Source of the DNA: a virus
Length of the DNA stretch: 32,525 nucleotides
Virus record (IMG/VR): IMGVR_UViG_3300007516_000010
Coordinates: 64,417-96,941 of that record
Strand: one strand, 5' to 3'
Shown here: positions 1 to 32,525 of the stretch, piece by piece
How positions within the stretch are numbered: the stretch's first letter is position 1
Layout of the letters: every line of letters begins with the position of its first letter
Made by a program: the position numbers and the translations under genes
Notes under the pieces: model-generated
Seen by the model: only the letters and a program-made list of their open reading frames with translations
Databases searched by the model: none
Told to the model about the DNA's origin: nothing

Positions 1-28
1 GAGCGGCGGACAGGCGAAACGTAACTAC

Positions 29-214
29 TTGACCACCTTCGACGAAGCCGAGCGTAAAACAATCAGCCGGTACCGCAGCAAGTTTCACCGTTGGCACCTG
101 GTCAGCGGAACGCCCAAGCGGGTCCTGCTTAAGCTACCGACACTAGAACTCTTGATACGAGCCGTTAACTTCTTCGCTGACCCTAAAGCAGATCACTACC
201 GCACAGAGCGGTAA
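29..214 (+). CDS. hypothetical protein
   Basis: 61-aa ORF co-oriented with neighbours; TTG start, no motif. Confidence 0.35.
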   Translation: MTTFDEAERKTISRYRSKFHRWHLVSGTPKRVLLKLPTLELLIRAVNFFADPKADHYRTER

Positions 215-247
215 CGAAAAACCAACTCCAACAATGAGGAGATACAT

Positions 248-502
248 TTGGACGCCGCGGTTAGAAAGTACTTAGAGCTGAGCACAGCCCATATGCCGGG
301 ACCGGATCACCAGTTCGGACCTCTGCGGTCATCGCCGACGGAATACGGCTTCGTTGTCTGGATGATGGAAAGCGTAGATATCGACGAGCTCCCTTTGTGG
401 TTCGTACAGATCTACTCGTTTGCGAGTTTAAACGACTGCTCGCTGATCGAGTTCGATCGCGACAACGATACCGTTGATCTATTGCCGCAATACGACTGGT
501 GA
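248..502 (+). CDS. DUF5983-like small phage/MGE protein
   Basis: LSTAH...EYGF...FDRD...LPQYDW pattern recalled for this family; RBS GAGGAG upstream. Confidence 0.65.
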   Translation: MDAAVRKYLELSTAHMPGPDHQFGPLRSSPTEYGFVVWMMESVDIDELPLWFVQIYSFASLNDCSLIEFDRDNDTVDLLPQYDW

Positions 503-1044
503 GCCCGCAACACAAGGAACATAAATTGGACGAGACACTTGAAGAGTTACAGCGGATTCTGGATCAGATGGGGTGTTCTATTTCGCCCTATTTGCTAACC
601 GGATTCGCGAGTTTACTAGACAAACACCGCGGCGGAGATATGTACGGACATGGCTGCCTGCGACGTGGTGGCGGTGGCGTATTCACCTGGCTCAAGTCGC
701 GGCTACAAGAACATGATCTCTTGTCACCATGTAACGGCGAGTTTGCGATACCTGATAGCTTAGTCACTGGCGTGCTGCATTTCGAATCCTGGGACGTAGA
801 ACGGTACGGGGAGTGGGCCGATCGCGGAAGCGTCGTCACGGTATTACAAGAAATGCGGGCTGGTGTTCAGCGGTCGCCGCTCAGTCGCCTCAAGGATGCC
901 TCTCCAATCAACCGCACCGCGCACAAGATCGCGATGCGAAGCGAAAAACAGTGCGTGTACTGTAACAAGCGATTCCGCAATCCCGCGGCACTTCTTATAC
1001 ACCTTAAAACCTCACACGGCGGCGAACTCAGTATTTTAGGCTAG
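499..1044 (+). CDS. hypothetical protein with C-terminal C2H2 zinc finger
   Basis: CVYCNKRFRNPAALLIHLKTSH fits C-x2-C-x3-F-x5-L-x2-H-x4-H; GTGA overlap with previous gene. Confidence 0.65.
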   Translation: MSPQHKEHKLDETLEELQRILDQMGCSISPYLLTGFASLLDKHRGGDMYGHGCLRRGGGGVFTWLKSRLQEHDLLSPCNGEFAIPDSLVTGVLHFESWDVERYGEWADRGSVVTVLQEMRAGVQRSPLSRLKDASPINRTAHKIAMRSEKQCVYCNKRFRNPAALLIHLKTSHGGELSILG

Positions 1045-1090
1045 CTACCATGTCAGCGGTCTGCCCACTAACCCTTTCCTAAAGACAATA

Positions 1091-1474
1091 ATGAACAGAA
1101 CAGATGTTAAAGCGATGTTTCCTGTGATTACCGCCTTCGCGAACGGCGAAGCCATCGAGTTTCGCTTATCCGCGAAGGACGCGTGGAGGGACGGAGAATC
1201 CTTAAGTTTTGATAGCGGCAAGGATAACTACCGAGTCAAGCCAAAGCCGTCCTATCGTCCGTTCAGGTGCGCGGATGAGTTTCTTGAGTACACAAACAAA
1301 CCGGTATGCCGGAAGGCTTGTGCGACTTCCTATTTCCTGGCCCAGCGTTTCGACGATAACGACGTGGTACTTAATGGCAGGGTGTACACCTGGAAGGTGC
1401 TCCTGGAGGAGTTCCAGTTCTCTGACGGTACGCCTTGCGGCATTGCCCTAGACAATGCGACCGCTGCCAGCTAA
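1091..1474 (+). CDS. phage hypothetical protein
   Basis: AFANGEAIEFR...YRVKPKP pattern common in small phage proteins. Confidence 0.75.
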   Translation: MNRTDVKAMFPVITAFANGEAIEFRLSAKDAWRDGESLSFDSGKDNYRVKPKPSYRPFRCADEFLEYTNKPVCRKACATSYFLAQRFDDNDVVLNGRVYTWKVLLEEFQFSDGTPCGIALDNATAAS

Positions 1475-1584
1475 CATCGCTGGCGGCCTATCAATACCGC
1501 CGCAGCACGTCGCTGCGGCCGGCCACAACCCAGGGGACCATGTCGGGTCCCCATATTTTGCCCACGTCGGGCAGGAGTCTTTCG

Positions 1585-1911
1585 ATGATCCAAGTGATCG
1601 ATGGCAAGCGTTACAACACCGAAACCGCTGAGAGTATCCATGAACATTCCAATGGGCACTTCGTCGGCGACTTTCGCTTCCGCACCAAAGACCTGATGCG
1701 AACAAAGTTAGGAGCGTGGTTCCTTCACCACGTTGGCGGCGCAATGAGCGACATGAGTGTTAATGTCGGCAACAACGGACGTGGCGGCTCTGAAGACATT
1801 GAACCTGTGTCGGATGATGACGCCTATGGTTTTCTCGAATCCCACAGCGATTACGAAGGTGCGAGGGCAGCGATCGATAAGTATTTCGCGGAGCGTGTCC
1901 AAGACGCTTGA
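1585..1911 (+). CDS. phage hypothetical protein (IDGKRYNTETA family)
   Basis: Start moved to ATG 1585 after CAGGAG; N-terminus MIQVIDGKRYNTETA typical of a common phage family. Confidence 0.75.
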   Translation: MIQVIDGKRYNTETAESIHEHSNGHFVGDFRFRTKDLMRTKLGAWFLHHVGGAMSDMSVNVGNNGRGGSEDIEPVSDDDAYGFLESHSDYEGARAAIDKYFAERVQDA

Positions 1912-2020
1912 TGCAGAGCAACACGCCGCGAGGCGAGGCAGTGCGGGGTTGCAAGTCGCAACCCCTTGTATACGACGGGAAGCGTTTCACTTCCCACCAC
2001 TCAATACCAGGAAAATAGCT

Positions 2021-2422
2021 ATGACCAAGACAACCATAACCCTCACAGATCGGCCACCAGTCTTGATCGATATGGACAAATGGGAACTAATCTCCAAAGC
2101 CATCGACACGGAGTTCGATAACCAGTACGAATTTCAGGCGAATATAACCAGCAAGTGGTTTGTGGGGGTGCGTGAGAACGCGGACGGAAGGGCGATTGTC
2201 TACGCCACCTATTTGCACAGCAGCCAACACCAAGGGGCACGGGGATACTCGACAAAGCGAGGCGTCCTATTGCCAGCAGAATGCACGATCGCTGACGTCG
2301 TGAACGCGATCAAGGAAGTCTGTAGCGACATGGAGGGAGCGGCGTGCGCTGGCGAAGACAACAGTCGGTGGCAAACACTCAGCCATGACTGCGTTGCCGA
2401 TCTCCCGGTTCAAGTGCTTTAA
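2021..2422 (+). CDS. hypothetical protein
   Basis: In-frame ATG 2021 after AGGA within ORF 1757..2422. Confidence 0.75.
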   Translation: MTKTTITLTDRPPVLIDMDKWELISKAIDTEFDNQYEFQANITSKWFVGVRENADGRAIVYATYLHSSQHQGARGYSTKRGVLLPAECTIADVVNAIKEVCSDMEGAACAGEDNSRWQTLSHDCVADLPVQVL

Positions 2423-2432
2423 CACTTAGCGG

Positions 2433-2452
2433 CGACAAAATCGATTTTGTCG
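2433..2452. repeat. dispersed palindrome copy 1 (CGACAAAATCGATTTTGTCG)
   Basis: Perfect 20-bp palindrome 10 nt after stop at 2422. Confidence 0.95.
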
Positions 2453-2466
2453 GCGACACACTTCAC

Positions 2467-2505
2467 GCAGGCCACCGGGTAATTCCCCGGTGGCCTGCTT
2501 TGTTT
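2467..2505 (+). terminator. intrinsic terminator
   Basis: 13-bp stem GCAGGCCACCGGG/CCCGGTGGCCTGC, 6-nt loop, then TTTGTTT. Confidence 0.8.
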
Positions 2506-2542
2506 AACCAGGCCTATCACAAATTAGACCCAATATTAACCC

Positions 2543-2785
2543 ATGGCGATGATCGTTAAATACTCGTCCGACGGGATGAAGCAGATTATTCAGGAACAAG
2601 CGACGGCGAAAGACTTTGGCAAGCTCTTCCGCGAAAAGAAGAAAGAGGCCAAGGGCGACGTAGAGAAGCAGGTCGACTGGCTTAGCAATGGGCAGTTCGA
2701 GGTTAGCTGTGATCGCTGGGCAGCGGCACACACGTATCGTCTTCGCCCAGACAACTGGCCGGTTAACAATGGAGAACCGCAATGA
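2543..2785 (+). CDS. hypothetical protein
   Basis: 80-aa ORF, ATGA-coupled to next gene. Confidence 0.65.
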   Translation: MAMIVKYSSDGMKQIIQEQATAKDFGKLFREKKKEAKGDVEKQVDWLSNGQFEVSCDRWAAAHTYRLRPDNWPVNNGEPQ

Positions 2786-3240
2786 CACATGACTACCGAT
2801 ATTACTTACAACGCCGAGTCGATTACTACGACAGCTTGGACCCGCTAACGACAAGCAGCGTAACGCGAGACCTGATCTTTGCGGCCAACATGGCGCTGAG
2901 TAATTACGACGAATTCATGGCCGAGCATAACCAGCCGCCGACCGACACTCAGTGGCGAGTGATTCGTCACGCCATCCACATGCTCCACATGTGGAGCCAG
3001 TTGTGTGCGGAAGCCACGGTGATTCCCGACGAGAGCTGCAGGGTCTGGCACAAGCAGGCTGAGCGGCAGTGTTACCAAGACTCCTTAACCTCGATGAAGT
3101 TAGTCAAGCTCATCGAGGACTACGACGTGGTGAACTGCCGGGTGCGGATGGGGTGCGTTTGGTACGACGCCGAGCAGATCCCGCCGGATCAAAAGATCGT
3201 GTTCGTAGCCAGCGGACCAGAGGTGGATGTTACCGGCTAG
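2782..3240 (+). CDS. hypothetical protein
   Basis: 152-aa ORF, GGAG RBS, ATGA coupling. Confidence 0.7.
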   Translation: MTHDYRYYLQRRVDYYDSLDPLTTSSVTRDLIFAANMALSNYDEFMAEHNQPPTDTQWRVIRHAIHMLHMWSQLCAEATVIPDESCRVWHKQAERQCYQDSLTSMKLVKLIEDYDVVNCRVRMGCVWYDAEQIPPDQKIVFVASGPEVDVTG

Positions 3241-3287
3241 CGTAGCCGGATGGTTTCAGTTTTTACTAACGCACAAAGAGAAAATAC

Positions 3288-3661
3288 ATGTTCAGGCAAG
3301 TTGATTTGGCAGATACGGTGGGCAAGACAGTCCGTGCCGTCGCGGGTATCGGTAACTACACGATAGTCGTGTCGTTTACCGACAACACCTTCAGCGCGAT
3401 ATCCGTGGACAAGCCGGACGATCCCTTCCTCGACGAGGACGAGGTGTGGATCACCTCAGACGGAAACTTCAGCGTGCTATCGCCTGGCGCTAAAAGCAAG
3501 CTCGTAGGTTTGTTCGGCAAAGAGTCTACGAAGCAAATGCGTGCGGCGGTGAAGGCCAAATCTGCGAATTTGCGAAGCAGATGACGAAGAACAATCTGGA
3601 TGAGCGTCGCGAACTTTATGCGGAACTGAAAGCGGAGTTCGAGGTTACCGGCGTCTCTTGA
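3288..3661 (+). pseudogene. hypothetical protein with probable frameshift near 3565
   Basis: ORF 3288..3584 continues in another frame as EFAKQMTKNNLDERRELYAELKAEFEVTGVS* (TGA 3659-3661). Confidence 0.55.
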
Positions 3662-3830
3662 ATAACTTGCCGCCGTGATCTGCGAGCGTAAACGACGCAC
3701 TGATCGCCGATTCTTTGGTTAATTAACGCCTCAGCCGGAATTCGCGGTTTCGCGGCTATCGTCTATTGTCGTCTCGTAGTGGACACGACTTACGGCCCGG
3801 GCGATGCGCAACCGACAAGGCGATAACTAA

Positions 3831-4103
3831 ATGGCGAAGCAGAAGACGACGACGTTATTGGGTGAAGTCCAAGCGATGGACGACTCGAAGGCTGTACCTC
3901 GCGACTGGTTTGCGAAGCTCGACCCTGCTATTAAGGCGGAGTTGTCGGAACTATGTCAAGATTTTCTAGATGGCGGAACGGTAAGACGTAAGTTTGCCAC
4001 TGCCACTGACATGTATCATTGGCTGTATAAGAAAGGAATCGTTAGTGTCCGCGCCGACCGGTTCCGGCACTGGCTACGGGAACTAGGTGCGAACCGTGGC
4101 TAA
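3831..4103 (+). CDS. hypothetical protein
   Basis: 90-aa ORF overlapping the phosphoesterase start. Confidence 0.75.
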   Translation: MAKQKTTTLLGEVQAMDDSKAVPRDWFAKLDPAIKAELSELCQDFLDGGTVRRKFATATDMYHWLYKKGIVSVRADRFRHWLRELGANRG

Positions 4104-5085
4104 AAAGTCGCTGCTAGACGACGTTGCGAAGGTGCAAGACGCGGTTAAGGTGTCGCAAGAGGTTGCGACACTTCGCAACCAGCTAGCGACCGCTCATCGG
4201 GTTATCGCCGATCAGCAGGAGCGGATTGAGCAGATCAGTCGCAAGCGGTTTCGGATTGGCAAATCGACGGCCAAGAACCGCAACCCAGGGAAGACCCACA
4301 CACGTGTGATCGTTCCCGACTCGCATGGTTGCTTCATCGATAAAGCGGCTGCGGCCGCGTTCCTATCCGACCTGGAGTTGCTTGCACCTGATGAGGTTGT
4401 CTGGTTAGGCGACCACATCGATTGTGGTGGTTTTCTCGCCGAGCATCACACACTCGGCTACGTCGCTCAGGCTGAGTATACGTTCACAGATGACTGCATC
4501 GCCGCCAACACGTTCATTGACCAGGTGCAGGCGATCACCCCCAAGGCCAAGCATCGTTACCTTGCAGGGAATCACGAGCGAAGGCTAGAGACTTGGTGTG
4601 CGACGACTTCGCTGCGTAACGCTACCGACGCTGCGATGCTTTACCGGCTCTTCTCGGCGCCGGCCGTGCTACACCTCGAAGAGCGAGGCATCGATTACTA
4701 TGACCAGGGCAAGTTTTATGATGGCTGCCGAATCCCAGGCACGATTAAGCTCGGCAAGTGTTACTTCACGCACGGGAGTAAGCACGGTAAGAAAGCTGCT
4801 GACCAGATGTTAGCCAGGTTCAATGCCCCGGTATGTTTCGGACACGTGCACAAACTTCTTGCCGCCAGCGACCGCAACGTGAAGGATGGTGAACTGGCGG
4901 CCTGGTGTTGCGGTTATCTCGGTCAACTACAGCCACTGTGGCGACACACCGACCCGACGGACTGGGTCCAGGGGTATGCGTTTCAGGTCGTCCGATCCGA
5001 CGGTGAATTTCTCCACATCAACTGCCCGATCATCGGCGGGAAGTCGTACCTTGTGCAGTTGTCTGAGCGAGTGGGGAAAGCATGA
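4087..5085 (+). CDS. calcineurin-like metallophosphoesterase with N-terminal coiled coil
   Basis: Motifs PDSH, GDHID, GNHE, THG, GHVH in the expected order; true start may be GTG 4096. Confidence 0.9.
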   Translation: MRTVAKKSLLDDVAKVQDAVKVSQEVATLRNQLATAHRVIADQQERIEQISRKRFRIGKSTAKNRNPGKTHTRVIVPDSHGCFIDKAAAAAFLSDLELLAPDEVVWLGDHIDCGGFLAEHHTLGYVAQAEYTFTDDCIAANTFIDQVQAITPKAKHRYLAGNHERRLETWCATTSLRNATDAAMLYRLFSAPAVLHLEERGIDYYDQGKFYDGCRIPGTIKLGKCYFTHGSKHGKKAADQMLARFNAPVCFGHVHKLLAASDRNVKDGELAAWCCGYLGQLQPLWRHTDPTDWVQGYAFQVVRSDGEFLHINCPIIGGKSYLVQLSERVGKA

Positions 5086-5360
5086 AACGACCTCCCGACT
5101 TCGTCTGTACACTAGGCGGGGCGGAGTGGCAGGTTCGTTTCGTTCGCAGGGGACATCCGAAGGTGCCTAAGTGCTGGGGCATCTGTTACTGGGATCATAA
5201 AGAGATATACGTCCGCTACGACTTGTCCGAGCAGCGGGTCAGGGAGGTGCTGTTGCACGAGATGCTGCACGGAACCTGTCGCCTTCTTTTTGTTGCCGAA
5301 GAGTGGGTAGACTACACCGCCCAGGAGCTGGCCGTCGGCATGCGGCGGGCAGGCTTCTGA
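5082..5360 (+). CDS. small HExxH zinc metallopeptidase-like protein
   Basis: WGIC...EIYV...EVLLHEMLHG; ATGA-coupled to phosphoesterase. Confidence 0.8.
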   Translation: MKRPPDFVCTLGGAEWQVRFVRRGHPKVPKCWGICYWDHKEIYVRYDLSEQRVREVLLHEMLHGTCRLLFVAEEWVDYTAQELAVGMRRAGF

Positions 5361-5458
5361 TTCTTTTAACGGCGGCGATGACCGAACGTTCTAGCGACGC
5401 GAGGGACACGACGTCCTCTTGATTCGTCGTTGTTATCAACTCTAACCAGGACAACACA

Positions 5459-6043
5459 GTGACACTCACGGAAAGACAGCAGTCGTCGTCGGATCAGGCC
5501 CAGCAGCGGTTTGCCGAAGCGACGCGTTCGACAGCATTCAATTTGAATCTCGGGATCATGGAAATTCGCCTGCTGCGAGACAACAACTTTCAGTTAGTCC
5601 ATCGCCGCAGCGCGTCAGAGTTGGCAGCTCTGCAGCGGTTGGTCGACAAAGGGATGGTACTTACCGAGCCAGGCAAGAAACCAACGCTGTCCGAAGCCGG
5701 ACGCGTGACCCGCGAATTGCTGGTGCTTTCCAGGCACATCACCACGGACGAGAATCCACAGCGACTCGAGCCCGATGATCTCCTGCAGATTCTGCGTAAC
5801 GGGATGCGTCACTACCTCGGCGGCGGCAACGCTTGGCTCGCTAGAGTATACTTGCGGAAAGGCAATCCGGGCGAAGAATCCGAGCTGAGGATCGTCACCA
5901 AGAAAACAGATTACGACGTCTATCCAGTAGACGCCGGACTGCGGCCATGGATCCACCAAGAGTTCGCCATTCCGGCGTCGGCGATCCGCGAGGTCACTCG
6001 TTCGCCAGAGCCGCCAACCCAACCCCATAACACTGATGGCTAA
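5459..6043 (+). CDS. hypothetical protein (possible winged-helix N-terminal part)
   Basis: 194-aa ORF after AGGA; ALQRLVDKGMV...LSEAG resembles a wHTH wing. Confidence 0.65.
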   Translation: MTLTERQQSSSDQAQQRFAEATRSTAFNLNLGIMEIRLLRDNNFQLVHRRSASELAALQRLVDKGMVLTEPGKKPTLSEAGRVTRELLVLSRHITTDENPQRLEPDDLLQILRNGMRHYLGGGNAWLARVYLRKGNPGEESELRIVTKKTDYDVYPVDAGLRPWIHQEFAIPASAIREVTRSPEPPTQPHNTDG

Positions 6044-6046
6044 AAA

Positions 6047-6604
6047 ATGAGAAACATCTTCTTTGGCTTGTTGTTCACCCTCTGCGGTTCCGCACAGGCT
6101 CAGGAGCTCAAGGTGATCGCCTTTGACTGCTTCGGCACCGTGTTCAACTTTGCGGACCTGCCGCTGCAGGAGAAGCGAGATTACATCCGGCAGCTTAAAC
6201 AGACGCCGTGGAAGCCACTGGAGCTGCCCGCGTCGTGGGAGACCATGCCGGCGCATCCGGACAGCCGCGAGGGCCTGGAGCGGCTACGCAGGCATTACGT
6301 CGTTGTTACCTGTAGTAATGGCCCTGCTCCGCTGCTCGTAAAGATGAGCCGAAACGCAGGGATCAACTGGGACATGGTGTTGCCGCTGGAGCTGATCCCG
6401 GCGTATAAACCAGATCCTCAAACGTACGAGATGATCGCCAAGGTGCTGGGTGTGCTGCCCAGTGAAGTCTTGATGGTGACCGGTAACGAAGGCTCGCCGG
6501 ACCTTGTCGTACCTCGGACGATCGGCATGCGGGTGATGCGTATCCGCGGTGAGCCTGGAACCCCGCAGACGATCGGCGAGCTCGCTGATCTGCTAGAACC
6601 GTAA
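6047..6604 (+). CDS. HAD-superfamily hydrolase (haloacid dehalogenase type II-like) with predicted signal peptide
   Basis: AFDCFGTV (motif I), CSNG (motif II), YKPDP (motif III); N-terminus MRNIFFGLLFTLCGSAQA resembles a Sec signal. Confidence 0.85.
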   Translation: MRNIFFGLLFTLCGSAQAQELKVIAFDCFGTVFNFADLPLQEKRDYIRQLKQTPWKPLELPASWETMPAHPDSREGLERLRRHYVVVTCSNGPAPLLVKMSRNAGINWDMVLPLELIPAYKPDPQTYEMIAKVLGVLPSEVLMVTGNEGSPDLVVPRTIGMRVMRIRGEPGTPQTIGELADLLEP

Positions 6605-6619
6605 TAACACCTCAGCCCT

Positions 6620-6649
6620 AGCGGCGACAAAATCGTTTTTGTCGCCGCT
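6620..6649. repeat. dispersed palindrome copy 2
   Basis: AGCGGCGACAAAA-TCGT-TTTTGTCGCCGCT, 15 nt after stop at 6604. Confidence 0.95.
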
Positions 6650-6696
6650 GTATCCAGTACTCGACCAACGACCGCGTCAGTTTTATGGAGTAACCA

Positions 6697-7215
6697 ATGG
6701 CCGAAGTTTTGTGCAAGATGGGCGGCATGTTGGTAATCGTCGAGGTGTCGTCGACGCTTGATGATGCTTGCGGGACCTGTCCGCAGTGCCTTGCGAACAG
6801 GTTTAGCGTTAACGGCGGTTGGCTGCAGTGCGATTGCGGCTTCGCCTATTTGATTGCTCATCTGGGCCGGATCGATCTTCCTACCCGGACAACTGTTTCG
6901 GCATCCAAACCATTTATCTATCGAGAAGAAATGTCCACCGACCACCATTCAGTTAAGATTTCCCATTCGGACGCCAAGGAGATGATCAACCATCCGTCGC
7001 ATTACAACCAGGGCGGCGTCGAGTGCATTGAGGCGATTCGGTCAGCCTTGACTGAAGAAGAGTTTCGTGGCTTTACCAAGGGCAGCGCGATCCGCTATCT
7101 GTGGCGGGCGGAGCACAAAGCCAATCCTATCGAAGACCTCAGGAAAGCGGTCTGGTACACCCAGTACGAGATCGATCGCCGCGTTGCTAAAGCAGCAGCA
7201 GCAGCAGGCACTTGA
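6697..7215 (+). CDS. DUF3310-domain protein with N-terminal Cys-rich (zinc ribbon-like) region
   Basis: INHPSHYNQGGVECIEAI...GSAIRYLWRAEHK...EDLRKAVWY; CPQC...CDCG in the N-terminal part. Confidence 0.85.
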   Translation: MAEVLCKMGGMLVIVEVSSTLDDACGTCPQCLANRFSVNGGWLQCDCGFAYLIAHLGRIDLPTRTTVSASKPFIYREEMSTDHHSVKISHSDAKEMINHPSHYNQGGVECIEAIRSALTEEEFRGFTKGSAIRYLWRAEHKANPIEDLRKAVWYTQYEIDRRVAKAAAAAGT

Positions 7216-7303
7216 GCGAGCCACCCACGAAACCCTGCCACGAAGTTGTCTGTTTAACGCTGAACCGACAAAAGCACCGAACGACAGAAAACAAGGAAAA
7301 CGA

Positions 7304-7594
7304 ATGATAGAAGTATGGCAGGTTTCGCACACGTATAGCTTTCGCTTTCACAAGCTGATGGCCGACAAGGTGACTGACCTCTGCGTCATTGTTAACGGTT
7401 CGCGTGTAGCTAAATCATCGGATGGCACGCGTTACTTCATGACCTTTGCCGACGCGAAAGAGTACGCACTCACCAGGCTGAAAAACGACATCGTGAAGGC
7501 CAATAAATCGCTAGCCGTTGCAGAGGAGAATTTACGACAAGTGACCGCGACAACCCCGGACACGATTAAGACAGCTAAAGGCATTTACGGATGA
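7304..7594 (+). CDS. hypothetical protein
   Basis: In-frame ATG 7304 after AAGGA within ORF 7067..7594. Confidence 0.7.
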   Translation: MIEVWQVSHTYSFRFHKLMADKVTDLCVIVNGSRVAKSSDGTRYFMTFADAKEYALTRLKNDIVKANKSLAVAEENLRQVTATTPDTIKTAKGIYG

Positions 7595-7628
7595 GCAGCC
7601 AAATTGATATTAGCCGCAGGGCTCACTT

Positions 7629-7913
7629 ATGTATATGAATTGTCCGCAATGCGGAAAGACGTGTGGCGAAGGCCAAGACAAGTGCAATTCATGCAAGGAC
7701 TCCGACGAAGACCAGATCGCCGAGAAGCTGGTAGCCACATGGGAATGTGTCGTTACCGAGCGAGATGGCGATTCTGTTTGGTGCGATGCATACCCACTGG
7801 ACGACAGCGGTGATCGCGAGTTTTGGGAAATCGAAGTGCCCGGAAACAAGTGGACAGAAGGGTTTGCGTTTTACGTCCTACGAGCCGCAGACGTACGGCC
7901 TCGCCGAAATTAG
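7629..7913 (+). CDS. small Cys-rich hypothetical protein
   Basis: CPQCGKTC...CNSC N-terminus. Confidence 0.65.
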   Translation: MYMNCPQCGKTCGEGQDKCNSCKDSDEDQIAEKLVATWECVVTERDGDSVWCDAYPLDDSGDREFWEIEVPGNKWTEGFAFYVLRAADVRPRRN

Positions 7914-7929
7914 TTACGATTACAGTTAC

Positions 7930-8002
7930 CGGGCTTTAGTTTAGGAGGTGCAGAACATGAGTAGAATTACTCAAGGCGATGGTTCGAGTCCATCAGGCCC
8001 GA
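7930..8002 (+). tRNA. tRNA-like element / pseudo-tRNA, isotype undetermined (6-nt anticodon loop)
   Basis: Acceptor CGGGCTT/AGGCCCG, T8A9, D stem GTTT/GAAC with GG in loop, anticodon stem TGAGT/ACTCA with loop AGAATT, T arm GATGG-TTCGAGT-CCATC, discriminator A then CTA. Confidence 0.75.
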
Positions 8003-8190
8003 CTATACGGAAGCGAGACAGGCAGCGTCTCGCAGGATACGACAGAGCAATACAATTGCTAGATGTGGAGCTATTCGCAATGAGACTCTTTCGCGACCCG
8101 GTACTGAAGAAAGCCGTCGCAAAGCGGGAAGCGATTGACGAGAAACGCCGCACGTTGCGAGCATGGATGAAAGGCTACAAAGAGTCATAA
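7957..8190 (+). CDS. hypothetical basic protein starting inside the tRNA-like element
   Basis: AGGAGG 7943-7948 and in-frame ATG 7957. Confidence 0.5.
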   Translation: MSRITQGDGSSPSGPTIRKRDRQRLAGYDRAIQLLDVELFAMRLFRDPVLKKAVAKREAIDEKRRTLRAWMKGYKES

Positions 8191-8199
8191 TAACGTCCA

Positions 8200-8619
8200 G
8201 TGATAACTGGTCTCGGAGAACAAATTATGCCAGCAGAAAAAGACGTAGCCAATCGCGATAAAGCTATTCGCTGGGTAGACCTGCCGAAACTATCGCAGAT
8301 ACCAGGGTATTGGAAAGCAATACCAAACGACGAAACAACGTGGCTTGACGGTGGGGACTTTGAGATTGTCTACGTTTACTTCGACGGGAAATGGTCCGTC
8401 ATGCGACTTGGGGAATCTACCCGGGAACGGCTCGAAGATTTCTTATGGATCGGGCCAGTGACGGTGACACGAGAAGCTAAGGCCACGGCCAATGGTCCCG
8501 ACGTTCAGGGGACGGACCTTGCGTCCGGCTTCGCGGAGCTTAGGATTAGGACCAGCGATCAAATACTGATGGCCGATACCGGGAGAGCCAACGATCGTAA
8601 GAGTCTGGAAAAAAGTTAG
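8200..8619 (+). CDS. phage hypothetical protein
   Basis: PGYW...WIGPV pattern; probable start ATG 8228 after GGAG. Confidence 0.7.
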   Translation: MITGLGEQIMPAEKDVANRDKAIRWVDLPKLSQIPGYWKAIPNDETTWLDGGDFEIVYVYFDGKWSVMRLGESTRERLEDFLWIGPVTVTREAKATANGPDVQGTDLASGFAELRIRTSDQILMADTGRANDRKSLEKS

Positions 8620-8684
8620 CGAATAGATCCTCGCGATAACGCTTTGCATAACCCGTTTTGCGGCGGAAAAACTAACCACTTCGA

Positions 8685-8981
8685 ATGACTCCGGCCGCAA
8701 ATCGGGTTCATGCAATTGTTAGGATCGCGAACATGGTATCGGCGACATCGCCCCAAGACATCCAGGAAGCTGAGATAGACGCCGCTTTGACTGAATACGT
8801 CAGGCGAATTTACGGAGGCAGCGACGGTATTCACGACATGCAGTTGCGAGAAGTCCGTCAGGCGTTCTTGTCGGGCGTCCATTGGCTCAACACTCATCCT
8901 GGCTACGTTCCGTCTGTAATGGAACGATCGCTCAAGACGATCCTGACACGAGATTCGCATTTGCCTGATTCGTCGCCCTAA
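8685..8981 (+). CDS. hypothetical protein
   Basis: 98-aa ORF; QLREVRQAFLSG segment. Confidence 0.6.
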   Translation: MTPAANRVHAIVRIANMVSATSPQDIQEAEIDAALTEYVRRIYGGSDGIHDMQLREVRQAFLSGVHWLNTHPGYVPSVMERSLKTILTRDSHLPDSSP

Positions 8982-9034
8982 CTAGATATTTAATCGCACT
9001 GCGCAGATTAACGACGGCAGCCCGTACTCACCTT

Positions 9035-9064
9035 AGCGGCGACAAAATCGTTTTTGTCGCCGCT
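9035..9064. repeat. dispersed palindrome copy 3
   Basis: Identical to copy 2 over 33 bp (TAGCGGCGACAAAATCGTTTTTGTCGCCGCTGT); upstream of thyA. Confidence 0.95.
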
Positions 9065-9096
9065 GTTTCTTTTAAACTACTCAGGAGAATCAGCAC

Positions 9097-9900
9097 ATGC
9101 GAGCCTATCTGGACTTGCTTGAAGACGTCATCACCAACGGCGAAGGCCACGCCGACCGCACCGGTGTCGGTACCCGGTCGGTGTTCGGACGGACTTTTCG
9201 TCACGACATGTCCGAAGGGTTTCCGATCCTCACTACCAAGAAGGTTGCGTTCCGCTGGGTAGCGGAAGAGCTGTTTTGGTTCTTGTCCGGCTCAACCAAC
9301 GCCAAAGACTTGTCCGCCAAGGGGGTAAGCATCTGGGATGAGTGGCAGCGAGAAGATGGCGATCTCGGTCCGGTTTACGGTAAGCAGTTCAGAGATTTCG
9401 GCGGCGTGGACCAGTTGCAAGTGTTCTTGGACCAGTTGATGTCCAACCCACAGAGTCGTCGGCACGTCATGACACTCTGGAATCCGGTCGACTTGCCTCA
9501 GATGGCGTTACCGCCGTGCCACGGGATTTCGATCCAGGCCAAGGTACACCAAGACGACAGCCTGTCGCTGATGATGACCCAGCGTTCAGCCGATATTTTA
9601 TTGGGTGTTCCCTACAACATCACGTCGTATGGCTTGTTCTTGTCGCTGCTCGGATGGGTGACCGGCCGCAAGACCCGCGAGCTGATCATCACGTTTGGTG
9701 ACCTCCATCTGTACAACAACCACGTCGAGCAGGCAACGACTCAGCTGAGTCGTACACCGCATGCGTTACCAAAGCTGGCTATCAAGTCGTCGTTACCGCA
9801 GGGGTCGCCGCTGGAGCGGTTGTTGTCGGTCAAATACGAACACCTAAACCTACGTGCTTACACGCATCATCCGCCGATCAAAGCCGACGTAGCGGTTTAA
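9097..9900 (+). CDS. thyA: thymidylate synthase
   Basis: DRTGVGT, FPILTTKKV, ELFWF, LGPVYG, ALPPCH (catalytic Cys), QRSAD..GVPYN, GDLHLY; AGGAG RBS. Confidence 0.97.
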   Translation: MRAYLDLLEDVITNGEGHADRTGVGTRSVFGRTFRHDMSEGFPILTTKKVAFRWVAEELFWFLSGSTNAKDLSAKGVSIWDEWQREDGDLGPVYGKQFRDFGGVDQLQVFLDQLMSNPQSRRHVMTLWNPVDLPQMALPPCHGISIQAKVHQDDSLSLMMTQRSADILLGVPYNITSYGLFLSLLGWVTGRKTRELIITFGDLHLYNNHVEQATTQLSRTPHALPKLAIKSSLPQGSPLERLLSVKYEHLNLRAYTHHPPIKADVAV

Positions 9901-9919
9901 CCAACAAAGAGGAGTAATA

Positions 9920-10315
9920 GTGGTAGAAAAACACGAACCGCTGCTACCGCAGTTAATCACCGTCGCAGCGGAGATGGGCCAGCAGCACACTGTGTTTAAT
10001 TTTTCGTTGACGATGATACACAGAGATCCTTTTGTGTCGGCCGTCGTTCCGCCCGAGTTAGCCGAAGCGGCGCTTTGGTATTCACGGATACACCGACTTA
10101 CGTGGGGCGAGCTGTTCTCGCAATTTGTCTTGCATTGGTTACGAACGGGACTGACCGCTAGCGACTACGTCGAGATAGAGCCGCGGCGAGGAAGCCTAGA
10201 GTGGTCATCGATTTATAGGCCGAAACACGCCTTAATCAGGGTCGAACCAGGATACGCCGCACCGAGAATTGCGATCGACATTGAAAGCGGTTTCCCGTCG
10301 GTGCAAGAGTTCTAG
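9920..10315 (+). CDS. hypothetical protein
   Basis: 131-aa ORF after GAGGAG. Confidence 0.65.
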   Translation: MVEKHEPLLPQLITVAAEMGQQHTVFNFSLTMIHRDPFVSAVVPPELAEAALWYSRIHRLTWGELFSQFVLHWLRTGLTASDYVEIEPRRGSLEWSSIYRPKHALIRVEPGYAAPRIAIDIESGFPSVQEF

Positions 10316-10340
10316 TAAGAGCTACTTGCGGTTAGTTTTT

Positions 10341-10390
10341 CTCAGGTGGTCAGAGCGGGCTACTATGGCTGAGTAGCCCGTCCACCTGAG
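10341..10390 (+). other. intergenic two-part stem-loop upstream of sulfotransferase
   Basis: CTCAGGTGG/CCACCTGAG enclosing CGGGCTACT/AGTAGCCCG. Confidence 0.7.
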
Positions 10391-10402
10391 AGAGACTGAT
10401 TA

Positions 10403-11158
10403 GTGCATCTTGAACCTATCTTCATCATCGGCGCCCAGAAGTGCGGCACGAGTACGCTGCATCACTGGCTGACCCGCCACCCTCAGATCGCAGGGGCTCG
10501 AGATCGCGATACATGTGTAGAGTACAAGGAGCCCGACTACTTTCACGGCTCGAACTGGGACCGTGGGTTTCAGTGGTATCAGAATCTGTTTACGGATGAC
10601 GGCCGGCGTCCGCTAGACGCAACGCCTGATTATTTCAGTCGCCCAGCCACGATTGAGTTGATCGCAGACAAGTTTCCCAGGGCCAAGTTTGTATTCTCGC
10701 TGCGTTGTCCGGTTCGCCGGGCGATTAGCGGGCACAATCATTACTGCCAGGGTTACCAGGATAATCCACTGCTGTGGGACTGGCGATGTCCTGGTGAATC
10801 GTTGGAGGCCAATGTGATGGCCGAGCAGACTAATCCCTTTCCTGCGTATGCCGGTTTGATCGGCAGAGGGATGTACGCCGCTCAGTTGCAAGAGCTCGCC
10901 AGGTTCTTCCCACGTGAGCAGATACTTGTGCTATTTATGGAGCAGTGGTCAAGCGACACCAGTACCGCTTGGCGGCAACTTAGTGAGTTTCTAGGGCTAC
11001 AGACTATACCTACACCTGAGATGGAGATTCAGCATGTGAGAAAGCACGACAGTGGTCCGGTATCCCCGGTGGCGATCGACCTGCTGACACAGGTTTACCG
11101 GCCAGCCAACGCGGAGTTGCAGCGTTGGCTAGGGGTTCCGCTGCCGGATTGGTATTAA
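10403..11158 (+). CDS. PAPS-dependent sulfotransferase (heparan-sulfate O-sulfotransferase-like fold)
   Basis: 5'-PSB loop IIGAQKCGTSTL, KEPDYF, DATPDY, 3'-PB motif LRCPVRRAIS, RGMYAAQL..FPREQIL. Confidence 0.92.
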   Translation: MHLEPIFIIGAQKCGTSTLHHWLTRHPQIAGARDRDTCVEYKEPDYFHGSNWDRGFQWYQNLFTDDGRRPLDATPDYFSRPATIELIADKFPRAKFVFSLRCPVRRAISGHNHYCQGYQDNPLLWDWRCPGESLEANVMAEQTNPFPAYAGLIGRGMYAAQLQELARFFPREQILVLFMEQWSSDTSTAWRQLSEFLGLQTIPTPEMEIQHVRKHDSGPVSPVAIDLLTQVYRPANAELQRWLGVPLPDWY

Positions 11159-11220
11159 TTCTTTCGCCGCGTCGATTAGCTTAGTCAAATCAGAGTTAAG
11201 TATCTTTAGAGGTAGTCACG

Positions 11221-11577
11221 ATGCAAGAACAGATTTCCGCAGTGGTTGTGTCCGACGAATCACTGCGATTGGCAGCTACATCGCCCGAGATAGCCGAGCC
11301 GGCGAGAGAGGTACTGCATATCATTGCCGCTGCGATCCGTGACATCACAGGTGAAGTTTGGTCAGTCCCGCCGCCTGGAAGGCATTACGACGTTATTCGC
11401 GAGATGCGTTTAGCTGGTTACACGGGGCCGGTGGCAGGATCGGACCAGCAAGGTTTTTTACTGAACGACGGACGGTTCTGCCGTCGGCAGGCAGCGTACC
11501 GTGTCGCCGAGCGAGCCAAGCAAATCAAAGACGGCGTAACTACGGGCCGGCATCTCACGACTGACGATCTCTGGTAG
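11221..11577 (+). CDS. phage hypothetical protein
   Basis: AAAIR...PPPGRH...QGFLLNDGRF...DDLW pattern common in phages. Confidence 0.8.
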   Translation: MQEQISAVVVSDESLRLAATSPEIAEPAREVLHIIAAAIRDITGEVWSVPPPGRHYDVIREMRLAGYTGPVAGSDQQGFLLNDGRFCRRQAAYRVAERAKQIKDGVTTGRHLTTDDLW

Positions 11578-11579
11578 AG

Positions 11580-11865
11580 ATCTGCCTCGTCGCCTTAATC
11601 ACGTGGGATGTTGGAAGCGGTTTTCTGCTGTCCTTCGAATTAGAGTAAGCTCCTTCCACGGTTAGTACTTGATAGGCAGCTGGGTACGTGTTTCTTCCCG
11701 GCTGCCGGCAGCTAGTGTGTGTGTGGACTGCGGTTACCGATACAGTAACATCGGGCGAGGACATCCTGCTCGTGCCAGTAGTCGATCGTCGGTAAAAACC
11801 CGATGAGCAGCTAGTTGTGGGAGCATCGCCGGCGGGATTTATCATTGGTCCCGCCGGCGATACCC
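11580..11865 (+). ncRNA. candidate structured non-coding RNA
   Basis: No convincing ORF; several stems including GGCAGCTGGG/CCCGGCTGCC and a 13-bp ATCGCCGGCGGGA/TCCCGCCGGCGAT hairpin. Confidence 0.45.
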
Positions 11866-11907
11866 GAATGTGTCAGTCAATCATCCTAGACGTTTCAGCG
11901 AGATTTT

Positions 11908-12204
11908 ATGTCCGAGCCGTTTACTTACTCCACGCCACAGAAAGTTTGGATTACCAAGCATGCCCTTGATGGCGGTGTCTACAGCGCTATGGCTGTGCTA
12001 GATATTCGCAAGGGGCACAAAATAGCGATCACCAAGTTCAAAACTAACTTCCCTCAGTTTTACCAACCAGGTGAATGGCAAGAGACGCTAGAGTCTGCGT
12101 TGCGGAAGGCCGAGCTTATGCGGGAGCAAAAGCTCAAATCACTGGTCAAAGTCATCTCGATCATTGAACAGATGCAGTTTAAAATCAAAGACGAGGTCGC
12201 CTAA
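11908..12204 (+). CDS. phage hypothetical protein
   Basis: KVWITKHAL...EWQETLESALRKAELMR pattern common in phages. Confidence 0.8.
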   Translation: MSEPFTYSTPQKVWITKHALDGGVYSAMAVLDIRKGHKIAITKFKTNFPQFYQPGEWQETLESALRKAELMREQKLKSLVKVISIIEQMQFKIKDEVA

Positions 12205-12229
12205 ATTACGCCCTAGGCGACTGACGTCG

Positions 12230-12261
12230 AGCGGCCTGTCGCATAGCCAGGCCGCTTTTTT
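12230..12261 (+). terminator. intrinsic terminator
   Basis: AGCGGCCTG/CAGGCCGCT stem followed by a T tract. Confidence 0.8.
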
Positions 12262-12289
12262 CGTTTCTACACCCTTTGCGGGAATAAAC

Positions 12290-13144
12290 ATGATTCGTTT
12301 GAAAGTTATTAAGTACTGCCTGAACATCTCCAAGCCAGGCGACGCAACTCAGTACGGTAGTATCCAGCGAACTTGCGAAGAGCTCGGCTACCGCAAGTTC
12401 GAAGTTTTTGCTCCGAGCTACCTTGCTAGCGAGACCCCCGACGCTGGAGAGATAGAAGAGCAGCATTTGTTCGAGTCGCAGTACAACCTTAGTGGTTACC
12501 GCGTGCACGACTGGTTTGAGTGCTACGAAGCGCACGCAAATAATAAACGGCGAGACGGATACTACCTCGTCGGTGAGACGGACGCAGACATACCCGCTCT
12601 GCGCAAGCTGCAGTCGCAGTCGCATCGCTGCGGTTACTGCGGGTACACCTACGTCGGCGACAACCCGCCCACTTTCTGTGACGACTGTCTAAGCAATGCG
12701 TACCTAGAGGACCATGAGCTGAGGTTGCTACGGCTAGTCTCGCTGTTGGAGATGCGGGAAACGTCTCTGCTCATTCCTCGCTCGATCAGGGAGCTACGCT
12801 GGTCGTCCTTGCGTCCGGAGCTATCGCCAGCGGAGCTAGACGAATTGCGTCCTCGCTACCAGCATCAGCAGCAACTTCGTTTGGAAAAAGTTCGGCAGCA
12901 GAAGATCGCAGAGAACCACGCCAAACAAGAGGCGGCTAGGCGAGATTGGTTAGTTGAAGACTGGCTGCTGCGTAACGGAATTAACACTGACAACGTGATT
13001 TACTACACACACACGGACGAGTGGTGCTGGGGCTGGCGTAAGGTGTTGACCATCCCGGAGAAGGAAGCACTCAGGACACACCTGCAGGCGATCTTCAGCG
13101 CTGAGTTGTTTGAACGTATGGTGTTCAAAACTTCGCCAGACTAG
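12290..13144 (+). CDS. hypothetical protein with CxxC-CxxC zinc ribbon
   Basis: CGYCG...FCDDC; start moved to in-frame ATG 12290, downstream of the terminator. Confidence 0.8.
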   Translation: MIRLKVIKYCLNISKPGDATQYGSIQRTCEELGYRKFEVFAPSYLASETPDAGEIEEQHLFESQYNLSGYRVHDWFECYEAHANNKRRDGYYLVGETDADIPALRKLQSQSHRCGYCGYTYVGDNPPTFCDDCLSNAYLEDHELRLLRLVSLLEMRETSLLIPRSIRELRWSSLRPELSPAELDELRPRYQHQQQLRLEKVRQQKIAENHAKQEAARRDWLVEDWLLRNGINTDNVIYYTHTDEWCWGWRKVLTIPEKEALRTHLQAIFSAELFERMVFKTSPD

Positions 13145-13180
13145 ATTGTCGGCATTAAGCTCAATACAAAAGGATTTTTC

Positions 13181-13546
13181 ATGGAAATTGACGTAACCCA
13201 GGTCGTGCAGGATAGGCAACAGTTTATGCGGTGGGACGACGAGTATGTTCGTCAGTACGTACAGCAGCGACCGCTGTTTAAAAACAGCCGAAAGCTGCTG
13301 GAGATGGTGCGAGAGTTCTGTGCTGAATCTGAGTTGTTCGACGTCGACGCTGCCTGGGAAGCGGATTATCAGGAGACGCAGGTTAACCTAGTAGAAGTGG
13401 TCATGTGCGATATACGTCAGCTGGTCAAAACCAATCAGCTGACGGAGCAGACGGTGATCGTAGCGGAATCAGCAGAATTCATCACTCAGGTCGATCAACC
13501 CGGTCATACACAGTTTGGCCGCTGGCTGGTGCAGCTGTTTGAATGA
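13181..13546 (+). CDS. hypothetical protein
   Basis: 121-aa ORF after AAGGA. Confidence 0.7.
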   Translation: MEIDVTQVVQDRQQFMRWDDEYVRQYVQQRPLFKNSRKLLEMVREFCAESELFDVDAAWEADYQETQVNLVEVVMCDIRQLVKTNQLTEQTVIVAESAEFITQVDQPGHTQFGRWLVQLFE

Positions 13547-13567
13547 GCAACTCCAAGGAAACAGGCA

Positions 13568-14338
13568 ATGGCAAGCGTGACATTTTTGGTGGTGGCGACG
13601 AATGCTTATTTACCGCTAGGTGTACGGCTGGTTAAGCGGTTCAACCACTTTTATCATGGCGAGGACGCCGTAACGATACACTTGCTTACGGACGAGGAGC
13701 TGGAACCGTATTTACCGCCAGGTAACTGGGCACGCGAGCGACGCATACACACTAACTGGGTGGAGGGCACCAGCTCGAAGTTTAAAGAGTTGATCACCTT
13801 GAGCCGGTCGTGCGACACAGAGTACCTTTACGTCCTAGACGCGGACACAAGCTTTAACCGCCCGTTTGATCTAAAGTGGTTACTTGGCGACACGGTAGCG
13901 TGTGAGCACTTTGGCAACCGCGACTGGATGGCCGACAACGATAAAAAGAATTACGAACGCAATCGTAAGTCGCTGGCATACGTTCCGTATGACACCCCCC
14001 ATCCTCAGATGTATTACATGGGGATGCTGATTGGCGGCAAAACCACGTGTGTTGAAGAGTTTTCGACCACAATGCTCGATTGGCAGACAGAAGATACTCG
14101 CACTGGCAATCCAGCTTGCGTGCAGGACGAGTCGTACATCAACAAGTATTTTCACGTGAATCCGCCGTCGCACGTGGTACCGACTGACGGGTTTCCTTGG
14201 GTTATCTCTGACAAAGGCGGTCTGGGAGAGACTCGCAACGTCAACTTGGGCGTCAGCCGGGTCAAAGCTGTCCTGCAGGAATTTCGAGATCGTCCGTTGA
14301 TTGACATCAGAAATAACGTAGTTTCAGCCGTCAATTGA
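13568..14338 (+). CDS. glycosyltransferase family 6 (ABO/alpha-1,3-Gal(NAc)T-like)
   Basis: VATNAY, LLTD, DxD motif (DAD), YERNRKSLAYV, YYMG..IGG, QDESYINKYF. Confidence 0.88.
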   Translation: MASVTFLVVATNAYLPLGVRLVKRFNHFYHGEDAVTIHLLTDEELEPYLPPGNWARERRIHTNWVEGTSSKFKELITLSRSCDTEYLYVLDADTSFNRPFDLKWLLGDTVACEHFGNRDWMADNDKKNYERNRKSLAYVPYDTPHPQMYYMGMLIGGKTTCVEEFSTTMLDWQTEDTRTGNPACVQDESYINKYFHVNPPSHVVPTDGFPWVISDKGGLGETRNVNLGVSRVKAVLQEFRDRPLIDIRNNVVSAVN

Positions 14339-14344
14339 TCCCGG

Positions 14345-14372
14345 GCGGCGACAAAATCGATTTTGTCGCCGC
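14345..14372. repeat. dispersed palindrome copy 4
   Basis: Perfect 28-bp GCGGCGACAAAATCGATTTTGTCGCCGC, 6 nt after GT6 stop. Confidence 0.95.
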
Positions 14373-14483
14373 ACCGCTTATTCGGTCTTACCTGGTGGCA
14401 GCGGGCAAAGTTTGTAGCCCTTCGGCCCGCGGGTATGGTGACTTGCTGGTAGCTGACCGGCGGTGCATCATCAGAGGCGGACA

Positions 14484-14939
14484 ATGCAAGATAAAACAAG
14501 GCTACTGAAGATGAGCGATCTTAAGCTAGCGGCCGCCATGGACGCTGAGCTGTTCGACGATTCGTGGACATCCGAGGACTTCAGCCAGTATATCGCTGAT
14601 CATACGTGCAAAATCATCGGCACCTTTCGTGACCGCAAGTTGGTGGGGTACGCCTGCGTCGCGTTTTACGGCCGCCGCATCGCCATAGACCGGCTGTGTA
14701 TTAACGACGGCGACGACGACGATCCAGCGACCGTCAAATTAATCGCCGCGATGAAGCAGATTCTTCCTGCCGGCGGTCAGGTACGCCTGGAGATCGAGGT
14801 CCAGCTGGAGGACAGTGATACGCTCGCTCTGTTCAAAGCAGACGGCTTTGTTGCGCGGCCCTGGGCGAATGGCAAGTATGTGCATCCCAGAACCGAACAG
14901 GTCAGACTTTGTTATCTTCCCGCTGTCACGCCACTTTAA
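14484..14939 (+). CDS. GNAT/RimI-like acetyltransferase-fold protein
   Basis: DLKLAAAMDAELFDDSW, LVGY, IDRLCI, LEIEV, ALFKADGF; acetyl-CoA-binding motif A looks degenerate. Confidence 0.7.
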   Translation: MQDKTRLLKMSDLKLAAAMDAELFDDSWTSEDFSQYIADHTCKIIGTFRDRKLVGYACVAFYGRRIAIDRLCINDGDDDDPATVKLIAAMKQILPAGGQVRLEIEVQLEDSDTLALFKADGFVARPWANGKYVHPRTEQVRLCYLPAVTPL

Positions 14940-14956
14940 GTAACGAGAAAGTCCAG

Positions 14957-15622
14957 ATGATTAACACAGACCCAGTTGCAACGACGAACACGACAGAACT
15001 GCCACGCACTGTTTACGTCGCCGGCCCGATGCGAGGCATCAAGTATTTCAACTTTCCAGAATTCGATGCAGCTAAAGCTAAACTCGAAGCTGCAGGGTTC
15101 AACGTCATATCGCCGGCCGATTTAGACCGAGAGGCTGGGTGCAATCCAGGCAGCTTTCATGCGGACTACGACTGGACCGACTTAGCCGCGTGCGGCTTTT
15201 TGCTTTCCGATGCTATTGACCGTGACATTGAGGCCCTCAAACGCTGCGATGCGATTTACATGCTGCGTGGTTGGGAGCGGTCCAAAGGGGCGAAAGCTGA
15301 GAAAGCGTTAGCGGAATGGATAGGGCTAGAAGTCCTCTACCAGGAATCTGAAGACATTCTCGAAGAAGCACTGCGGATCACCCGGGGCGACCGCAACAAC
15401 GATTACGGGCATCCTTTCGACGACTTCACCAAGACCGCCAAGATGTGGTCGGCGATTCTAGGTGTGACTGTTGGGCCGGAGCACGTCGCGATGTGCATGA
15501 TTTGCATCAAGCTCAGCCGGCAGTGCAACTCACCTAAGCGAGATAACCTGGTCGACGGGGCCGGCTACTTCCGTACGCTGGACCTGGTCGTGAACCACCC
15601 TGACTGGAAACCGGTCCTGTAG
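14957..15622 (+). CDS. DUF4406 (nucleoside 2-deoxyribosyltransferase-like) fused to DUF6378
   Basis: VYVAGPMRG..FNFPEF...CDAIYMLRGWERSKGAKAE, then ILEEA..ITRGDRNNDYG...KRDNLVDGAGY. Confidence 0.88.
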   Translation: MINTDPVATTNTTELPRTVYVAGPMRGIKYFNFPEFDAAKAKLEAAGFNVISPADLDREAGCNPGSFHADYDWTDLAACGFLLSDAIDRDIEALKRCDAIYMLRGWERSKGAKAEKALAEWIGLEVLYQESEDILEEALRITRGDRNNDYGHPFDDFTKTAKMWSAILGVTVGPEHVAMCMICIKLSRQCNSPKRDNLVDGAGYFRTLDLVVNHPDWKPVL

Positions 15623-15656
15623 TCTGTGTCAGTGATTCGCGTTCAATCTTTATTCT

Positions 15657-15944
15657 TTGCGGAGCGATCCGATGCGAGTACGGGATGCGGTAATTCGTGC
15701 AGACCGGGCCAGAGCCCGCTGCCAGTCAGCAGGCCGTAACAGGCCTTTCTACCGTCGACAGGCAAAGCGAGCTGAACGGCGACTGGGCCAGGCGATCATC
15801 CGGGAGTCGCTTGTCGAGCTTGACGGCGATGCGGTCCATCGCCGGATAGTGTTTAATGCGGCCGTCACCCGGCGGTCGACAATCTTGCAGAACGACTTGT
15901 GGTTGTTCATCGAATGCTTAAATCACCCCGGCGACGTGATTTAA
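15657..15944 (+). CDS. hypothetical Arg-rich protein ending at the attC-array junction
   Basis: 95-aa ORF whose stop TAA overlaps the AAC of attC-like site A. Confidence 0.45.
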   Translation: MRSDPMRVRDAVIRADRARARCQSAGRNRPFYRRQAKRAERRLGQAIIRESLVELDGDAVHRRIVFNAAVTRRSTILQNDLWLFIECLNHPGDVI

Positions 15945-16016
15945 CGTTCAAAATCACCGTGACCCGGCGGATGATTTCCAATTTCAATAAACCGTAGTCC
16001 GGGTCTGCGGTGCATT
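15939..16016 (-). mobile_element. attC-like site A (degenerate R'' end)
   Basis: 15943-16016 identical to 17677-17750; minus-strand R' reads GTTAAAT; R'' end disrupted (GCATTGTCTGC vs GCATTTTATGGTTCTGC on +). Confidence 0.75.
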
Positions 16017-16283
16017 GTCTGCTGACCAGTTGAAGCTGTCGACGCACTTCATGGTTTTGTTCTTGCCGTTTACTGGTAGCGTGTAAAGGGCATAGGTTAG
16101 TACAGTTTCAGCACCGACTTTTATCAGTTCATGGGAGTCATTGATGGTTAAAGCAACGCAGTTGACAAGCGGATTACCGCGAGGAAGCGGTAACGATTTC
16201 TTGATGCATCCTAAATCGGCTTCGATGGAGCTTATCTGCAAAGACAGCGATGGCAGTGTTTTGGGTAGTTCTGAGTTGGACAT
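15984..16283 (-). CDS. possible cassette ORF (minus)
   Basis: 99-aa ORF running into site A; overlaps a + ORF. Confidence 0.35.
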   Translation of the reverse strand: MSNSELPKTLPSLSLQISSIEADLGCIKKSLPLPRGNPLVNCVALTINDSHELIKVGAETVLTYALYTLPVNGKNKTMKCVDSFNWSADNAPQTRTTVY

Positions 16284-16431
16284 GCTTGAGTTCGATAACT
16301 TAGTTGAGTATTTAGTGCTGGCTTACGGGATATTACCGCTAGACTGCGTCAAGCGAACGTTGTTGGCTTTGGAGCGGCATGCGATGAGTCTTAATACAGG
16401 CGGCGTTTCAGTAGCAGAACGCCCGCGATAA
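16141..16431 (+). CDS. possible ORF ending inside attC-like site D
   Basis: 96-aa ORF; stop lies within the attC arm. Confidence 0.35.
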   Translation: MMVKATQLTSGLPRGSGNDFLMHPKSASMELICKDSDGSVLGSSELDMLEFDNLVEYLVLAYGILPLDCVKRTLLALERHAMSLNTGGVSVAERPR

Positions 16432-16505
16432 CCGGGCACGAAAGGTAAAATTATGAGTTCAGATAAAGATCAACAGAGTGCTCCGCGTTCATCGGATGGT
16501 TCTGC
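16414..16505 (-). mobile_element. attC-like site D
   Basis: Minus strand: GCAGAAC-CATCC-GATGAACGCGGAGCAC...GTGCCCGGTTATC-GCGGGC-GTTCTGC, 92 bp. Confidence 0.8.
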
Positions 16506-16707
16506 TCCGGGTGCGGTAGCGGGCGAGCAGCAAGCATGTACGAGCCTGCCATTTTCAGAGTGGCTAGGCGGTGAAGCCATTACGCCGGAAGAGGCATCGG
16601 ACAGAACGGGGTTACCAGTCAGCTTCTTCAACAATACATGGAGAGACGACCCGGATTACATTGCCAAGTATGTGACTCCGTACGAGAAAACGTCAGAGAC
16701 GGTTTAA
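16453..16707 (+). CDS. hypothetical protein initiating inside attC-like site D
   Basis: AAAGG RBS and ATG in the attC loop; ITPEEASDRTGLPVSFF resembles an HTH fragment. Confidence 0.55.
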   Translation: MSSDKDQQSAPRSSDGSAPGAVAGEQQACTSLPFSEWLGGEAITPEEASDRTGLPVSFFNNTWRDDPDYIAKYVTPYEKTSETV

Positions 16708-16952
16708 GTCGAGGCATCTTCAGATGGGAACATCACTATCAGCAGTCCGTCAGAGGATTGATTGATAGCTGCAGTATCGGGAATCCTGTATTCCGACACT
16801 AAAGTCGATCCTTGCGACGTTTACGCAAATAATTTGCCGTCGCGTTTGACTACTCGACAATCGTGCCAAGGGTCTGGACTGCCAGTGATATGAAGCTTGA
16901 CACTTCCAGCATTCAGCAGGTCTTCTTCCGATGTGTTACCGTGGTATTGCAT
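16704..16952 (-). pseudogene. cassette gene with premature stop
   Basis: MQYHGNTSEEDLLNAGSVKLHITGSPDPWHDCRVVKRDGKLFA*TSQGSTLVSEYRIPDTAAINQSSDGLLIVMFPSEDAST*; internal TAA at 16821-16823; ATG 18 nt after the R' box of site C. Confidence 0.55.
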
Positions 16953-16970
16953 GTGTCTTCAGTTTCAGCA

Positions 16971-17059
16971 GCAGAACGTTAACGATCAGCGGTCGACCGT
17001 CGCTGATTCTTCAATTCCAAGCGGATGATCGGTCGCTCCGTTGCGTCGCATGGTTCTGC
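16971..17059 (-). mobile_element. attC-like site C
   Basis: Minus strand: GCAGAAC-CATGC-GACGCAACGGAGCGACCG...CGGTCGACCGCTGATC-GTTAAC-GTTCTGC, 89 bp. Confidence 0.82.
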
Positions 17060-17429
17060 TCCGCGTGGAGTGGGGCCGGGGAGAATTAGAGATATGGTTG
17101 AATCTACTGAGAAATCGATTCTCGATCCGAATCCGGAAGTTCCGTACAATTGCATTGTGGGCGAACCGTTGCCAGGTGTTAGTGGGCTAGAGTGGCAGGA
17201 TGAGAGCCTTCTTGAGTCTGGTCAAACAGGCTTTTACTTAGTTTACAGCCCAAAAACTCACCAAATCCTCTTTACGCATTTAGTAGGTCCACAAGACCTA
17301 ACAGTGTTACGCGTAGGTGATCGTGACCAGGGTTATCGTCTGCTTGGACCGTTACCCAAGCCGCCGGTATATTTTTGCCCGGGAACAACCAACGGACTTG
17401 ACATCGACCCTAACTGGCACTGGGAGTAG
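17025..17429 (+). CDS. phage-type hypothetical protein; frame opens inside attC-like site C
   Basis: GFYLVY...LLGPLPKPP; alternative start ATG 17094 after GGGAG. Confidence 0.6.
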   Translation: MIGRSVASHGSAPRGVGPGRIRDMVESTEKSILDPNPEVPYNCIVGEPLPGVSGLEWQDESLLESGQTGFYLVYSPKTHQILFTHLVGPQDLTVLRVGDRDQGYRLLGPLPKPPVYFCPGTTNGLDIDPNWHWE

Positions 17430-17649
17430 CGTTATCAATGCACTGTTTCGCTTCAGCTTCCGTGTTGAAAATTAGTGTGCTTTCGACAACGACTTTCGAC
17501 CATGTATCGGACCTTCCCCAAAACATCGCAGGAATCTGTCTGTAAGTCACAGGTGACTCAATAGATCCATGCTCAATCGCTTTGCTTGGCACTGAGGTAG
17601 GATCTGACACGATTACCCATTTATTGTCTCGAAGTTTAAGCGGCTTCAT
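17410..17649 (-). CDS. cassette-encoded hypothetical protein
   Basis: ATG 17649 just downstream of site B R'; MKPLKLRDNKWVIV...FNTEAEAKQCID. Confidence 0.55.
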   Translation of the reverse strand: MKPLKLRDNKWVIVSDPTSVPSKAIEHGSIESPVTYRQIPAMFWGRSDTWSKVVVESTLIFNTEAEAKQCIDNATPSAS

Positions 17650-17672
17650 AAGTGGTTTCCCAGTCTCAGGTA

Positions 17673-17762
17673 GCAGAACGTTCAAAATCACCGTGACCCG
17701 GCGGATGATTTCCAATTTCAATAAACCGTAGTCCGGGTCTGCGGTGCATTTTATGGTTCTGC
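17673..17762 (-). mobile_element. attC-like site B
   Basis: Minus strand: GCAGAAC-CATAA-AATGCACCGCAGACCCGG...CCGGGTCACGGTGATT-TTGAAC-GTTCTGC; L'' one base longer than L', 90 bp. Confidence 0.85.
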
Positions 17763-17782
17763 TCTACGATGAGCGGCGAGAA

Positions 17783-18016
17783 TCATACGGAGTCAGTAAG
17801 ATGGCAATAAGCAGCATAAGCAGCCCGAGCATCTGCATTGGGCTTGATTTTGGTGGTGGAACACCAGGTCAAGAAACCGTCAATTGTTACGTAGGTCTTT
17901 ACGACGGAGTTAGGGTCATCGAGATTACGAAACCGCTCTTCGATGTACTCGACCCACTCATCGTATGTAAGCGTGAATTCTTCCGGGAATGCACGAACGA
18001 ACAATTTAACCACCAC
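17783..18016 (-). CDS. cassette-encoded hypothetical protein (possibly 5'-truncated)
   Basis: TYDEWVEYIEERF...VTIDGFLTWC...NADARAAYA looks protein-like; stop 20 nt before R'' of site B, the classic cassette layout. Confidence 0.6.
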   Translation of the reverse strand: MVVKLFVRAFPEEFTLTYDEWVEYIEERFRNLDDPNSVVKTYVTIDGFLTWCSTTKIKPNADARAAYAAYCHLTDSV

Positions 18017-18046
18017 AACGAGATATAACCAGGAAATGCAAAAGCA

Positions 18047-18214
18047 ATGCCCTACTGTAAGGAATGTAAAAGAGAGCTGGACTGCGAGGACACCAACGGT
18101 AGAGACCTAGAGACCATGGGCGGTCTATCTGTCGAATACTACGTGTGCGAAGAATGCAACATCCCCTACGAACTAATAGGGGACAACCTGTACAGAACAG
18201 ACGACCAATCATGA
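18047..18214 (+). CDS. small zinc-ribbon protein (55 aa, below ORF-track cutoff)
   Basis: MPYCKECKRELD...YYVCEECNIPY; AGGA upstream. Confidence 0.7.
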   Translation: MPYCKECKRELDCEDTNGRDLETMGGLSVEYYVCEECNIPYELIGDNLYRTDDQS

Positions 18215-18315
18215 GTTTCAGAGAACTAATGAAATTCGCAGCAATATTAACGGATAATCGCTCAGTATTTGCGAGCTTTCCGCTTATTGCCGTGTAACTC
18301 TTTTAGGAACCAAAC

Positions 18316-18633
18316 ATGCCGACTACGGCACACACTCAATTTCTGGGCGGAGTACCGTGCAACGTCCCCAACCGTACTGACGATGTCGTTACGGGAAGCC
18401 CGCACTGGTACGTCTCCTACAACAACTACGATCAGGCGGTCTACGGCTCAGACACCACTGCGCTTGTGTTGGGACAAGTTGAATACATTCTCATCTTAAA
18501 CGGCGACCACCGGGACGGGCTGCGGGCCTGTATCACAGTTAAAGACCTCGCCACCTCTCGCCTTAATCGTTGCCTAGCGTACGTACGCGAGCACAAAGCG
18601 GAACTTAATTTCCGCAGCAATCCGATCATCTAA
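18316..18633 (+). CDS. phage hypothetical protein
   Basis: AGGA RBS; WYVSYN..YGSDTTALV...ILNGDHR. Confidence 0.8.
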   Translation: MPTTAHTQFLGGVPCNVPNRTDDVVTGSPHWYVSYNNYDQAVYGSDTTALVLGQVEYILILNGDHRDGLRACITVKDLATSRLNRCLAYVREHKAELNFRSNPII

Positions 18634-18733
18634 AACAAAAGCGGAGCGGATTTCGTCGAATGTGCATTCGGCGGCTGAGCGTATTCGAACTGGGTATTAC
18701 CCCGATAGCTTTTAACTCTTACCAAGGAAGACC

Positions 18734-19660
18734 ATGAATTACTACCTAATCACACTTTCGTGTGAATGTCCCGGGTATACCAGCCACCACCGGTTGCAGT
18801 TCGTTATTACAGAGCATGTGACGAGCACGGCTTCTGGCTTGCTTTCCAACCTATGCGACACACTTACCGACACAAGCGTCAATCCGTATGTTGAATTGTC
18901 TTTTGTCAGACTACCTCCAACACACGTCAGAATGTTTAGCAGCTACAGCATTGATCAGCTCGAAAAAGTCACAGCCGAGATATCTGTGGCAATTATTGCC
19001 TACACCAACAGGCTGCTTCGGTCAGGCTTTACGCTTGCGGCCGCTCCGCGGCCGGAGGCATCGCCGGAGGCATCGCCAGACAAGGCAGGCAAGACGACGC
19101 TGCGGAACACGGTTTTGGCGATGCTGTTAGCCACCGAAGATAGCGATATCAATTATCAAGAAGCCGCGAGTCTTCGCACAGTTATCGGCGGTGAGCCGCT
19201 ATATCAATTTAGGCATGCTGACGGCGAGACTAGTTACGCGGCGATGCAAGACGTGCTGGAGGTCGGCAATCCGCGAAACGAAAGCGACGATGACGAAGAT
19301 GCGGGGTACATCGGCTTAGTTCCGCCCGTTGTCGGCATCGACATGTCCGGAGGGCTGGTGACTTCGGTATGGGTTGACGGTTCCCCTGAAAGCAAGTATT
19401 TCGTTAACGACTCCGACGACTGGGCGGAGGTCAACTGGGACATCATTGACTGGGACGCCATTGACTGGGACACAGAGGTAGCCGCGGCCGTCACCGATCA
19501 GGTCGAACGCGTGGTCGAATACCTGCGGGCCTGGCGAAAAGGAGAAATGAGTTCGGAATTATTGTTTTGGCTGATCGACGCGGCCCCGACCGAATTAGTT
19601 GATCTTGTTTCGCACGCGATTATCACCATCCAAAATTGCGACACGGTGTCCGATAAATAG
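18734..19660 (+). CDS. hypothetical acidic protein
   Basis: 308-aa ORF after AAGGA; repeated D/W motif VNWDIIDWDAIDWD. Confidence 0.7.
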   Translation: MNYYLITLSCECPGYTSHHRLQFVITEHVTSTASGLLSNLCDTLTDTSVNPYVELSFVRLPPTHVRMFSSYSIDQLEKVTAEISVAIIAYTNRLLRSGFTLAAAPRPEASPEASPDKAGKTTLRNTVLAMLLATEDSDINYQEAASLRTVIGGEPLYQFRHADGETSYAAMQDVLEVGNPRNESDDDEDAGYIGLVPPVVGIDMSGGLVTSVWVDGSPESKYFVNDSDDWAEVNWDIIDWDAIDWDTEVAAAVTDQVERVVEYLRAWRKGEMSSELLFWLIDAAPTELVDLVSHAIITIQNCDTVSDK

Positions 19661-19722
19661 GCGACGCTAGGGGATGCGAGGCTAAGCTGCTACTATCTGG
19701 AACAGCTCGACGACAATGCGTC

Positions 19723-19752
19723 GTCGGCGACAAAATCGATTTTGTCGGCGAC
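19723..19752. repeat. dispersed palindrome copy 5
   Basis: Core 19728-19747 perfect, arms GTCGGCGAC; at the boundary between accessory and virion/RNAP regions. Confidence 0.95.
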
Positions 19753-19821
19753 CGTACCCACGGTCGCCTGTTCGGGACAACTGCGTCCGCCTTCAATTTT
19801 TTTAGCCCCTGGAGCTCCGGC

Positions 19822-20391
19822 ATGTCTGTTGACCCCGCTCTTCTCGCAAAAGTACGCCAGGCCCTCAATAAGCAGGCGGTCGCTTCACCTGCCGACTTTG
19901 GAGGGGCTCCACCGATGCCTCCCACAACGGGGATGATGCCTCCAGGAGCCGCTCCTCCGGGCATGGACCCAGCGATGGCTGGCGGTGCTCCGCCTGTCGA
20001 TCCTGCTACCGGGCAACCGATGGACCCCGCAATGATGGACCCAGCGATGGCTGGCGGTGCTCCGCCTGTCGATCCTGCCGCGATGGAACCTGATCCGTTG
20101 TTGGAGATGATTAAGCAGATGGCCAAGGACGTGGCTCAGACCAAGGCACTGATGGCGACGGTTGTCGACCAGCTCGGCATTAAGGTTCCGACCAAGGACA
20201 TTCTTGCTAGCGGCGAAGACGCTGTCGCAGAGGCTTCGATGGGGTCGGCCAAGGCGGCTGGTTACATTGACGCGGATTCTGACGGTGAGGCGGTCGTTTT
20301 ACCGCCTGATGCAGTGGACGCCACGCAGAAGAAACTTTCGCTGGACGCTTCGTGCCAGTACGCCGCGATGGTGTTTGCTCGCAAAGGGTAG
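19822..20391 (+). CDS. Pro/Gly/Met-rich protein, putative head-associated
   Basis: GGAG RBS; MDPAMAGGAPPVDPA repeats; KQA and KAA motifs. Confidence 0.8.
   Translation: MSVDPALLAKVRQALNKQAVASPADFGGAPPMPPTTGMMPPGAAPPGMDPAMAGGAPPVDPATGQPMDPAMMDPAMAGGAPPVDPAAMEPDPLLEMIKQMAKDVAQTKALMATVVDQLGIKVPTKDILASGEDAVAEASMGSAKAAGYIDADSDGEAVVLPPDAVDATQKKLSLDASCQYAAMVFARKG
19963..20078 (+). repeat. 44-bp intragenic direct repeat (19963-20006, 20035-20078)
   Basis: ATGGACCCAGCGATGGCTGGCGGTGCTCCGCCTGTCGATCCTGC twice, 72 bp apart. Confidence 0.9.
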
Positions 20392-20393
20392 TC

Positions 20394-20639
20394 GTGATTC
20401 CTAATCGTCCTACGTTATCCGCTACTGCTCATTCACTTGGGGCGACCGGCCCCGAAGTCTTGCGGGGCGATGTCTTGGTGGTTCGTAACACCTTCAACGT
20501 GCCGATCGCGATCTTCGTGATGTTGGGACCGCAGCTTCACCAGATGTACTCGATCTGCCATGATCCGCAGGAATTCCAGTCGGCTTTGCGTCAGCATGGA
20601 ATTGAATCCGGCGCAATCGTTGAACCCATGAAAATCTAG
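20394..20639 (+). CDS. hypothetical protein
   Basis: In-frame GTG 20394 fills the gap before the RNAP gene. Confidence 0.65.
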   Translation: MIPNRPTLSATAHSLGATGPEVLRGDVLVVRNTFNVPIAIFVMLGPQLHQMYSICHDPQEFQSALRQHGIESGAIVEPMKI

Positions 20640-20649
20640 AGGAACACTG

Positions 20650-22545
20650 ATGTCTGATCTTACCATTGGCCAGCACATGCTGTCGGCTATGCTTCCGCCG
20701 GACGCTTATCGTCCTGGCCAGGTGATCGACAAGAAAAGCATCAGCCAGATCTTTGGCGACTTAGCGGCCAATCATGCGGACGATTACAAAGAGATATCCC
20801 ACCAGGCGATGTTGTTCGGGCGGGACTCGGCGAAGATGAGCGGCGGCGGGGCGTTCTCGATCCGCCACATGGCGACTCCCAAGCGGGCCCAGGCCAGGCG
20901 AGACGTCATTCGGCAAACGATTAGCGACATATTGCTGACAACTCCCGAAGCGGACCGCGACCAAGCGATTATCGACGTACTGGCCAAGGCTCAGTCGACG
21001 GACAAGGACGAGACGGTTGCCGAGGCAGAGGAAGAAGGTAATCCGTTTGCGACCATGCTCAAAGGAGCCGGCCGTGGAAACCCAGCTAGTATCGCTAGGC
21101 TGATCTCCAGCGACTTGATGTACGCTGACGCGTCTGGCCGCCCAATTGCTATCCCCGTACTTAACTCGTACAGCCGCGGGCTAACCCCGAGCGAATACGC
21201 CGCGTCGACGTTCGGTGTACGCAAGGGACTGGTCGACGCCAAGGTAGGAGTCGGCACGGGTGGCTACGCCGCTAAGCTGTTGCTTGCCGCGGCTCATCGC
21301 ATGGTTGTCACTGACAACGATGCTCCGCCAGAGCTGGAAATGCTTTCCGCCGGTCGTGGTTTACCTGTCGACGTCACCGACACTGACAACATCGGAGCTT
21401 TGCTGGCGGCCGACACGGGGCCGTACCCGCGTAACACTACGATCACGCCAAAGATTCTCGCCCACCTGCAGAAACTCAAGCACGACGAGATCCTTGTTCG
21501 CAGTCCACTAACGAGCGTCGATCCCGCCGGCGGTGTCTACGCCAGGGATGTCGGTTTCCGCGAACAGAACCGTTTACCAGCGATCGGCGAGTCGGTCGGG
21601 GTTACCGCTGCTGGGGCAATCTCAGAACCGGTCACGCAATCCCTGCTTAGCTCCAAGCACAAAGGCGGCCTCGCCGAGGCCCAGTCCGACGAGTTGACCG
21701 GGTTCGCTCTCATCGACCGGCTGATCAACACGCCCAAGGAGTTCCGCGAGGCGGGGACGCATACGGAAGTCGACGGCAAGGTCGAATCGATTAAGCCCGC
21801 TGAGCAGGGCGGCTCGTACGTCACCGTCGCCGGCCAGCAGTACTATGCTTCGCCCAACGCCAAAGTCACCGTCAACTTAGGCGACGACGTCGAAGCGGGC
21901 GACATGCTCACCGGCGGCACACCCAACCCGCGGATGGTAATTCGGCACAAGGGGCTAGGTGAAGGTGGGCGGCAGTTGGTCAAGTCGTTACACAAGGCGA
22001 TCGGCAAAGACGCTCACCGCAGGAACATCGAGTTGATTGTGCGTGGTTTGGTCGACCGAGTACGCGTGACTGAGGAGTTCGACGACTATGCACCTGAAGA
22101 CGTTGTCCCGTACAGCGAGGTGATGAGCAGGTGGCAACCGCGAGAGGGTTCCAGCGTGGATGGGCTGCACCGAATCCGCGGCAAGTACCTGGAGCAGCCT
22201 GTGCTGCATTATTCCGTTGGCACGCGAATTACGCCGTCGGTAACCAAGATGCTACAAAAGCACAACGTTCAGCAGATCACGACGCATAACTCGCCGCCGC
22301 CATTTGAGCCTGAAACGGTTCGGGCGACCGACGTGCTGCGAACCGATCAGGACTGGATGACGCGGCAGGTGGGAACAGGACTCCAGCGTGGATTACTTGA
22401 ATCGGCACACCGCGGACGAATTAGCGACGAGGATTCGACGAGTTTTGTGCCCGCGAGGGCTCACGCAGTAAACTTTGGGAGCGTCGGCAAAGTCCAGTTG
22501 TCGCCTCCCAAGCCATCCTCATTGCCCAACTTAGGCTATCAATAA
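20650..22545 (+). CDS. DNA-directed RNA polymerase beta' subunit, C-terminal half (phage-encoded, split)
   Basis: IDKKSISQ; NPFATMLKGAGRG; GLTPSEYAASTFGVRKGLVDAKVGVGTGGYAAKLL (bridge helix); VRSPLT; GESVGVTAAGAISEPVTQSLLSSKHKGG (trigger loop); HRRNIELIVR; no NADFDGD. Confidence 0.92.
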   Translation: MSDLTIGQHMLSAMLPPDAYRPGQVIDKKSISQIFGDLAANHADDYKEISHQAMLFGRDSAKMSGGGAFSIRHMATPKRAQARRDVIRQTISDILLTTPEADRDQAIIDVLAKAQSTDKDETVAEAEEEGNPFATMLKGAGRGNPASIARLISSDLMYADASGRPIAIPVLNSYSRGLTPSEYAASTFGVRKGLVDAKVGVGTGGYAAKLLLAAAHRMVVTDNDAPPELEMLSAGRGLPVDVTDTDNIGALLAADTGPYPRNTTITPKILAHLQKLKHDEILVRSPLTSVDPAGGVYARDVGFREQNRLPAIGESVGVTAAGAISEPVTQSLLSSKHKGGLAEAQSDELTGFALIDRLINTPKEFREAGTHTEVDGKVESIKPAEQGGSYVTVAGQQYYASPNAKVTVNLGDDVEAGDMLTGGTPNPRMVIRHKGLGEGGRQLVKSLHKAIGKDAHRRNIELIVRGLVDRVRVTEEFDDYAPEDVVPYSEVMSRWQPREGSSVDGLHRIRGKYLEQPVLHYSVGTRITPSVTKMLQKHNVQQITTHNSPPPFEPETVRATDVLRTDQDWMTRQVGTGLQRGLLESAHRGRISDEDSTSFVPARAHAVNFGSVGKVQLSPPKPSSLPNLGYQ

Positions 22546-22578
22546 ATTGGCCCACGCTCGCTACCAGGAACTGCTGTA

Positions 22579-24942
22579 ATGTCGCTGCCTTTGTCCACCC
22601 AGGCAAGTCTTAACCTTGCCCAAGATGCCTACAAGAAAGCATCTGTTCGGTTTCTCTCTGAGCCGCAGCGATGGGAAACAGCTCGTCAGCTGATCAAGAC
22701 TGCTGACTTCGGTGAGAACAGCAACCCACAATTTGAGAAGGCGTTCGGCGCGATCGCTTTCACTTACCTCCAAGAGAAAGCCCCTGGGCTGCTACCGTAC
22801 GTAGTCGGCTTTCAGCTGATTGACCGCTCGGAGCAGGGCCGCAAAGCGATCGGGGCGTTTACCGCCAAGCTCGGTAACCGTGTTATCGACATTCCGATGT
22901 TCTTCATCAACGGAGAACTCAAGGGCCACCAGTTTATGCGGCTGCGAAAGCCCGAACTGTTTATCCCGTTACGGGAAGCCTTCCTGGACTTCTTGTTCAG
23001 TAAGCTGCCGCAGGATCTCGGGGACGCCTCGGGTTCGTTGTCGGTACCTAGTCCGGTGCGAGCGACGCCCAACATTCAGCCATTCTCCGGCAGCCGCTTC
23101 AACAAGAACAGCGAAGATATCGACCATGCACATCCCTGGGCGATCGAAGCCGGGACGTTCGAGGCTTATGCGGACATGCGGCTGTCGTTGCGGACGCTCA
23201 AAGTAGGTAGCGAACTCAAGCATGGCCGACCGCTTCCAGGCGTCAACTTGCTAGAGATCATTGGCGAGTCCGAAGAGCTGCTCAAGACGGCAGCTAGGAT
23301 GGCCGATCAGTATCCTGAATTCGCTGCTGGCATGTCGCGTCGTCACGGCGATGACTGGATGCATAAAGCTGCTTCGGCGATTGTCGCGTCACGTGTCGCA
23401 CCGCTGCCGGCGATTTCGCTTCCTTTAGCCCCTGGGGCTCCGCGAATCGCCGTGGGAGCGAAGCTAGCTATCGATCGGCTGTTCTACCGCGACAAGGTTG
23501 CCACGATGGCGACACCGGAGCGTAAAGAGGCGATGCGAGCAGAGATCGATCGGTTCGGCTTCTTTGTGGATGACCACCGTTCGGCGGACAAGATTGCGGC
23601 AGCTTACGAGATCGAAGACCAGAAGCTGCGAATTGAGCCACCTAACTTGCCGGGCGTGTACCGCGTAGCGTTTGCAGGCGATGAGGTCAAAGAAGCGATC
23701 ATTTTCCCCAGTCAGTACCGCATTGACGACGACAAAGACCTGATCATTGAGACGGGTAAGAAGCGGTTCGCCTTTGGTGAGCGAAACAGTTACATCGTCA
23801 GCCACATCGACAGCACCGAAGCGAACCGCGAAAGCAAGCTGGATAAACTGCTGACCGGCAAGAAGCGACCCAGCGAGAACGAAGCATTCCTTGTGTTGCT
23901 ACCGCAGCACCGTATCGCTGGGCCCTTTGTCGTCAGCGAGAAGCTCGGCAAGGATCGTTACCGGGTATCGTCCTTGTGCGACTGCGGGTCGATGCGAATC
24001 AACGAGATTGAGTTTCGTGATACACAGCGGCTTGGCGGGCATATCGTCGACGGTATTCTGATTGTCCCCAAGACAGCCAAAGTGTTATCGCTAGGTTCGC
24101 TCAAAGCGGATGAAGACGGCTATGTAGGCTACGCCGAGCGGGAAAACCTGCATGTCGAGTTGTTGTCCAGCAGTCGTATCGAGCTTGGCAACTTGAGCAA
24201 GTACGCCAATCTTGAGCTGCTTGTGAAGAGCGGTGGTCAGGTTGATCTCAACGGCAAGCGGATGAAGCTATCGCACGCACGCAAGGTGCTACTGCAGCAG
24301 TGCGGTATGGCTAAGGATGCGGTAGACGCTCTTTTAGAGTCTCCGCGACCGATGCGTAGGTTCATCGTCGCCAAGCTCGGTAGCGAGCCATCGCTAGCAT
24401 TTGAGAAATTTGCCGCTCCGTATTTCACCCCTGCGGTTGATTTTCCTCAAGAGGACCAGGGCTATTCCAGCGAGAGCGGTCGCTACACGATCGAGAACCC
24501 GCAGACGCAGTATAGCTCGGCCGAGCCCGAACAACGGTTCCAGCCGACGCCGGTAAACGAAGATGTCCCCGGCCAGATGCCAGGCACGGTTAGCGGGACG
24601 AACGGCGGTTCAAACTCCGGCATGGTTTCGCAGAACGAGACCGCTTCGCTGTTTGACACTTCTGGGCTGGTTTCGCTCGTCCGTAACAGCCGTATCGACA
24701 GCCAGATTCGCAAGACGACTCAGTCGCTTCTGCGTGCGATCGACGAGCTAGGTACGGCTCTGTTTGTGTTCTACGCCCATAACGACGAATTCGAGTCGAT
24801 GTATGGCGAAGAAGCGATGGAGGATCTGGAATCGGCCATGATCAGTACTTTCGAGGGCGGTGGCGACCTGTTCATCACGTTGTCTCGCCGCTCCGCCGAT
24901 CCACACCCTGAACTCGACATTGCGGACCTTCCGCACCAATAA
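22579..24942 (+). CDS. large hypothetical protein, putative virion/head-associated
   Basis: 787 aa; recurring K-x-[A/G/S] motifs; adjacent to RNAP subunit. Confidence 0.8.
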   Translation: MSLPLSTQASLNLAQDAYKKASVRFLSEPQRWETARQLIKTADFGENSNPQFEKAFGAIAFTYLQEKAPGLLPYVVGFQLIDRSEQGRKAIGAFTAKLGNRVIDIPMFFINGELKGHQFMRLRKPELFIPLREAFLDFLFSKLPQDLGDASGSLSVPSPVRATPNIQPFSGSRFNKNSEDIDHAHPWAIEAGTFEAYADMRLSLRTLKVGSELKHGRPLPGVNLLEIIGESEELLKTAARMADQYPEFAAGMSRRHGDDWMHKAASAIVASRVAPLPAISLPLAPGAPRIAVGAKLAIDRLFYRDKVATMATPERKEAMRAEIDRFGFFVDDHRSADKIAAAYEIEDQKLRIEPPNLPGVYRVAFAGDEVKEAIIFPSQYRIDDDKDLIIETGKKRFAFGERNSYIVSHIDSTEANRESKLDKLLTGKKRPSENEAFLVLLPQHRIAGPFVVSEKLGKDRYRVSSLCDCGSMRINEIEFRDTQRLGGHIVDGILIVPKTAKVLSLGSLKADEDGYVGYAERENLHVELLSSSRIELGNLSKYANLELLVKSGGQVDLNGKRMKLSHARKVLLQQCGMAKDAVDALLESPRPMRRFIVAKLGSEPSLAFEKFAAPYFTPAVDFPQEDQGYSSESGRYTIENPQTQYSSAEPEQRFQPTPVNEDVPGQMPGTVSGTNGGSNSGMVSQNETASLFDTSGLVSLVRNSRIDSQIRKTTQSLLRAIDELGTALFVFYAHNDEFESMYGEEAMEDLESAMISTFEGGGDLFITLSRRSADPHPELDIADLPHQ

Positions 24943-24950
24943 GGACTATC

Positions 24951-25316
24951 ATGGCTTTTAGCTCTGCAACCTACGTTCCAGGCGACGCCTGGACCACGCC
25001 AGACTTCCTCGGCAGGGCGTTAACGCCGCCCAAGCTGGTTGTCGCCGCGGCGGCTGCCAACGCCACGACGCCTCCAAGTTACTTCGAGTACCGGCAGCGT
25101 GCCGGTAACAACGATCCTTTTGTCTCCATTTCAGTTTCGGCTGCAGGCGGCTTCTCGGTCGTTTTGGAGCGATCCTTTGACGCCGGGGCGACTTGGGGGC
25201 TGTTAGCGACTTACGCCGCTAACACCGAGACCACACTGGAGCCAGGCGGCCTATTTATGTTACGGTTACGAGTCGTCTCGGGCACTGGCGTCTACTTAGC
25301 CCTGCGGCAAGGCTAA
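24951..25316 (+). CDS. small beta-rich putative structural protein
   Basis: AAGGA RBS; VVLERSFDAGATW (Asp-box-like). Confidence 0.75.
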   Translation: MAFSSATYVPGDAWTTPDFLGRALTPPKLVVAAAAANATTPPSYFEYRQRAGNNDPFVSISVSAAGGFSVVLERSFDAGATWGLLATYAANTETTLEPGGLFMLRLRVVSGTGVYLALRQG

Positions 25317-25375
25317 GTTCTTTGTCGCTTACAGCTGTCAGCGACTAATGGCGAAAAATTCTAGGGACTTACGAC

Positions 25376-26320
25376 ATGAAGACCGACACTCGCGGGGCGG
25401 TCGAACTGCCCATCTCCCGCGGTTTCGAGCGTATAGCCGAGGTACGGTTAGCCACGGTTCACTTCAATCCATGCGGGTATAAACGCTTGCGGGATACCTA
25501 CTACGAGTGGTTACCAACGCTCGGTCCGCTTGCTCCTGCGGTGAAGTGCTACGAGTTGGTGTTTGACGACGACCAACCAGAGATTGAGGGATCGACAGTG
25601 CTCCGCGGTACCAGGCGAGAACACCTGATGTTCCAAAAAGAGCCGCTGGTCAACATCGCTCTGCGAAACTGCGGGCCGGAGGTTAAGTACTTCGCTTGGT
25701 TGGACCACGACTTCGTCAACGCTGATCCTGACTGGCTGGCCAAAGGCGTCGCTAAAATTGACGGCGGCGCGCTTGCGGTGCAGTTGCTCTCTCGTGCGGT
25801 CTGGCTCACCCGTGACCGTCGTCCGAGTGATATAGCCGTCGGCGCTGTTAAACGGTGGAAGACATCGGCTGATTGCAACGGCAATCCAGGTGCACTGTGG
25901 TTAGCGTCGCGAACGTATCTGGACATGATCGGTGGACTTAGCTGCGACAACATCGTAGGCGGCGGCGATCAGAACTGGATCGATGCCGCGGTAGGACGTT
26001 ACGGCTACCATCTGCAGCGGTACAGTGAGCCACTGAGGCAGACGATGCGTGAGCGGATTCGCACCGCGGCAGGGTTACGCGGCGGGCGAACTGCAGACTA
26101 CTTAGAGACGGACGCATACCATCTCTGGCACGGCGAGTTCAGCGACCGAAAGTACAACGAACGTAACGCGATTCTTCGGGATTATGATCTCCGACCAGGC
26201 CGCGACTTGCGAATCGACCTGCAAGGTCTACAGAGCTGGAGCGGACAGGAACATCCAGGATTGCGGCAGGCAGTCGCGGAATACTTTGAGCAGCGGCGGG
26301 AAGACGGTGATGAGACATAG
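25376..26320 (+). CDS. glycosyltransferase-like (GT-A fold) protein
   Basis: FNPCGY, FQKEPLVNIA, YFAWLDHD (DxD), VGGGD, YHLWHG. Confidence 0.7.
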   Translation: MKTDTRGAVELPISRGFERIAEVRLATVHFNPCGYKRLRDTYYEWLPTLGPLAPAVKCYELVFDDDQPEIEGSTVLRGTRREHLMFQKEPLVNIALRNCGPEVKYFAWLDHDFVNADPDWLAKGVAKIDGGALAVQLLSRAVWLTRDRRPSDIAVGAVKRWKTSADCNGNPGALWLASRTYLDMIGGLSCDNIVGGGDQNWIDAAVGRYGYHLQRYSEPLRQTMRERIRTAAGLRGGRTADYLETDAYHLWHGEFSDRKYNERNAILRDYDLRPGRDLRIDLQGLQSWSGQEHPGLRQAVAEYFEQRREDGDET

Positions 26321-26325
26321 CGTGC

Positions 26326-26351
26326 CGGCGACAAAATCGATTTTGTCGCCG
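26326..26351. repeat. dispersed palindrome copy 6
   Basis: Perfect 26-bp CGGCGACAAAATCGATTTTGTCGCCG, 5 nt after stop 26320. Confidence 0.95.
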
Positions 26352-26451
26352 CACCTTCCGCAAGGATGGCAATGAACAAGTACGTACGCAGTATTTATGG
26401 CGGGACAATTGCGGCGGTGGTTGAAGACCCGCCAACTGAAACGGAGCAACC

Positions 26452-27309
26452 ATGAGCAATATTCACATCGGTACCCCTGGACGAACTTACTACGCCAAAG
26501 AAACCGGCAGTAGCGTTTCGCCGTGGTCGACCGGCGTGGTGCCTTACACCGAGTTGCCGCTAGCCGGTGTATTTGCTGCGGCTACGGATAATGGCGAAAC
26601 GTACGTGATTTACGACCAGCTCACCGGCAGCCCGCTGGCAACGGACAGCATTGACGGGACTGTCGGCGTGGTAAGCCCGACGGCCGCGGAGATACAGGCG
26701 ATCGTGGAAGGCGTTATCGGCAACAGCGGCGTCGGCGAATTCTTCTTAACAGTTCAGGTCAACAGTTCCGTTGCCGGGAACCCAGGGCTGCATAACGTGC
26801 GAGTGGCTATTCTCGGTTCTTCCACCCGCCAGTTCACCGACGTCATGGGCAACGTTGTTTTTCGCGTTGAAGCGGGTGACTACACACTCAGCTTTGTTGC
26901 TCCCCCACAGTACGCAGCCGTCGCTGACTTGCCCGTGACCAGCGTCACCGCGGACCGTGAGGTCGTCGTCATACTGACGCCTTCGTTCATTCCGTTACCG
27001 GATGACCCGCTGCTGTGCAATTGTCTGCTCATCGTGCTGGATCAGCTGGGTTCACCGATCGCTGGTGCGACGATATCGCCGGTGATGGTTGGGCAAGGAA
27101 CCGCGGACGGCGGTGCGTTTGTGTTCAACGAGCCCGTCACGTTTACTACCGACGTAGATGGACGTGTGTTCATGCAGCTGCACCGCAAGCGTACCTACGA
27201 CTTCTTCGTCAGCGTTACGGACCTCGGAAGTTTACAGGTGGTAAAACGAATCCCGGATTTGCCGACGCATTTAATCACTATTGGCGGACAAGTCGCCGGA
27301 GCCTGCTAG
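26452..27309 (+). CDS. putative virion protein with carboxypeptidase-regulatory-like/Ig-like beta-sandwich domains
   Basis: TDVMGNVVFRVEAGDYTL and PIAGATI...TTDVDGRV repeats. Confidence 0.7.
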   Translation: MSNIHIGTPGRTYYAKETGSSVSPWSTGVVPYTELPLAGVFAAATDNGETYVIYDQLTGSPLATDSIDGTVGVVSPTAAEIQAIVEGVIGNSGVGEFFLTVQVNSSVAGNPGLHNVRVAILGSSTRQFTDVMGNVVFRVEAGDYTLSFVAPPQYAAVADLPVTSVTADREVVVILTPSFIPLPDDPLLCNCLLIVLDQLGSPIAGATISPVMVGQGTADGGAFVFNEPVTFTTDVDGRVFMQLHRKRTYDFFVSVTDLGSLQVVKRIPDLPTHLITIGGQVAGAC

Positions 27310-27316
27310 GCATATC

Positions 27317-27350
27317 GTGTCGCCGACAAAATCGATTTTGTCGGCGACAC
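27317..27350. repeat. dispersed palindrome copy 7
   Basis: Perfect 34-bp GTGTCGCCGACAAAATCGATTTTGTCGGCGACAC, 7 nt after stop 27309. Confidence 0.95.
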
Positions 27351-27473
27351 CTCCCGCAAGCGTCGCAGATTAGTACCGCTTGATGGCTTCAGGTAGAGTT
27401 TGGACGTACGTCTTTCATTGGTCTGGACGTTTTTGGGTTTCGCAATGCAGTGGGCCGATCACGGGGTCAAACA

Positions 27474-27734
27474 ATGATGGCACTAAGTCCGGGTTATTTC
27501 GCCCGAATCAAAATCGTACTCTCTCAGCTGCTCAATGTAGTTTTCTGCAATGGCGATCCTGACGAGATGCTATCGGCCAGGGCGTATCGCATGCAGCACG
27601 TTAGTCGTCGCTGGATGGTTGCGAGGCAGGTCTTTGACAAGTTGTTCTTCTGGAACACGGAACACTGTTACGAGTCTTACCTATGGGAGAAAAGCCGCAA
27701 AGACATCCACAGCGATTACTATCCGCAGCTGTGA
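27474..27734 (+). CDS. phage hypothetical protein (GDPDE-x-LS family)
   Basis: LSQLLNV..GDPDEMLSARAYR...DKLFFW..EHC. Confidence 0.75.
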   Translation: MMALSPGYFARIKIVLSQLLNVVFCNGDPDEMLSARAYRMQHVSRRWMVARQVFDKLFFWNTEHCYESYLWEKSRKDIHSDYYPQL

Positions 27735-27861
27735 CGGCGGTCGATCCGGTTAACCAGACCGACGACGGCGAACAAGGATTTACCAAACCCGCTGGCCTCA
27801 CTTTTTGTAGTCACACATACCCCGATCACTTTCACCGCTTCATTCACGATAGGTCCAATTC

Positions 27862-28266
27862 ATGCCGTACTTCATTTCCGACGTCGTTAAAGACACCGCG
27901 TTAACGCACATCAAGACGAACGTAACCAGGTTGGTACTGACTGTGGGCGAGCCCACCACCTTTGCCAACGCCAACACCAACAATGGTACTGGCTCTGGCC
28001 AGAAATGCGCCGAGGTGACCTTAATTGCCGCCGACCTAACTCTGGGCGACGGACCGACCGATGGTCGCAAAGTTGAGTGCGCCGCTAAGAACGCTGTCCC
28101 GGTAATAGCCAACGGCACTGTCGATCACTGGGCTTGGCTTAACGTGAGCGGCAGTGCGATCATCGCTTACGGTCCTTTGAGCCCGAGCTTAGCTGTGACC
28201 ACGTCCGGTACCGTCAACATTCCCGTTCACTCGCACATTTACAGAGACGCAACGGCGATCTCTTAA
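27862..28266 (+). CDS. putative tail-associated structural protein
   Basis: Thr/Gly-rich; GTVDHWAW...IIAYGPL..SLAVTTSGTVNIP. Confidence 0.75.
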   Translation: MPYFISDVVKDTALTHIKTNVTRLVLTVGEPTTFANANTNNGTGSGQKCAEVTLIAADLTLGDGPTDGRKVECAAKNAVPVIANGTVDHWAWLNVSGSAIIAYGPLSPSLAVTTSGTVNIPVHSHIYRDATAIS

Positions 28267-28286
28267 ACCGATACTGAGTCGCCGGG

Positions 28287-28325
28287 CAGAAGCAAATTGC
28301 CGCATGACTTGCGGCGGAGTTATAT
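28287..28325 (+). repeat. 39-bp direct repeat copy 1 (partner 29675-29713)
   Basis: CAGAAGCAAATTGCCGCATGACTTGCGGCGGAGTTATAT; one mismatch to partner; GCCGCA/TGCGGC hairpin plus GGAG. Confidence 0.9.
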
Positions 28326-28331
28326 CGTGAA

Positions 28332-28616
28332 ATGACAATCTCATACGTCGCGAAAATCGAACCGATCACCGGCGTACTGAGAGTTTACGAATCGGACCAA
28401 GCAACCGACCAAGACGAATACCTTTTCGCGGCAACGGTGGTTTGGCTGAACGACAAGACGATTGAATTAAAGGGCGTGACAAGTGCCGGACTGCCATTGA
28501 TCGACGGCATTAAAGCACTAAGAGCCGAAGCCAGGAAACTAGGGATCGAAACAATATGTTGGGAACGTAGGCAGCCTGGAAAGCCGAGTAAGATGGTCTC
28601 GATTCGGGTGAAGTGA
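28332..28616 (+). CDS. hypothetical protein
   Basis: 94-aa ORF after GGAG in the repeat. Confidence 0.75.
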   Translation: MTISYVAKIEPITGVLRVYESDQATDQDEYLFAATVVWLNDKTIELKGVTSAGLPLIDGIKALRAEARKLGIETICWERRQPGKPSKMVSIRVK

Positions 28617-29146
28617 TGGAACCTACACTTGAAGAAAAGTTTGACATGGTGGAAGGGCTGATCATCAAATCGTCACGAATGGTCCGCACGAACACGATGG
28701 AAGCCGAAGACGTGGCACAACTGCTACGGATGAAACTAGTAAAAGCGGAACGTGCTTTTACGTGGCATGGTGAACCTCATGTCAAATGGCAATGGCTTAG
28801 TTTTGTTAAGTCGGTGATTCGTTTAGGACTGATGGAAATACGAGAAACAATTTATCGCACGGGACGCGGAAAGTTAGCAGAAGGGTTTCACCAAGAGCCT
28901 GAGCGAAACATGCTCGGTGAAACGCTGACAATTTACGACAACGAATACAAATCAATCGACTGGGAAGATTTGAAAGACAGAGCGAAAGACAATCCGGTAG
29001 CTTTGGCAAATCTGTTGTTTTTCGAAGGCAAGTCGTTTCAGGAAATCGCTGATATGTTCGGCAAGAAACCTAATACAATACGTCCCATGACGTGGGGCAA
29101 ATACAAGCGACAAGCAATCGCTGACATAGAGCGGTACATGAACTGA
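28613..29146 (+). CDS. ECF-type sigma-70-like factor
   Basis: Region 2-like EAEDVAQ...WLSFVKSVIR; region 4 HTH LLFFEGKSFQEIADMFGKKPNTIR; 177 aa. Confidence 0.72.
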   Translation: MMEPTLEEKFDMVEGLIIKSSRMVRTNTMEAEDVAQLLRMKLVKAERAFTWHGEPHVKWQWLSFVKSVIRLGLMEIRETIYRTGRGKLAEGFHQEPERNMLGETLTIYDNEYKSIDWEDLKDRAKDNPVALANLLFFEGKSFQEIADMFGKKPNTIRPMTWGKYKRQAIADIERYMN

Positions 29147-29183
29147 CGATCTCGTACTTAGATAACACACAAGGAAAATAGAT

Positions 29184-29441
29184 ATGCCCTGGACAATAGA
29201 TTTTAAGCAAGACACCGAGGCCAAAGGAATTGGCACAGCAACGGCAAACTATGTGGGTGCCGATGACGACTTAGGGATTTCATTTTCTATGTCAACACGA
29301 CTTAACACAAACGATGGAGCAAGTATTGATGCGTTTCTCGACGAAGCATTAGCAACGCTTGAGAAGCATCGATCAACCAGAGTCGAGAAGAATACAGTCA
29401 TCGACAAACTGACCTTAATCCTCAACGAGAAGACTAAATAA
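29184..29441 (+). CDS. hypothetical protein
   Basis: AAGGA RBS, 85 aa, TAATG coupling to next start. Confidence 0.75.
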   Translation: MPWTIDFKQDTEAKGIGTATANYVGADDDLGISFSMSTRLNTNDGASIDAFLDEALATLEKHRSTRVEKNTVIDKLTLILNEKTK

Positions 29442-29723
29442 TGGCTGATGTAAAAATTGCATACGGCACAGCGGTTGATGCAACCATCACGCTGGCATCG
29501 CTGGACACGCTTAGCATGCGGGCATGGCTACCGCGTGGCTGACTGGTGGATTGTGGACGAGACGTATCAACCAGCGGGCCGATTGATTGCACGATACGAA
29601 GCGGGGCGAGTGCAAGAGTTTACCTCGCAAACGATTGAAACGACTGAGACAAAAGTCGATCCCGAAATGACGGACAGAAGCAAATTGCCGCAGGACTTGC
29701 GGCGGAGTTATATGATCAAATGA
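29441..29723 (+). pseudogene. chimeric remnant: 5' fragment of a structural gene joined to the 3' part of another gene
   Basis: ATG 29441 gives MADVKIAYGTAVDATITLASLDT, stopping at 29542; a different frame carries YRVADWW...ETKVDPEMTDRSKLPQDLRRSYMIK without a good start. Confidence 0.55.
29675..29713 (+). repeat. 39-bp direct repeat copy 2
   Basis: CAGAAGCAAATTGCCGCAGGACTTGCGGCGGAGTTATAT. Confidence 0.9.
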
Positions 29724-30115
29724 ATCTGCAAACACTAAAGACCGAACTGACTACCGATCCGCTTGCACGCGGATACGCGGCAATGGGAGACCAGGAGGCC
29801 GCAGTCTCGCTAAACACAAATGATCGTGAGCCGGAGCGTGACGACATCACCGCTGGCGTGCTTATGTCGGCTTTGGTGCTTGCCGAATACAACGCACTGA
29901 CCGCCGTGGAACGCAGATACTTTGATCTGTTGGTTTCCGCTGGCTCCGTCACGCTTAATTCCACGGTGCGGCAACAGATTCGAGCACTGTTCCCGCAAGG
30001 GACTCAGACGAAGCAAAACCTAAACGGTGCTCTGAAACGAGTCGGCAGCCGTGCCGATGAGCTTGGCATTGGAAACGTAACCCCATCAGACATTGCGGAT
30101 GCAAAGCGATTATGA
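29720..30115 (+). CDS. hypothetical protein, paralog of next gene
   Basis: LKTELTTDPLARGY...SRADELGIGNVTPSDIADA. Confidence 0.8.
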   Translation: MNLQTLKTELTTDPLARGYAAMGDQEAAVSLNTNDREPERDDITAGVLMSALVLAEYNALTAVERRYFDLLVSAGSVTLNSTVRQQIRALFPQGTQTKQNLNGALKRVGSRADELGIGNVTPSDIADAKRL

Positions 30116-30528
30116 ACAACGCCGAACTACTAATCATCAAAGCGGAATTGACAAACGATCCGTTGACGCTTGGGCTGACAATTTTGTCAAGCGATGACGA
30201 AGCCAACGCAAATTTACTCAACGAGATTCGCGAAACGATCCAGGTGTTTCGTGCGTCAGTTTCCAGCAATAACTTTTCAATCCCCGTTGCCGAATGGTCC
30301 GCGTTGAATGCAGGGCAGCAATCGTGGCTCGACAACCAGCTGAACGATGGCAGCGTCAATCCCGCTGTTTTTGCACCTGAGTTTGAAGCCATGTTTGCGG
30401 AGAACACCGCAGCACGTGCATCGTTTGCAGCGGTAGCGAAAGAGCCTGCAAGTCGTGCAAGGCAATTGCTGGATCGATACGTAAACCTAACCCCTAGCGA
30501 TGTTGCGAATGCACGAAACGCGGTGTAA
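30112..30528 (+). CDS. hypothetical protein, paralog of previous gene
   Basis: IKAELTNDPLTLGL...SRARQLL..NLTPSDVANA. Confidence 0.8.
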   Translation: MNNAELLIIKAELTNDPLTLGLTILSSDDEANANLLNEIRETIQVFRASVSSNNFSIPVAEWSALNAGQQSWLDNQLNDGSVNPAVFAPEFEAMFAENTAARASFAAVAKEPASRARQLLDRYVNLTPSDVANARNAV

Positions 30529-30677
30529 TCGTGGATCGAAATGAAATGTTGCTTCAGGTAACGCTGGAGCTGATAAGAAAAAGCGGGGTCCGCGAATGGG
30601 ACTCTGAATTAGTGCGAATAGACCTTGGTCTAGCCGCCGTTGAAATTGTTGAAATTTTACTAGGTGAGTTTAACGCT

Positions 30678-31208
30678 ATGGCATTACCAGACACATTTAA
30701 GGTTTCGGCCGGAACCGCACTAACGATCAGAAACACGGGCGGCAGTGCGGCGTTATCGTTTGCCTCACTTGCCAACGGCAACGGCACTTCGGCAGGTGGA
30801 AGGCAATCCGCTACACTCGACCTTGGCGTATTGTGGGCACGGCTTTGGAGAATCAATACAGATTTTGAGCTGGCCGCAACACCCACGGCGGGAAACGCGA
30901 TCAATTTGCTTGCTTCGTATCATTCGGCAACAGGTGCGGGACAAGGCAACACGTCTGGAAGCGATGCAGCGTACACGGGCTACAGCAATAACATCGATGC
31001 AGCAACAAGGCAGCTTGAGCTTATTGGAGCACACAATTGTACGTCGCAAGCCACGGCAACGGTACAAAGAGCCTTTGCTGGTATTTTCATGCCGAAAGGG
31101 CGTTATATGAATGTTGTAGTTGACAACCGCAGCGGTGCAGCGTTCCACTCAACGGAAACCAATCAAGTCATCACGCTTACGCCGCTTGAAGAAACGGTAG
31201 AAGACTAA
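30678..31208 (+). CDS. putative tail-associated structural protein
   Basis: In-frame ATG 30678 after AGGTGAG; Ala/Thr/Gly-rich, ...VVVDNRSGAAF; frame is open from 30531. Confidence 0.75.
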   Translation: MALPDTFKVSAGTALTIRNTGGSAALSFASLANGNGTSAGGRQSATLDLGVLWARLWRINTDFELAATPTAGNAINLLASYHSATGAGQGNTSGSDAAYTGYSNNIDAATRQLELIGAHNCTSQATATVQRAFAGIFMPKGRYMNVVVDNRSGAAFHSTETNQVITLTPLEETVED

Positions 31209-32029
31209 TGCACATCCCTGGCACATACGCTAACGGATTCGCACCACGCGACGGGATGCCGATGTATTCCTGGGCATGGAATAATTGCGTAGCTGCATTT
31301 AATCCGGCACTAGGCCCGACTGGCATGACTATGCGAGACTGGAGTTTTTATAGAAATCATTGCCAGATCAACCCATCGCATTTTGAGGCTAATAGAGATT
31401 GGATTTTAGGGGAAGGTCAACACGCTTTTCGATCCACTGGTATAAATACGGGAATTAACTTTGGAAATGCCCCGCAGTACACGTTGACAAATCTTACAAT
31501 GGCTATTTGGATTAAGGCGCGAGAAACGCCTACTGATTTGGGTGCAATATTTTCAAAAGGATACCACGTGGGATCAGGCGTTCCTTATTTTCTTGACTTT
31601 CGTTCAGGTGTTATTGGAGGTGGACTCTATCGCCAATCGGGAAACGCGACTGAGGCGATATCAACGACCACATCGGTGTCAAGCATCATTGGAAAATGGG
31701 TCCATGTCGGTTTGACGATGAGCGATAAAGTTAGAATTTATCTAAACGGAAAAATGGAAAATGAAACTTCCAGAACATTAGTTGTCAACAACGCGATGAC
31801 ATTGCAGATTGGCGGCATTGATGGTTTAAGCCGTTTTTCTCCGATAGATTGGAAAGACGCAAGCCTCCATAATATAGCCATGCAGCCGAATCAAATGGCA
31901 ACCCTCGCACTTCGCCCTGGCATCGCATACGAACTGGCACCACGTCGCCGCAATTCAACACAAGCAGAAGCGGAATTCAAGGCATACTGGGCCGCAAGAC
32001 GTTCACAATTGATCGGTGGAGGATACTAG
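31208..32029 (+). CDS. LamG/concanavalin A-like jelly-roll domain protein (putative receptor binding)
   Basis: LTMAIWIK...IFSKG...GKWVHVGLT...RIYLNGK...LQIGG. Confidence 0.8.
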   Translation: MHIPGTYANGFAPRDGMPMYSWAWNNCVAAFNPALGPTGMTMRDWSFYRNHCQINPSHFEANRDWILGEGQHAFRSTGINTGINFGNAPQYTLTNLTMAIWIKARETPTDLGAIFSKGYHVGSGVPYFLDFRSGVIGGGLYRQSGNATEAISTTTSVSSIIGKWVHVGLTMSDKVRIYLNGKMENETSRTLVVNNAMTLQIGGIDGLSRFSPIDWKDASLHNIAMQPNQMATLALRPGIAYELAPRRRNSTQAEAEFKAYWAARRSQLIGGGY

Positions 32030-32030
32030 A

Positions 32031-32525
32031 TTGTCATACCCAAGAAACAACGCCACGCCTGAGCCAGTCGCAATCGGTGCGGTGATTCAAATATCAGACG
32101 GAGCGGTGCAAACCTCTGGCGTCACGGTGCGAATCAAGCCTATCGGTGTAGCCGAGGCTGATGGTGCAGGCACTACGGCATATAGCACGGATGGCATCGT
32201 TCTTTACACGCCTACGCAGGGCGAAACAAACTACACATCTTTTATCCTGATCGCAAAGAAATCAGCGTGCATCCCCGTTGCGATGACAGTGGTAACGTCG
32301 GCATCGGCAGTGCCAGGCGTCGCAACGCTTGCAGCAATAGTTCACACCGGGGCAACAATTCCAAACGCTCCGACTTCTGGCGATTTAACGACGACAATGA
32401 AAGCAAGCGTCAACGCCGAAGTATTAGACGTGCTCAACGTAGATACTTTTGCAGAGCTTGCAGCGGTGCCATCAGCGACAAGTTCGCTCAAAGATAAAAT
32501 CACTTGGTTGTTTATGTGGGCAAGG
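32031..32525 (+). CDS. putative structural protein, truncated by window end
   Basis: TTG 32031 after GGAGG; open to the end: MSYPRNNATPEPVAIGAVIQISDG...YTPTQGETN...VNAEVLDVLNVDTFAE. Confidence 0.75.
   Translation, partial: MSYPRNNATPEPVAIGAVIQISDGAVQTSGVTVRIKPIGVAEADGAGTTAYSTDGIVLYTPTQGETNYTSFILIAKKSACIPVAMTVVTSASAVPGVATLAAIVHTGATIPNAPTSGDLTTTMKASVNAEVLDVLNVDTFAELAAVPSATSSLKDKITWLFMWAR

What the first reader, a model, noticed from the sequence alone, without database searches (positions are those of the whole stretch)
2433..27350. Seven intergenic copies of a long palindrome, core CGACAAAATCG(A/T)TTTTGTCG
Seen: copies at 2433, 6620, 9035, 14345, 19723, 26326 and 27317, 20-34 bp long, all intergenic and mostly 5-15 nt after a stop codon. 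The core sequence is nearly invariant, has essentially no loop and no U-tract, so it is not a standard terminator; copy 1 has a separate terminator next to it. Outer arms co-vary (GCGGCGAC/GTCGCCGC vs GTCGCCGAC/GTCGGCGAC), and copy 1 combines the left arm of one type with the right arm of the other. Copies 6 and 7 share a downstream CACCTYCCGCAAG. Inference: a site for a dimeric protein (parS-like partition or genome-organising site, or operator), a cruciform promoter or processing signal for the phage RNAP, or a recombination site bounding gene modules. I do not recognise the motif.
Basis: partly seen in the sequence, partly recalled or inferred. Interest (0 to 1): 0.82.

Follow-up and report, generated by a model that had tools for sequence, protein, structure and literature searches.

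The report
Invariant gene-end palindrome of a phage
An uncultured large phage that carries its own RNA polymerase repeats one almost unchanging 26-32-base palindrome about every 5.5 kb, mostly just after stop codons.

Summary
All seven copies sit at the stated places (0 expected by chance). The 96.9-kb contig holds 17, and relatives' metagenome contigs add 18 more distinct sites.

- **Conservation:** the conserved unit is 26 bp, GC-S-CGACAAAAWCGWTTTTGTCG-S-GC. No decayed copy exists at up to 4-5 mismatches.
- **Not a host repeat:** 185,579 species genomes give 8 single chance hits. No cultured phage and no Rfam family holds it.
- **Lineage-specific:** closer relatives keep the identical core, once at the same spot after an orthologous gene of 62% identity. 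A complete 205-kb relative has only ordinary hairpin-plus-T terminators.

New evidence:
- One site is wedged between the stop codons of convergent terminase and PhoH genes.
- The flanks are C-rich and G-poor on the sense strand on both sides.
- All six true in-gene copies have a broken ninth base pair, against 5 of 29 intergenic copies.
- Spacing is more even than random.
- The claimed arm co-variation is weak.

Best reading (0.42): an RNA hairpin read by sequence that marks or forms transcript ends for the phage polymerase. Main rival (0.35): a dsDNA docking site for a dimeric protein.

This scan already reported the same motif on the neighbouring window of this genome.

The parts
2430..2455 (+). 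Copy 1. Core 2433-2452, centre TCGA. Left arm GCGG, right arm GCGA (G.G mismatch next to the core). 10 nt after the stop of gene 1757-2422.
2467..2498 (+). Canonical intrinsic terminator (13-bp GC-rich stem, tail TTTGTTT), starting 15 nt after the core of copy 1. It is the only strong one in the window.
6620..6649 (+). Copy 2. Core 6625-6644, centre TCGT, 13-bp arms. 20 nt after the stop of gene 6047-6604.
9035..9064 (+). Copy 3. Core 9040-9059, centre TCGT, 13-bp arms. The only copy in the window with a T-rich tail. 37 nt before the thymidylate synthase gene (9097-9900).
14345..14372 (+). Copy 4. Core 14349-14368, perfect 28-bp palindrome. 10 nt after the stop of the glycosyltransferase-like gene 13568-14338.
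19723..19752 (+). Copy 5. Core 19728-19747. G.G mismatch next to the core, then 4 further pairs. 67 nt after the stop of gene 18734-19660.
26326..26351 (+). Copy 6. Core 26329-26348, 13-bp arms. 8 nt after the stop of gene 25376-26320. Followed by CACCTTCCGCAAG.
27317..27350 (+). Copy 7. Core 27324-27343, perfect 34-bp palindrome with the alternative arms GTGTCGC/GCGACAC. 14 nt after the stop of gene 26452-27309. Followed by CACCTCCCGCAAG. A relative has the identical core 13 nt after the orthologous gene.
26452..27309 (+). Single gene (285 aa) bracketed by copies 6 and 7. Its orthologue in L051 (62% identity) lies in a different gene order but keeps the palindrome after its stop.
20650..22545 (+). 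Context: stand-alone C-terminal half of RNA polymerase beta-prime (Pfam RNA_pol_Rpb1_5). The phage has its own multisubunit RNAP.

Best explanation
The palindrome is a cis-acting signal private to this phage lineage, and it acts in the transcript. It is transcribed within the long co-oriented mRNAs made by the phage's own RNA polymerase. There it folds into a 12-17-bp hairpin (8-bp core stem CGACAAAA/UUUUGUCG, loop UCGA, outer GCGG/CCGC), held between about 20 nt of G-poor, C/U-rich single-stranded flanks. A factor reads stem and loop by sequence: the polymerase itself, a termination factor, or an RNA-binding or RNA-cutting protein. The result is that the end of the upstream gene block is marked, by 3'-end formation, processing or protection. 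Where a long gene block offers no intergenic room, the core is written in frame into tolerant protein linkers, with the ninth base pair broken so that the mRNA hairpin is weaker.

Shown:
- the copies, their invariance and their positions;
- the asymmetry of the flanks;
- the broken pair in in-gene copies;
- conservation in relatives;
- absence from host genomes.

Inferred:
- that the RNA rather than the DNA is read;
- the outcome (termination, processing or stabilisation).
For: 1. Position. 15 of 17 copies in the contig are intergenic. Most lie 8-21 nt after a stop and 22-106 nt before the next start. In 16 of 21 sites scorable on both sides, the copy is nearer the upstream stop.
2. Convergent site. 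In relative L031 the 28-bp palindrome fills the 36-nt gap between convergent terminase (stop 7 nt before) and PhoH (stop 9 nt after). A palindrome gives both transcripts the same hairpin, and no promoter can fit there.
3. Flank asymmetry. On the sense strand both flanks are C-rich and G-poor. C minus G is +3.3 per 20 nt downstream (p=8e-5) and +2.0 upstream (p=0.004), against 0.0 in 39 control intergenic regions. The skew fades beyond about 25 nt. CACCY occurs in sense within 20 nt at 10 of 35 sites, against 0.7 expected per side. A symmetric DNA site predicts mirrored flanks.
4. Pairing next to the core. It is kept in 24 of 29 intergenic copies but in 0 of 6 in-gene copies (Fisher p=0.0003). 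Hairpin strength therefore matters.
5. Stability. The hairpins fold at -12 to -30 kcal/mol, with z-scores down to -7.5.
6. Few other signals. The window has only one canonical terminator, and sigma-70-like promoters are depleted: 7 found against 12.5 expected, and 2 against 8.6.
7. Relatives. The complete relative G002 has ordinary, diverse hairpin-plus-T terminators and no repeated palindrome.
8. Precedent. phiKZ and 201phi2-1, jumbo phages with their own multisubunit RNAPs, have sequence-conserved terminator hairpins at mapped 3' ends (PMC10914365, PMC11512511).
Against:
- There is no U-tract at most copies.
- The six in-gene copies keep the core unchanged even at synonymous codon positions. 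A terminator inside genes would be harmful, so at least these copies must do something else or be young.
- The centre is itself self-complementary (TCGA in 28 of 35 sites), which a hairpin loop does not need.
- There is no clear co-variation at the variable positions and no G-U variant anywhere.
- Copy 1 is followed 15 nt later by a canonical terminator.
- Six copies lie only 22-39 nt from the next start codon, leaving little room for a new promoter if termination were efficient.
- The even spacing is as easily explained at the DNA level.
Confidence: 0.42

Rival explanations
1. It is a docking site on double-stranded DNA for a dimeric (or tetrameric) phage protein not yet identified. Sites are laid about every 3-6 kb along the chromosome. 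The protein would organise the genome, regulate globally, or block the polymerase at gene ends, in the manner of KorB operators, stoperators or mTERF. The RNA hairpin would be a by-product, weakened where it would hinder ribosomes.
For: - 24 of 26 positions are invariant in 35 sites across at least two diverged lineages, including in-gene copies at synonymous positions.
- There is dyad symmetry right through the centre (TCGA in 28 of 35). The variable positions are W and S on either half, with no significant left-right association.
- Spacing is more even than random: CV 0.53 against 0.95 +/- 0.20, P=0.003; against a null restricted to intergenic regions, P=0.002. Six of 16 intervals fall within 5.3-6.0 kb.
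- The two in-gene copies in the contig fill what would otherwise be gaps of 19.6 and 14.2 kb.
- The in-gene copy in L038 lies in a hypervariable linker of a protein family.
- Known analogues exist: the Cluster O mycobacteriophage 17-bp dyad repeats, with 34 copies, invariant arms and a third inside genes (PMC4351075).
Against: - The flank composition is asymmetric on the sense strand, and the CACCY motif occurs in sense only. A symmetric site does not predict this.
- All six in-gene copies break the pair next to the core. This needs the extra assumption of avoiding an mRNA hairpin.
- No ParB_N domain is present, and no obvious binder appeared in Pfam or PHROGs scans of 106 contig proteins and 98 relatives' proteins. 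Only about half of the genome is available, however.
- 26 invariant base pairs is far more than a protein needs for specificity in a 200-kb genome.
Confidence: 0.35
2. It is a selfish or recombination-linked palindromic element. It would be copied to new places or homogenised among copies, like REP/RAYT elements, MITEs or integron attC sites. Copies would bound gene modules and promote shuffling.
For: - The pattern is all-or-none: no decayed copy at up to 4-5 mismatches in 97 kb plus about 120 kb of relatives' loci.
- There are signs of local duplication: a tandem in-frame 45-nt duplication carrying the palindrome in L051, and a 12-nt duplication of the left arm in L037.
- The gene bracketed by copies 6 and 7 sits in a different gene order in the relative.
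- Copies hug stop codons, as attC and REP do.
Against: - No transposase, integrase or HUH enzyme was found in the Pfam scans.
- The motif is absent from 185,579 species genomes and from cultured phages.
- The same site is kept after an orthologous gene at 62% protein identity, with the flanks otherwise unalignable. That implies long-term selection, not recent spread.
- The even spacing is not expected of a selfish element.
Confidence: 0.1
3. It is a hairpin or cruciform promoter, or an upstream activator site, for the phage RNA polymerase.
For: - The phage has its own polymerase, and sigma-70-like promoters are depleted.
- Most copies lie 30-106 nt upstream of a start codon.
- N4-type hairpin promoters are a precedent (from general knowledge, not tested here).
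Against: - The site between convergent stop codons has no gene to drive.
- The distance to the next start is not fixed (22-376 nt) and no shared downstream motif was found.
- Six copies lie inside genes.
- Copies sit nearer the upstream stop than the downstream start.
Confidence: 0.05

Closest known systems
Sequence-conserved terminator hairpins of phiKZ-like jumbo phages (phiKZ motif BCCYCCCCHWWDGGGRRGGBYTTAT..., 201phi2-1 motif A; PMC10914365, PMC11512511)
   Same: The phage has its own multisubunit RNAP. One recurrent hairpin motif is dispersed through the genome, mostly intergenic and after gene ends. [quoted passage not shown]
   Different: The phiKZ motif is degenerate, GC-rich, has a free loop and is followed by TTAT or a U-rich tail. 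Its 3' ends are mapped. Here 24 of 26 positions are invariant, the stem core is A/U-rich, the whole unit including the centre is a perfect palindrome, there is no U-tract, some copies lie in frame inside genes, and no 3' ends are mapped. The polymerases are only distantly related (25% identity to the nearest cultured phages).
17-bp dyad repeats of Cluster O mycobacteriophages (TGTTCGG-N3-CCGAACA, 34 copies in Corndog; PMC4351075)
   Same: The arms are invariant and the centre varies. There are dozens of copies throughout the genome, many intergenic and some inside genes. Orientation does not follow the centre asymmetry. The repeat is lineage-specific and its function and reader are unknown.
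   Different: The Cluster O repeat is shorter (7+7 bp), denser (about 1 per 2 kb), and a third of its copies are inside genes. Its host phage uses host SigA promoters and has no polymerase of its own. No stop-codon hugging or flank asymmetry was reported.
Stoperators of Cluster A mycobacteriophages (L5 gp71; as discussed in PMC4351075)
   Same: Many dispersed copies of one short site lie in short intergenic gaps. A DNA-bound protein stops elongating polymerase there. This is the model for the roadblock version of the DNA rival.
   Different: Stoperators are asymmetric 13-14-mers oriented with transcription, and they belong to temperate phages with an immunity repressor. Here the site is a palindrome twice as long, and no repressor is known.
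KorB OB operators of plasmid RK2, and ParB-family sites (parS, NBS)
   Same: Near-invariant palindromes are dispersed over a replicon and read by a dimer. Some lie far from promoters.
   Different: Those sites are 13-16 bp. They need a ParB_N-domain protein, and none was found in the available half of the genome.
REP/BIME elements with RAYT transposases
   Same: Extragenic palindromes lie just after stop codons, can stabilise upstream mRNA, and are recognised by proteins.
   Different: REPs are host-chromosome repeats in hundreds of imperfect copies with a conserved 5' GTAG and a RAYT gene. This motif is absent from 185,579 species genomes, is perfect, and no HUH gene was detected.

Membership tests
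Intrinsic (Rho-independent) terminator | Stable hairpin directly after a gene on the sense strand | tested here: met
   Stems are 12-17 bp and fold at -12 to -30 kcal/mol. Most lie 8-21 nt after a stop.
Intrinsic (Rho-independent) terminator | Run of U immediately after the stem | tested here: not met
   Only 3 of 17 contig copies have a T-rich tail. Positions +5..+14 are 28% T, 34% C and 15% G.
phiKZ-type sequence-conserved phage terminator | One recurrent hairpin motif in a phage with its own multisubunit RNAP | tested here: met
phiKZ-type sequence-conserved phage terminator | Transcript 3' ends map at the motif | not testable with these tools
phiKZ-type sequence-conserved phage terminator | Conserved TTAT or U-rich element after the hairpin | tested here: not met
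REP / RAYT | Many copies in the host chromosome | tested here: not met
   There are 8 single-copy hits in 596 Gb of 185,579 species genomes, and their flanks are unrelated.
REP / RAYT | Associated HUH (RAYT) transposase | tested here: inconclusive
   No HUH or transposase family appeared among 106 contig proteins and 98 relatives' proteins. The contig is only 49% complete.
ParB-parS / KorB-OB | ParB_N-domain protein encoded by the replicon | tested here: inconclusive
   There is no match in the contig at E<=0.1, and the control search worked. Half of the genome is missing.
ParB-parS / KorB-OB | Dispersed near-invariant palindrome | tested here: met
Cluster A stoperator | Asymmetric site oriented with transcription | tested here: not met
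   The site is a perfect palindrome. The centre variants are TCGT 5, ACGA 1 and ACGT 1.
Cluster O-type dispersed dyad repeat | Invariant inverted arms and a variable centre, tens of copies, both intergenic and in genes, lineage-specific | tested here: met
   This is a descriptive class with no known mechanism.
CRISPR repeat mimic (solitary repeat unit) | The same repeat occurs in a CRISPR array of some host | tested here: not met
   No array or multi-copy hit was found in the species genomes.
Hairpin promoter (N4 type) | Lies upstream of the genes it drives, at a fixed distance | tested here: not met
   One copy lies between convergent stops. Distances to the next start range from 22 to 376 nt.

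The most novel reading that the evidence does not exclude
This phage lineage may have replaced ordinary hairpin-plus-U terminators with a private, sequence-read punctuation system. One invariant palindrome, spaced about every 5.5 kb, would be recognised by a dedicated phage factor. That factor would work either on the RNA (a tag carried by every phage transcript that gives it its 3' end or protects it, as the histone stem-loop and SLBP do) or as a DNA-bound roadblock for its unusual two-chain polymerase (as mTERF does). Copies are deliberately written into protein linkers where no intergenic room exists.
Probability: 0.25. Interest if true: 0.75.

Novelty: new variant of a known kind. Interest (0 to 1): 0.5.

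Why it matters
How phages with their own multisubunit RNA polymerases end and organise their transcripts is largely unknown outside phiKZ-like phages. Here a single 26-bp word does some genome-wide job in a lineage with no cultured member, and it is conserved far more strictly than the proteins around it. Finding its reader would give a new, highly specific pair of nucleic-acid signal and protein, with possible use as a terminator or insulator part. It would also help explain the many dispersed phage palindromes whose function is still unknown, such as the Cluster O repeats. The contrasts found here turn the RNA-versus-DNA question into a few clean experiments: sense-strand flank bias, the broken pair in in-gene copies, the convergent-gene site, and the even spacing.

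Tried and rejected
- **Host REP:** rejected. There were 8 single chance hits in the species genomes.
- **IMG/VR contig with one exact match (L007/G001):** unrelated, with no RNAP match.
- **Cultured phages:** none matched, neither by megablast of 8.5 kb nor by blastn of the palindrome.
- **Rfam:** no family matched.
- **Equivalent repeat in the more distant relatives G002 and G003:** none found.
  - The frequent words in G002 are pentapeptide-repeat coding sequence, T-arm-like motifs and terminal-region repeats.
  - The GGTTGATAACAACC repeat in L018 lies inside coding sequence.
The closer relatives carry the same version.
- **A second IMG/VR protein scan:** found nothing.
- **Shared promoter-like motif in the flanks:** only weak k-mer enrichments.
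- **Paralogy of the two contig proteins with in-gene copies:** none.
- **Homologues of contig ORF 18460-19194, to test insertion versus in-situ origin:** none found.
- **Loci L035/L050:** dropped from the family. They are a bacterial metabolic operon with a chance match and unrelated flanks.
- **ParB:** not found.
- **G-U versus A-C tally in the outer arms:** uninformative, 9 against 14.

Full report
**Observation**

The seven copies are real. Exact matches to the 20-nt core lie at window 2433, 6625, 9040, 14349, 19728, 26329 and 27324, and none appeared in 100 shuffles. The window is the last third of a 96,941-bp viral contig (IMG/VR, estimated 49% complete) that holds 17 copies. Nearly all genes on the contig are on the + strand.

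No further copy appears even when 4 substitutions are allowed. The same holds, with 5 allowed, in about 120 kb of relatives' DNA. The family is therefore all-or-none.

**What is conserved**

I oriented all sites by their genes and removed duplicates, which left 35 distinct sites: 17 in the contig and 18 in relatives.
- The core varies only at its two central W positions: TCGA 28, TCGT 5, ACGA 1, ACGT 1.
- The second and third positions outside the core are also fixed: G-C in 33 of 35 and C-G in 34 of 35.
- The position next to the core is S on either side.
- Further out there is only a weak consensus, TAGCGG...CCGCTA.
- The conserved unit is thus 26 bp, GC-S-core-S-GC.

Taken over all sites, however, the left and right S positions show no significant association (Fisher p=0.61), and only two sites are truly compensated.

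**What the genome is**

The window encodes a stand-alone C-terminal half of RNAP beta-prime (Pfam Rpb1_5). The contig also has Rpb2_6, Rpb1_1 and Rpb1_2 domains, family A DNA polymerase, thymidylate synthase, rIIA/rIIB and SbcC-like proteins.

The nearest cultured phages match the beta-prime half at only about 25% identity: Vibrio phages D69, D148 and D181, and Salmonella phage Arash. Sigma-70-like promoters are depleted, and there is one good canonical terminator in 32.5 kb, right after copy 1.

**Not a host repeat, not a known RNA**
- The 20-mer occurs 8 times, each time singly and with unrelated flanks, in 596 Gb of 185,579 species genomes.
- It occurs once, by chance, in an unrelated IMG/VR contig.
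- It occurs in no cultured phage.
- Rfam has nothing for it.

**Relatives**
- **More distant relatives.** A complete 204,794-bp relative with terminal repeats (G002, RNAP 44% identical) has no repeated palindrome. Its hairpins are diverse, and several have classic T-tails. A second, 36-kb relative (G003) has none either.
- **Closer relatives.** A scan of JGI metagenomes for the motif found 47 loci.
  - About 30 are single chance matches. One looked plausible at first (L035/L050), but it is a bacterial metabolic operon.
  - The rest come from a few related sample series. They carry the motif with the GCGG/CCGC arms, often several copies per contig.
  - Their proteins match G002 or the contig at 25-89% identity, while the DNA does not align. 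They are therefore diverged relatives that use the identical word.
- **Same spot in two lineages.** L051 encodes the orthologue (62% identity) of window gene 26452-27309 and has the palindrome 13 nt after its stop. In the window it is 14 nt after (copy 7). The core is identical, the arm type differs and the flanks cannot be aligned.
- **Gene order.** The order of genes around this gene differs between the two phages.
- **Strain comparison.** Two strains about 80-90% identical in the flanks (L037, L076) also keep the unit unchanged.

**Position**
- In the contig, 15 of 17 copies are intergenic. Most lie 8-21 nt after a stop codon and 22-106 nt before the next start.
- With relatives included, 16 of 21 sites scorable on both sides are nearer the upstream stop.
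- The clearest case is L031:8514. The 28-bp palindrome fills a 36-nt gap between convergent genes: terminase large subunit (PHROG E=2e-40) and PhoH (Pfam E=1e-52). Their stops lie 7 and 9 nt away.
- That excludes a promoter role for this copy. It fits a gene-end signal that works on both strands.

**Copies inside genes**

The palindrome has no stop codon in any frame, so some 'in-ORF' calls are only ORFs extended upstream. An example is the sigma-like gene in L067, whose G002 homologue is about 48 residues shorter.

Six copies are truly inside genes. The codon-usage score is positive in the ORF frame on both sides and negative in the other frames.
- Four are read as D-K-I/N-D/V-F-V.
- Two, a tandem 45-nt duplication, are read as T-K-S-I-L-S.
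- The only nucleotide changes in them are at the two W positions. Those changes alter the amino acid, while synonymous third positions never changed.
- For one host protein (L038, 404 aa) an exhaustive HMMER search found 27 homologues. In the alignment the palindrome-coded peptide lies in a hypervariable linker of variable length between two conserved domains.

**Evidence that separates RNA from DNA**

For an RNA-level or transcription-oriented role:
1. The 20-nt flanks are C-rich and G-poor on the sense strand on both sides.
   - Downstream, C minus G is +3.3 (p=8e-5). Upstream it is +2.0 (p=0.004).
   - It is 0.0 in 39 control intergenic regions.
   - The bias is gone beyond about 25 nt.
   - Positions +5 to +14 are 62% pyrimidine.
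2. CACCY occurs in sense within 20 nt at 10 of 35 sites, against 0.7 expected per side.
3. The pair next to the core is kept in 24 of 29 intergenic copies and broken in 6 of 6 in-gene copies, each time by a change on exactly one side (Fisher p=0.0003).
4. The convergent-gene site described above.
5. There is a precedent in phiKZ and 201phi2-1.

For a DNA-level role:
1. 24 of 26 positions are invariant, inside genes as well.
2. The centre is self-complementary, which a loop does not need.
3. Variable positions are symmetric and show no clear co-variation; there are no G-U variants.
4. Spacing is more even than random.
   - CV is 0.53 against 0.95 +/- 0.20 (P=0.003). Against a null restricted to intergenic regions, P=0.002.
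   - Six of 16 intervals fall within 5.3-6.0 kb.
   - The two in-gene copies fill gaps of 19.6 and 14.2 kb.
5. Copy 1 has a canonical terminator right behind it.
6. Six copies lie only 22-39 nt from the next start codon.

An RNA 'tag' carried by every transcript would also explain even spacing, in-gene copies and the terminator after copy 1. A plain efficient terminator would not.

**No reader found**

There is no ParB_N domain in the contig. Pfam and PHROGs scans of 106 contig proteins and 98 relatives' proteins show no obvious sequence-specific binder, recombinase or transposase. Most of the proteins have no family, and half of the genome is missing.

**Verdict**

This is a genuine, strongly selected, lineage-private cis signal that is read by its sequence. 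I put 0.42 on an RNA hairpin that marks, forms or protects transcript ends for the phage polymerase. I put 0.35 on a dsDNA docking site of a dimeric protein (organiser or roadblock), 0.10 on a mobile or recombination element, and 0.05 on a promoter.

The closest known cases are the sequence-conserved terminators of phiKZ-like phages and the unexplained 17-bp dyad repeats of Cluster O mycobacteriophages. It is not a member of the intrinsic-terminator, REP, parS, stoperator or CRISPR-repeat classes on the features tested.

**Earlier work in this scan**

The scan had already reported this same motif on the neighbouring window of this genome, with the same open question. It has also noted many dispersed palindromes in other phages. 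Those notes prompted my spacing test. Their other claims were not used as evidence.

No expression data could be obtained, and no contexts of the closest protein homologues.

Noticed in passing
window 7930-8003 (+): A tRNA gene (Rfam tRNA, 48.5 bits) for which ARAGORN cannot name the anticodon ('tRNA-???'). No palindrome follows it.
   Followed up: no
window 26349-26365 and 27344-27361; also G000 1255, 4822, 44204, 71041, 73456 and L030:4261, L051:7644, L037:6927: A sense-strand CACCY word, identical to the core of the 16S rRNA anti-Shine-Dalgarno end, lies within 20 nt of 10 of 35 palindromes. It is upstream at 4 sites and downstream at 6, about 5-8 times the 0.7 expected per side.
   Followed up: partly
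L051:342-406 (minus-strand gene 3-1115): Two palindromes 45 nt apart lie inside one ORF. This is an in-frame tandem duplication of 15 codons (ATKSILSAT...).
   Followed up: partly
L037:4016 compared with L076:2128: Orthologous sites in two strains differ by a 12-nt duplication of the left arm (GTACCGGCGACA). The 28-bp unit itself is unchanged.
   Followed up: no
L031:4787-5424: About 640 nt with no predicted gene lie between two palindromes in a relative. The contig has a similar 710-nt gene-free stretch at G000 29416-30125, upstream of the in-gene copy at 30368.
   Followed up: no
L067:1853-2731 (and G002 141787-142521): A sigma-70-like protein (Sigma70_r3 plus a winged helix) is encoded by the relatives, with a palindrome just upstream of its probable true start.
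   Followed up: no
G002 1166-2111 and 203018-203435 (minus strand): The complete relative carries 7 copies of TTCGGAGTTTCCGAAGGGTT near both genome ends. It also has two genes made of 15-nt pentapeptide-type tandem repeats (about 168.1-169.1 kb and 197.7-197.9 kb).
   Followed up: no
window 1-32525: Sigma-70-like promoter matches are fewer than in shuffles (7 against 12.5; 2 against 8.6). Only one strong canonical terminator exists (2467-2498).
   Followed up: partly
L035 and L050: A bacterial metabolic operon (ornithine cyclodeaminase, short-chain dehydrogenase, mandelate racemase-type, PfkB and others) holds a chance copy of the 20-mer with unrelated flanks. It was excluded from the family.
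   Followed up: yes

Follow-up and report, generated by a model that had tools for sequence, protein, structure and literature searches.

An uncultured freshwater jumbo phage carries in its genome a 2-kb fragment of a bacterial integron gene-cassette array that has no integrase of its own. The window analyzed is the whole stretch of 32,525 nucleotides that spans positions 64,417 to 96,941 of IMG/VR record IMGVR_UViG_3300007516_000010. Within it, four cassettes follow one another on the minus strand in the order c3, c2, c1, c0, each ending in an attC site of ~90 nt, and the array sits antisense between plus-strand phage genes (Table 1). Within 1.35 kb this strand has three intact sites, with no integron integrase nearby, and because a profile search with PF00589 found no tyrosine recombinase in the entire ~97-kb contig, the tract from 15943 to ~17990 is a CALIN (cluster of attC sites lacking an integrase), although the contig is ~49% complete (CheckV) and so covers about half of the phage genome, which makes a distant intI conceivable. 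The original prediction had described an integron-type array with no integrase in the window, and this absence extends to the whole contig. A complete integron would have intI and attI adjoining the array; here the integrase-proximal end is cut within c3. The array is a partly decayed fragment: the c3 gene is cut at the right junction, c1(-) is interrupted by a nonsense codon and the R'' box is missing from one attC. As a whole, the tract is very probably best explained as a fragment of an integron array from a Planctomycetaceae-like pool that has since partly decayed; the host's IntI would have inserted it during infection.

Table 1. Integron-type features of the phage window (positions counted from its first nucleotide).
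Feature	Position	Strand	Remarks
Site 0, decayed attC	15943..16021	-	Left end of array; L'' through GTT of R' intact; R''/spacer damaged, 6-nt deletion
attC site 1, 92 nt	16414..16505	-	R2 29.4 bits, R1 25.3 bits, full-length match; identical to L116:582-673
attC site 2, 89 nt	16971..17059	-	R2 20.5 bits, R1 22.9 bits
attC site 3, 90 nt	17673..17762	-	R2 17.7 bits, R1 23.8 bits; 90% identical to L075:3285-3373
Solo attC, same family	8634..8724	-	Top R2 match in contig, 30.0 bits; R1 23.7
Putative single cassette	8640..8982	-	Ends in solo attC; R'-like box GTTAGGG at 8982-8976 (minus)
Antisense ORF filling solo cassette	8733-8981	+	Coding potential favors this plus-strand ORF
Cassette 0, 475 nt	15945..16419	-	Sense ORF c0(-) 15984-16283, 99 aa
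c0(+), antisense ORF	16144-16431	+	Extends 11 nt beyond the crossover point into site 1
Cassette 1, 557 nt	16420..16976	-	Sense ORF c1(-) 16821-16952, 43 aa, stopped by TAA at 16823-16821
c1(+), antisense ORF	16453-16707	+	Start within attC loop
Cassette 2, 702 nt	16977..17678	-	Sense ORF c2(-) 17410-17649, 79 aa
c2(+), convergent antisense ORF	17094-17429	+	111 aa
c3(-), cassette gene truncated at 5' end	17783..18016	-	Homology begins at FPEEF near 17989

The three intact sites are hairpins of 89-92 nt that share the ends AGCAGAACG...GGTTCTGCT. Their positions and common ends, the site spacings of 475, 557 and 702 nt and the existence of a degenerate fourth copy had all been proposed from the sequence at the outset, and each proved correct. 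The pattern GCAGAAC-N60-90-GTTCTGC has three matches in the window and none in 100 shuffles, and it does not occur again in the rest of the 96.9-kb contig. The fourth copy, site 0, is genuine: positions 16016-15943 are 100% identical to 17750-17677 of site 3, and identity breaks off exactly past GTT, where AAATCAC follows. The GCAGAAC and GTTCTGC boxes pair at all seven positions in sites 1-3 and deviate from the RYYYAAC/GTTRRRY consensus at two positions (two of the four outer ones), and AAC and GTT are invariant across an alignment of 28 family sites. In an attC, which integron integrases recombine as a folded bottom strand, L'' and L' stand at fixed spacing (5 nt past R'' and 5-6 nt ahead of R'), and the polarity of the strand is set by the extrahelical base in L''. 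On the minus strand, a rule-based scan and the covariance-model (CM) alignments place spacers of 5 and 6 nt in sites 1 and 3, with the G at L'' position 4 unpaired, and approximately so in site 2; read from the bottom strand, this base would be a C in place of the usual G. The predicted minus-strand polarity, with extra bases on the 5' arm and these two spacers, is thus borne out. The z-scores for DNA folding differ from site to site: site 3 has -5.6, site 2 about -2.3 and site 1 about -1.5. Of the 17 stem pairs in the family alignment, 15 have compensatory changes, and the covariation score is 0.614 versus 0.152 in shuffles and at most 0.124 in slid controls. The outer four nucleotides of R'' are complementary to the R' of the previous site at 100 of 100 positions, versus 76 of 116 for the R' of their own site.

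Covariance models built for this analysis solely from known attCs recover the same sites. Two models were made, R1 and R2, with sets of 15 and 43 attCs as input, drawn from class 1 plasmids, a Vibrio anguillarum chromosomal-integron fragment, Shewanella M16-3 and phage TJE1. With filters off, sites 1-3 and the solo site at 8634-8724 rank as the four best matches of the 97.7-kb contig, all full length and on the minus strand (R2 17.7-30 bits, R1 22.9-25.3 bits; next-best matches in the contig 12.8 and 9.6). The best match in 89 kb of other phage DNA scores 10.8 bits, and background does not exceed 12.8 bits across 187 kb of phage DNA. The solo attC also carries the GAAGTGG loop motif of the family. 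Site 0 is missed by both models, and Rfam, which lacks an attC family, gave no relevant match in 14000-20000. The CM search that had been suggested as a check therefore picked out exactly these sites, at their exact boundaries and on the expected strand.

The same cassettes and the same attC family are found in other arrays. Cassettes 1 and 2 recur in the metagenome contig L116, 99.5% and 95% identical, in reversed order and with breaks exactly at the R' boxes. Cassette 1 differs from L116:117-673 at 3 of 557 nt, and the sense ORF of L116 has CAA in place of TAA and encodes 82 aa; cassette 2 differs from L116:674-1375 at 34 positions, 24 of them inside the attC. Likewise, the protein matches P0001 and P0005, judged by the equal length of their contigs, apparently lie on one 1190-nt ENA contig that reads full-length c3, a different attC and then c2. 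The cassettes are thus G|TT-bounded modules in varied array contexts, as seen in the L116 swap, in the P0008 homolog described below and in the match of each R'' to the previous R'. The contig L075, from a Planctomycetaceae metagenome-assembled genome (MAG), holds a complete integron in which an IntI (397.9 bits against a TIGR02249 cut-off of 265) is followed by nine attCs, one of which is the 90% match to site 3. L091, another metagenome contig, encodes an IntI homolog; its attCs number at least 13, and its ORFs are mostly in the sense direction. A loose pattern search of the Planctomycetaceae MAG, which returned mostly noise, placed a further site of the family on a different contig of that genome; the second integrase locus of that MAG has no attC in the part examined, and outside the attCs the phage and the MAG have nothing convincing in common. 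The swap in L116 and the adjacency of this attC family to integrases in L075 and L091 uphold the integron-array reading. From these matches, the window cassettes appear to belong to the integron cassette pool of Planctomycetaceae-like freshwater bacteria, and the attC family hints at a Planctomycetaceae-like host for the phage, although the L075 contig that gives the label is only 6.9 kb of an 8-Mb MAG, so the binning could be wrong. The likeness to arrays beside Planctomycetaceae-like integrases makes the tract a case of a rare, already described form of cassette carriage by phages. The original statement that integrons are rare in phages stands as to rarity; integron components in phages had, however, already been published (Qi et al., 2023; PMC9892861).

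The cassette genes are placed as described at the outset: c2(-) begins 24 nt and c1(-) 18 nt past an R' box, and c3(-) stops 20 nt before an R''. A homolog of c0(-), P0011, has 95 aa and is 40% identical (E 1e-10, library-wide), and c0(-) also matches a repeat of P0010, a protein of 968 aa. On the opposite strand, c0(+) has a 95% identical counterpart, P0008, that departs from it directly after GCAGAACG, so that cassette 0 adjoins another attC there. Proteins 97-99% identical to c2(-) occur in ENA, JGI and Logan assemblies (P0004, P0006 and P0007). The homologs of c3(-), P0001-P0003, are 91 aa long, and the window copy has MVVKLFVRA in place of their first ~23 residues. Searches of Pfam and PHROGs for a cargo function gave only phrog_4753, whose function is not known, for c3 (E 1.6e-5). 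The AlphaFold model of c3 (pLDDT 63) gave no fold match, c2(+) had nothing over 0.78 in the ESM Atlas, and the c3 family is absent from the genome, metagenome and viral contig collections searched. All phage transcription runs opposite to the array, whose sense genes are therefore probably silent and decaying. Judged by their orientation, only the reverse ORFs (c0+, c1+, c2+ and 8733+) seem positioned for expression by the phage; a dN/dS comparison of the window with L116 for the coding strand of cassettes 1 and 2 had too few differences.

The junctions of the foreign DNA bear on how it arrived. G|TTAAAT is the sequence at the left end of the array. Some 7 kb away, the putative single cassette has at its far end, 342 nt upstream of the attC end, a box (GTTAGGG) complementary to the R'' TCCTAAC, with a chance probability for the box alone of ~0.1, and the R' in the attC's own position, GTTATCG, mismatches R'', as expected of a hybrid junction. 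Insertion of cassettes by IntI at genomic 5'-GWT-3' sites, the attG route, is documented (Loot et al., bioRxiv 10.1101/2022.09.11.507474). Such an insertion should leave 5'-GWT-3' junctions within non-att sequence, with a hybrid R' beside the attC and the TTxxxx of the cassette itself at the opposite end. In the proposed mechanism, an integron-bearing host would be infected by the phage and its IntI would insert excised cassette circles at ordinary, attG-like GTT sites of the phage genome, with possible footprints in the solo cassette and at the array's left junction; a subsequent deletion would have removed the 5' end of c3. Since sites 1-3 are intact, host IntI could yet excise or add cassettes there, and the phage could ferry cassettes between cells. 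Insertion at GTT is read from the junction sequences, as no relative with an empty site was found: flanking proteins gave no close phage relatives, the 43-45% relatives L060 and L061 had no attC matches, and megablast of 14500-19500 against the phage collection returned no match. A scan of IMG/VR for the end motif gave 47 single matches that resemble chance (near a rough chance estimate), with no hairpin and one site per locus. A fuller scenario, offered tentatively and rather unlikely when taken in all its parts, is that the host integrase inserts cassette circles at plain GTT in a virulent jumbo phage, that the phage retains those whose reverse ORFs face its own transcription (a backwards domestication) and that the attC type names a Planctomycetaceae-like host.

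Illegitimate or microhomology-driven entry is the usual route for phage morons. The same array could have been captured without an integrase, as a piece of a host chromosomal integron that entered by such recombination, its left G|TT being coincidental or inherited from the donor. This is a serious possibility, if on balance a doubtful one. The right junction of the foreign tract, at ~17990-18010, is not at an att site and cuts c3 ~70 nt into the coding sequence, so that illegitimate recombination or a later deletion is needed at least there, and fragments resembling the 3' arm of attC are strewn at 15862-15893, suggesting an untidy rearrangement. Off-target homologous or illegitimate recombination has also been put forward for phage CALINs (Qi et al., 2023). 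However, the identity between sites 0 and 3 stops precisely at GTT, the solo cassette has its complementary R'-like box at the expected far end as well as a hybrid R' at the attC, and both separate loci share one orientation, all of which argue against capture without an integrase.

It is improbable that the phage has a working integron of its own, with integrase and attI in the missing half of the genome and an array that shuffles cargo. The incompleteness of the contig, the three intact attCs and two attC-bearing loci, and the complete integrons known from a few temperate phages (PMC9892861) are consistent with it, but 97 kb contain no tyrosine recombinase, the attI-proximal end is missing with c3 truncated, one attC and one gene have decayed and the array opposes all phage transcription. 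An assembly chimera, in which bacterial integron reads were fused into the phage contig, is more improbable still. The sequence is a metagenome assembly and the tract is lower in GC; the predicted AT-richness holds against the left flank and the region beyond 19000 (GC 0.48-0.51 versus 0.55-0.58), although the low GC runs on to 19000 and is not confined to the tract. Against a chimera, the tract lies inside the contig, phage genes extending for more than 14 kb to either side, and a phage-specific 28-bp palindrome stands at 14345 (1.6 kb to its left) and at 19723 (1.7 kb to its right). Neither junction falls at a repeat common to bacterial contigs, a second attC lies 7 kb off between phage genes, and the nonsense codon and truncations particular to the window resemble evolution in place. 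Finally, the hairpins are hardly likely to be native plus-strand signals (terminators, RNase III sites or translation control) that resemble attCs by chance: they do lie between plus-strand ORFs, the ribosome-binding site and start codon of c1(+) fall in the site 1 loop, the 8733 ORF takes its ribosome-binding site from an R'' box and the phage does use private hairpin punctuation, but that punctuation is the different 28-bp palindrome, the CM matches are specific, identical or near-identical sites stand in integron arrays beside IntI genes and the cassettes are modular.

As a large pool of mobile genes in bacteria, integron cassettes move between cells in ways that are only partly known. To this the present case adds an uncultured jumbo phage carrying integron cassettes, cassettes traced to specific environmental integrons and found elsewhere in shuffled order, and a solo cassette resembling an integrase-made insertion into ordinary phage DNA. 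If true, insertion by IntI at a phage GTT would amount to attC × attG recombination occurring naturally in a virus. The family-specific attC yields a host prediction that can be tested, Planctomycetaceae-like bacteria, for a lineage of phages that lacks a known host. The first report of attC clusters carried by phages dates from 2023 and found them in 21 of 10,705 phage genomes, and five of six phage CALIN attCs were recombined by IntI1 (PMC9892861). New here are the planctomycete link and the solo cassette seemingly inserted at a plain GTT.

CALINs have been described in the virulent phages Tetrasphaera phage TJE1, Pseudoalteromonas phage PH101/H101 and Polaribacter phage P12002L (Qi et al., 2023; PMC9892861). 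The window array shares with published phage CALINs at least two attCs, small cassettes, the lack of an integrase and a position among phage genes. It differs in its carrier, an uncultured jumbo phage that has an RNA polymerase of its own, in being antisense to phage genes and partly decayed, in its ~90-nt attCs with non-canonical R boxes (GCAGAAC) and in having cassettes that match specific bacterial integron arrays and recur in another order. Vibrio anguillarum phage Va_90-11-286_p16 carries a fragment of its host's chromosomal integron (PMC9892861), and the two phage genomes are alike in holding a run of host-type cassettes whose attCs are homogeneous; the Vibrio phage is temperate, undergoes excision at attC sites and has an integrase with 16 attCs, whereas the window has no integrase and three intact sites. 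With the chromosomal integrons L075 and L091, whose attC families are uniform, the array shares the attC family (individual sites up to 90-100% identical), the cassette size of 430-1430 nt, the same leader past R' and an R'' that matches the R' of the previous site, but in those integrons the integrase adjoins the array, whereas here it is lacking and the array is truncated at the integrase-proximal end. As the attG route would predict, the solo cassette and the left end of the array finish in G|TT followed by non-att phage sequence, and the solo cassette has a matching far-end box. That work concerned E. coli chromosomes in the laboratory, whereas the target here, as read from the junction sequence, would be a phage genome in nature.

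Because Rfam has no attC family, attC covariance models were built here from known integrons only: four class 1 plasmid arrays (L056–L059), a fragment of a chromosomal integron carried by Vibrio anguillarum phage Va_90-11-286_p16 (L052), Shewanella phage M16-3 (L053) with both its integron and its CALIN (cluster of attC sites lacking an integrase), and phage TJE1 (L054) with its CALIN. Their accessions and validated site sequences are given in Qi et al. 2023 (PMC9892861). The first model, R1 (15 sites), encodes the R box, L box and extrahelical base in its structure; it found true sites outside its training set in the source arrays and had no match beyond those arrays. For the second, R2, the 43 true sites that the R1 search yielded served as a new training set. 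With filters off, the top four R2 matches in the whole 97.7 kb of phage were all on the minus strand, at full length and with exact boundaries (17.7–30.0 bits; the fifth scored 12.8), and among them are the three hairpins that the original prediction had read as attC sites. R1 scored the same four sites at 25.3, 23.8, 23.7 and 22.9 bits (next, 9.6), and 89 kb from other phages, two of them distantly related to this one, gave a best match of 10.8 bits. The E-values of these home-built models are rough, and the case rests on bit scores against this empirical background.

Positions of attC sites and associated features in the window
Feature	Position	Strand	Remark
Site 1	16414-16505	minus	R2 29.4 bits
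Site 2	16971-17059	minus	R2 20.5 bits
Site 3	17673-17762	minus	R2 17.7 bits
Site 0, decayed	16016-15943	minus	100% identical to 17750-17677, L'' to GTT of R'
Solo attC	8634-8724	minus	R2 30.0 bits, best in contig
Cassette leaders	16395-16413, 16951-16970, 17650-17672	minus	just after each R'
Four-cysteine zinc-ribbon ORF	18047-18214		55 aa; within low-GC 18001-19000
ORF	18316-18633		105 aa; within low-GC 18001-19000

The three hairpins lie where predicted and have the common ends AGCAGAACG...GGTTCTGCT. The window has three matches to the pattern GCAGAAC-N60-90-GTTCTGC, whereas 100 shuffles gave none; the window forms the last third of a 96,941-base contig, and the remainder of that contig has no further match. 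The degenerate fourth copy proved real: site 0 has lost 6 nt from R'' and the spacer, and its identity to site 3 ends exactly after GTT. The z-scores from single-strand DNA folding were uneven (site 3, −5.6; site 2, about −2.3; site 1, only about −1.5), so thermodynamic stability alone would not pick out all three. In alignment the sites read R'' (7 nt), 5 nt, L'' with one unpaired base at position 4, loop, L', 6 nt and R' (7 nt), the same arrangement of boxes and spacers as in aadA7 and validated phage attCs. Two features are atypical: the outer R-box bases (GCAG/CTGC) depart from the attC consensus RYYY/RRRY, and on the bottom strand the unpaired base would be C instead of the usual G. Left of site 0 (15850-15945), scraps resembling an attC 3' arm occur on the minus strand (CCGCCGGGTGACGG at 15875-15862, CGTTCTGC at 15893-15886) and may be remnants of more cassettes; the 320 nt from the gene end at 15622 to site 0 hold no convincing ORF.

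The same attC family is used by integrons that carry an integrase. Genome and metagenome collections were scanned with the ends conserved in the three sites, GAGCAGAACCAT-N55-85-CGTTCTGCT, and filtering of the matches by R2 left four loci with arrays of ~90-nt sites. One of them, L075, is the entire 6,929-nt contig JAYVSE010000037.1 from a MAG (G001) labelled Planctomycetaceae bacterium. Its integron integrase (312-1262, minus; TIGR02249, 397.9 bits against a cut-off of 265) is followed by nine attCs on the plus strand, which is the canonical divergent integron layout, and site 3 has a 90% identical counterpart at L075:3285-3373. A second locus, L091 (58-kb contig Ga0209284_10000609), encodes an IntI homolog that shares 46% identity with the L075 integrase, and at least 13 attCs run away from it; the cassettes mostly hold one sense ORF each, starting shortly after R' and ending at the attC. 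In an alignment of 28 sites (A5), AAC and GTT are invariant and 15 of 17 hairpin pairs show compensatory changes, giving a covariation score of 0.614 compared with 0.152 in shuffles (0/500 reach 0.614) and at most 0.124 in slid controls.

Loops of attC sites are generally assumed to vary freely; in this family a loop motif, GAAGTGG or GAAATTG (A5 columns ~45-52), is conserved in many L075 and L091 sites and at window 8672-8678. The first ~20 nt after R' share a leader, about CTRCYGARACTGRRA, in the window, L075, L091 and the metagenome contig L116; in many cases its last bases are a Shine-Dalgarno-like GGGA or AGGA ahead of the sense ORF.

For the host, the attC family, as the one line of evidence, suggests a Planctomycetaceae-like bacterium. 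The contig that gives this label is short, and one more family site lies on another contig of the same MAG. Comparison of the phage flanks with G001 found nothing convincing in common; the sole match (window 9331-9381 to G001:C225:5243-5293; 51 nt, 85%, inside ORF 9097-9900) is too weak for any host statement. G001 may carry several integrons: full integron integrases occur twice (397.9 and 395.9 bits), alongside several partial IntI-like matches, on C37, C453, C39, C191, C452 and C428, and the examined part of its second integrase locus has no attC.

The cassettes behave as modules. In every array the outer four R'' bases are complementary to the previous site's R' (100/100 positions), whereas only 76/116 match the own-position R'; crossover at G|TT produces such a pattern. 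L116 (Ga0105054_10178524, 2,074 nt) carries window cassettes 1 (557 nt, 3 differences) and 2 (702 nt, 34 differences) in the opposite order, attCx-c1-c2-next as against c3-c2-c1-c0 on the window's minus strand, with the break points at R' boxes. P0008, an NCBI protein known from translation only and 95% identical to c0(+), the antisense ORF of cassette 0, diverges directly after GCAGAACG; thus, cassette 0 adjoins another attC there. Two further proteins, P0001 and P0005, appear, from the matching length of their contigs, to lie on one 1190-nt ENA contig; their translations give full-length c3, next a different attC whose translation equals that of L116:1285-1375, and after it c2(−), the sense ORF. 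In P0005 the c2 ORF bears the leader that belongs to cassette 1 in the window. Cassette 2 is 98.4% identical between window and L116 outside the attC, whereas the attC itself (16971-17059 and L116:1285-1375) differs at 24/89 positions. Crossover at G|TT alone does not account for this divergence; exchange or conversion of the attC, separate from the body of the cassette, seems to have taken place.

Relative to the phage genes the array is antisense; the plus strand carries 67/70 of the contig's long ORFs. A phage-private palindrome, GGCGACAAAATCGATTTTGTCGCC, at 14345 and 19723 flanks the tract on both sides, which argues against an assembly chimera. The tract had also been described as AT-richer than its flanks; this holds towards the left and beyond 19000 (GC 0.48-0.51 against 0.55-0.58), but low GC runs on to 19000. 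That further 1 kb (18001-19000, GC 0.47-0.50) may be other acquired DNA, and its two tabulated ORFs have no family match. Among the sense ORFs, c2(−) is intact, c0(−) has a homolog of equal length (40% identical) and c1(−) is cut from 82 to 43 aa by TAA at 16823-16821, where L116 has CAA. Homologs of c3(−) have 91 aa and the window copy lacks about the first 23 residues; therefore, the right junction (~17990-18010) cuts a gene. The antisense ORFs c0(+), c1(+) and c2(+) have coding scores at least equal to those of the sense ORFs (model trained on phage genes) and are conserved in L116, with substitutions too few to tell which of sense and antisense is real. The putative ribosome-binding site and start codon of c1(+), 8733(+) and c2(+) lie inside or just beside an attC (16442-16455, 8721-8735 and 17078-17096): c1(+) has GAAAGG-N7-ATG in the site 1 loop, and the solo-site R'' box gives AGGA to 8733(+). 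Residues 26-71 of c0(−) (15984-16283) match a unit, an unnamed repeat domain, that occurs seven times in the 968-aa protein P0010, which bears a type IX secretion C-terminal sorting domain (E 6e-13).

The solo attC stands alone between plus-strand genes 8200-8619 and 8733-8981. Its R'', TCCTAAC, is mismatched to the own-position R', GTTATCG, and matches a GTTAGGG box at 8982-8976 with one G-T pair; the chance probability of this box alone is ~0.1. ORF 8733-8981 fills the 342 nt from one G|TT point to the other. Judged from sequence, the locus would be what insertion of a single cassette at a GTT in non-att DNA is expected to leave behind, as by the attG route shown in E. coli, with its 5'-GWT-3' core (bioRxiv 10.1101/2022.09.11.507474).

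As originally noted for the window, an integrase is missing: the whole 96,941-base contig (CheckV ~49% complete) has no PF00589 tyrosine recombinase. The sequence evidence establishes the attC architecture, the kinship with sites of true integrons, the modular cassettes, the lack of an integrase in the contig and a partial decay of the array. We infer that a host IntI inserted circular cassettes at GTT sites of the phage genome; traces of such insertion would be the left junction, G|TTAAAT, and the solo cassette. The main rival is capture without an integrase, by illegitimate recombination, and the right junction favours it. Under insertion by a host IntI, a later deletion would have taken away the start of c3. 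The intact sites would still be substrates for host IntI, and the phage could then ferry cassettes.

Phage integrons have a precedent: Qi et al. 2023 (PMC9892861) surveyed 10,705 phage genomes and reported 3 integrons, one In0 and 17 CALINs; in the same study IntI1 recombined five of six phage attCs. Since phage CALINs are published, the array belongs to an already described type. What is new here is the jumbo-phage setting, the direct matches to environmental integron arrays with cassette order shuffled, a viral genome with a possible natural attG-type insertion, and a lead to the host.

Follow-up and report, generated by a model that had tools for sequence, protein, structure and literature searches.

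A canonical integron gene cassette consists of one promoterless top-strand gene upstream of its attC site, and in integron theory the selection of the attC strand serves to keep the cassette genes facing Pc. The attC sites reportedly also affect the translation of downstream cassettes, an effect associated with Jacquier et al. 2009. It impedes ribosomes on the top strand, whereas in the phage array described here the attC start serves the bottom strand.

The closest described systems are the phage CALINs of Qi et al. 2023 (PMC9892861), which, like our array, are attC clusters without an integrase in a phage and carry cassettes with small unknown genes, and also DNA methylases; these phage attC sites were shown to recombine with IntI1. 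The text of that publication contains none of the words “opposite”, “antisense”, “start codon”, or “Planctomyc”, and the bottom-strand genes, the starts inside attC, and the “two-faced” cassettes (with a gene on each strand) found here are absent from it. The sedentary chromosomal integrons of Planctomycetota (Ghaly et al. 2021, PMC8352920) have the same attC type, about 90 nt long with bottom-strand geometry, and Planctomycetota arrays hold cassettes identical or homologous to ours. Unlike the phage array, the bacterial cassettes carry one top-strand gene, and a start codon in the attC loop occurs in only one of 203 sites. Nivina et al. 2016 (PMC5027507) described top-strand inverted insertion at R'', where, as in our case, a gene faces against Pc; there the whole cassette is inverted together with its attC, whereas here the attC orientation is constant, and the gene runs backwards with respect to its own attC. 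The ORF-less cassettes with antisense promoters (PMC8876359) are similar in that cassette elements shape antisense expression, but they supply promoters, whereas here attC supplies, on the bottom strand, a ribosome site, a start codon, and an N-terminal peptide. Already known are the phage CALINs with their activity (PMC9892861) and the Planctomycete attC type (PMC8352920); new at this locus are cassettes with a conserved gene per strand, common to phage and host-type arrays. In the mainly open-access literature searched, no paper was found that describes two-faced cassettes or bottom-strand genes with their start in attC.

The window (the whole analysed stretch of 32,525 nucleotides) is the end of a virus record of 96,941 bases, which is 49% complete. 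The attC sites were identified by R''/R' boxes with the conserved AAC/GTT and by L boxes at 5–6 nt with an extrahelical base:

15943-17990, 2.05 kb: the insert, a row of Planctomycete integron cassettes
15943..16025, minus strand: copy of attC B, damaged at its R'' end; 15943-16016 is identical to 17677-17750
16414-16505, top strand minus: attC D, found by the geometry scan; phage-type, with AAAGG and ATG in the unpaired bottom-strand loop
16971-17059, top strand minus: attC C, found by the geometry scan; bacterial-type loop, with an in-frame ATG at 17025 lacking a ribosome site
17673-17762, top strand minus: attC B, found by the geometry scan; bacterial-type site

Sites D, C, and B form long imperfect hairpins (RNA fold z of -2.5, -3.0, and -4.8, respectively, versus shuffles). 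The closest relatives of D are the phage sites L237 and L242, and those of C and B are bacterial sites. When a motif derived from the three sites was searched, 20 of the 22 genomes matched belonged to Planctomycetota, and in genomes G001-G005 an integron integrase model (TIGR02249) scored above cut-off adjoining arrays of the same site type in the canonical orientation. Since in G001 and G002 the + pattern of the window lies upstream of intI and on the intI strand, + is the bottom strand. Sites D, C, and B are thus Planctomycete-type integron attC sites, for which recombination by IntI is predicted. No match at the Rfam gathering score was obtained in the window or in six loci. We also observed that a similar top-strand leader after GTT is common to the cassettes at window positions 16420, 16977, and 17679 and in L017, L025, and L312, and that the 3' ends of the same cassettes before R'' are alike too, except for body B of the window, as if one process made them.

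The sequence common with other arrays stops at or just past the AAC of R', and the neighbours and their order differ. All attC sites of the array point one way, which is not the picture left by an inverted cassette (top-strand insertion), and no intI with attI adjoins the array as in a complete integron. The array has the composition of a phage CALIN: three whole attC sites and one damaged in a virus record with an RNA polymerase and phage-type genes. Its cassettes depart from the canonical form, as DC holds two convergent genes, CB two ORFs, and E a bottom-strand ORF; only cassette B has the canonical form, in its whole version (L017). The array is thus a CALIN which works like an integron cassette array read backwards, with non-canonical cassettes. 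A tyrosine recombinase (PF00589) has no match within the 96.9-kb record, and a phage-encoded integrase may lie elsewhere in this phage, its record being 49% complete.

Cassette DC includes two genes:

16453..16707, plus strand: D+ gene, 84 aa, with the first 18 residues encoded by attC D
16704..16952, minus strand: DC- gene, canonical top-strand gene of 82 aa, broken in the window

The initial annotation of this DNA placed the start of D+ within the loop of site D, which holds, and counted 8 nt between AAAGG and ATG, where the spacer is in fact 7 nt; AAAGG is a weak ribosome site. As it stated, the stops of D+ and DC- meet at a shared TTAA (16704-16707). A homolog of D+ found with the body alone as query (P0019) likewise begins in an attC loop, and its locus (L315) holds a whole DC cassette, in which a D-like attC with GAGGGAG-ATG in its loop is followed by the + gene and a top gene converging on it. 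Over a block of 31 codons, D+ differs from the L315 gene by 16 silent and 7 replacing codons, 20 of the 31 base changes falling at third positions, and the silent sites are saturated. Residues 43-59 of D+ form a conserved block, which by eye is helix-turn-helix-like and has no family match. A repeat protein that matched D+ (P0018, E 3.5e-9) was rejected as spurious.

The minus ORF at 16952-16704 is present as annotated but not intact in the window, since a TAA at 16821-16823 interrupts it after 43 codons. This TAA is common to L001, L002, L003, and L006 (four of the five other strain contigs covering it), but not to phage strain L004 or five host-type copies; L004, L010-L013, and L018 have the unbroken gene of 82 aa. 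DC- is 55% identical to its L315 homolog with a dN/dS of 0.15, and its only lead in the ESM Atlas is a PRC-barrel-like fold at a TM of about 0.5, too weak for assigning a function. The dN/dS ratio per strand, the check proposed with the initial annotation, is thus 0.15 for DC- and 0.14 for C+ (see below), the silent sites of D+ being saturated. These substitution patterns mark cassette DC as two-faced, with D+ and DC- both genes under purifying selection.

Cassette CB has a similar convergent layout:

17094..17429, plus strand: C+ gene, 111 aa, with its own GGAG-ATG start in the cassette body
17410..17649, minus strand: CB- ORF, 79 aa, top-strand ORF of cassette CB

Both the + ORF (17025/17094-17429) and the minus ORF (17649-17410) are present as described before, with an overlap of 20 nt. 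The ATG at 17025 in the loop of site C, proposed as an alternative start, has no ribosome site and is missing in the other attC versions carrying CB, which places the start at 17094; the label “phage-like” given to the 17094 protein finds no backing in PHROGs or Pfam. Among the C+ variants, 13 of 18 changes are silent versus 29% expected (P=1.8e-4), and its substitution pattern marks it as a gene under purifying selection. A C+ homolog (P0014, 78%) lacks the start in the body and has at its N terminus the leader of a D-type attC, and a 79-aa minus ORF with the identical 20-nt overlap is called beside it. The CB- variants comprise 3 silent and 5 replacing changes without an excess at silent sites, and a 56-nt deletion shifts the frame of CB- in L017, while in L016 the ORF is also broken; CB- is probably a gene. 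For C+, the ESM Atlas gave only leads under threshold, and the AlphaFold model has a pLDDT of 40.

The two outer cassettes differ from this layout:

16144..16431, plus strand: E+ ORF, 95 aa, with a GGGAG ribosome site, stopping inside site D
17744..18028, plus strand: B+ frame, a shadow in phase antisense to the 91-aa gene
17783..17990, minus strand: B- remnant, the 3' part of a 91-aa top-strand gene; the start and the 5' end of the cassette are lost at 17990

The B- gene is whole in L017, and its homologs (L312, L313) are 70–81% identical with a dN/dS of about 0.3; the one in L312 adjoins an integrase gene. This integron integrase gene (L312:1256-2521) is in pieces. The + frame said to open inside site B at 17744 is indeed open to 18028, but it is no gene: its ATG is part of the ATGGTT that terminates 91 of the 203 bacterial attC sites, and as a conserved gene it was rejected because it has stops in both homologous cassettes while the 91-aa minus gene is kept there. 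Hence coding on both strands, suggested for the array as a whole, stands for DC, where both genes are under purifying selection, and fails for B, where the + frame is a shadow. Cassette E recurs at 96% before another attC in L317/L318. After codon 30, the changes in E+ are 4 silent and 1 replacing, and the long minus frame of this cassette has a stop in all copies; on these few changes, we tentatively regard E+ as probably a gene.

The initial annotation considered the array a possible “gene nursery”. On this reading, + transcription would turn the antisense of captured cassettes into new genes, and the loops would gain starts within the phage. The frame at 17753, which is open and called as a gene, with two silent strain changes, would agree with this, and purine-rich bottom loops (PMC5027507) would ease the evolution of ribosome sites. 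However, the + genes are old and have the same layout in host-type arrays: the silent sites of D+ are saturated relative to L315, C+ has a 78% homolog, and both are found outside the source phage. Moreover, the + genes overlap the minus genes only at their ends and hence are not their antisense frames, and B+ has stops in its homologs. An origin of these genes under phage transcription is thus highly improbable.

Look-ups of near-identical proteins retrieved two groups of sequences, further phage strains (L001-L006) and a set of short contigs (L007-L018). In the contigs, CB and DC occur in another order among top-strand cassettes (ankyrin, SMI1-like, PIN-like), and one of these arrays adjoins an IS91-type transposase. 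These and similar contigs look like bacterial arrays, although most are short and some could be phage. A homolog of cassette B occurs in an array with intI, and cassettes E, DC, CB, and B were each found with other neighbours, with ends at AAC. Such distributions mark the cassettes as mobile and their two-strand layout as older than the source phage, because host-type arrays contain these cassettes in different surroundings. In phage strain L005, the site before C+ is the C' version and the body has changes as in the host-type L007-L014, not as in the window's C, which suggests repeated exchange with the host.

The attC sites are exchanged between the cassette bodies as well. Body CB is found behind four attC types (C, C', B-type, and D-type), and L017 has bodies CB and B in the window's order but with exchanged sites (C', B). 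A “head” of the D type precedes at least five bodies or lineages: D+, the L315 gene, L025, P0014, and, in phage L237, a 117-aa gene unrelated to these. The switch between head and body lies at the R'' end, and such an exchange is explicable because top-strand cleavage by the integrase at R'' is a known minor reaction (PMC5027507). We suppose that the sites are swapped by top-strand recombination, in which excision between two top strands followed by normal reinsertion would yield the L017 layout; alternatively, homologous recombination may occur in the 13 nt common at R''.

Several searches defined the limits of this distribution. The 331 genomes searched in the G001 family yielded neither CB- nor D+, and the fixed-spacing loop-start pattern, a narrow pattern scanned without a positive control, had no match in 301 genomes of that family. 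Viral scans and PHROGs gave no D+ or C+ in other phages (the first viral patterns gave chance matches only), and no array ORF has a match in Pfam or PHROGs.

To understand how general the loop starts are, we surveyed IMG/VR by a pattern scan, counting unique site-plus-body pairs among the matches listed, related phages included; the bacterial comparison sites come from about 20 genomes. A loop start was scored when a ribosome site and an ATG in the bottom-strand loop open at least 50 codons. Among the matches listed, loop starts occur in 100 of 193 phage sites (57 of 84 loci) versus 1 of 203 bacterial sites, that one being apparently a false site, which supports an enrichment of ribosome sites and ATGs in phage attC loops; on the top strand, none of the 193 phage sites listed has one. 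The loop ATGs are in a single frame, that of D, in 95 of 103 cases, and the body, measured from the site end, is open in this frame in 92 of 103 versus 28 and 35 in the other two (again among the matches listed). The bodies with loop starts among these matches form 47 single-linkage families; those above the Pfam cut-off are N6/N4 and C5 methylases and DUF551, with HNH just below. This bears out the suggestion that phage genes (methylases, an HNH-like nuclease, DUF551) are packaged as cassettes. Within the array itself, the hairpin of D supplies a start, as do those of L315, L237, L025, and P0014, but C and B do not. Judging from these sequences, loop starts are a general trait of phage arrays with Planctomycete-type attC sites. 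An integron integrase is found in 1 of 46 phage records among the matches listed. A complete virus record of 39.8 kb with direct terminal repeats (L207, G265:C1:6698-7648) has an integron integrase above the family cut-off and carries seven attC sites with bottom-strand genes.

It might be supposed that all + ORFs are shadow or chance frames and that an ATG arises in the loop simply because the loops are rich in purines. This holds for B+, and the array ORFs lack Pfam and PHROG matches. For the array in general, such a reading is hardly credible: D+ and C+ have an excess of silent changes, bacterial sites of the same skew are without loop starts (1/203), and the starts in phage sites keep one frame and precede methylases and DUF551 proteins.

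Two-faced cassettes are rare. ORF length alone failed to part genes from shadows in GC-rich phages, and we used a composition score, which is crude enough for the B+ shadow to pass. By this score, the phage cassettes among the matches listed comprise 68 bottom-only and 2 top-only, and the bacterial ones 87 top-only and 4 bottom-only (n=146). In the host-type set, only 2 of 146 cassettes contain a convergent pair with little or no overlap; both are cassettes of the window, DC and CB, with which those loci had been fetched. L025 is a further two-faced candidate. In a virus record (L222:7096-7650), a 62-aa top ORF converges on an 88-aa bottom ORF, which represents another candidate. In the array, all three complete phage cassettes have a + ORF with a ribosome site, whereas among the four top genes a stop interrupts one, another is truncated, and a third is not evident; the whole + ORFs and decayed top genes fit sorting by the phage.

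The genes flanking the array are encoded on the + strand, and the array sits within a patch of lower GC. One junction of the insert is the following:

15918..15945: left junction, a 9-bp inverted repeat in the phage DNA; identity to site B begins exactly at AAC 15943

Here, a GTTAAAT on the minus strand, which has the GTTRRRY core, overlaps the stop codon of the phage ORF 15672-15944, and the left junction is likely a secondary integration site, the target role being suggested by this core. The right junction at 17990 is a break within cassette B. No empty integration site was found, the viral scans with C+, E+, and two flanking phage genes having given no relatives. A stand-alone gene at 20650-22545 encodes the C-terminal part of the RNA polymerase beta-prime subunit (PF04998). 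The gene run that contains the array lies between two occurrences of a 26-bp palindrome (14346-14371, 19725-19750), and a hairpin at 18240-18290, after ORF 18047-18214, has attC-like L boxes, no R boxes, and an apparently opposite orientation.

As the best explanation, which we hold to be fairly likely, cassettes are exchanged through the host integrase, and the phage retains the ones that can be read on its own strand. The host integrase, acting in trans, would put cassettes into the phage at a secondary GTTRRRY site so that the attC bottom strand comes to lie on the phage coding strand. Planctomycete phages would keep reversed cassettes with the gene on the bottom strand, site D being of that kind, and this gene would often take its ribosome site, ATG, and first 15–20 residues from the attC loop; for D+, site D would give the ribosome site, ATG, and 18-residue leader, with translation starting in the loop. 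DC and, less surely, CB would be two-faced, each gene being expressed in a different host context: the host-facing gene behind the R' end would be read from Pc in a bacterial integron, and the phage-facing gene behind attC within a phage operon. The phage would retain the cassettes for their + genes, with the minus genes decaying. Swapped between bodies at R'', a start-bearing site would act as a portable translation head.

Alternatively, the two genes may form a host unit, in which antisense promoters within the bacterial array drive the bottom gene, the two perhaps acting as a convergent regulatory or toxin–antitoxin-like pair, and the phage simply took a piece of the array. Both DC genes are under selection in host-type copies, and C+ is kept under selection in the host-type L015-L017, where CB- is broken (L016, L017), so bottom genes may be read in the host; antisense promoters are reported in ORF-less cassettes (PMC8876359), and viral scans and PHROGs detected D+ and C+ in no other phage. 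However, bacterial arrays are nearly devoid of loop starts (1/203) and of bottom genes (4 bottom-only of 146), whereas all three complete phage cassettes have a + ORF, site D is closest to phage sites, and an excess of promoters, looked for in the array region, was not detected. The loss of DC- where D+ stays, and of CB- where C+ stays, fits poorly with an obligate pair. We consider this alternative rather unlikely. A toxin–antitoxin cassette in the strict sense was rejected, as there is no family match, the genes are convergent rather than co-oriented, and each partner is lost alone in some copies.

Returning to the exchange by a host integrase with sorting by the phage, its biological meaning is as follows. 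About half of the phage-borne sites among the matches listed carry a translation start on the other strand, before real phage genes, and a few cassettes have a conserved gene each way and are common to phage and host-type arrays, which presents integrons as a two-way exchange with phages. Two questions thereby become testable, namely how cassettes are made and what nature the numerous antisense frames of arrays have. We put forward, tentatively and short of an even chance, that two-faced cassettes shuttle between phage and integron, the top gene being read from Pc in the host and the bottom gene from the attC start in the phage. If this is true, host integrons would store phage genes silently, and new cassettes could be built by swapping, at R'', attC heads that carry a start, which bears on the origin of cassettes.

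Follow-up and report, generated by a model that had tools for sequence, protein, structure and literature searches.

A two-chain phage RNA polymerase that lacks zinc sites and cysteines and is probably carried in the virion

We found that the gene at positions 20650-22545 of a 32,525-nucleotide stretch of viral DNA (hereafter, the window) encodes the C-terminal half of an RNA polymerase (RNAP) beta' subunit (beta'-C; protein P0001), which is part of the sole multisubunit RNAP of this phage. Its homology and fold, the presence of a partner chain, purifying selection, conservation throughout its clade, and the absence of both beta' zinc sites and of all cysteines are shown or very nearly so. Considered as a whole, the data are probably best explained by a two-chain phage RNA polymerase that is packaged in the virion and injected. 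The relevant features of the window are as follows.

19723..19752 (no strand): lineage-specific palindrome, upstream copy, core CGACAAAATCGATTTTGTCG
19822..20391 (+): Pro/Ala/Met-rich 189-aa protein, P0004
20395..20639 (+): small ORF immediately 5' of beta'-C; ~81 aa counted from GTG 20395
20639..20643 (+): ribosome-binding site GAGGA, 6 nt 5' of the beta'-C ATG, read from the sequence
20650..22545 (+): beta'-C subunit gene, P0001, assigned by Pfam, PDB alignment, Foldseek, and model; bridge helix, ~aa 180-214; trigger loop, aa 316-359 (model disordered at the tip); residues A225, S289, Y297, D300 at the former second zinc site; C-terminal clamp/jaw region
22579..24942 (+): conserved 787-aa protein, P0002, downstream of beta'-C; homologue of Arash Gp218
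26326..26351 (no strand): lineage-specific palindrome, downstream copy
28613..29146 (+): protein of 177 aa whose helix-turn-helix weakly resembles sigma region 4; candidate specificity factor only

The beta'-C open reading frame (ORF) starts with ATG and encodes 631 aa. An earlier note on this DNA had aligned it by eye with RpoC, including a bridge helix and a trigger loop with Q and H retained, and its beta'-C identity is now confirmed. More specifically, the Pfam profile RNA_pol_Rpb1_5 proposed for checking it matched P0001 at 54.6 bits (cut-off, 28.5), and bacterial beta' chains in the PDB aligned with an E value of 2e-30 (query residues 100-478 on residues 698-1089 of 8x6f_D), the alignment to Streptomyces chains beginning at query residue 5. 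Foldseek analysis of an AlphaFold2 model (pLDDT 78.9) returned full-length matches to many beta' chains (E 3e-25, TMq 0.53-0.61), identifying the fold as that of beta' from region F to the C-terminal clamp. The bridge helix was found and, upon residue mapping of the trigger loop (EPVTQSLLSSKH versus EPGTQLTMRTFH), Q929 and H936 proved to be retained as Q330 and H337, with M932, R933, and F935 substituted by L, S, and K, respectively, the K being invariant in the clade.

As had been observed previously, P0001 lacks an NADFDGD motif, and the beta and beta'-N genes are absent from the window. The split RNAP suggested on that basis, a reading that hinged on the existence of partner subunits, is borne out, as a search of the same 97-kb phage contig located the partner. 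There, beta and beta'-N are joined in a single ORF, P0005 (contig 51055-56592), positioned 28 kb upstream of the beta'-C gene and outside the window; P0001 is therefore "stand-alone" in gene position, not in function. P0005 encodes 1845 aa, or 1490 aa once its one intein (355 aa) is removed, and carries the Mg-binding motif GADYDGD plus Rpb2_6, Rpb1_1, and Rpb1_2 domains in one frame, giving a spliced two-chain enzyme of 2121 aa. A single RNAP set per genome was found on this contig, in the complete relative G001, and in 5 complete relatives. The break point in beta' lies near those of the cyanobacterial and phiKZ proteins. When a complex of beta'-N (residues 1310-1845 of P0005) and beta'-C (residues 1-460) was predicted, ipSAE reached 0.78 (best of 3 controls, 0.00), a value that 58 of 80 solved complexes attained, as against 2 of 110 mismatched pairs, but one that may mirror likeness only, bacterial RNAP structures being solved already. 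At least 93% of contacts agreed between runs, partner pLDDT was at least 83, and the C-terminal tail of beta'-N was predicted to meet the N-terminus of beta'-C, as for a split chain. The two chains would form one RNA polymerase, with P0001 supplying the bridge helix, trigger loop, and downstream clamp, and P0005 the Mg-binding motif.

The 28 kb between the two genes, seen in the source phage and its closest relatives, might suggest that beta'-C acts without the phage beta::beta'-N chain, for instance as a component or a poison of the host RNA polymerase. We consider this very improbable: the genes are ~1 kb apart in most relatives and 1.7 kb apart in G001, both chains are free of cysteine, their predicted interface joins them (with the same proviso on likeness to solved RNAPs), and host-type beta' is too dissimilar in sequence to be readily exchanged for P0001. 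In G001, a homologue of P0004 lies directly 3' of the beta::beta'-N gene, making P0004 a marker for the opposite edge of the 28-kb separation. The intervening DNA upstream of beta'-C holds nucleotide-metabolism genes, not virion genes.

Judged within the window alone, as half a gene with no catalytic motif and a disrupted zinc site, P0001 could be taken for a recently captured piece of bacterial rpoC in decay, its cysteine losses reflecting degeneration. This reading, which the earlier note had itself raised, is refuted and retains practically no probability. The beta'-C gene displays a dN/dS of 0.063 over 617 codons relative to its nearest, 92%-identical relative; identity to any bacterial beta' is only ~20-27%; and at least 571 homologues exist in the database. 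The same RNAP layout, with shared beta'-C length and motifs, occurs in at least 203 IMG/VR viral contigs (phages of 190-235 kb), in keeping with the proposal of a phage RNAP. The residues that replace the zinc ligands are conserved, and the partner gene is present. In a tree obtained by quick search with only 3 bacterial, non-cyanobacterial outgroup sequences, P0001 grouped with phage RNAPs, outside the three bacterial sequences used, in a clade comprising the RNAPs of Arash/D69, L113/L115, and the P0001 clade (SH-aLRT 98); loss of the second zinc site maps to one branch. Some relatives carry long beta'-C forms (1060-1453 aa) owing to low-complexity C-terminal extensions; these were considered as fusions to P0002, which was rejected because they show no P0002 similarity. 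Genome collections yielded 16 matches, all on phage-sized or short contigs in MAGs of unrelated taxa, including Gemmataceae, Dependentiae, Pacearchaeota, and Saccharibacteria; this looks like mis-binning, and no host was drawn from it.

The second beta' zinc site had been described as substituted and the enzyme as zinc-free; our data confirm the first statement and extend the second. All four second-site ligands, C814, C888, C895, and C898 in E. coli, correspond to A225, S289, Y297, and D300 in P0001, so that no Cys4 set is left, and position 297 (Y or F) and the invariant D300 form part of a motif conserved in the clade, GGV[YF][AS][RK]D. This site is kept in bacteria, Carin-5, RP13, Arash, D69, L113, and L115 and, among the lineages tested, is lost solely in the P0001 clade. 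The first, N-terminal zinc ribbon is likewise gone, since P0005 and its relatives in the clade, like Arash and D69, lack ~32 aa; that domain has been termed common to all multisubunit RNA polymerases (Lane & Darst, quoted in PMC7618050). Moreover, no cysteine occurs in P0001 or in the 1490-aa extein, as all 9 cysteines of the P0005 ORF lie within the intein. With cysteine at 1.3% of the contig proteome, the chance of finding none in 2121 aa is ~1e-12. Cysteine is also absent from 94 of 95 intein-free homologues and from ~55 fused partners. Among the 83 G001 proteins of at least 250 aa, only five are Cys-free; the two RNAP chains are among them, as is a protein of 1174 aa located where the tape-measure protein is expected. 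Three other Cys-free proteins on the source contig (555, 335, and 297 aa) were rejected as part of this pattern, since the G001 homologues of two of them do hold cysteines. Markov et al. are said to have reported in 1999 that the second beta' zinc site of E. coli is required for beta' folding and assembly. On the packaging reading set out below, Tyr/Phe297 and Asp300 would take over in the zinc-free clade the fold-stabilizing role that belongs to zinc in other beta' proteins.

That the enzyme is "possibly virion-packaged" was part of the earlier note, which pointed to the adjacent genes, and is plausible. We infer that it is likely stored in the capsid and enters the host through the tail along with the DNA, starting phage transcription without the host polymerase. 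Most of the adjacent genes are without annotation; support for packaging comes from Arash virion proteomics, from conserved gene order toward the capsid gene, and from a Cys-free make-up resembling that of N4 vRNAP and T7 gp15/gp16. In Salmonella phage Arash, the beta::beta'-N homologue Gp206 was the most-detected virion protein (3516 spectra), and the beta'-C homologue Gp216 yielded 1210 spectra; Gp218 was seen in virions by mass spectrometry as well (PMC10585845). These measurements of both chains pertain to Arash only, and the Arash preparation contained 116 proteins, including ribonucleotide reductases and a primase; its authors allow for carry-over of abundant enzymes (PMC10585845). Arash and G001 share the gene order beta'-C, Gp218/P0002-like, Gp222-like, major capsid protein. 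The two palindromes in the window bound a six-gene block containing beta'-C, and the closest relatives have a 79-aa gene called at the position of the small ORF preceding it. With respect to composition, N4 vRNAP has 0 Cys in 3500 aa (N4 replication proteins, 1.1-1.4%), and cysteine is likewise absent from T7 gp15 (747 aa) and gp16 (1318 aa), versus 12 Cys in T7 RNAP. We propose that the enzyme shed its zinc sites and cysteines because metal clusters could not be carried, nor disulfides risked, by a protein that is kept in an oxidizing environment and then threaded unfolded through a narrow channel. Our literature search on cysteine-free ejected phage virion proteins returned none.

An unlikely, though not negligible, alternative is that P0001 belongs to a working phage RNAP that is not packaged, being made after infection for middle and late transcription. 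The loss of cysteine and zinc would then have another origin: it might, for example, help the enzyme to withstand oxidative or thiol-directed stress, be a response to scarce zinc, or protect against a phage or host factor directed at zinc sites in the host polymerase. It fits this alternative that the virion data for this RNAP family come from Arash, outside the zinc-free clade, and that beta'-C follows a nucleotide-metabolism block on this contig. One phiKZ RNAP set is injected, and the phiKZ virion RNAP nevertheless keeps 17 cysteines (0.60%, compared with 1.16% in the non-virion enzyme), so that packaging alone does not require zero cysteine; in phiKZ, a rule equating packaged with cysteine-free was rejected, as the difference is only partial. 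Furthermore, the non-virion RNAP of AR9 also lacks the N-terminal zinc domain (PMC7618050), indicating that loss of this domain is not confined to packaged enzymes. On the other hand, the Arash homologues rank among the most abundant virion proteins (PMC10585845), gene order runs from beta'-C into head genes, and zero cysteine in very long proteins is typical of the injected N4 and T7 proteins named above, not of the non-virion enzymes of those phages. We therefore favor the packaged enzyme.

With a single RNAP per genome, late transcription must fall either to this enzyme as well or to that of the host. No promoter-specificity subunit was identified with confidence in the contig or the 5 complete relatives. 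The 177-aa candidate at 28613..29146 matched phrog_1740 (E 5.5e-4) and, below cut-off, Sigma70_r4_2 (E 0.0016). Sigma70_r4 matches were sporadic among the 5 complete relatives, exceeding the cut-off in 2, and Sigma70_r2 had no match in the contig. PHROGs and Pfam gave no match for P0002, P0003, P0004, window ORFs 24951-28266 and 29720-31208, or contig ORFs 39021, 47791, and 50140, and an ESM Atlas search with P0002 gave low-sharing matches only (TM ≤0.25).

A large natural clade under strong purifying selection without either zinc site or any cysteine offers a ready-made test of the role of these sites, and its two-chain enzyme is a minimal target for structural work. More tentatively, a ~240-kDa bacterial-type RNAP may have been rebuilt without zinc, cysteine, or an alpha/omega platform, such that its two chains could be stored in the capsid, threaded through the tail, and refolded and assembled unaided in the host. 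If so, sequence alone would suffice to pick out the injected proteins of tailed phages, by the absence of cysteine over a long chain, and the Y/F297-D300 motif would show side-chain contacts replacing a structural beta' zinc site. If packaging holds, a bacterial-type enzyme would join the small set of injected polymerases, and a simple sequence rule predicting injected proteins would gain support.

Several known systems share part of this architecture. The published mReC set likewise consists of uncultured tailed phages with bacterial-type beta/beta' branching outside cellular clades. However, the table entries examined have a separate beta (~1000-1150 aa) and an unsplit beta' (~900-1400 aa), like Carin-5 and unlike P0005/P0001, and the paper makes no mention of fusion, split, zinc, cysteine, or virion. 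Membership of the P0001 clade in that set was rejected on this architecture and because none of 12 mReC sample ids checked yielded a P0001-clade contig. The split beta' of cyanobacteria and plastids (gamma/RpoC1 plus beta'/RpoC2) has nearly the same break point: the beta'-N part of P0005 has cyanobacterial gamma as its best match (E 2e-46), and residue 24 of P0001 aligns to residue 13 of cyanobacterial beta'. In contrast to that ~1320-aa protein, P0001 (631 aa) is devoid of the large trigger-loop insertion and of zinc sites and has a partner chain that also contains beta.

Alpha and omega are likewise missing from the phiKZ/AR9-type RNAPs, multisubunit phage enzymes in which the break in beta' follows the double-psi beta-barrel and coincides with the cyanobacterial one (PMC7598289), so that a break after the catalytic barrel is common to them and P0005/P0001. 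They differ in having beta in 2-3 chains and two enzyme sets per genome, whereas here beta is whole, fused to beta'-N, and present in one set; phiKZ subunits keep cysteines, whereas P0001 and spliced P0005 have none. At E 1e-5, tblastn gave no phiKZ-group match. N4 vRNAP and T7 gp15/gp16, long Cys-free proteins in proteomes of ~1-2% Cys, resemble our enzyme in how they may act, not by homology: N4 vRNAP is a single-subunit T7-like polymerase, gp15/gp16 are not polymerases, and their folds are unrelated to that of P0001.

The closest parallel is found in Arash (OQ632216; Gp206 plus Gp216; PMC10585845) and Vibrio phages D69/D148/D181, which have the two-chain layout in common with P0005/P0001 (beta::beta'-N of 1525-1527 aa; separate beta'-C of 606-609 aa), as well as the deleted N-terminal zinc ribbon, an xADYDGD motif, and a Gp218-like gene downstream. 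Common descent of P0001 with Arash Gp216 is supported by phmmer (E 3.6e-43), although the Arash/D69 beta'-C identity to P0001 is only 25-27%, and Arash/D69 fall just outside the P0001 clade on the tree, after L113/L115. In Arash and D69, 0.6-4.8 kb separates the two RNAP genes, which are next to the portal gene, versus 28 kb in the source phage. The cultured Arash and D69 keep the four second-site cysteines, the sole cysteines of their beta'-C, which the P0001 clade has replaced; together with L113/L115, they provide a matched comparison for the zinc-free clade.

The source contig is linear and viral (96,941 bp; CheckV completeness, 49%), with the window spanning its positions 64417-96941, and its + strand carries nearly every gene. 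Two of these genes encode the chains of an RNA polymerase (RNAP):

window 20650-22545, + strand: beta'-C (P0001), 631 aa; its ATG lies six bases past GAGGA
contig 51055-56592 (L007:11055-16592): fused beta::beta'-N, 1845-aa open frame; Pfam Rpb1_2 and Rpb2_6 matches in a whole-contig search

P0001 had been described in an earlier note as the C-terminal half of a cellular-type beta', and its Pfam, PDB and structural matches show this description to be correct. More specifically, P0001 matched Pfam RNA_pol_Rpb1_5 at 54.6 bits (cut-off, 28.5), an unnamed PHROG family (proteins of ~1,200 residues; profile positions 677-1098) and bacterial beta' in the PDB (E 2e-30; query 100-478 aligned to 8x6f_D 698-1089), with the alignment to Streptomyces beta' chains beginning at query residue 5. 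An AlphaFold2 model built from 29 relatives (mean pLDDT 78.9) contains a long bridge helix (residues 180-214) and two trigger helices flanking a disordered tip (316-359), and Foldseek matched it over its whole length to beta' chains (E 3e-25, TMq 0.53-0.61). The trigger loop retains Q and H, with L-S-S-K in place of the bacterial M-R-T-F.

Both beta and beta'-N, which the earlier note had suggested locating elsewhere on the contig, were found there in a single ORF, bearing out a split beta'. This ORF, 7.8 kb upstream of the window start and 28 kb upstream of the beta'-C gene, carries Rpb2_3, Rpb2_6, Rpb1_1, Rpb1_2 and LAGLIDADG domains and encodes an entire beta that continues as beta'-N, the front half of beta'; the metal-binding motif, GADYDGD, is present. 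Because beta'-N is best matched by the cyanobacterial gamma subunit (E 2e-46) and cyanobacterial beta' residue 13 aligns with P0001 residue 24, the break lies close to the one common to cyanobacteria and phiKZ-type phages (PMC7598289). The predicted complex of beta'-N (1310-1845) and beta'-C (1-460) had an ipSAE of 0.78 (best control, 0.00). Of 80 solved complexes, 58 attained this mark, as did 2 of 110 mismatched pairs; contact agreement between runs was at least 93%, partner pLDDT was at least 83, and the beta'-N tail was predicted to contact beta'-C residues 3-67. As bacterial RNAPs are among solved structures, this score may reflect likeness rather than binding.

When P0001 was aligned with Salmonella RpoC, three other phage RNAP lineages and two metagenomic sister lineages, the zinc ligands C814, C888, C895 and C898 were present in all except P0001's clade, consistent with the reported loss of all four. 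Their counterparts are A225, S289, Y297 and D300; across the clade the first varies, the second is S, T or G, the third is Y or F and the fourth never changes, and the replaced positions form the motif GGV[YF][AS][RK]D. The N-terminal zinc ribbon (C70, C72, C85, C88) is likewise deleted in beta'-N, where GGLFDPRLFG passes through DG into TRFAAIELP. Thus, the enzyme is zinc-free, as proposed, and once finished contains no cysteine at all: P0001 has none, and all nine cysteines of the 1845-aa ORF lie within an intein, leaving none in the 1490-aa extein. The spliced two-chain enzyme has 0 Cys in 2121 residues against a contig proteome mean of 1.3%, for which the probability is ~1e-12 if independence is assumed. 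Lack of cysteine is a clade-wide trait: the best 119 database matches include 95 homologues without an intein, of which 94 have no cysteine, and the same holds for 66 of 80 beta'-C copies on viral contigs (some of the others having over-extended starts or inteins) and for ~55 fused partners of 1456-1500 aa; Cys-containing fused partners are 1800-2900 aa long and intein-bearing. Some relatives (L026, L031, L032, L034, L043 and L084; ORFs from ~10001) have beta'-C forms of 1060-1453 aa with Pro/Ala/Ser/Thr-rich C-terminal tails, likewise Cys-free.

The beta intein (355 aa, LAGLIDADG; L007:13479-14543, contig 53479-54543, upstream of the window) interrupts the catalytic GDK...GRxGNKG motif (GDKL/C...GN/SGRQGNKGV), at which intein-free relatives read GDKLSGRYGDKGV; it ends in Gly-Asn, not the usual His-Asn. 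In at least 10 relatives, an intein of ~150-400 aa occupies the trigger loop directly before S334 (the R933 position), that Ser being the +1 residue (TQSLL/C.../SSKH; seen in homologues P0007, P0010, P0011, P0017, P0019, P0020 and P0040). One carrier has exteins 92% identical to P0001, which itself has no trigger-loop intein (S334 codon, window 21649-21651).

Homologues of P0001 number at least 571 in protein databases, nearly all of 620-650 aa, and at least 203 IMG/VR contigs carry relatives, including five 100%-complete genomes (205-235 kb; terminal repeats in one) with one RNAP set each. Family phage contigs are also deposited in MAGs of Dependentiae, Pacearchaeota, Gemmataceae and Saccharibacteria (L113 [RXKB01000001.1, 226,528 bp], L110, L107, L118 and others), which looks like mis-binning. 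In a maximum-likelihood tree (a quick search of 26 rows with only three bacterial outgroups, the two longest phage branches being unreliable), P0001 fell within a 17-sequence zinc-free clade (SH-aLRT 99) whose successive sisters are L113/L115 and then the cultured phages Arash (Salmonella) and D69 (Vibrio), all outside the bacterial sequences. This position and a dN/dS of 0.063 over 617 codons (P0001 versus its nearest relative; 92% aa identity, exteins) rule out a decaying fragment of bacterial origin. Since both sister lineages retain the four zinc cysteines, and Arash and D69 resemble the P0001 clade in having both the fused gene and the deleted first ribbon, the second site was probably lost once, at the base of that clade, after these two changes.

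In most relatives, beta'-C begins ~1 kb past the end of the fused gene, compared with 28 kb here. Among the closest relatives (71% identity), the fused gene was not within 7-10 kb upstream of beta'-C, and the ~28-kb separation appears to hold there also; these relatives carry a reverse-transcriptase (RVT_1) gene of 649 aa ~4 kb upstream of beta'-C (L103:951-2900, L104:3708-5657), and none was seen in the window. P0004, a Pro/Ala/Met-rich protein, is encoded ahead of beta'-C here, and the gene for its counterpart directly follows the fused gene in the complete relative genome G001, which argues that a rearrangement split the RNAP block by inserting nucleotide-metabolism genes. The putative insert of ~27.6 kb (contig 56685-84237; window 1-19821 and upstream), across which the flanking genes adjoin in G001, encodes a coiled-coil protein, metallophosphoesterase, thymidylate synthase, glycosyltransferase and a nucleoside 2-deoxyribosyltransferase-like product. 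In a minority of relatives (L026, L067 and L091), beta (~1040-1067 aa) and beta'-N (~582-598 aa) are separate ORFs, broken where the fused gene here is joined; fusion is thus not universal in the clade. The beta'-C gene sits in a six-gene block between two lineage-palindrome copies (19723-19752 and 26326-26351). A search for an RNAP specificity factor found none with confidence. The stretch from the portal gene to the RNAP block includes genes resembling rIIB and rIIA (L122:8246-11821, contig 44246-47821). Downstream of beta'-C, ORFs at window 31208-32029 and 26452-27309 matched Laminin_G_3, a ConA-like lectin domain (E 1e-10), and, weakly, Ig-like/CarboxypepD_reg domains, all typical of proteins that decorate virions or form fibres.

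Our data support the earlier interpretation of a split, zinc-free phage RNAP, and we infer from the Arash proteome, gene order and cysteine counts that it is probably packaged in the virion and injected. In the Arash virion proteome, Gp206 (beta::beta'-N) is the most detected protein (3516 spectra), Gp216 (beta'-C) has 1210 spectra and Gp218 is likewise found; its authors note that carry-over of abundant enzymes is possible (PMC10585845). In Arash, the small gp205 alone separates the Gp206 gene from the portal gene, with the Gp216 gene 4.8 kb further on. The G001 gene after beta'-C is homologous to Gp218 (E 2.6e-8) and to P0002, the downstream neighbour of beta'-C here (E 4e-49), and Arash and G001 share the gene order beta'-C, Gp218-like, Gp222-like, major capsid protein; the source contig stops short of the expected capsid-gene position. 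The idea that absence of cysteine marks injected proteins was tested on established cases.

Cysteine in established injected or virion proteins, with non-virion comparators
N4 vRNAP, 3500 aa: 0 Cys; N4 replication proteins, 1.1-1.4%
T7 gp15, 747 aa: 0 Cys; T7 RNAP, 12 Cys
T7 gp16, 1318 aa: 0 Cys; T7 RNAP, 12 Cys
T7 gp14: 1 Cys; T7 RNAP, 12 Cys
phiKZ virion RNAP: 0.60% Cys; phiKZ non-virion RNAP, 1.16%

The phiKZ virion RNAP is a partial exception: its cysteine content is lower but not zero. Of the 83 G001 proteins with at least 250 aa, only 5 are Cys-free, both RNAP chains among them; the others are of 1174 aa, 424 aa (just before the capsid gene) and 261 aa. The 1174-aa protein (L129:15236-18760, G001 135236-138760) had no family match and is encoded between the tail sheath and baseplate wedge genes, the usual tape-measure position.

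A full-text literature search for cysteine-free ejected phage proteins gave no match. The available part of the Arash paper (PMC10585845) names beta and beta', with no mention there of the fusion, zinc sites or cysteine content, and none of the topics fusion, split, zinc, cysteine and virion comes up in the 2020 mReC paper; the mReC entries, as far as available, have an architecture unlike that of this RNAP. The P0001 enzyme is an Arash-type multisubunit phage RNAP.
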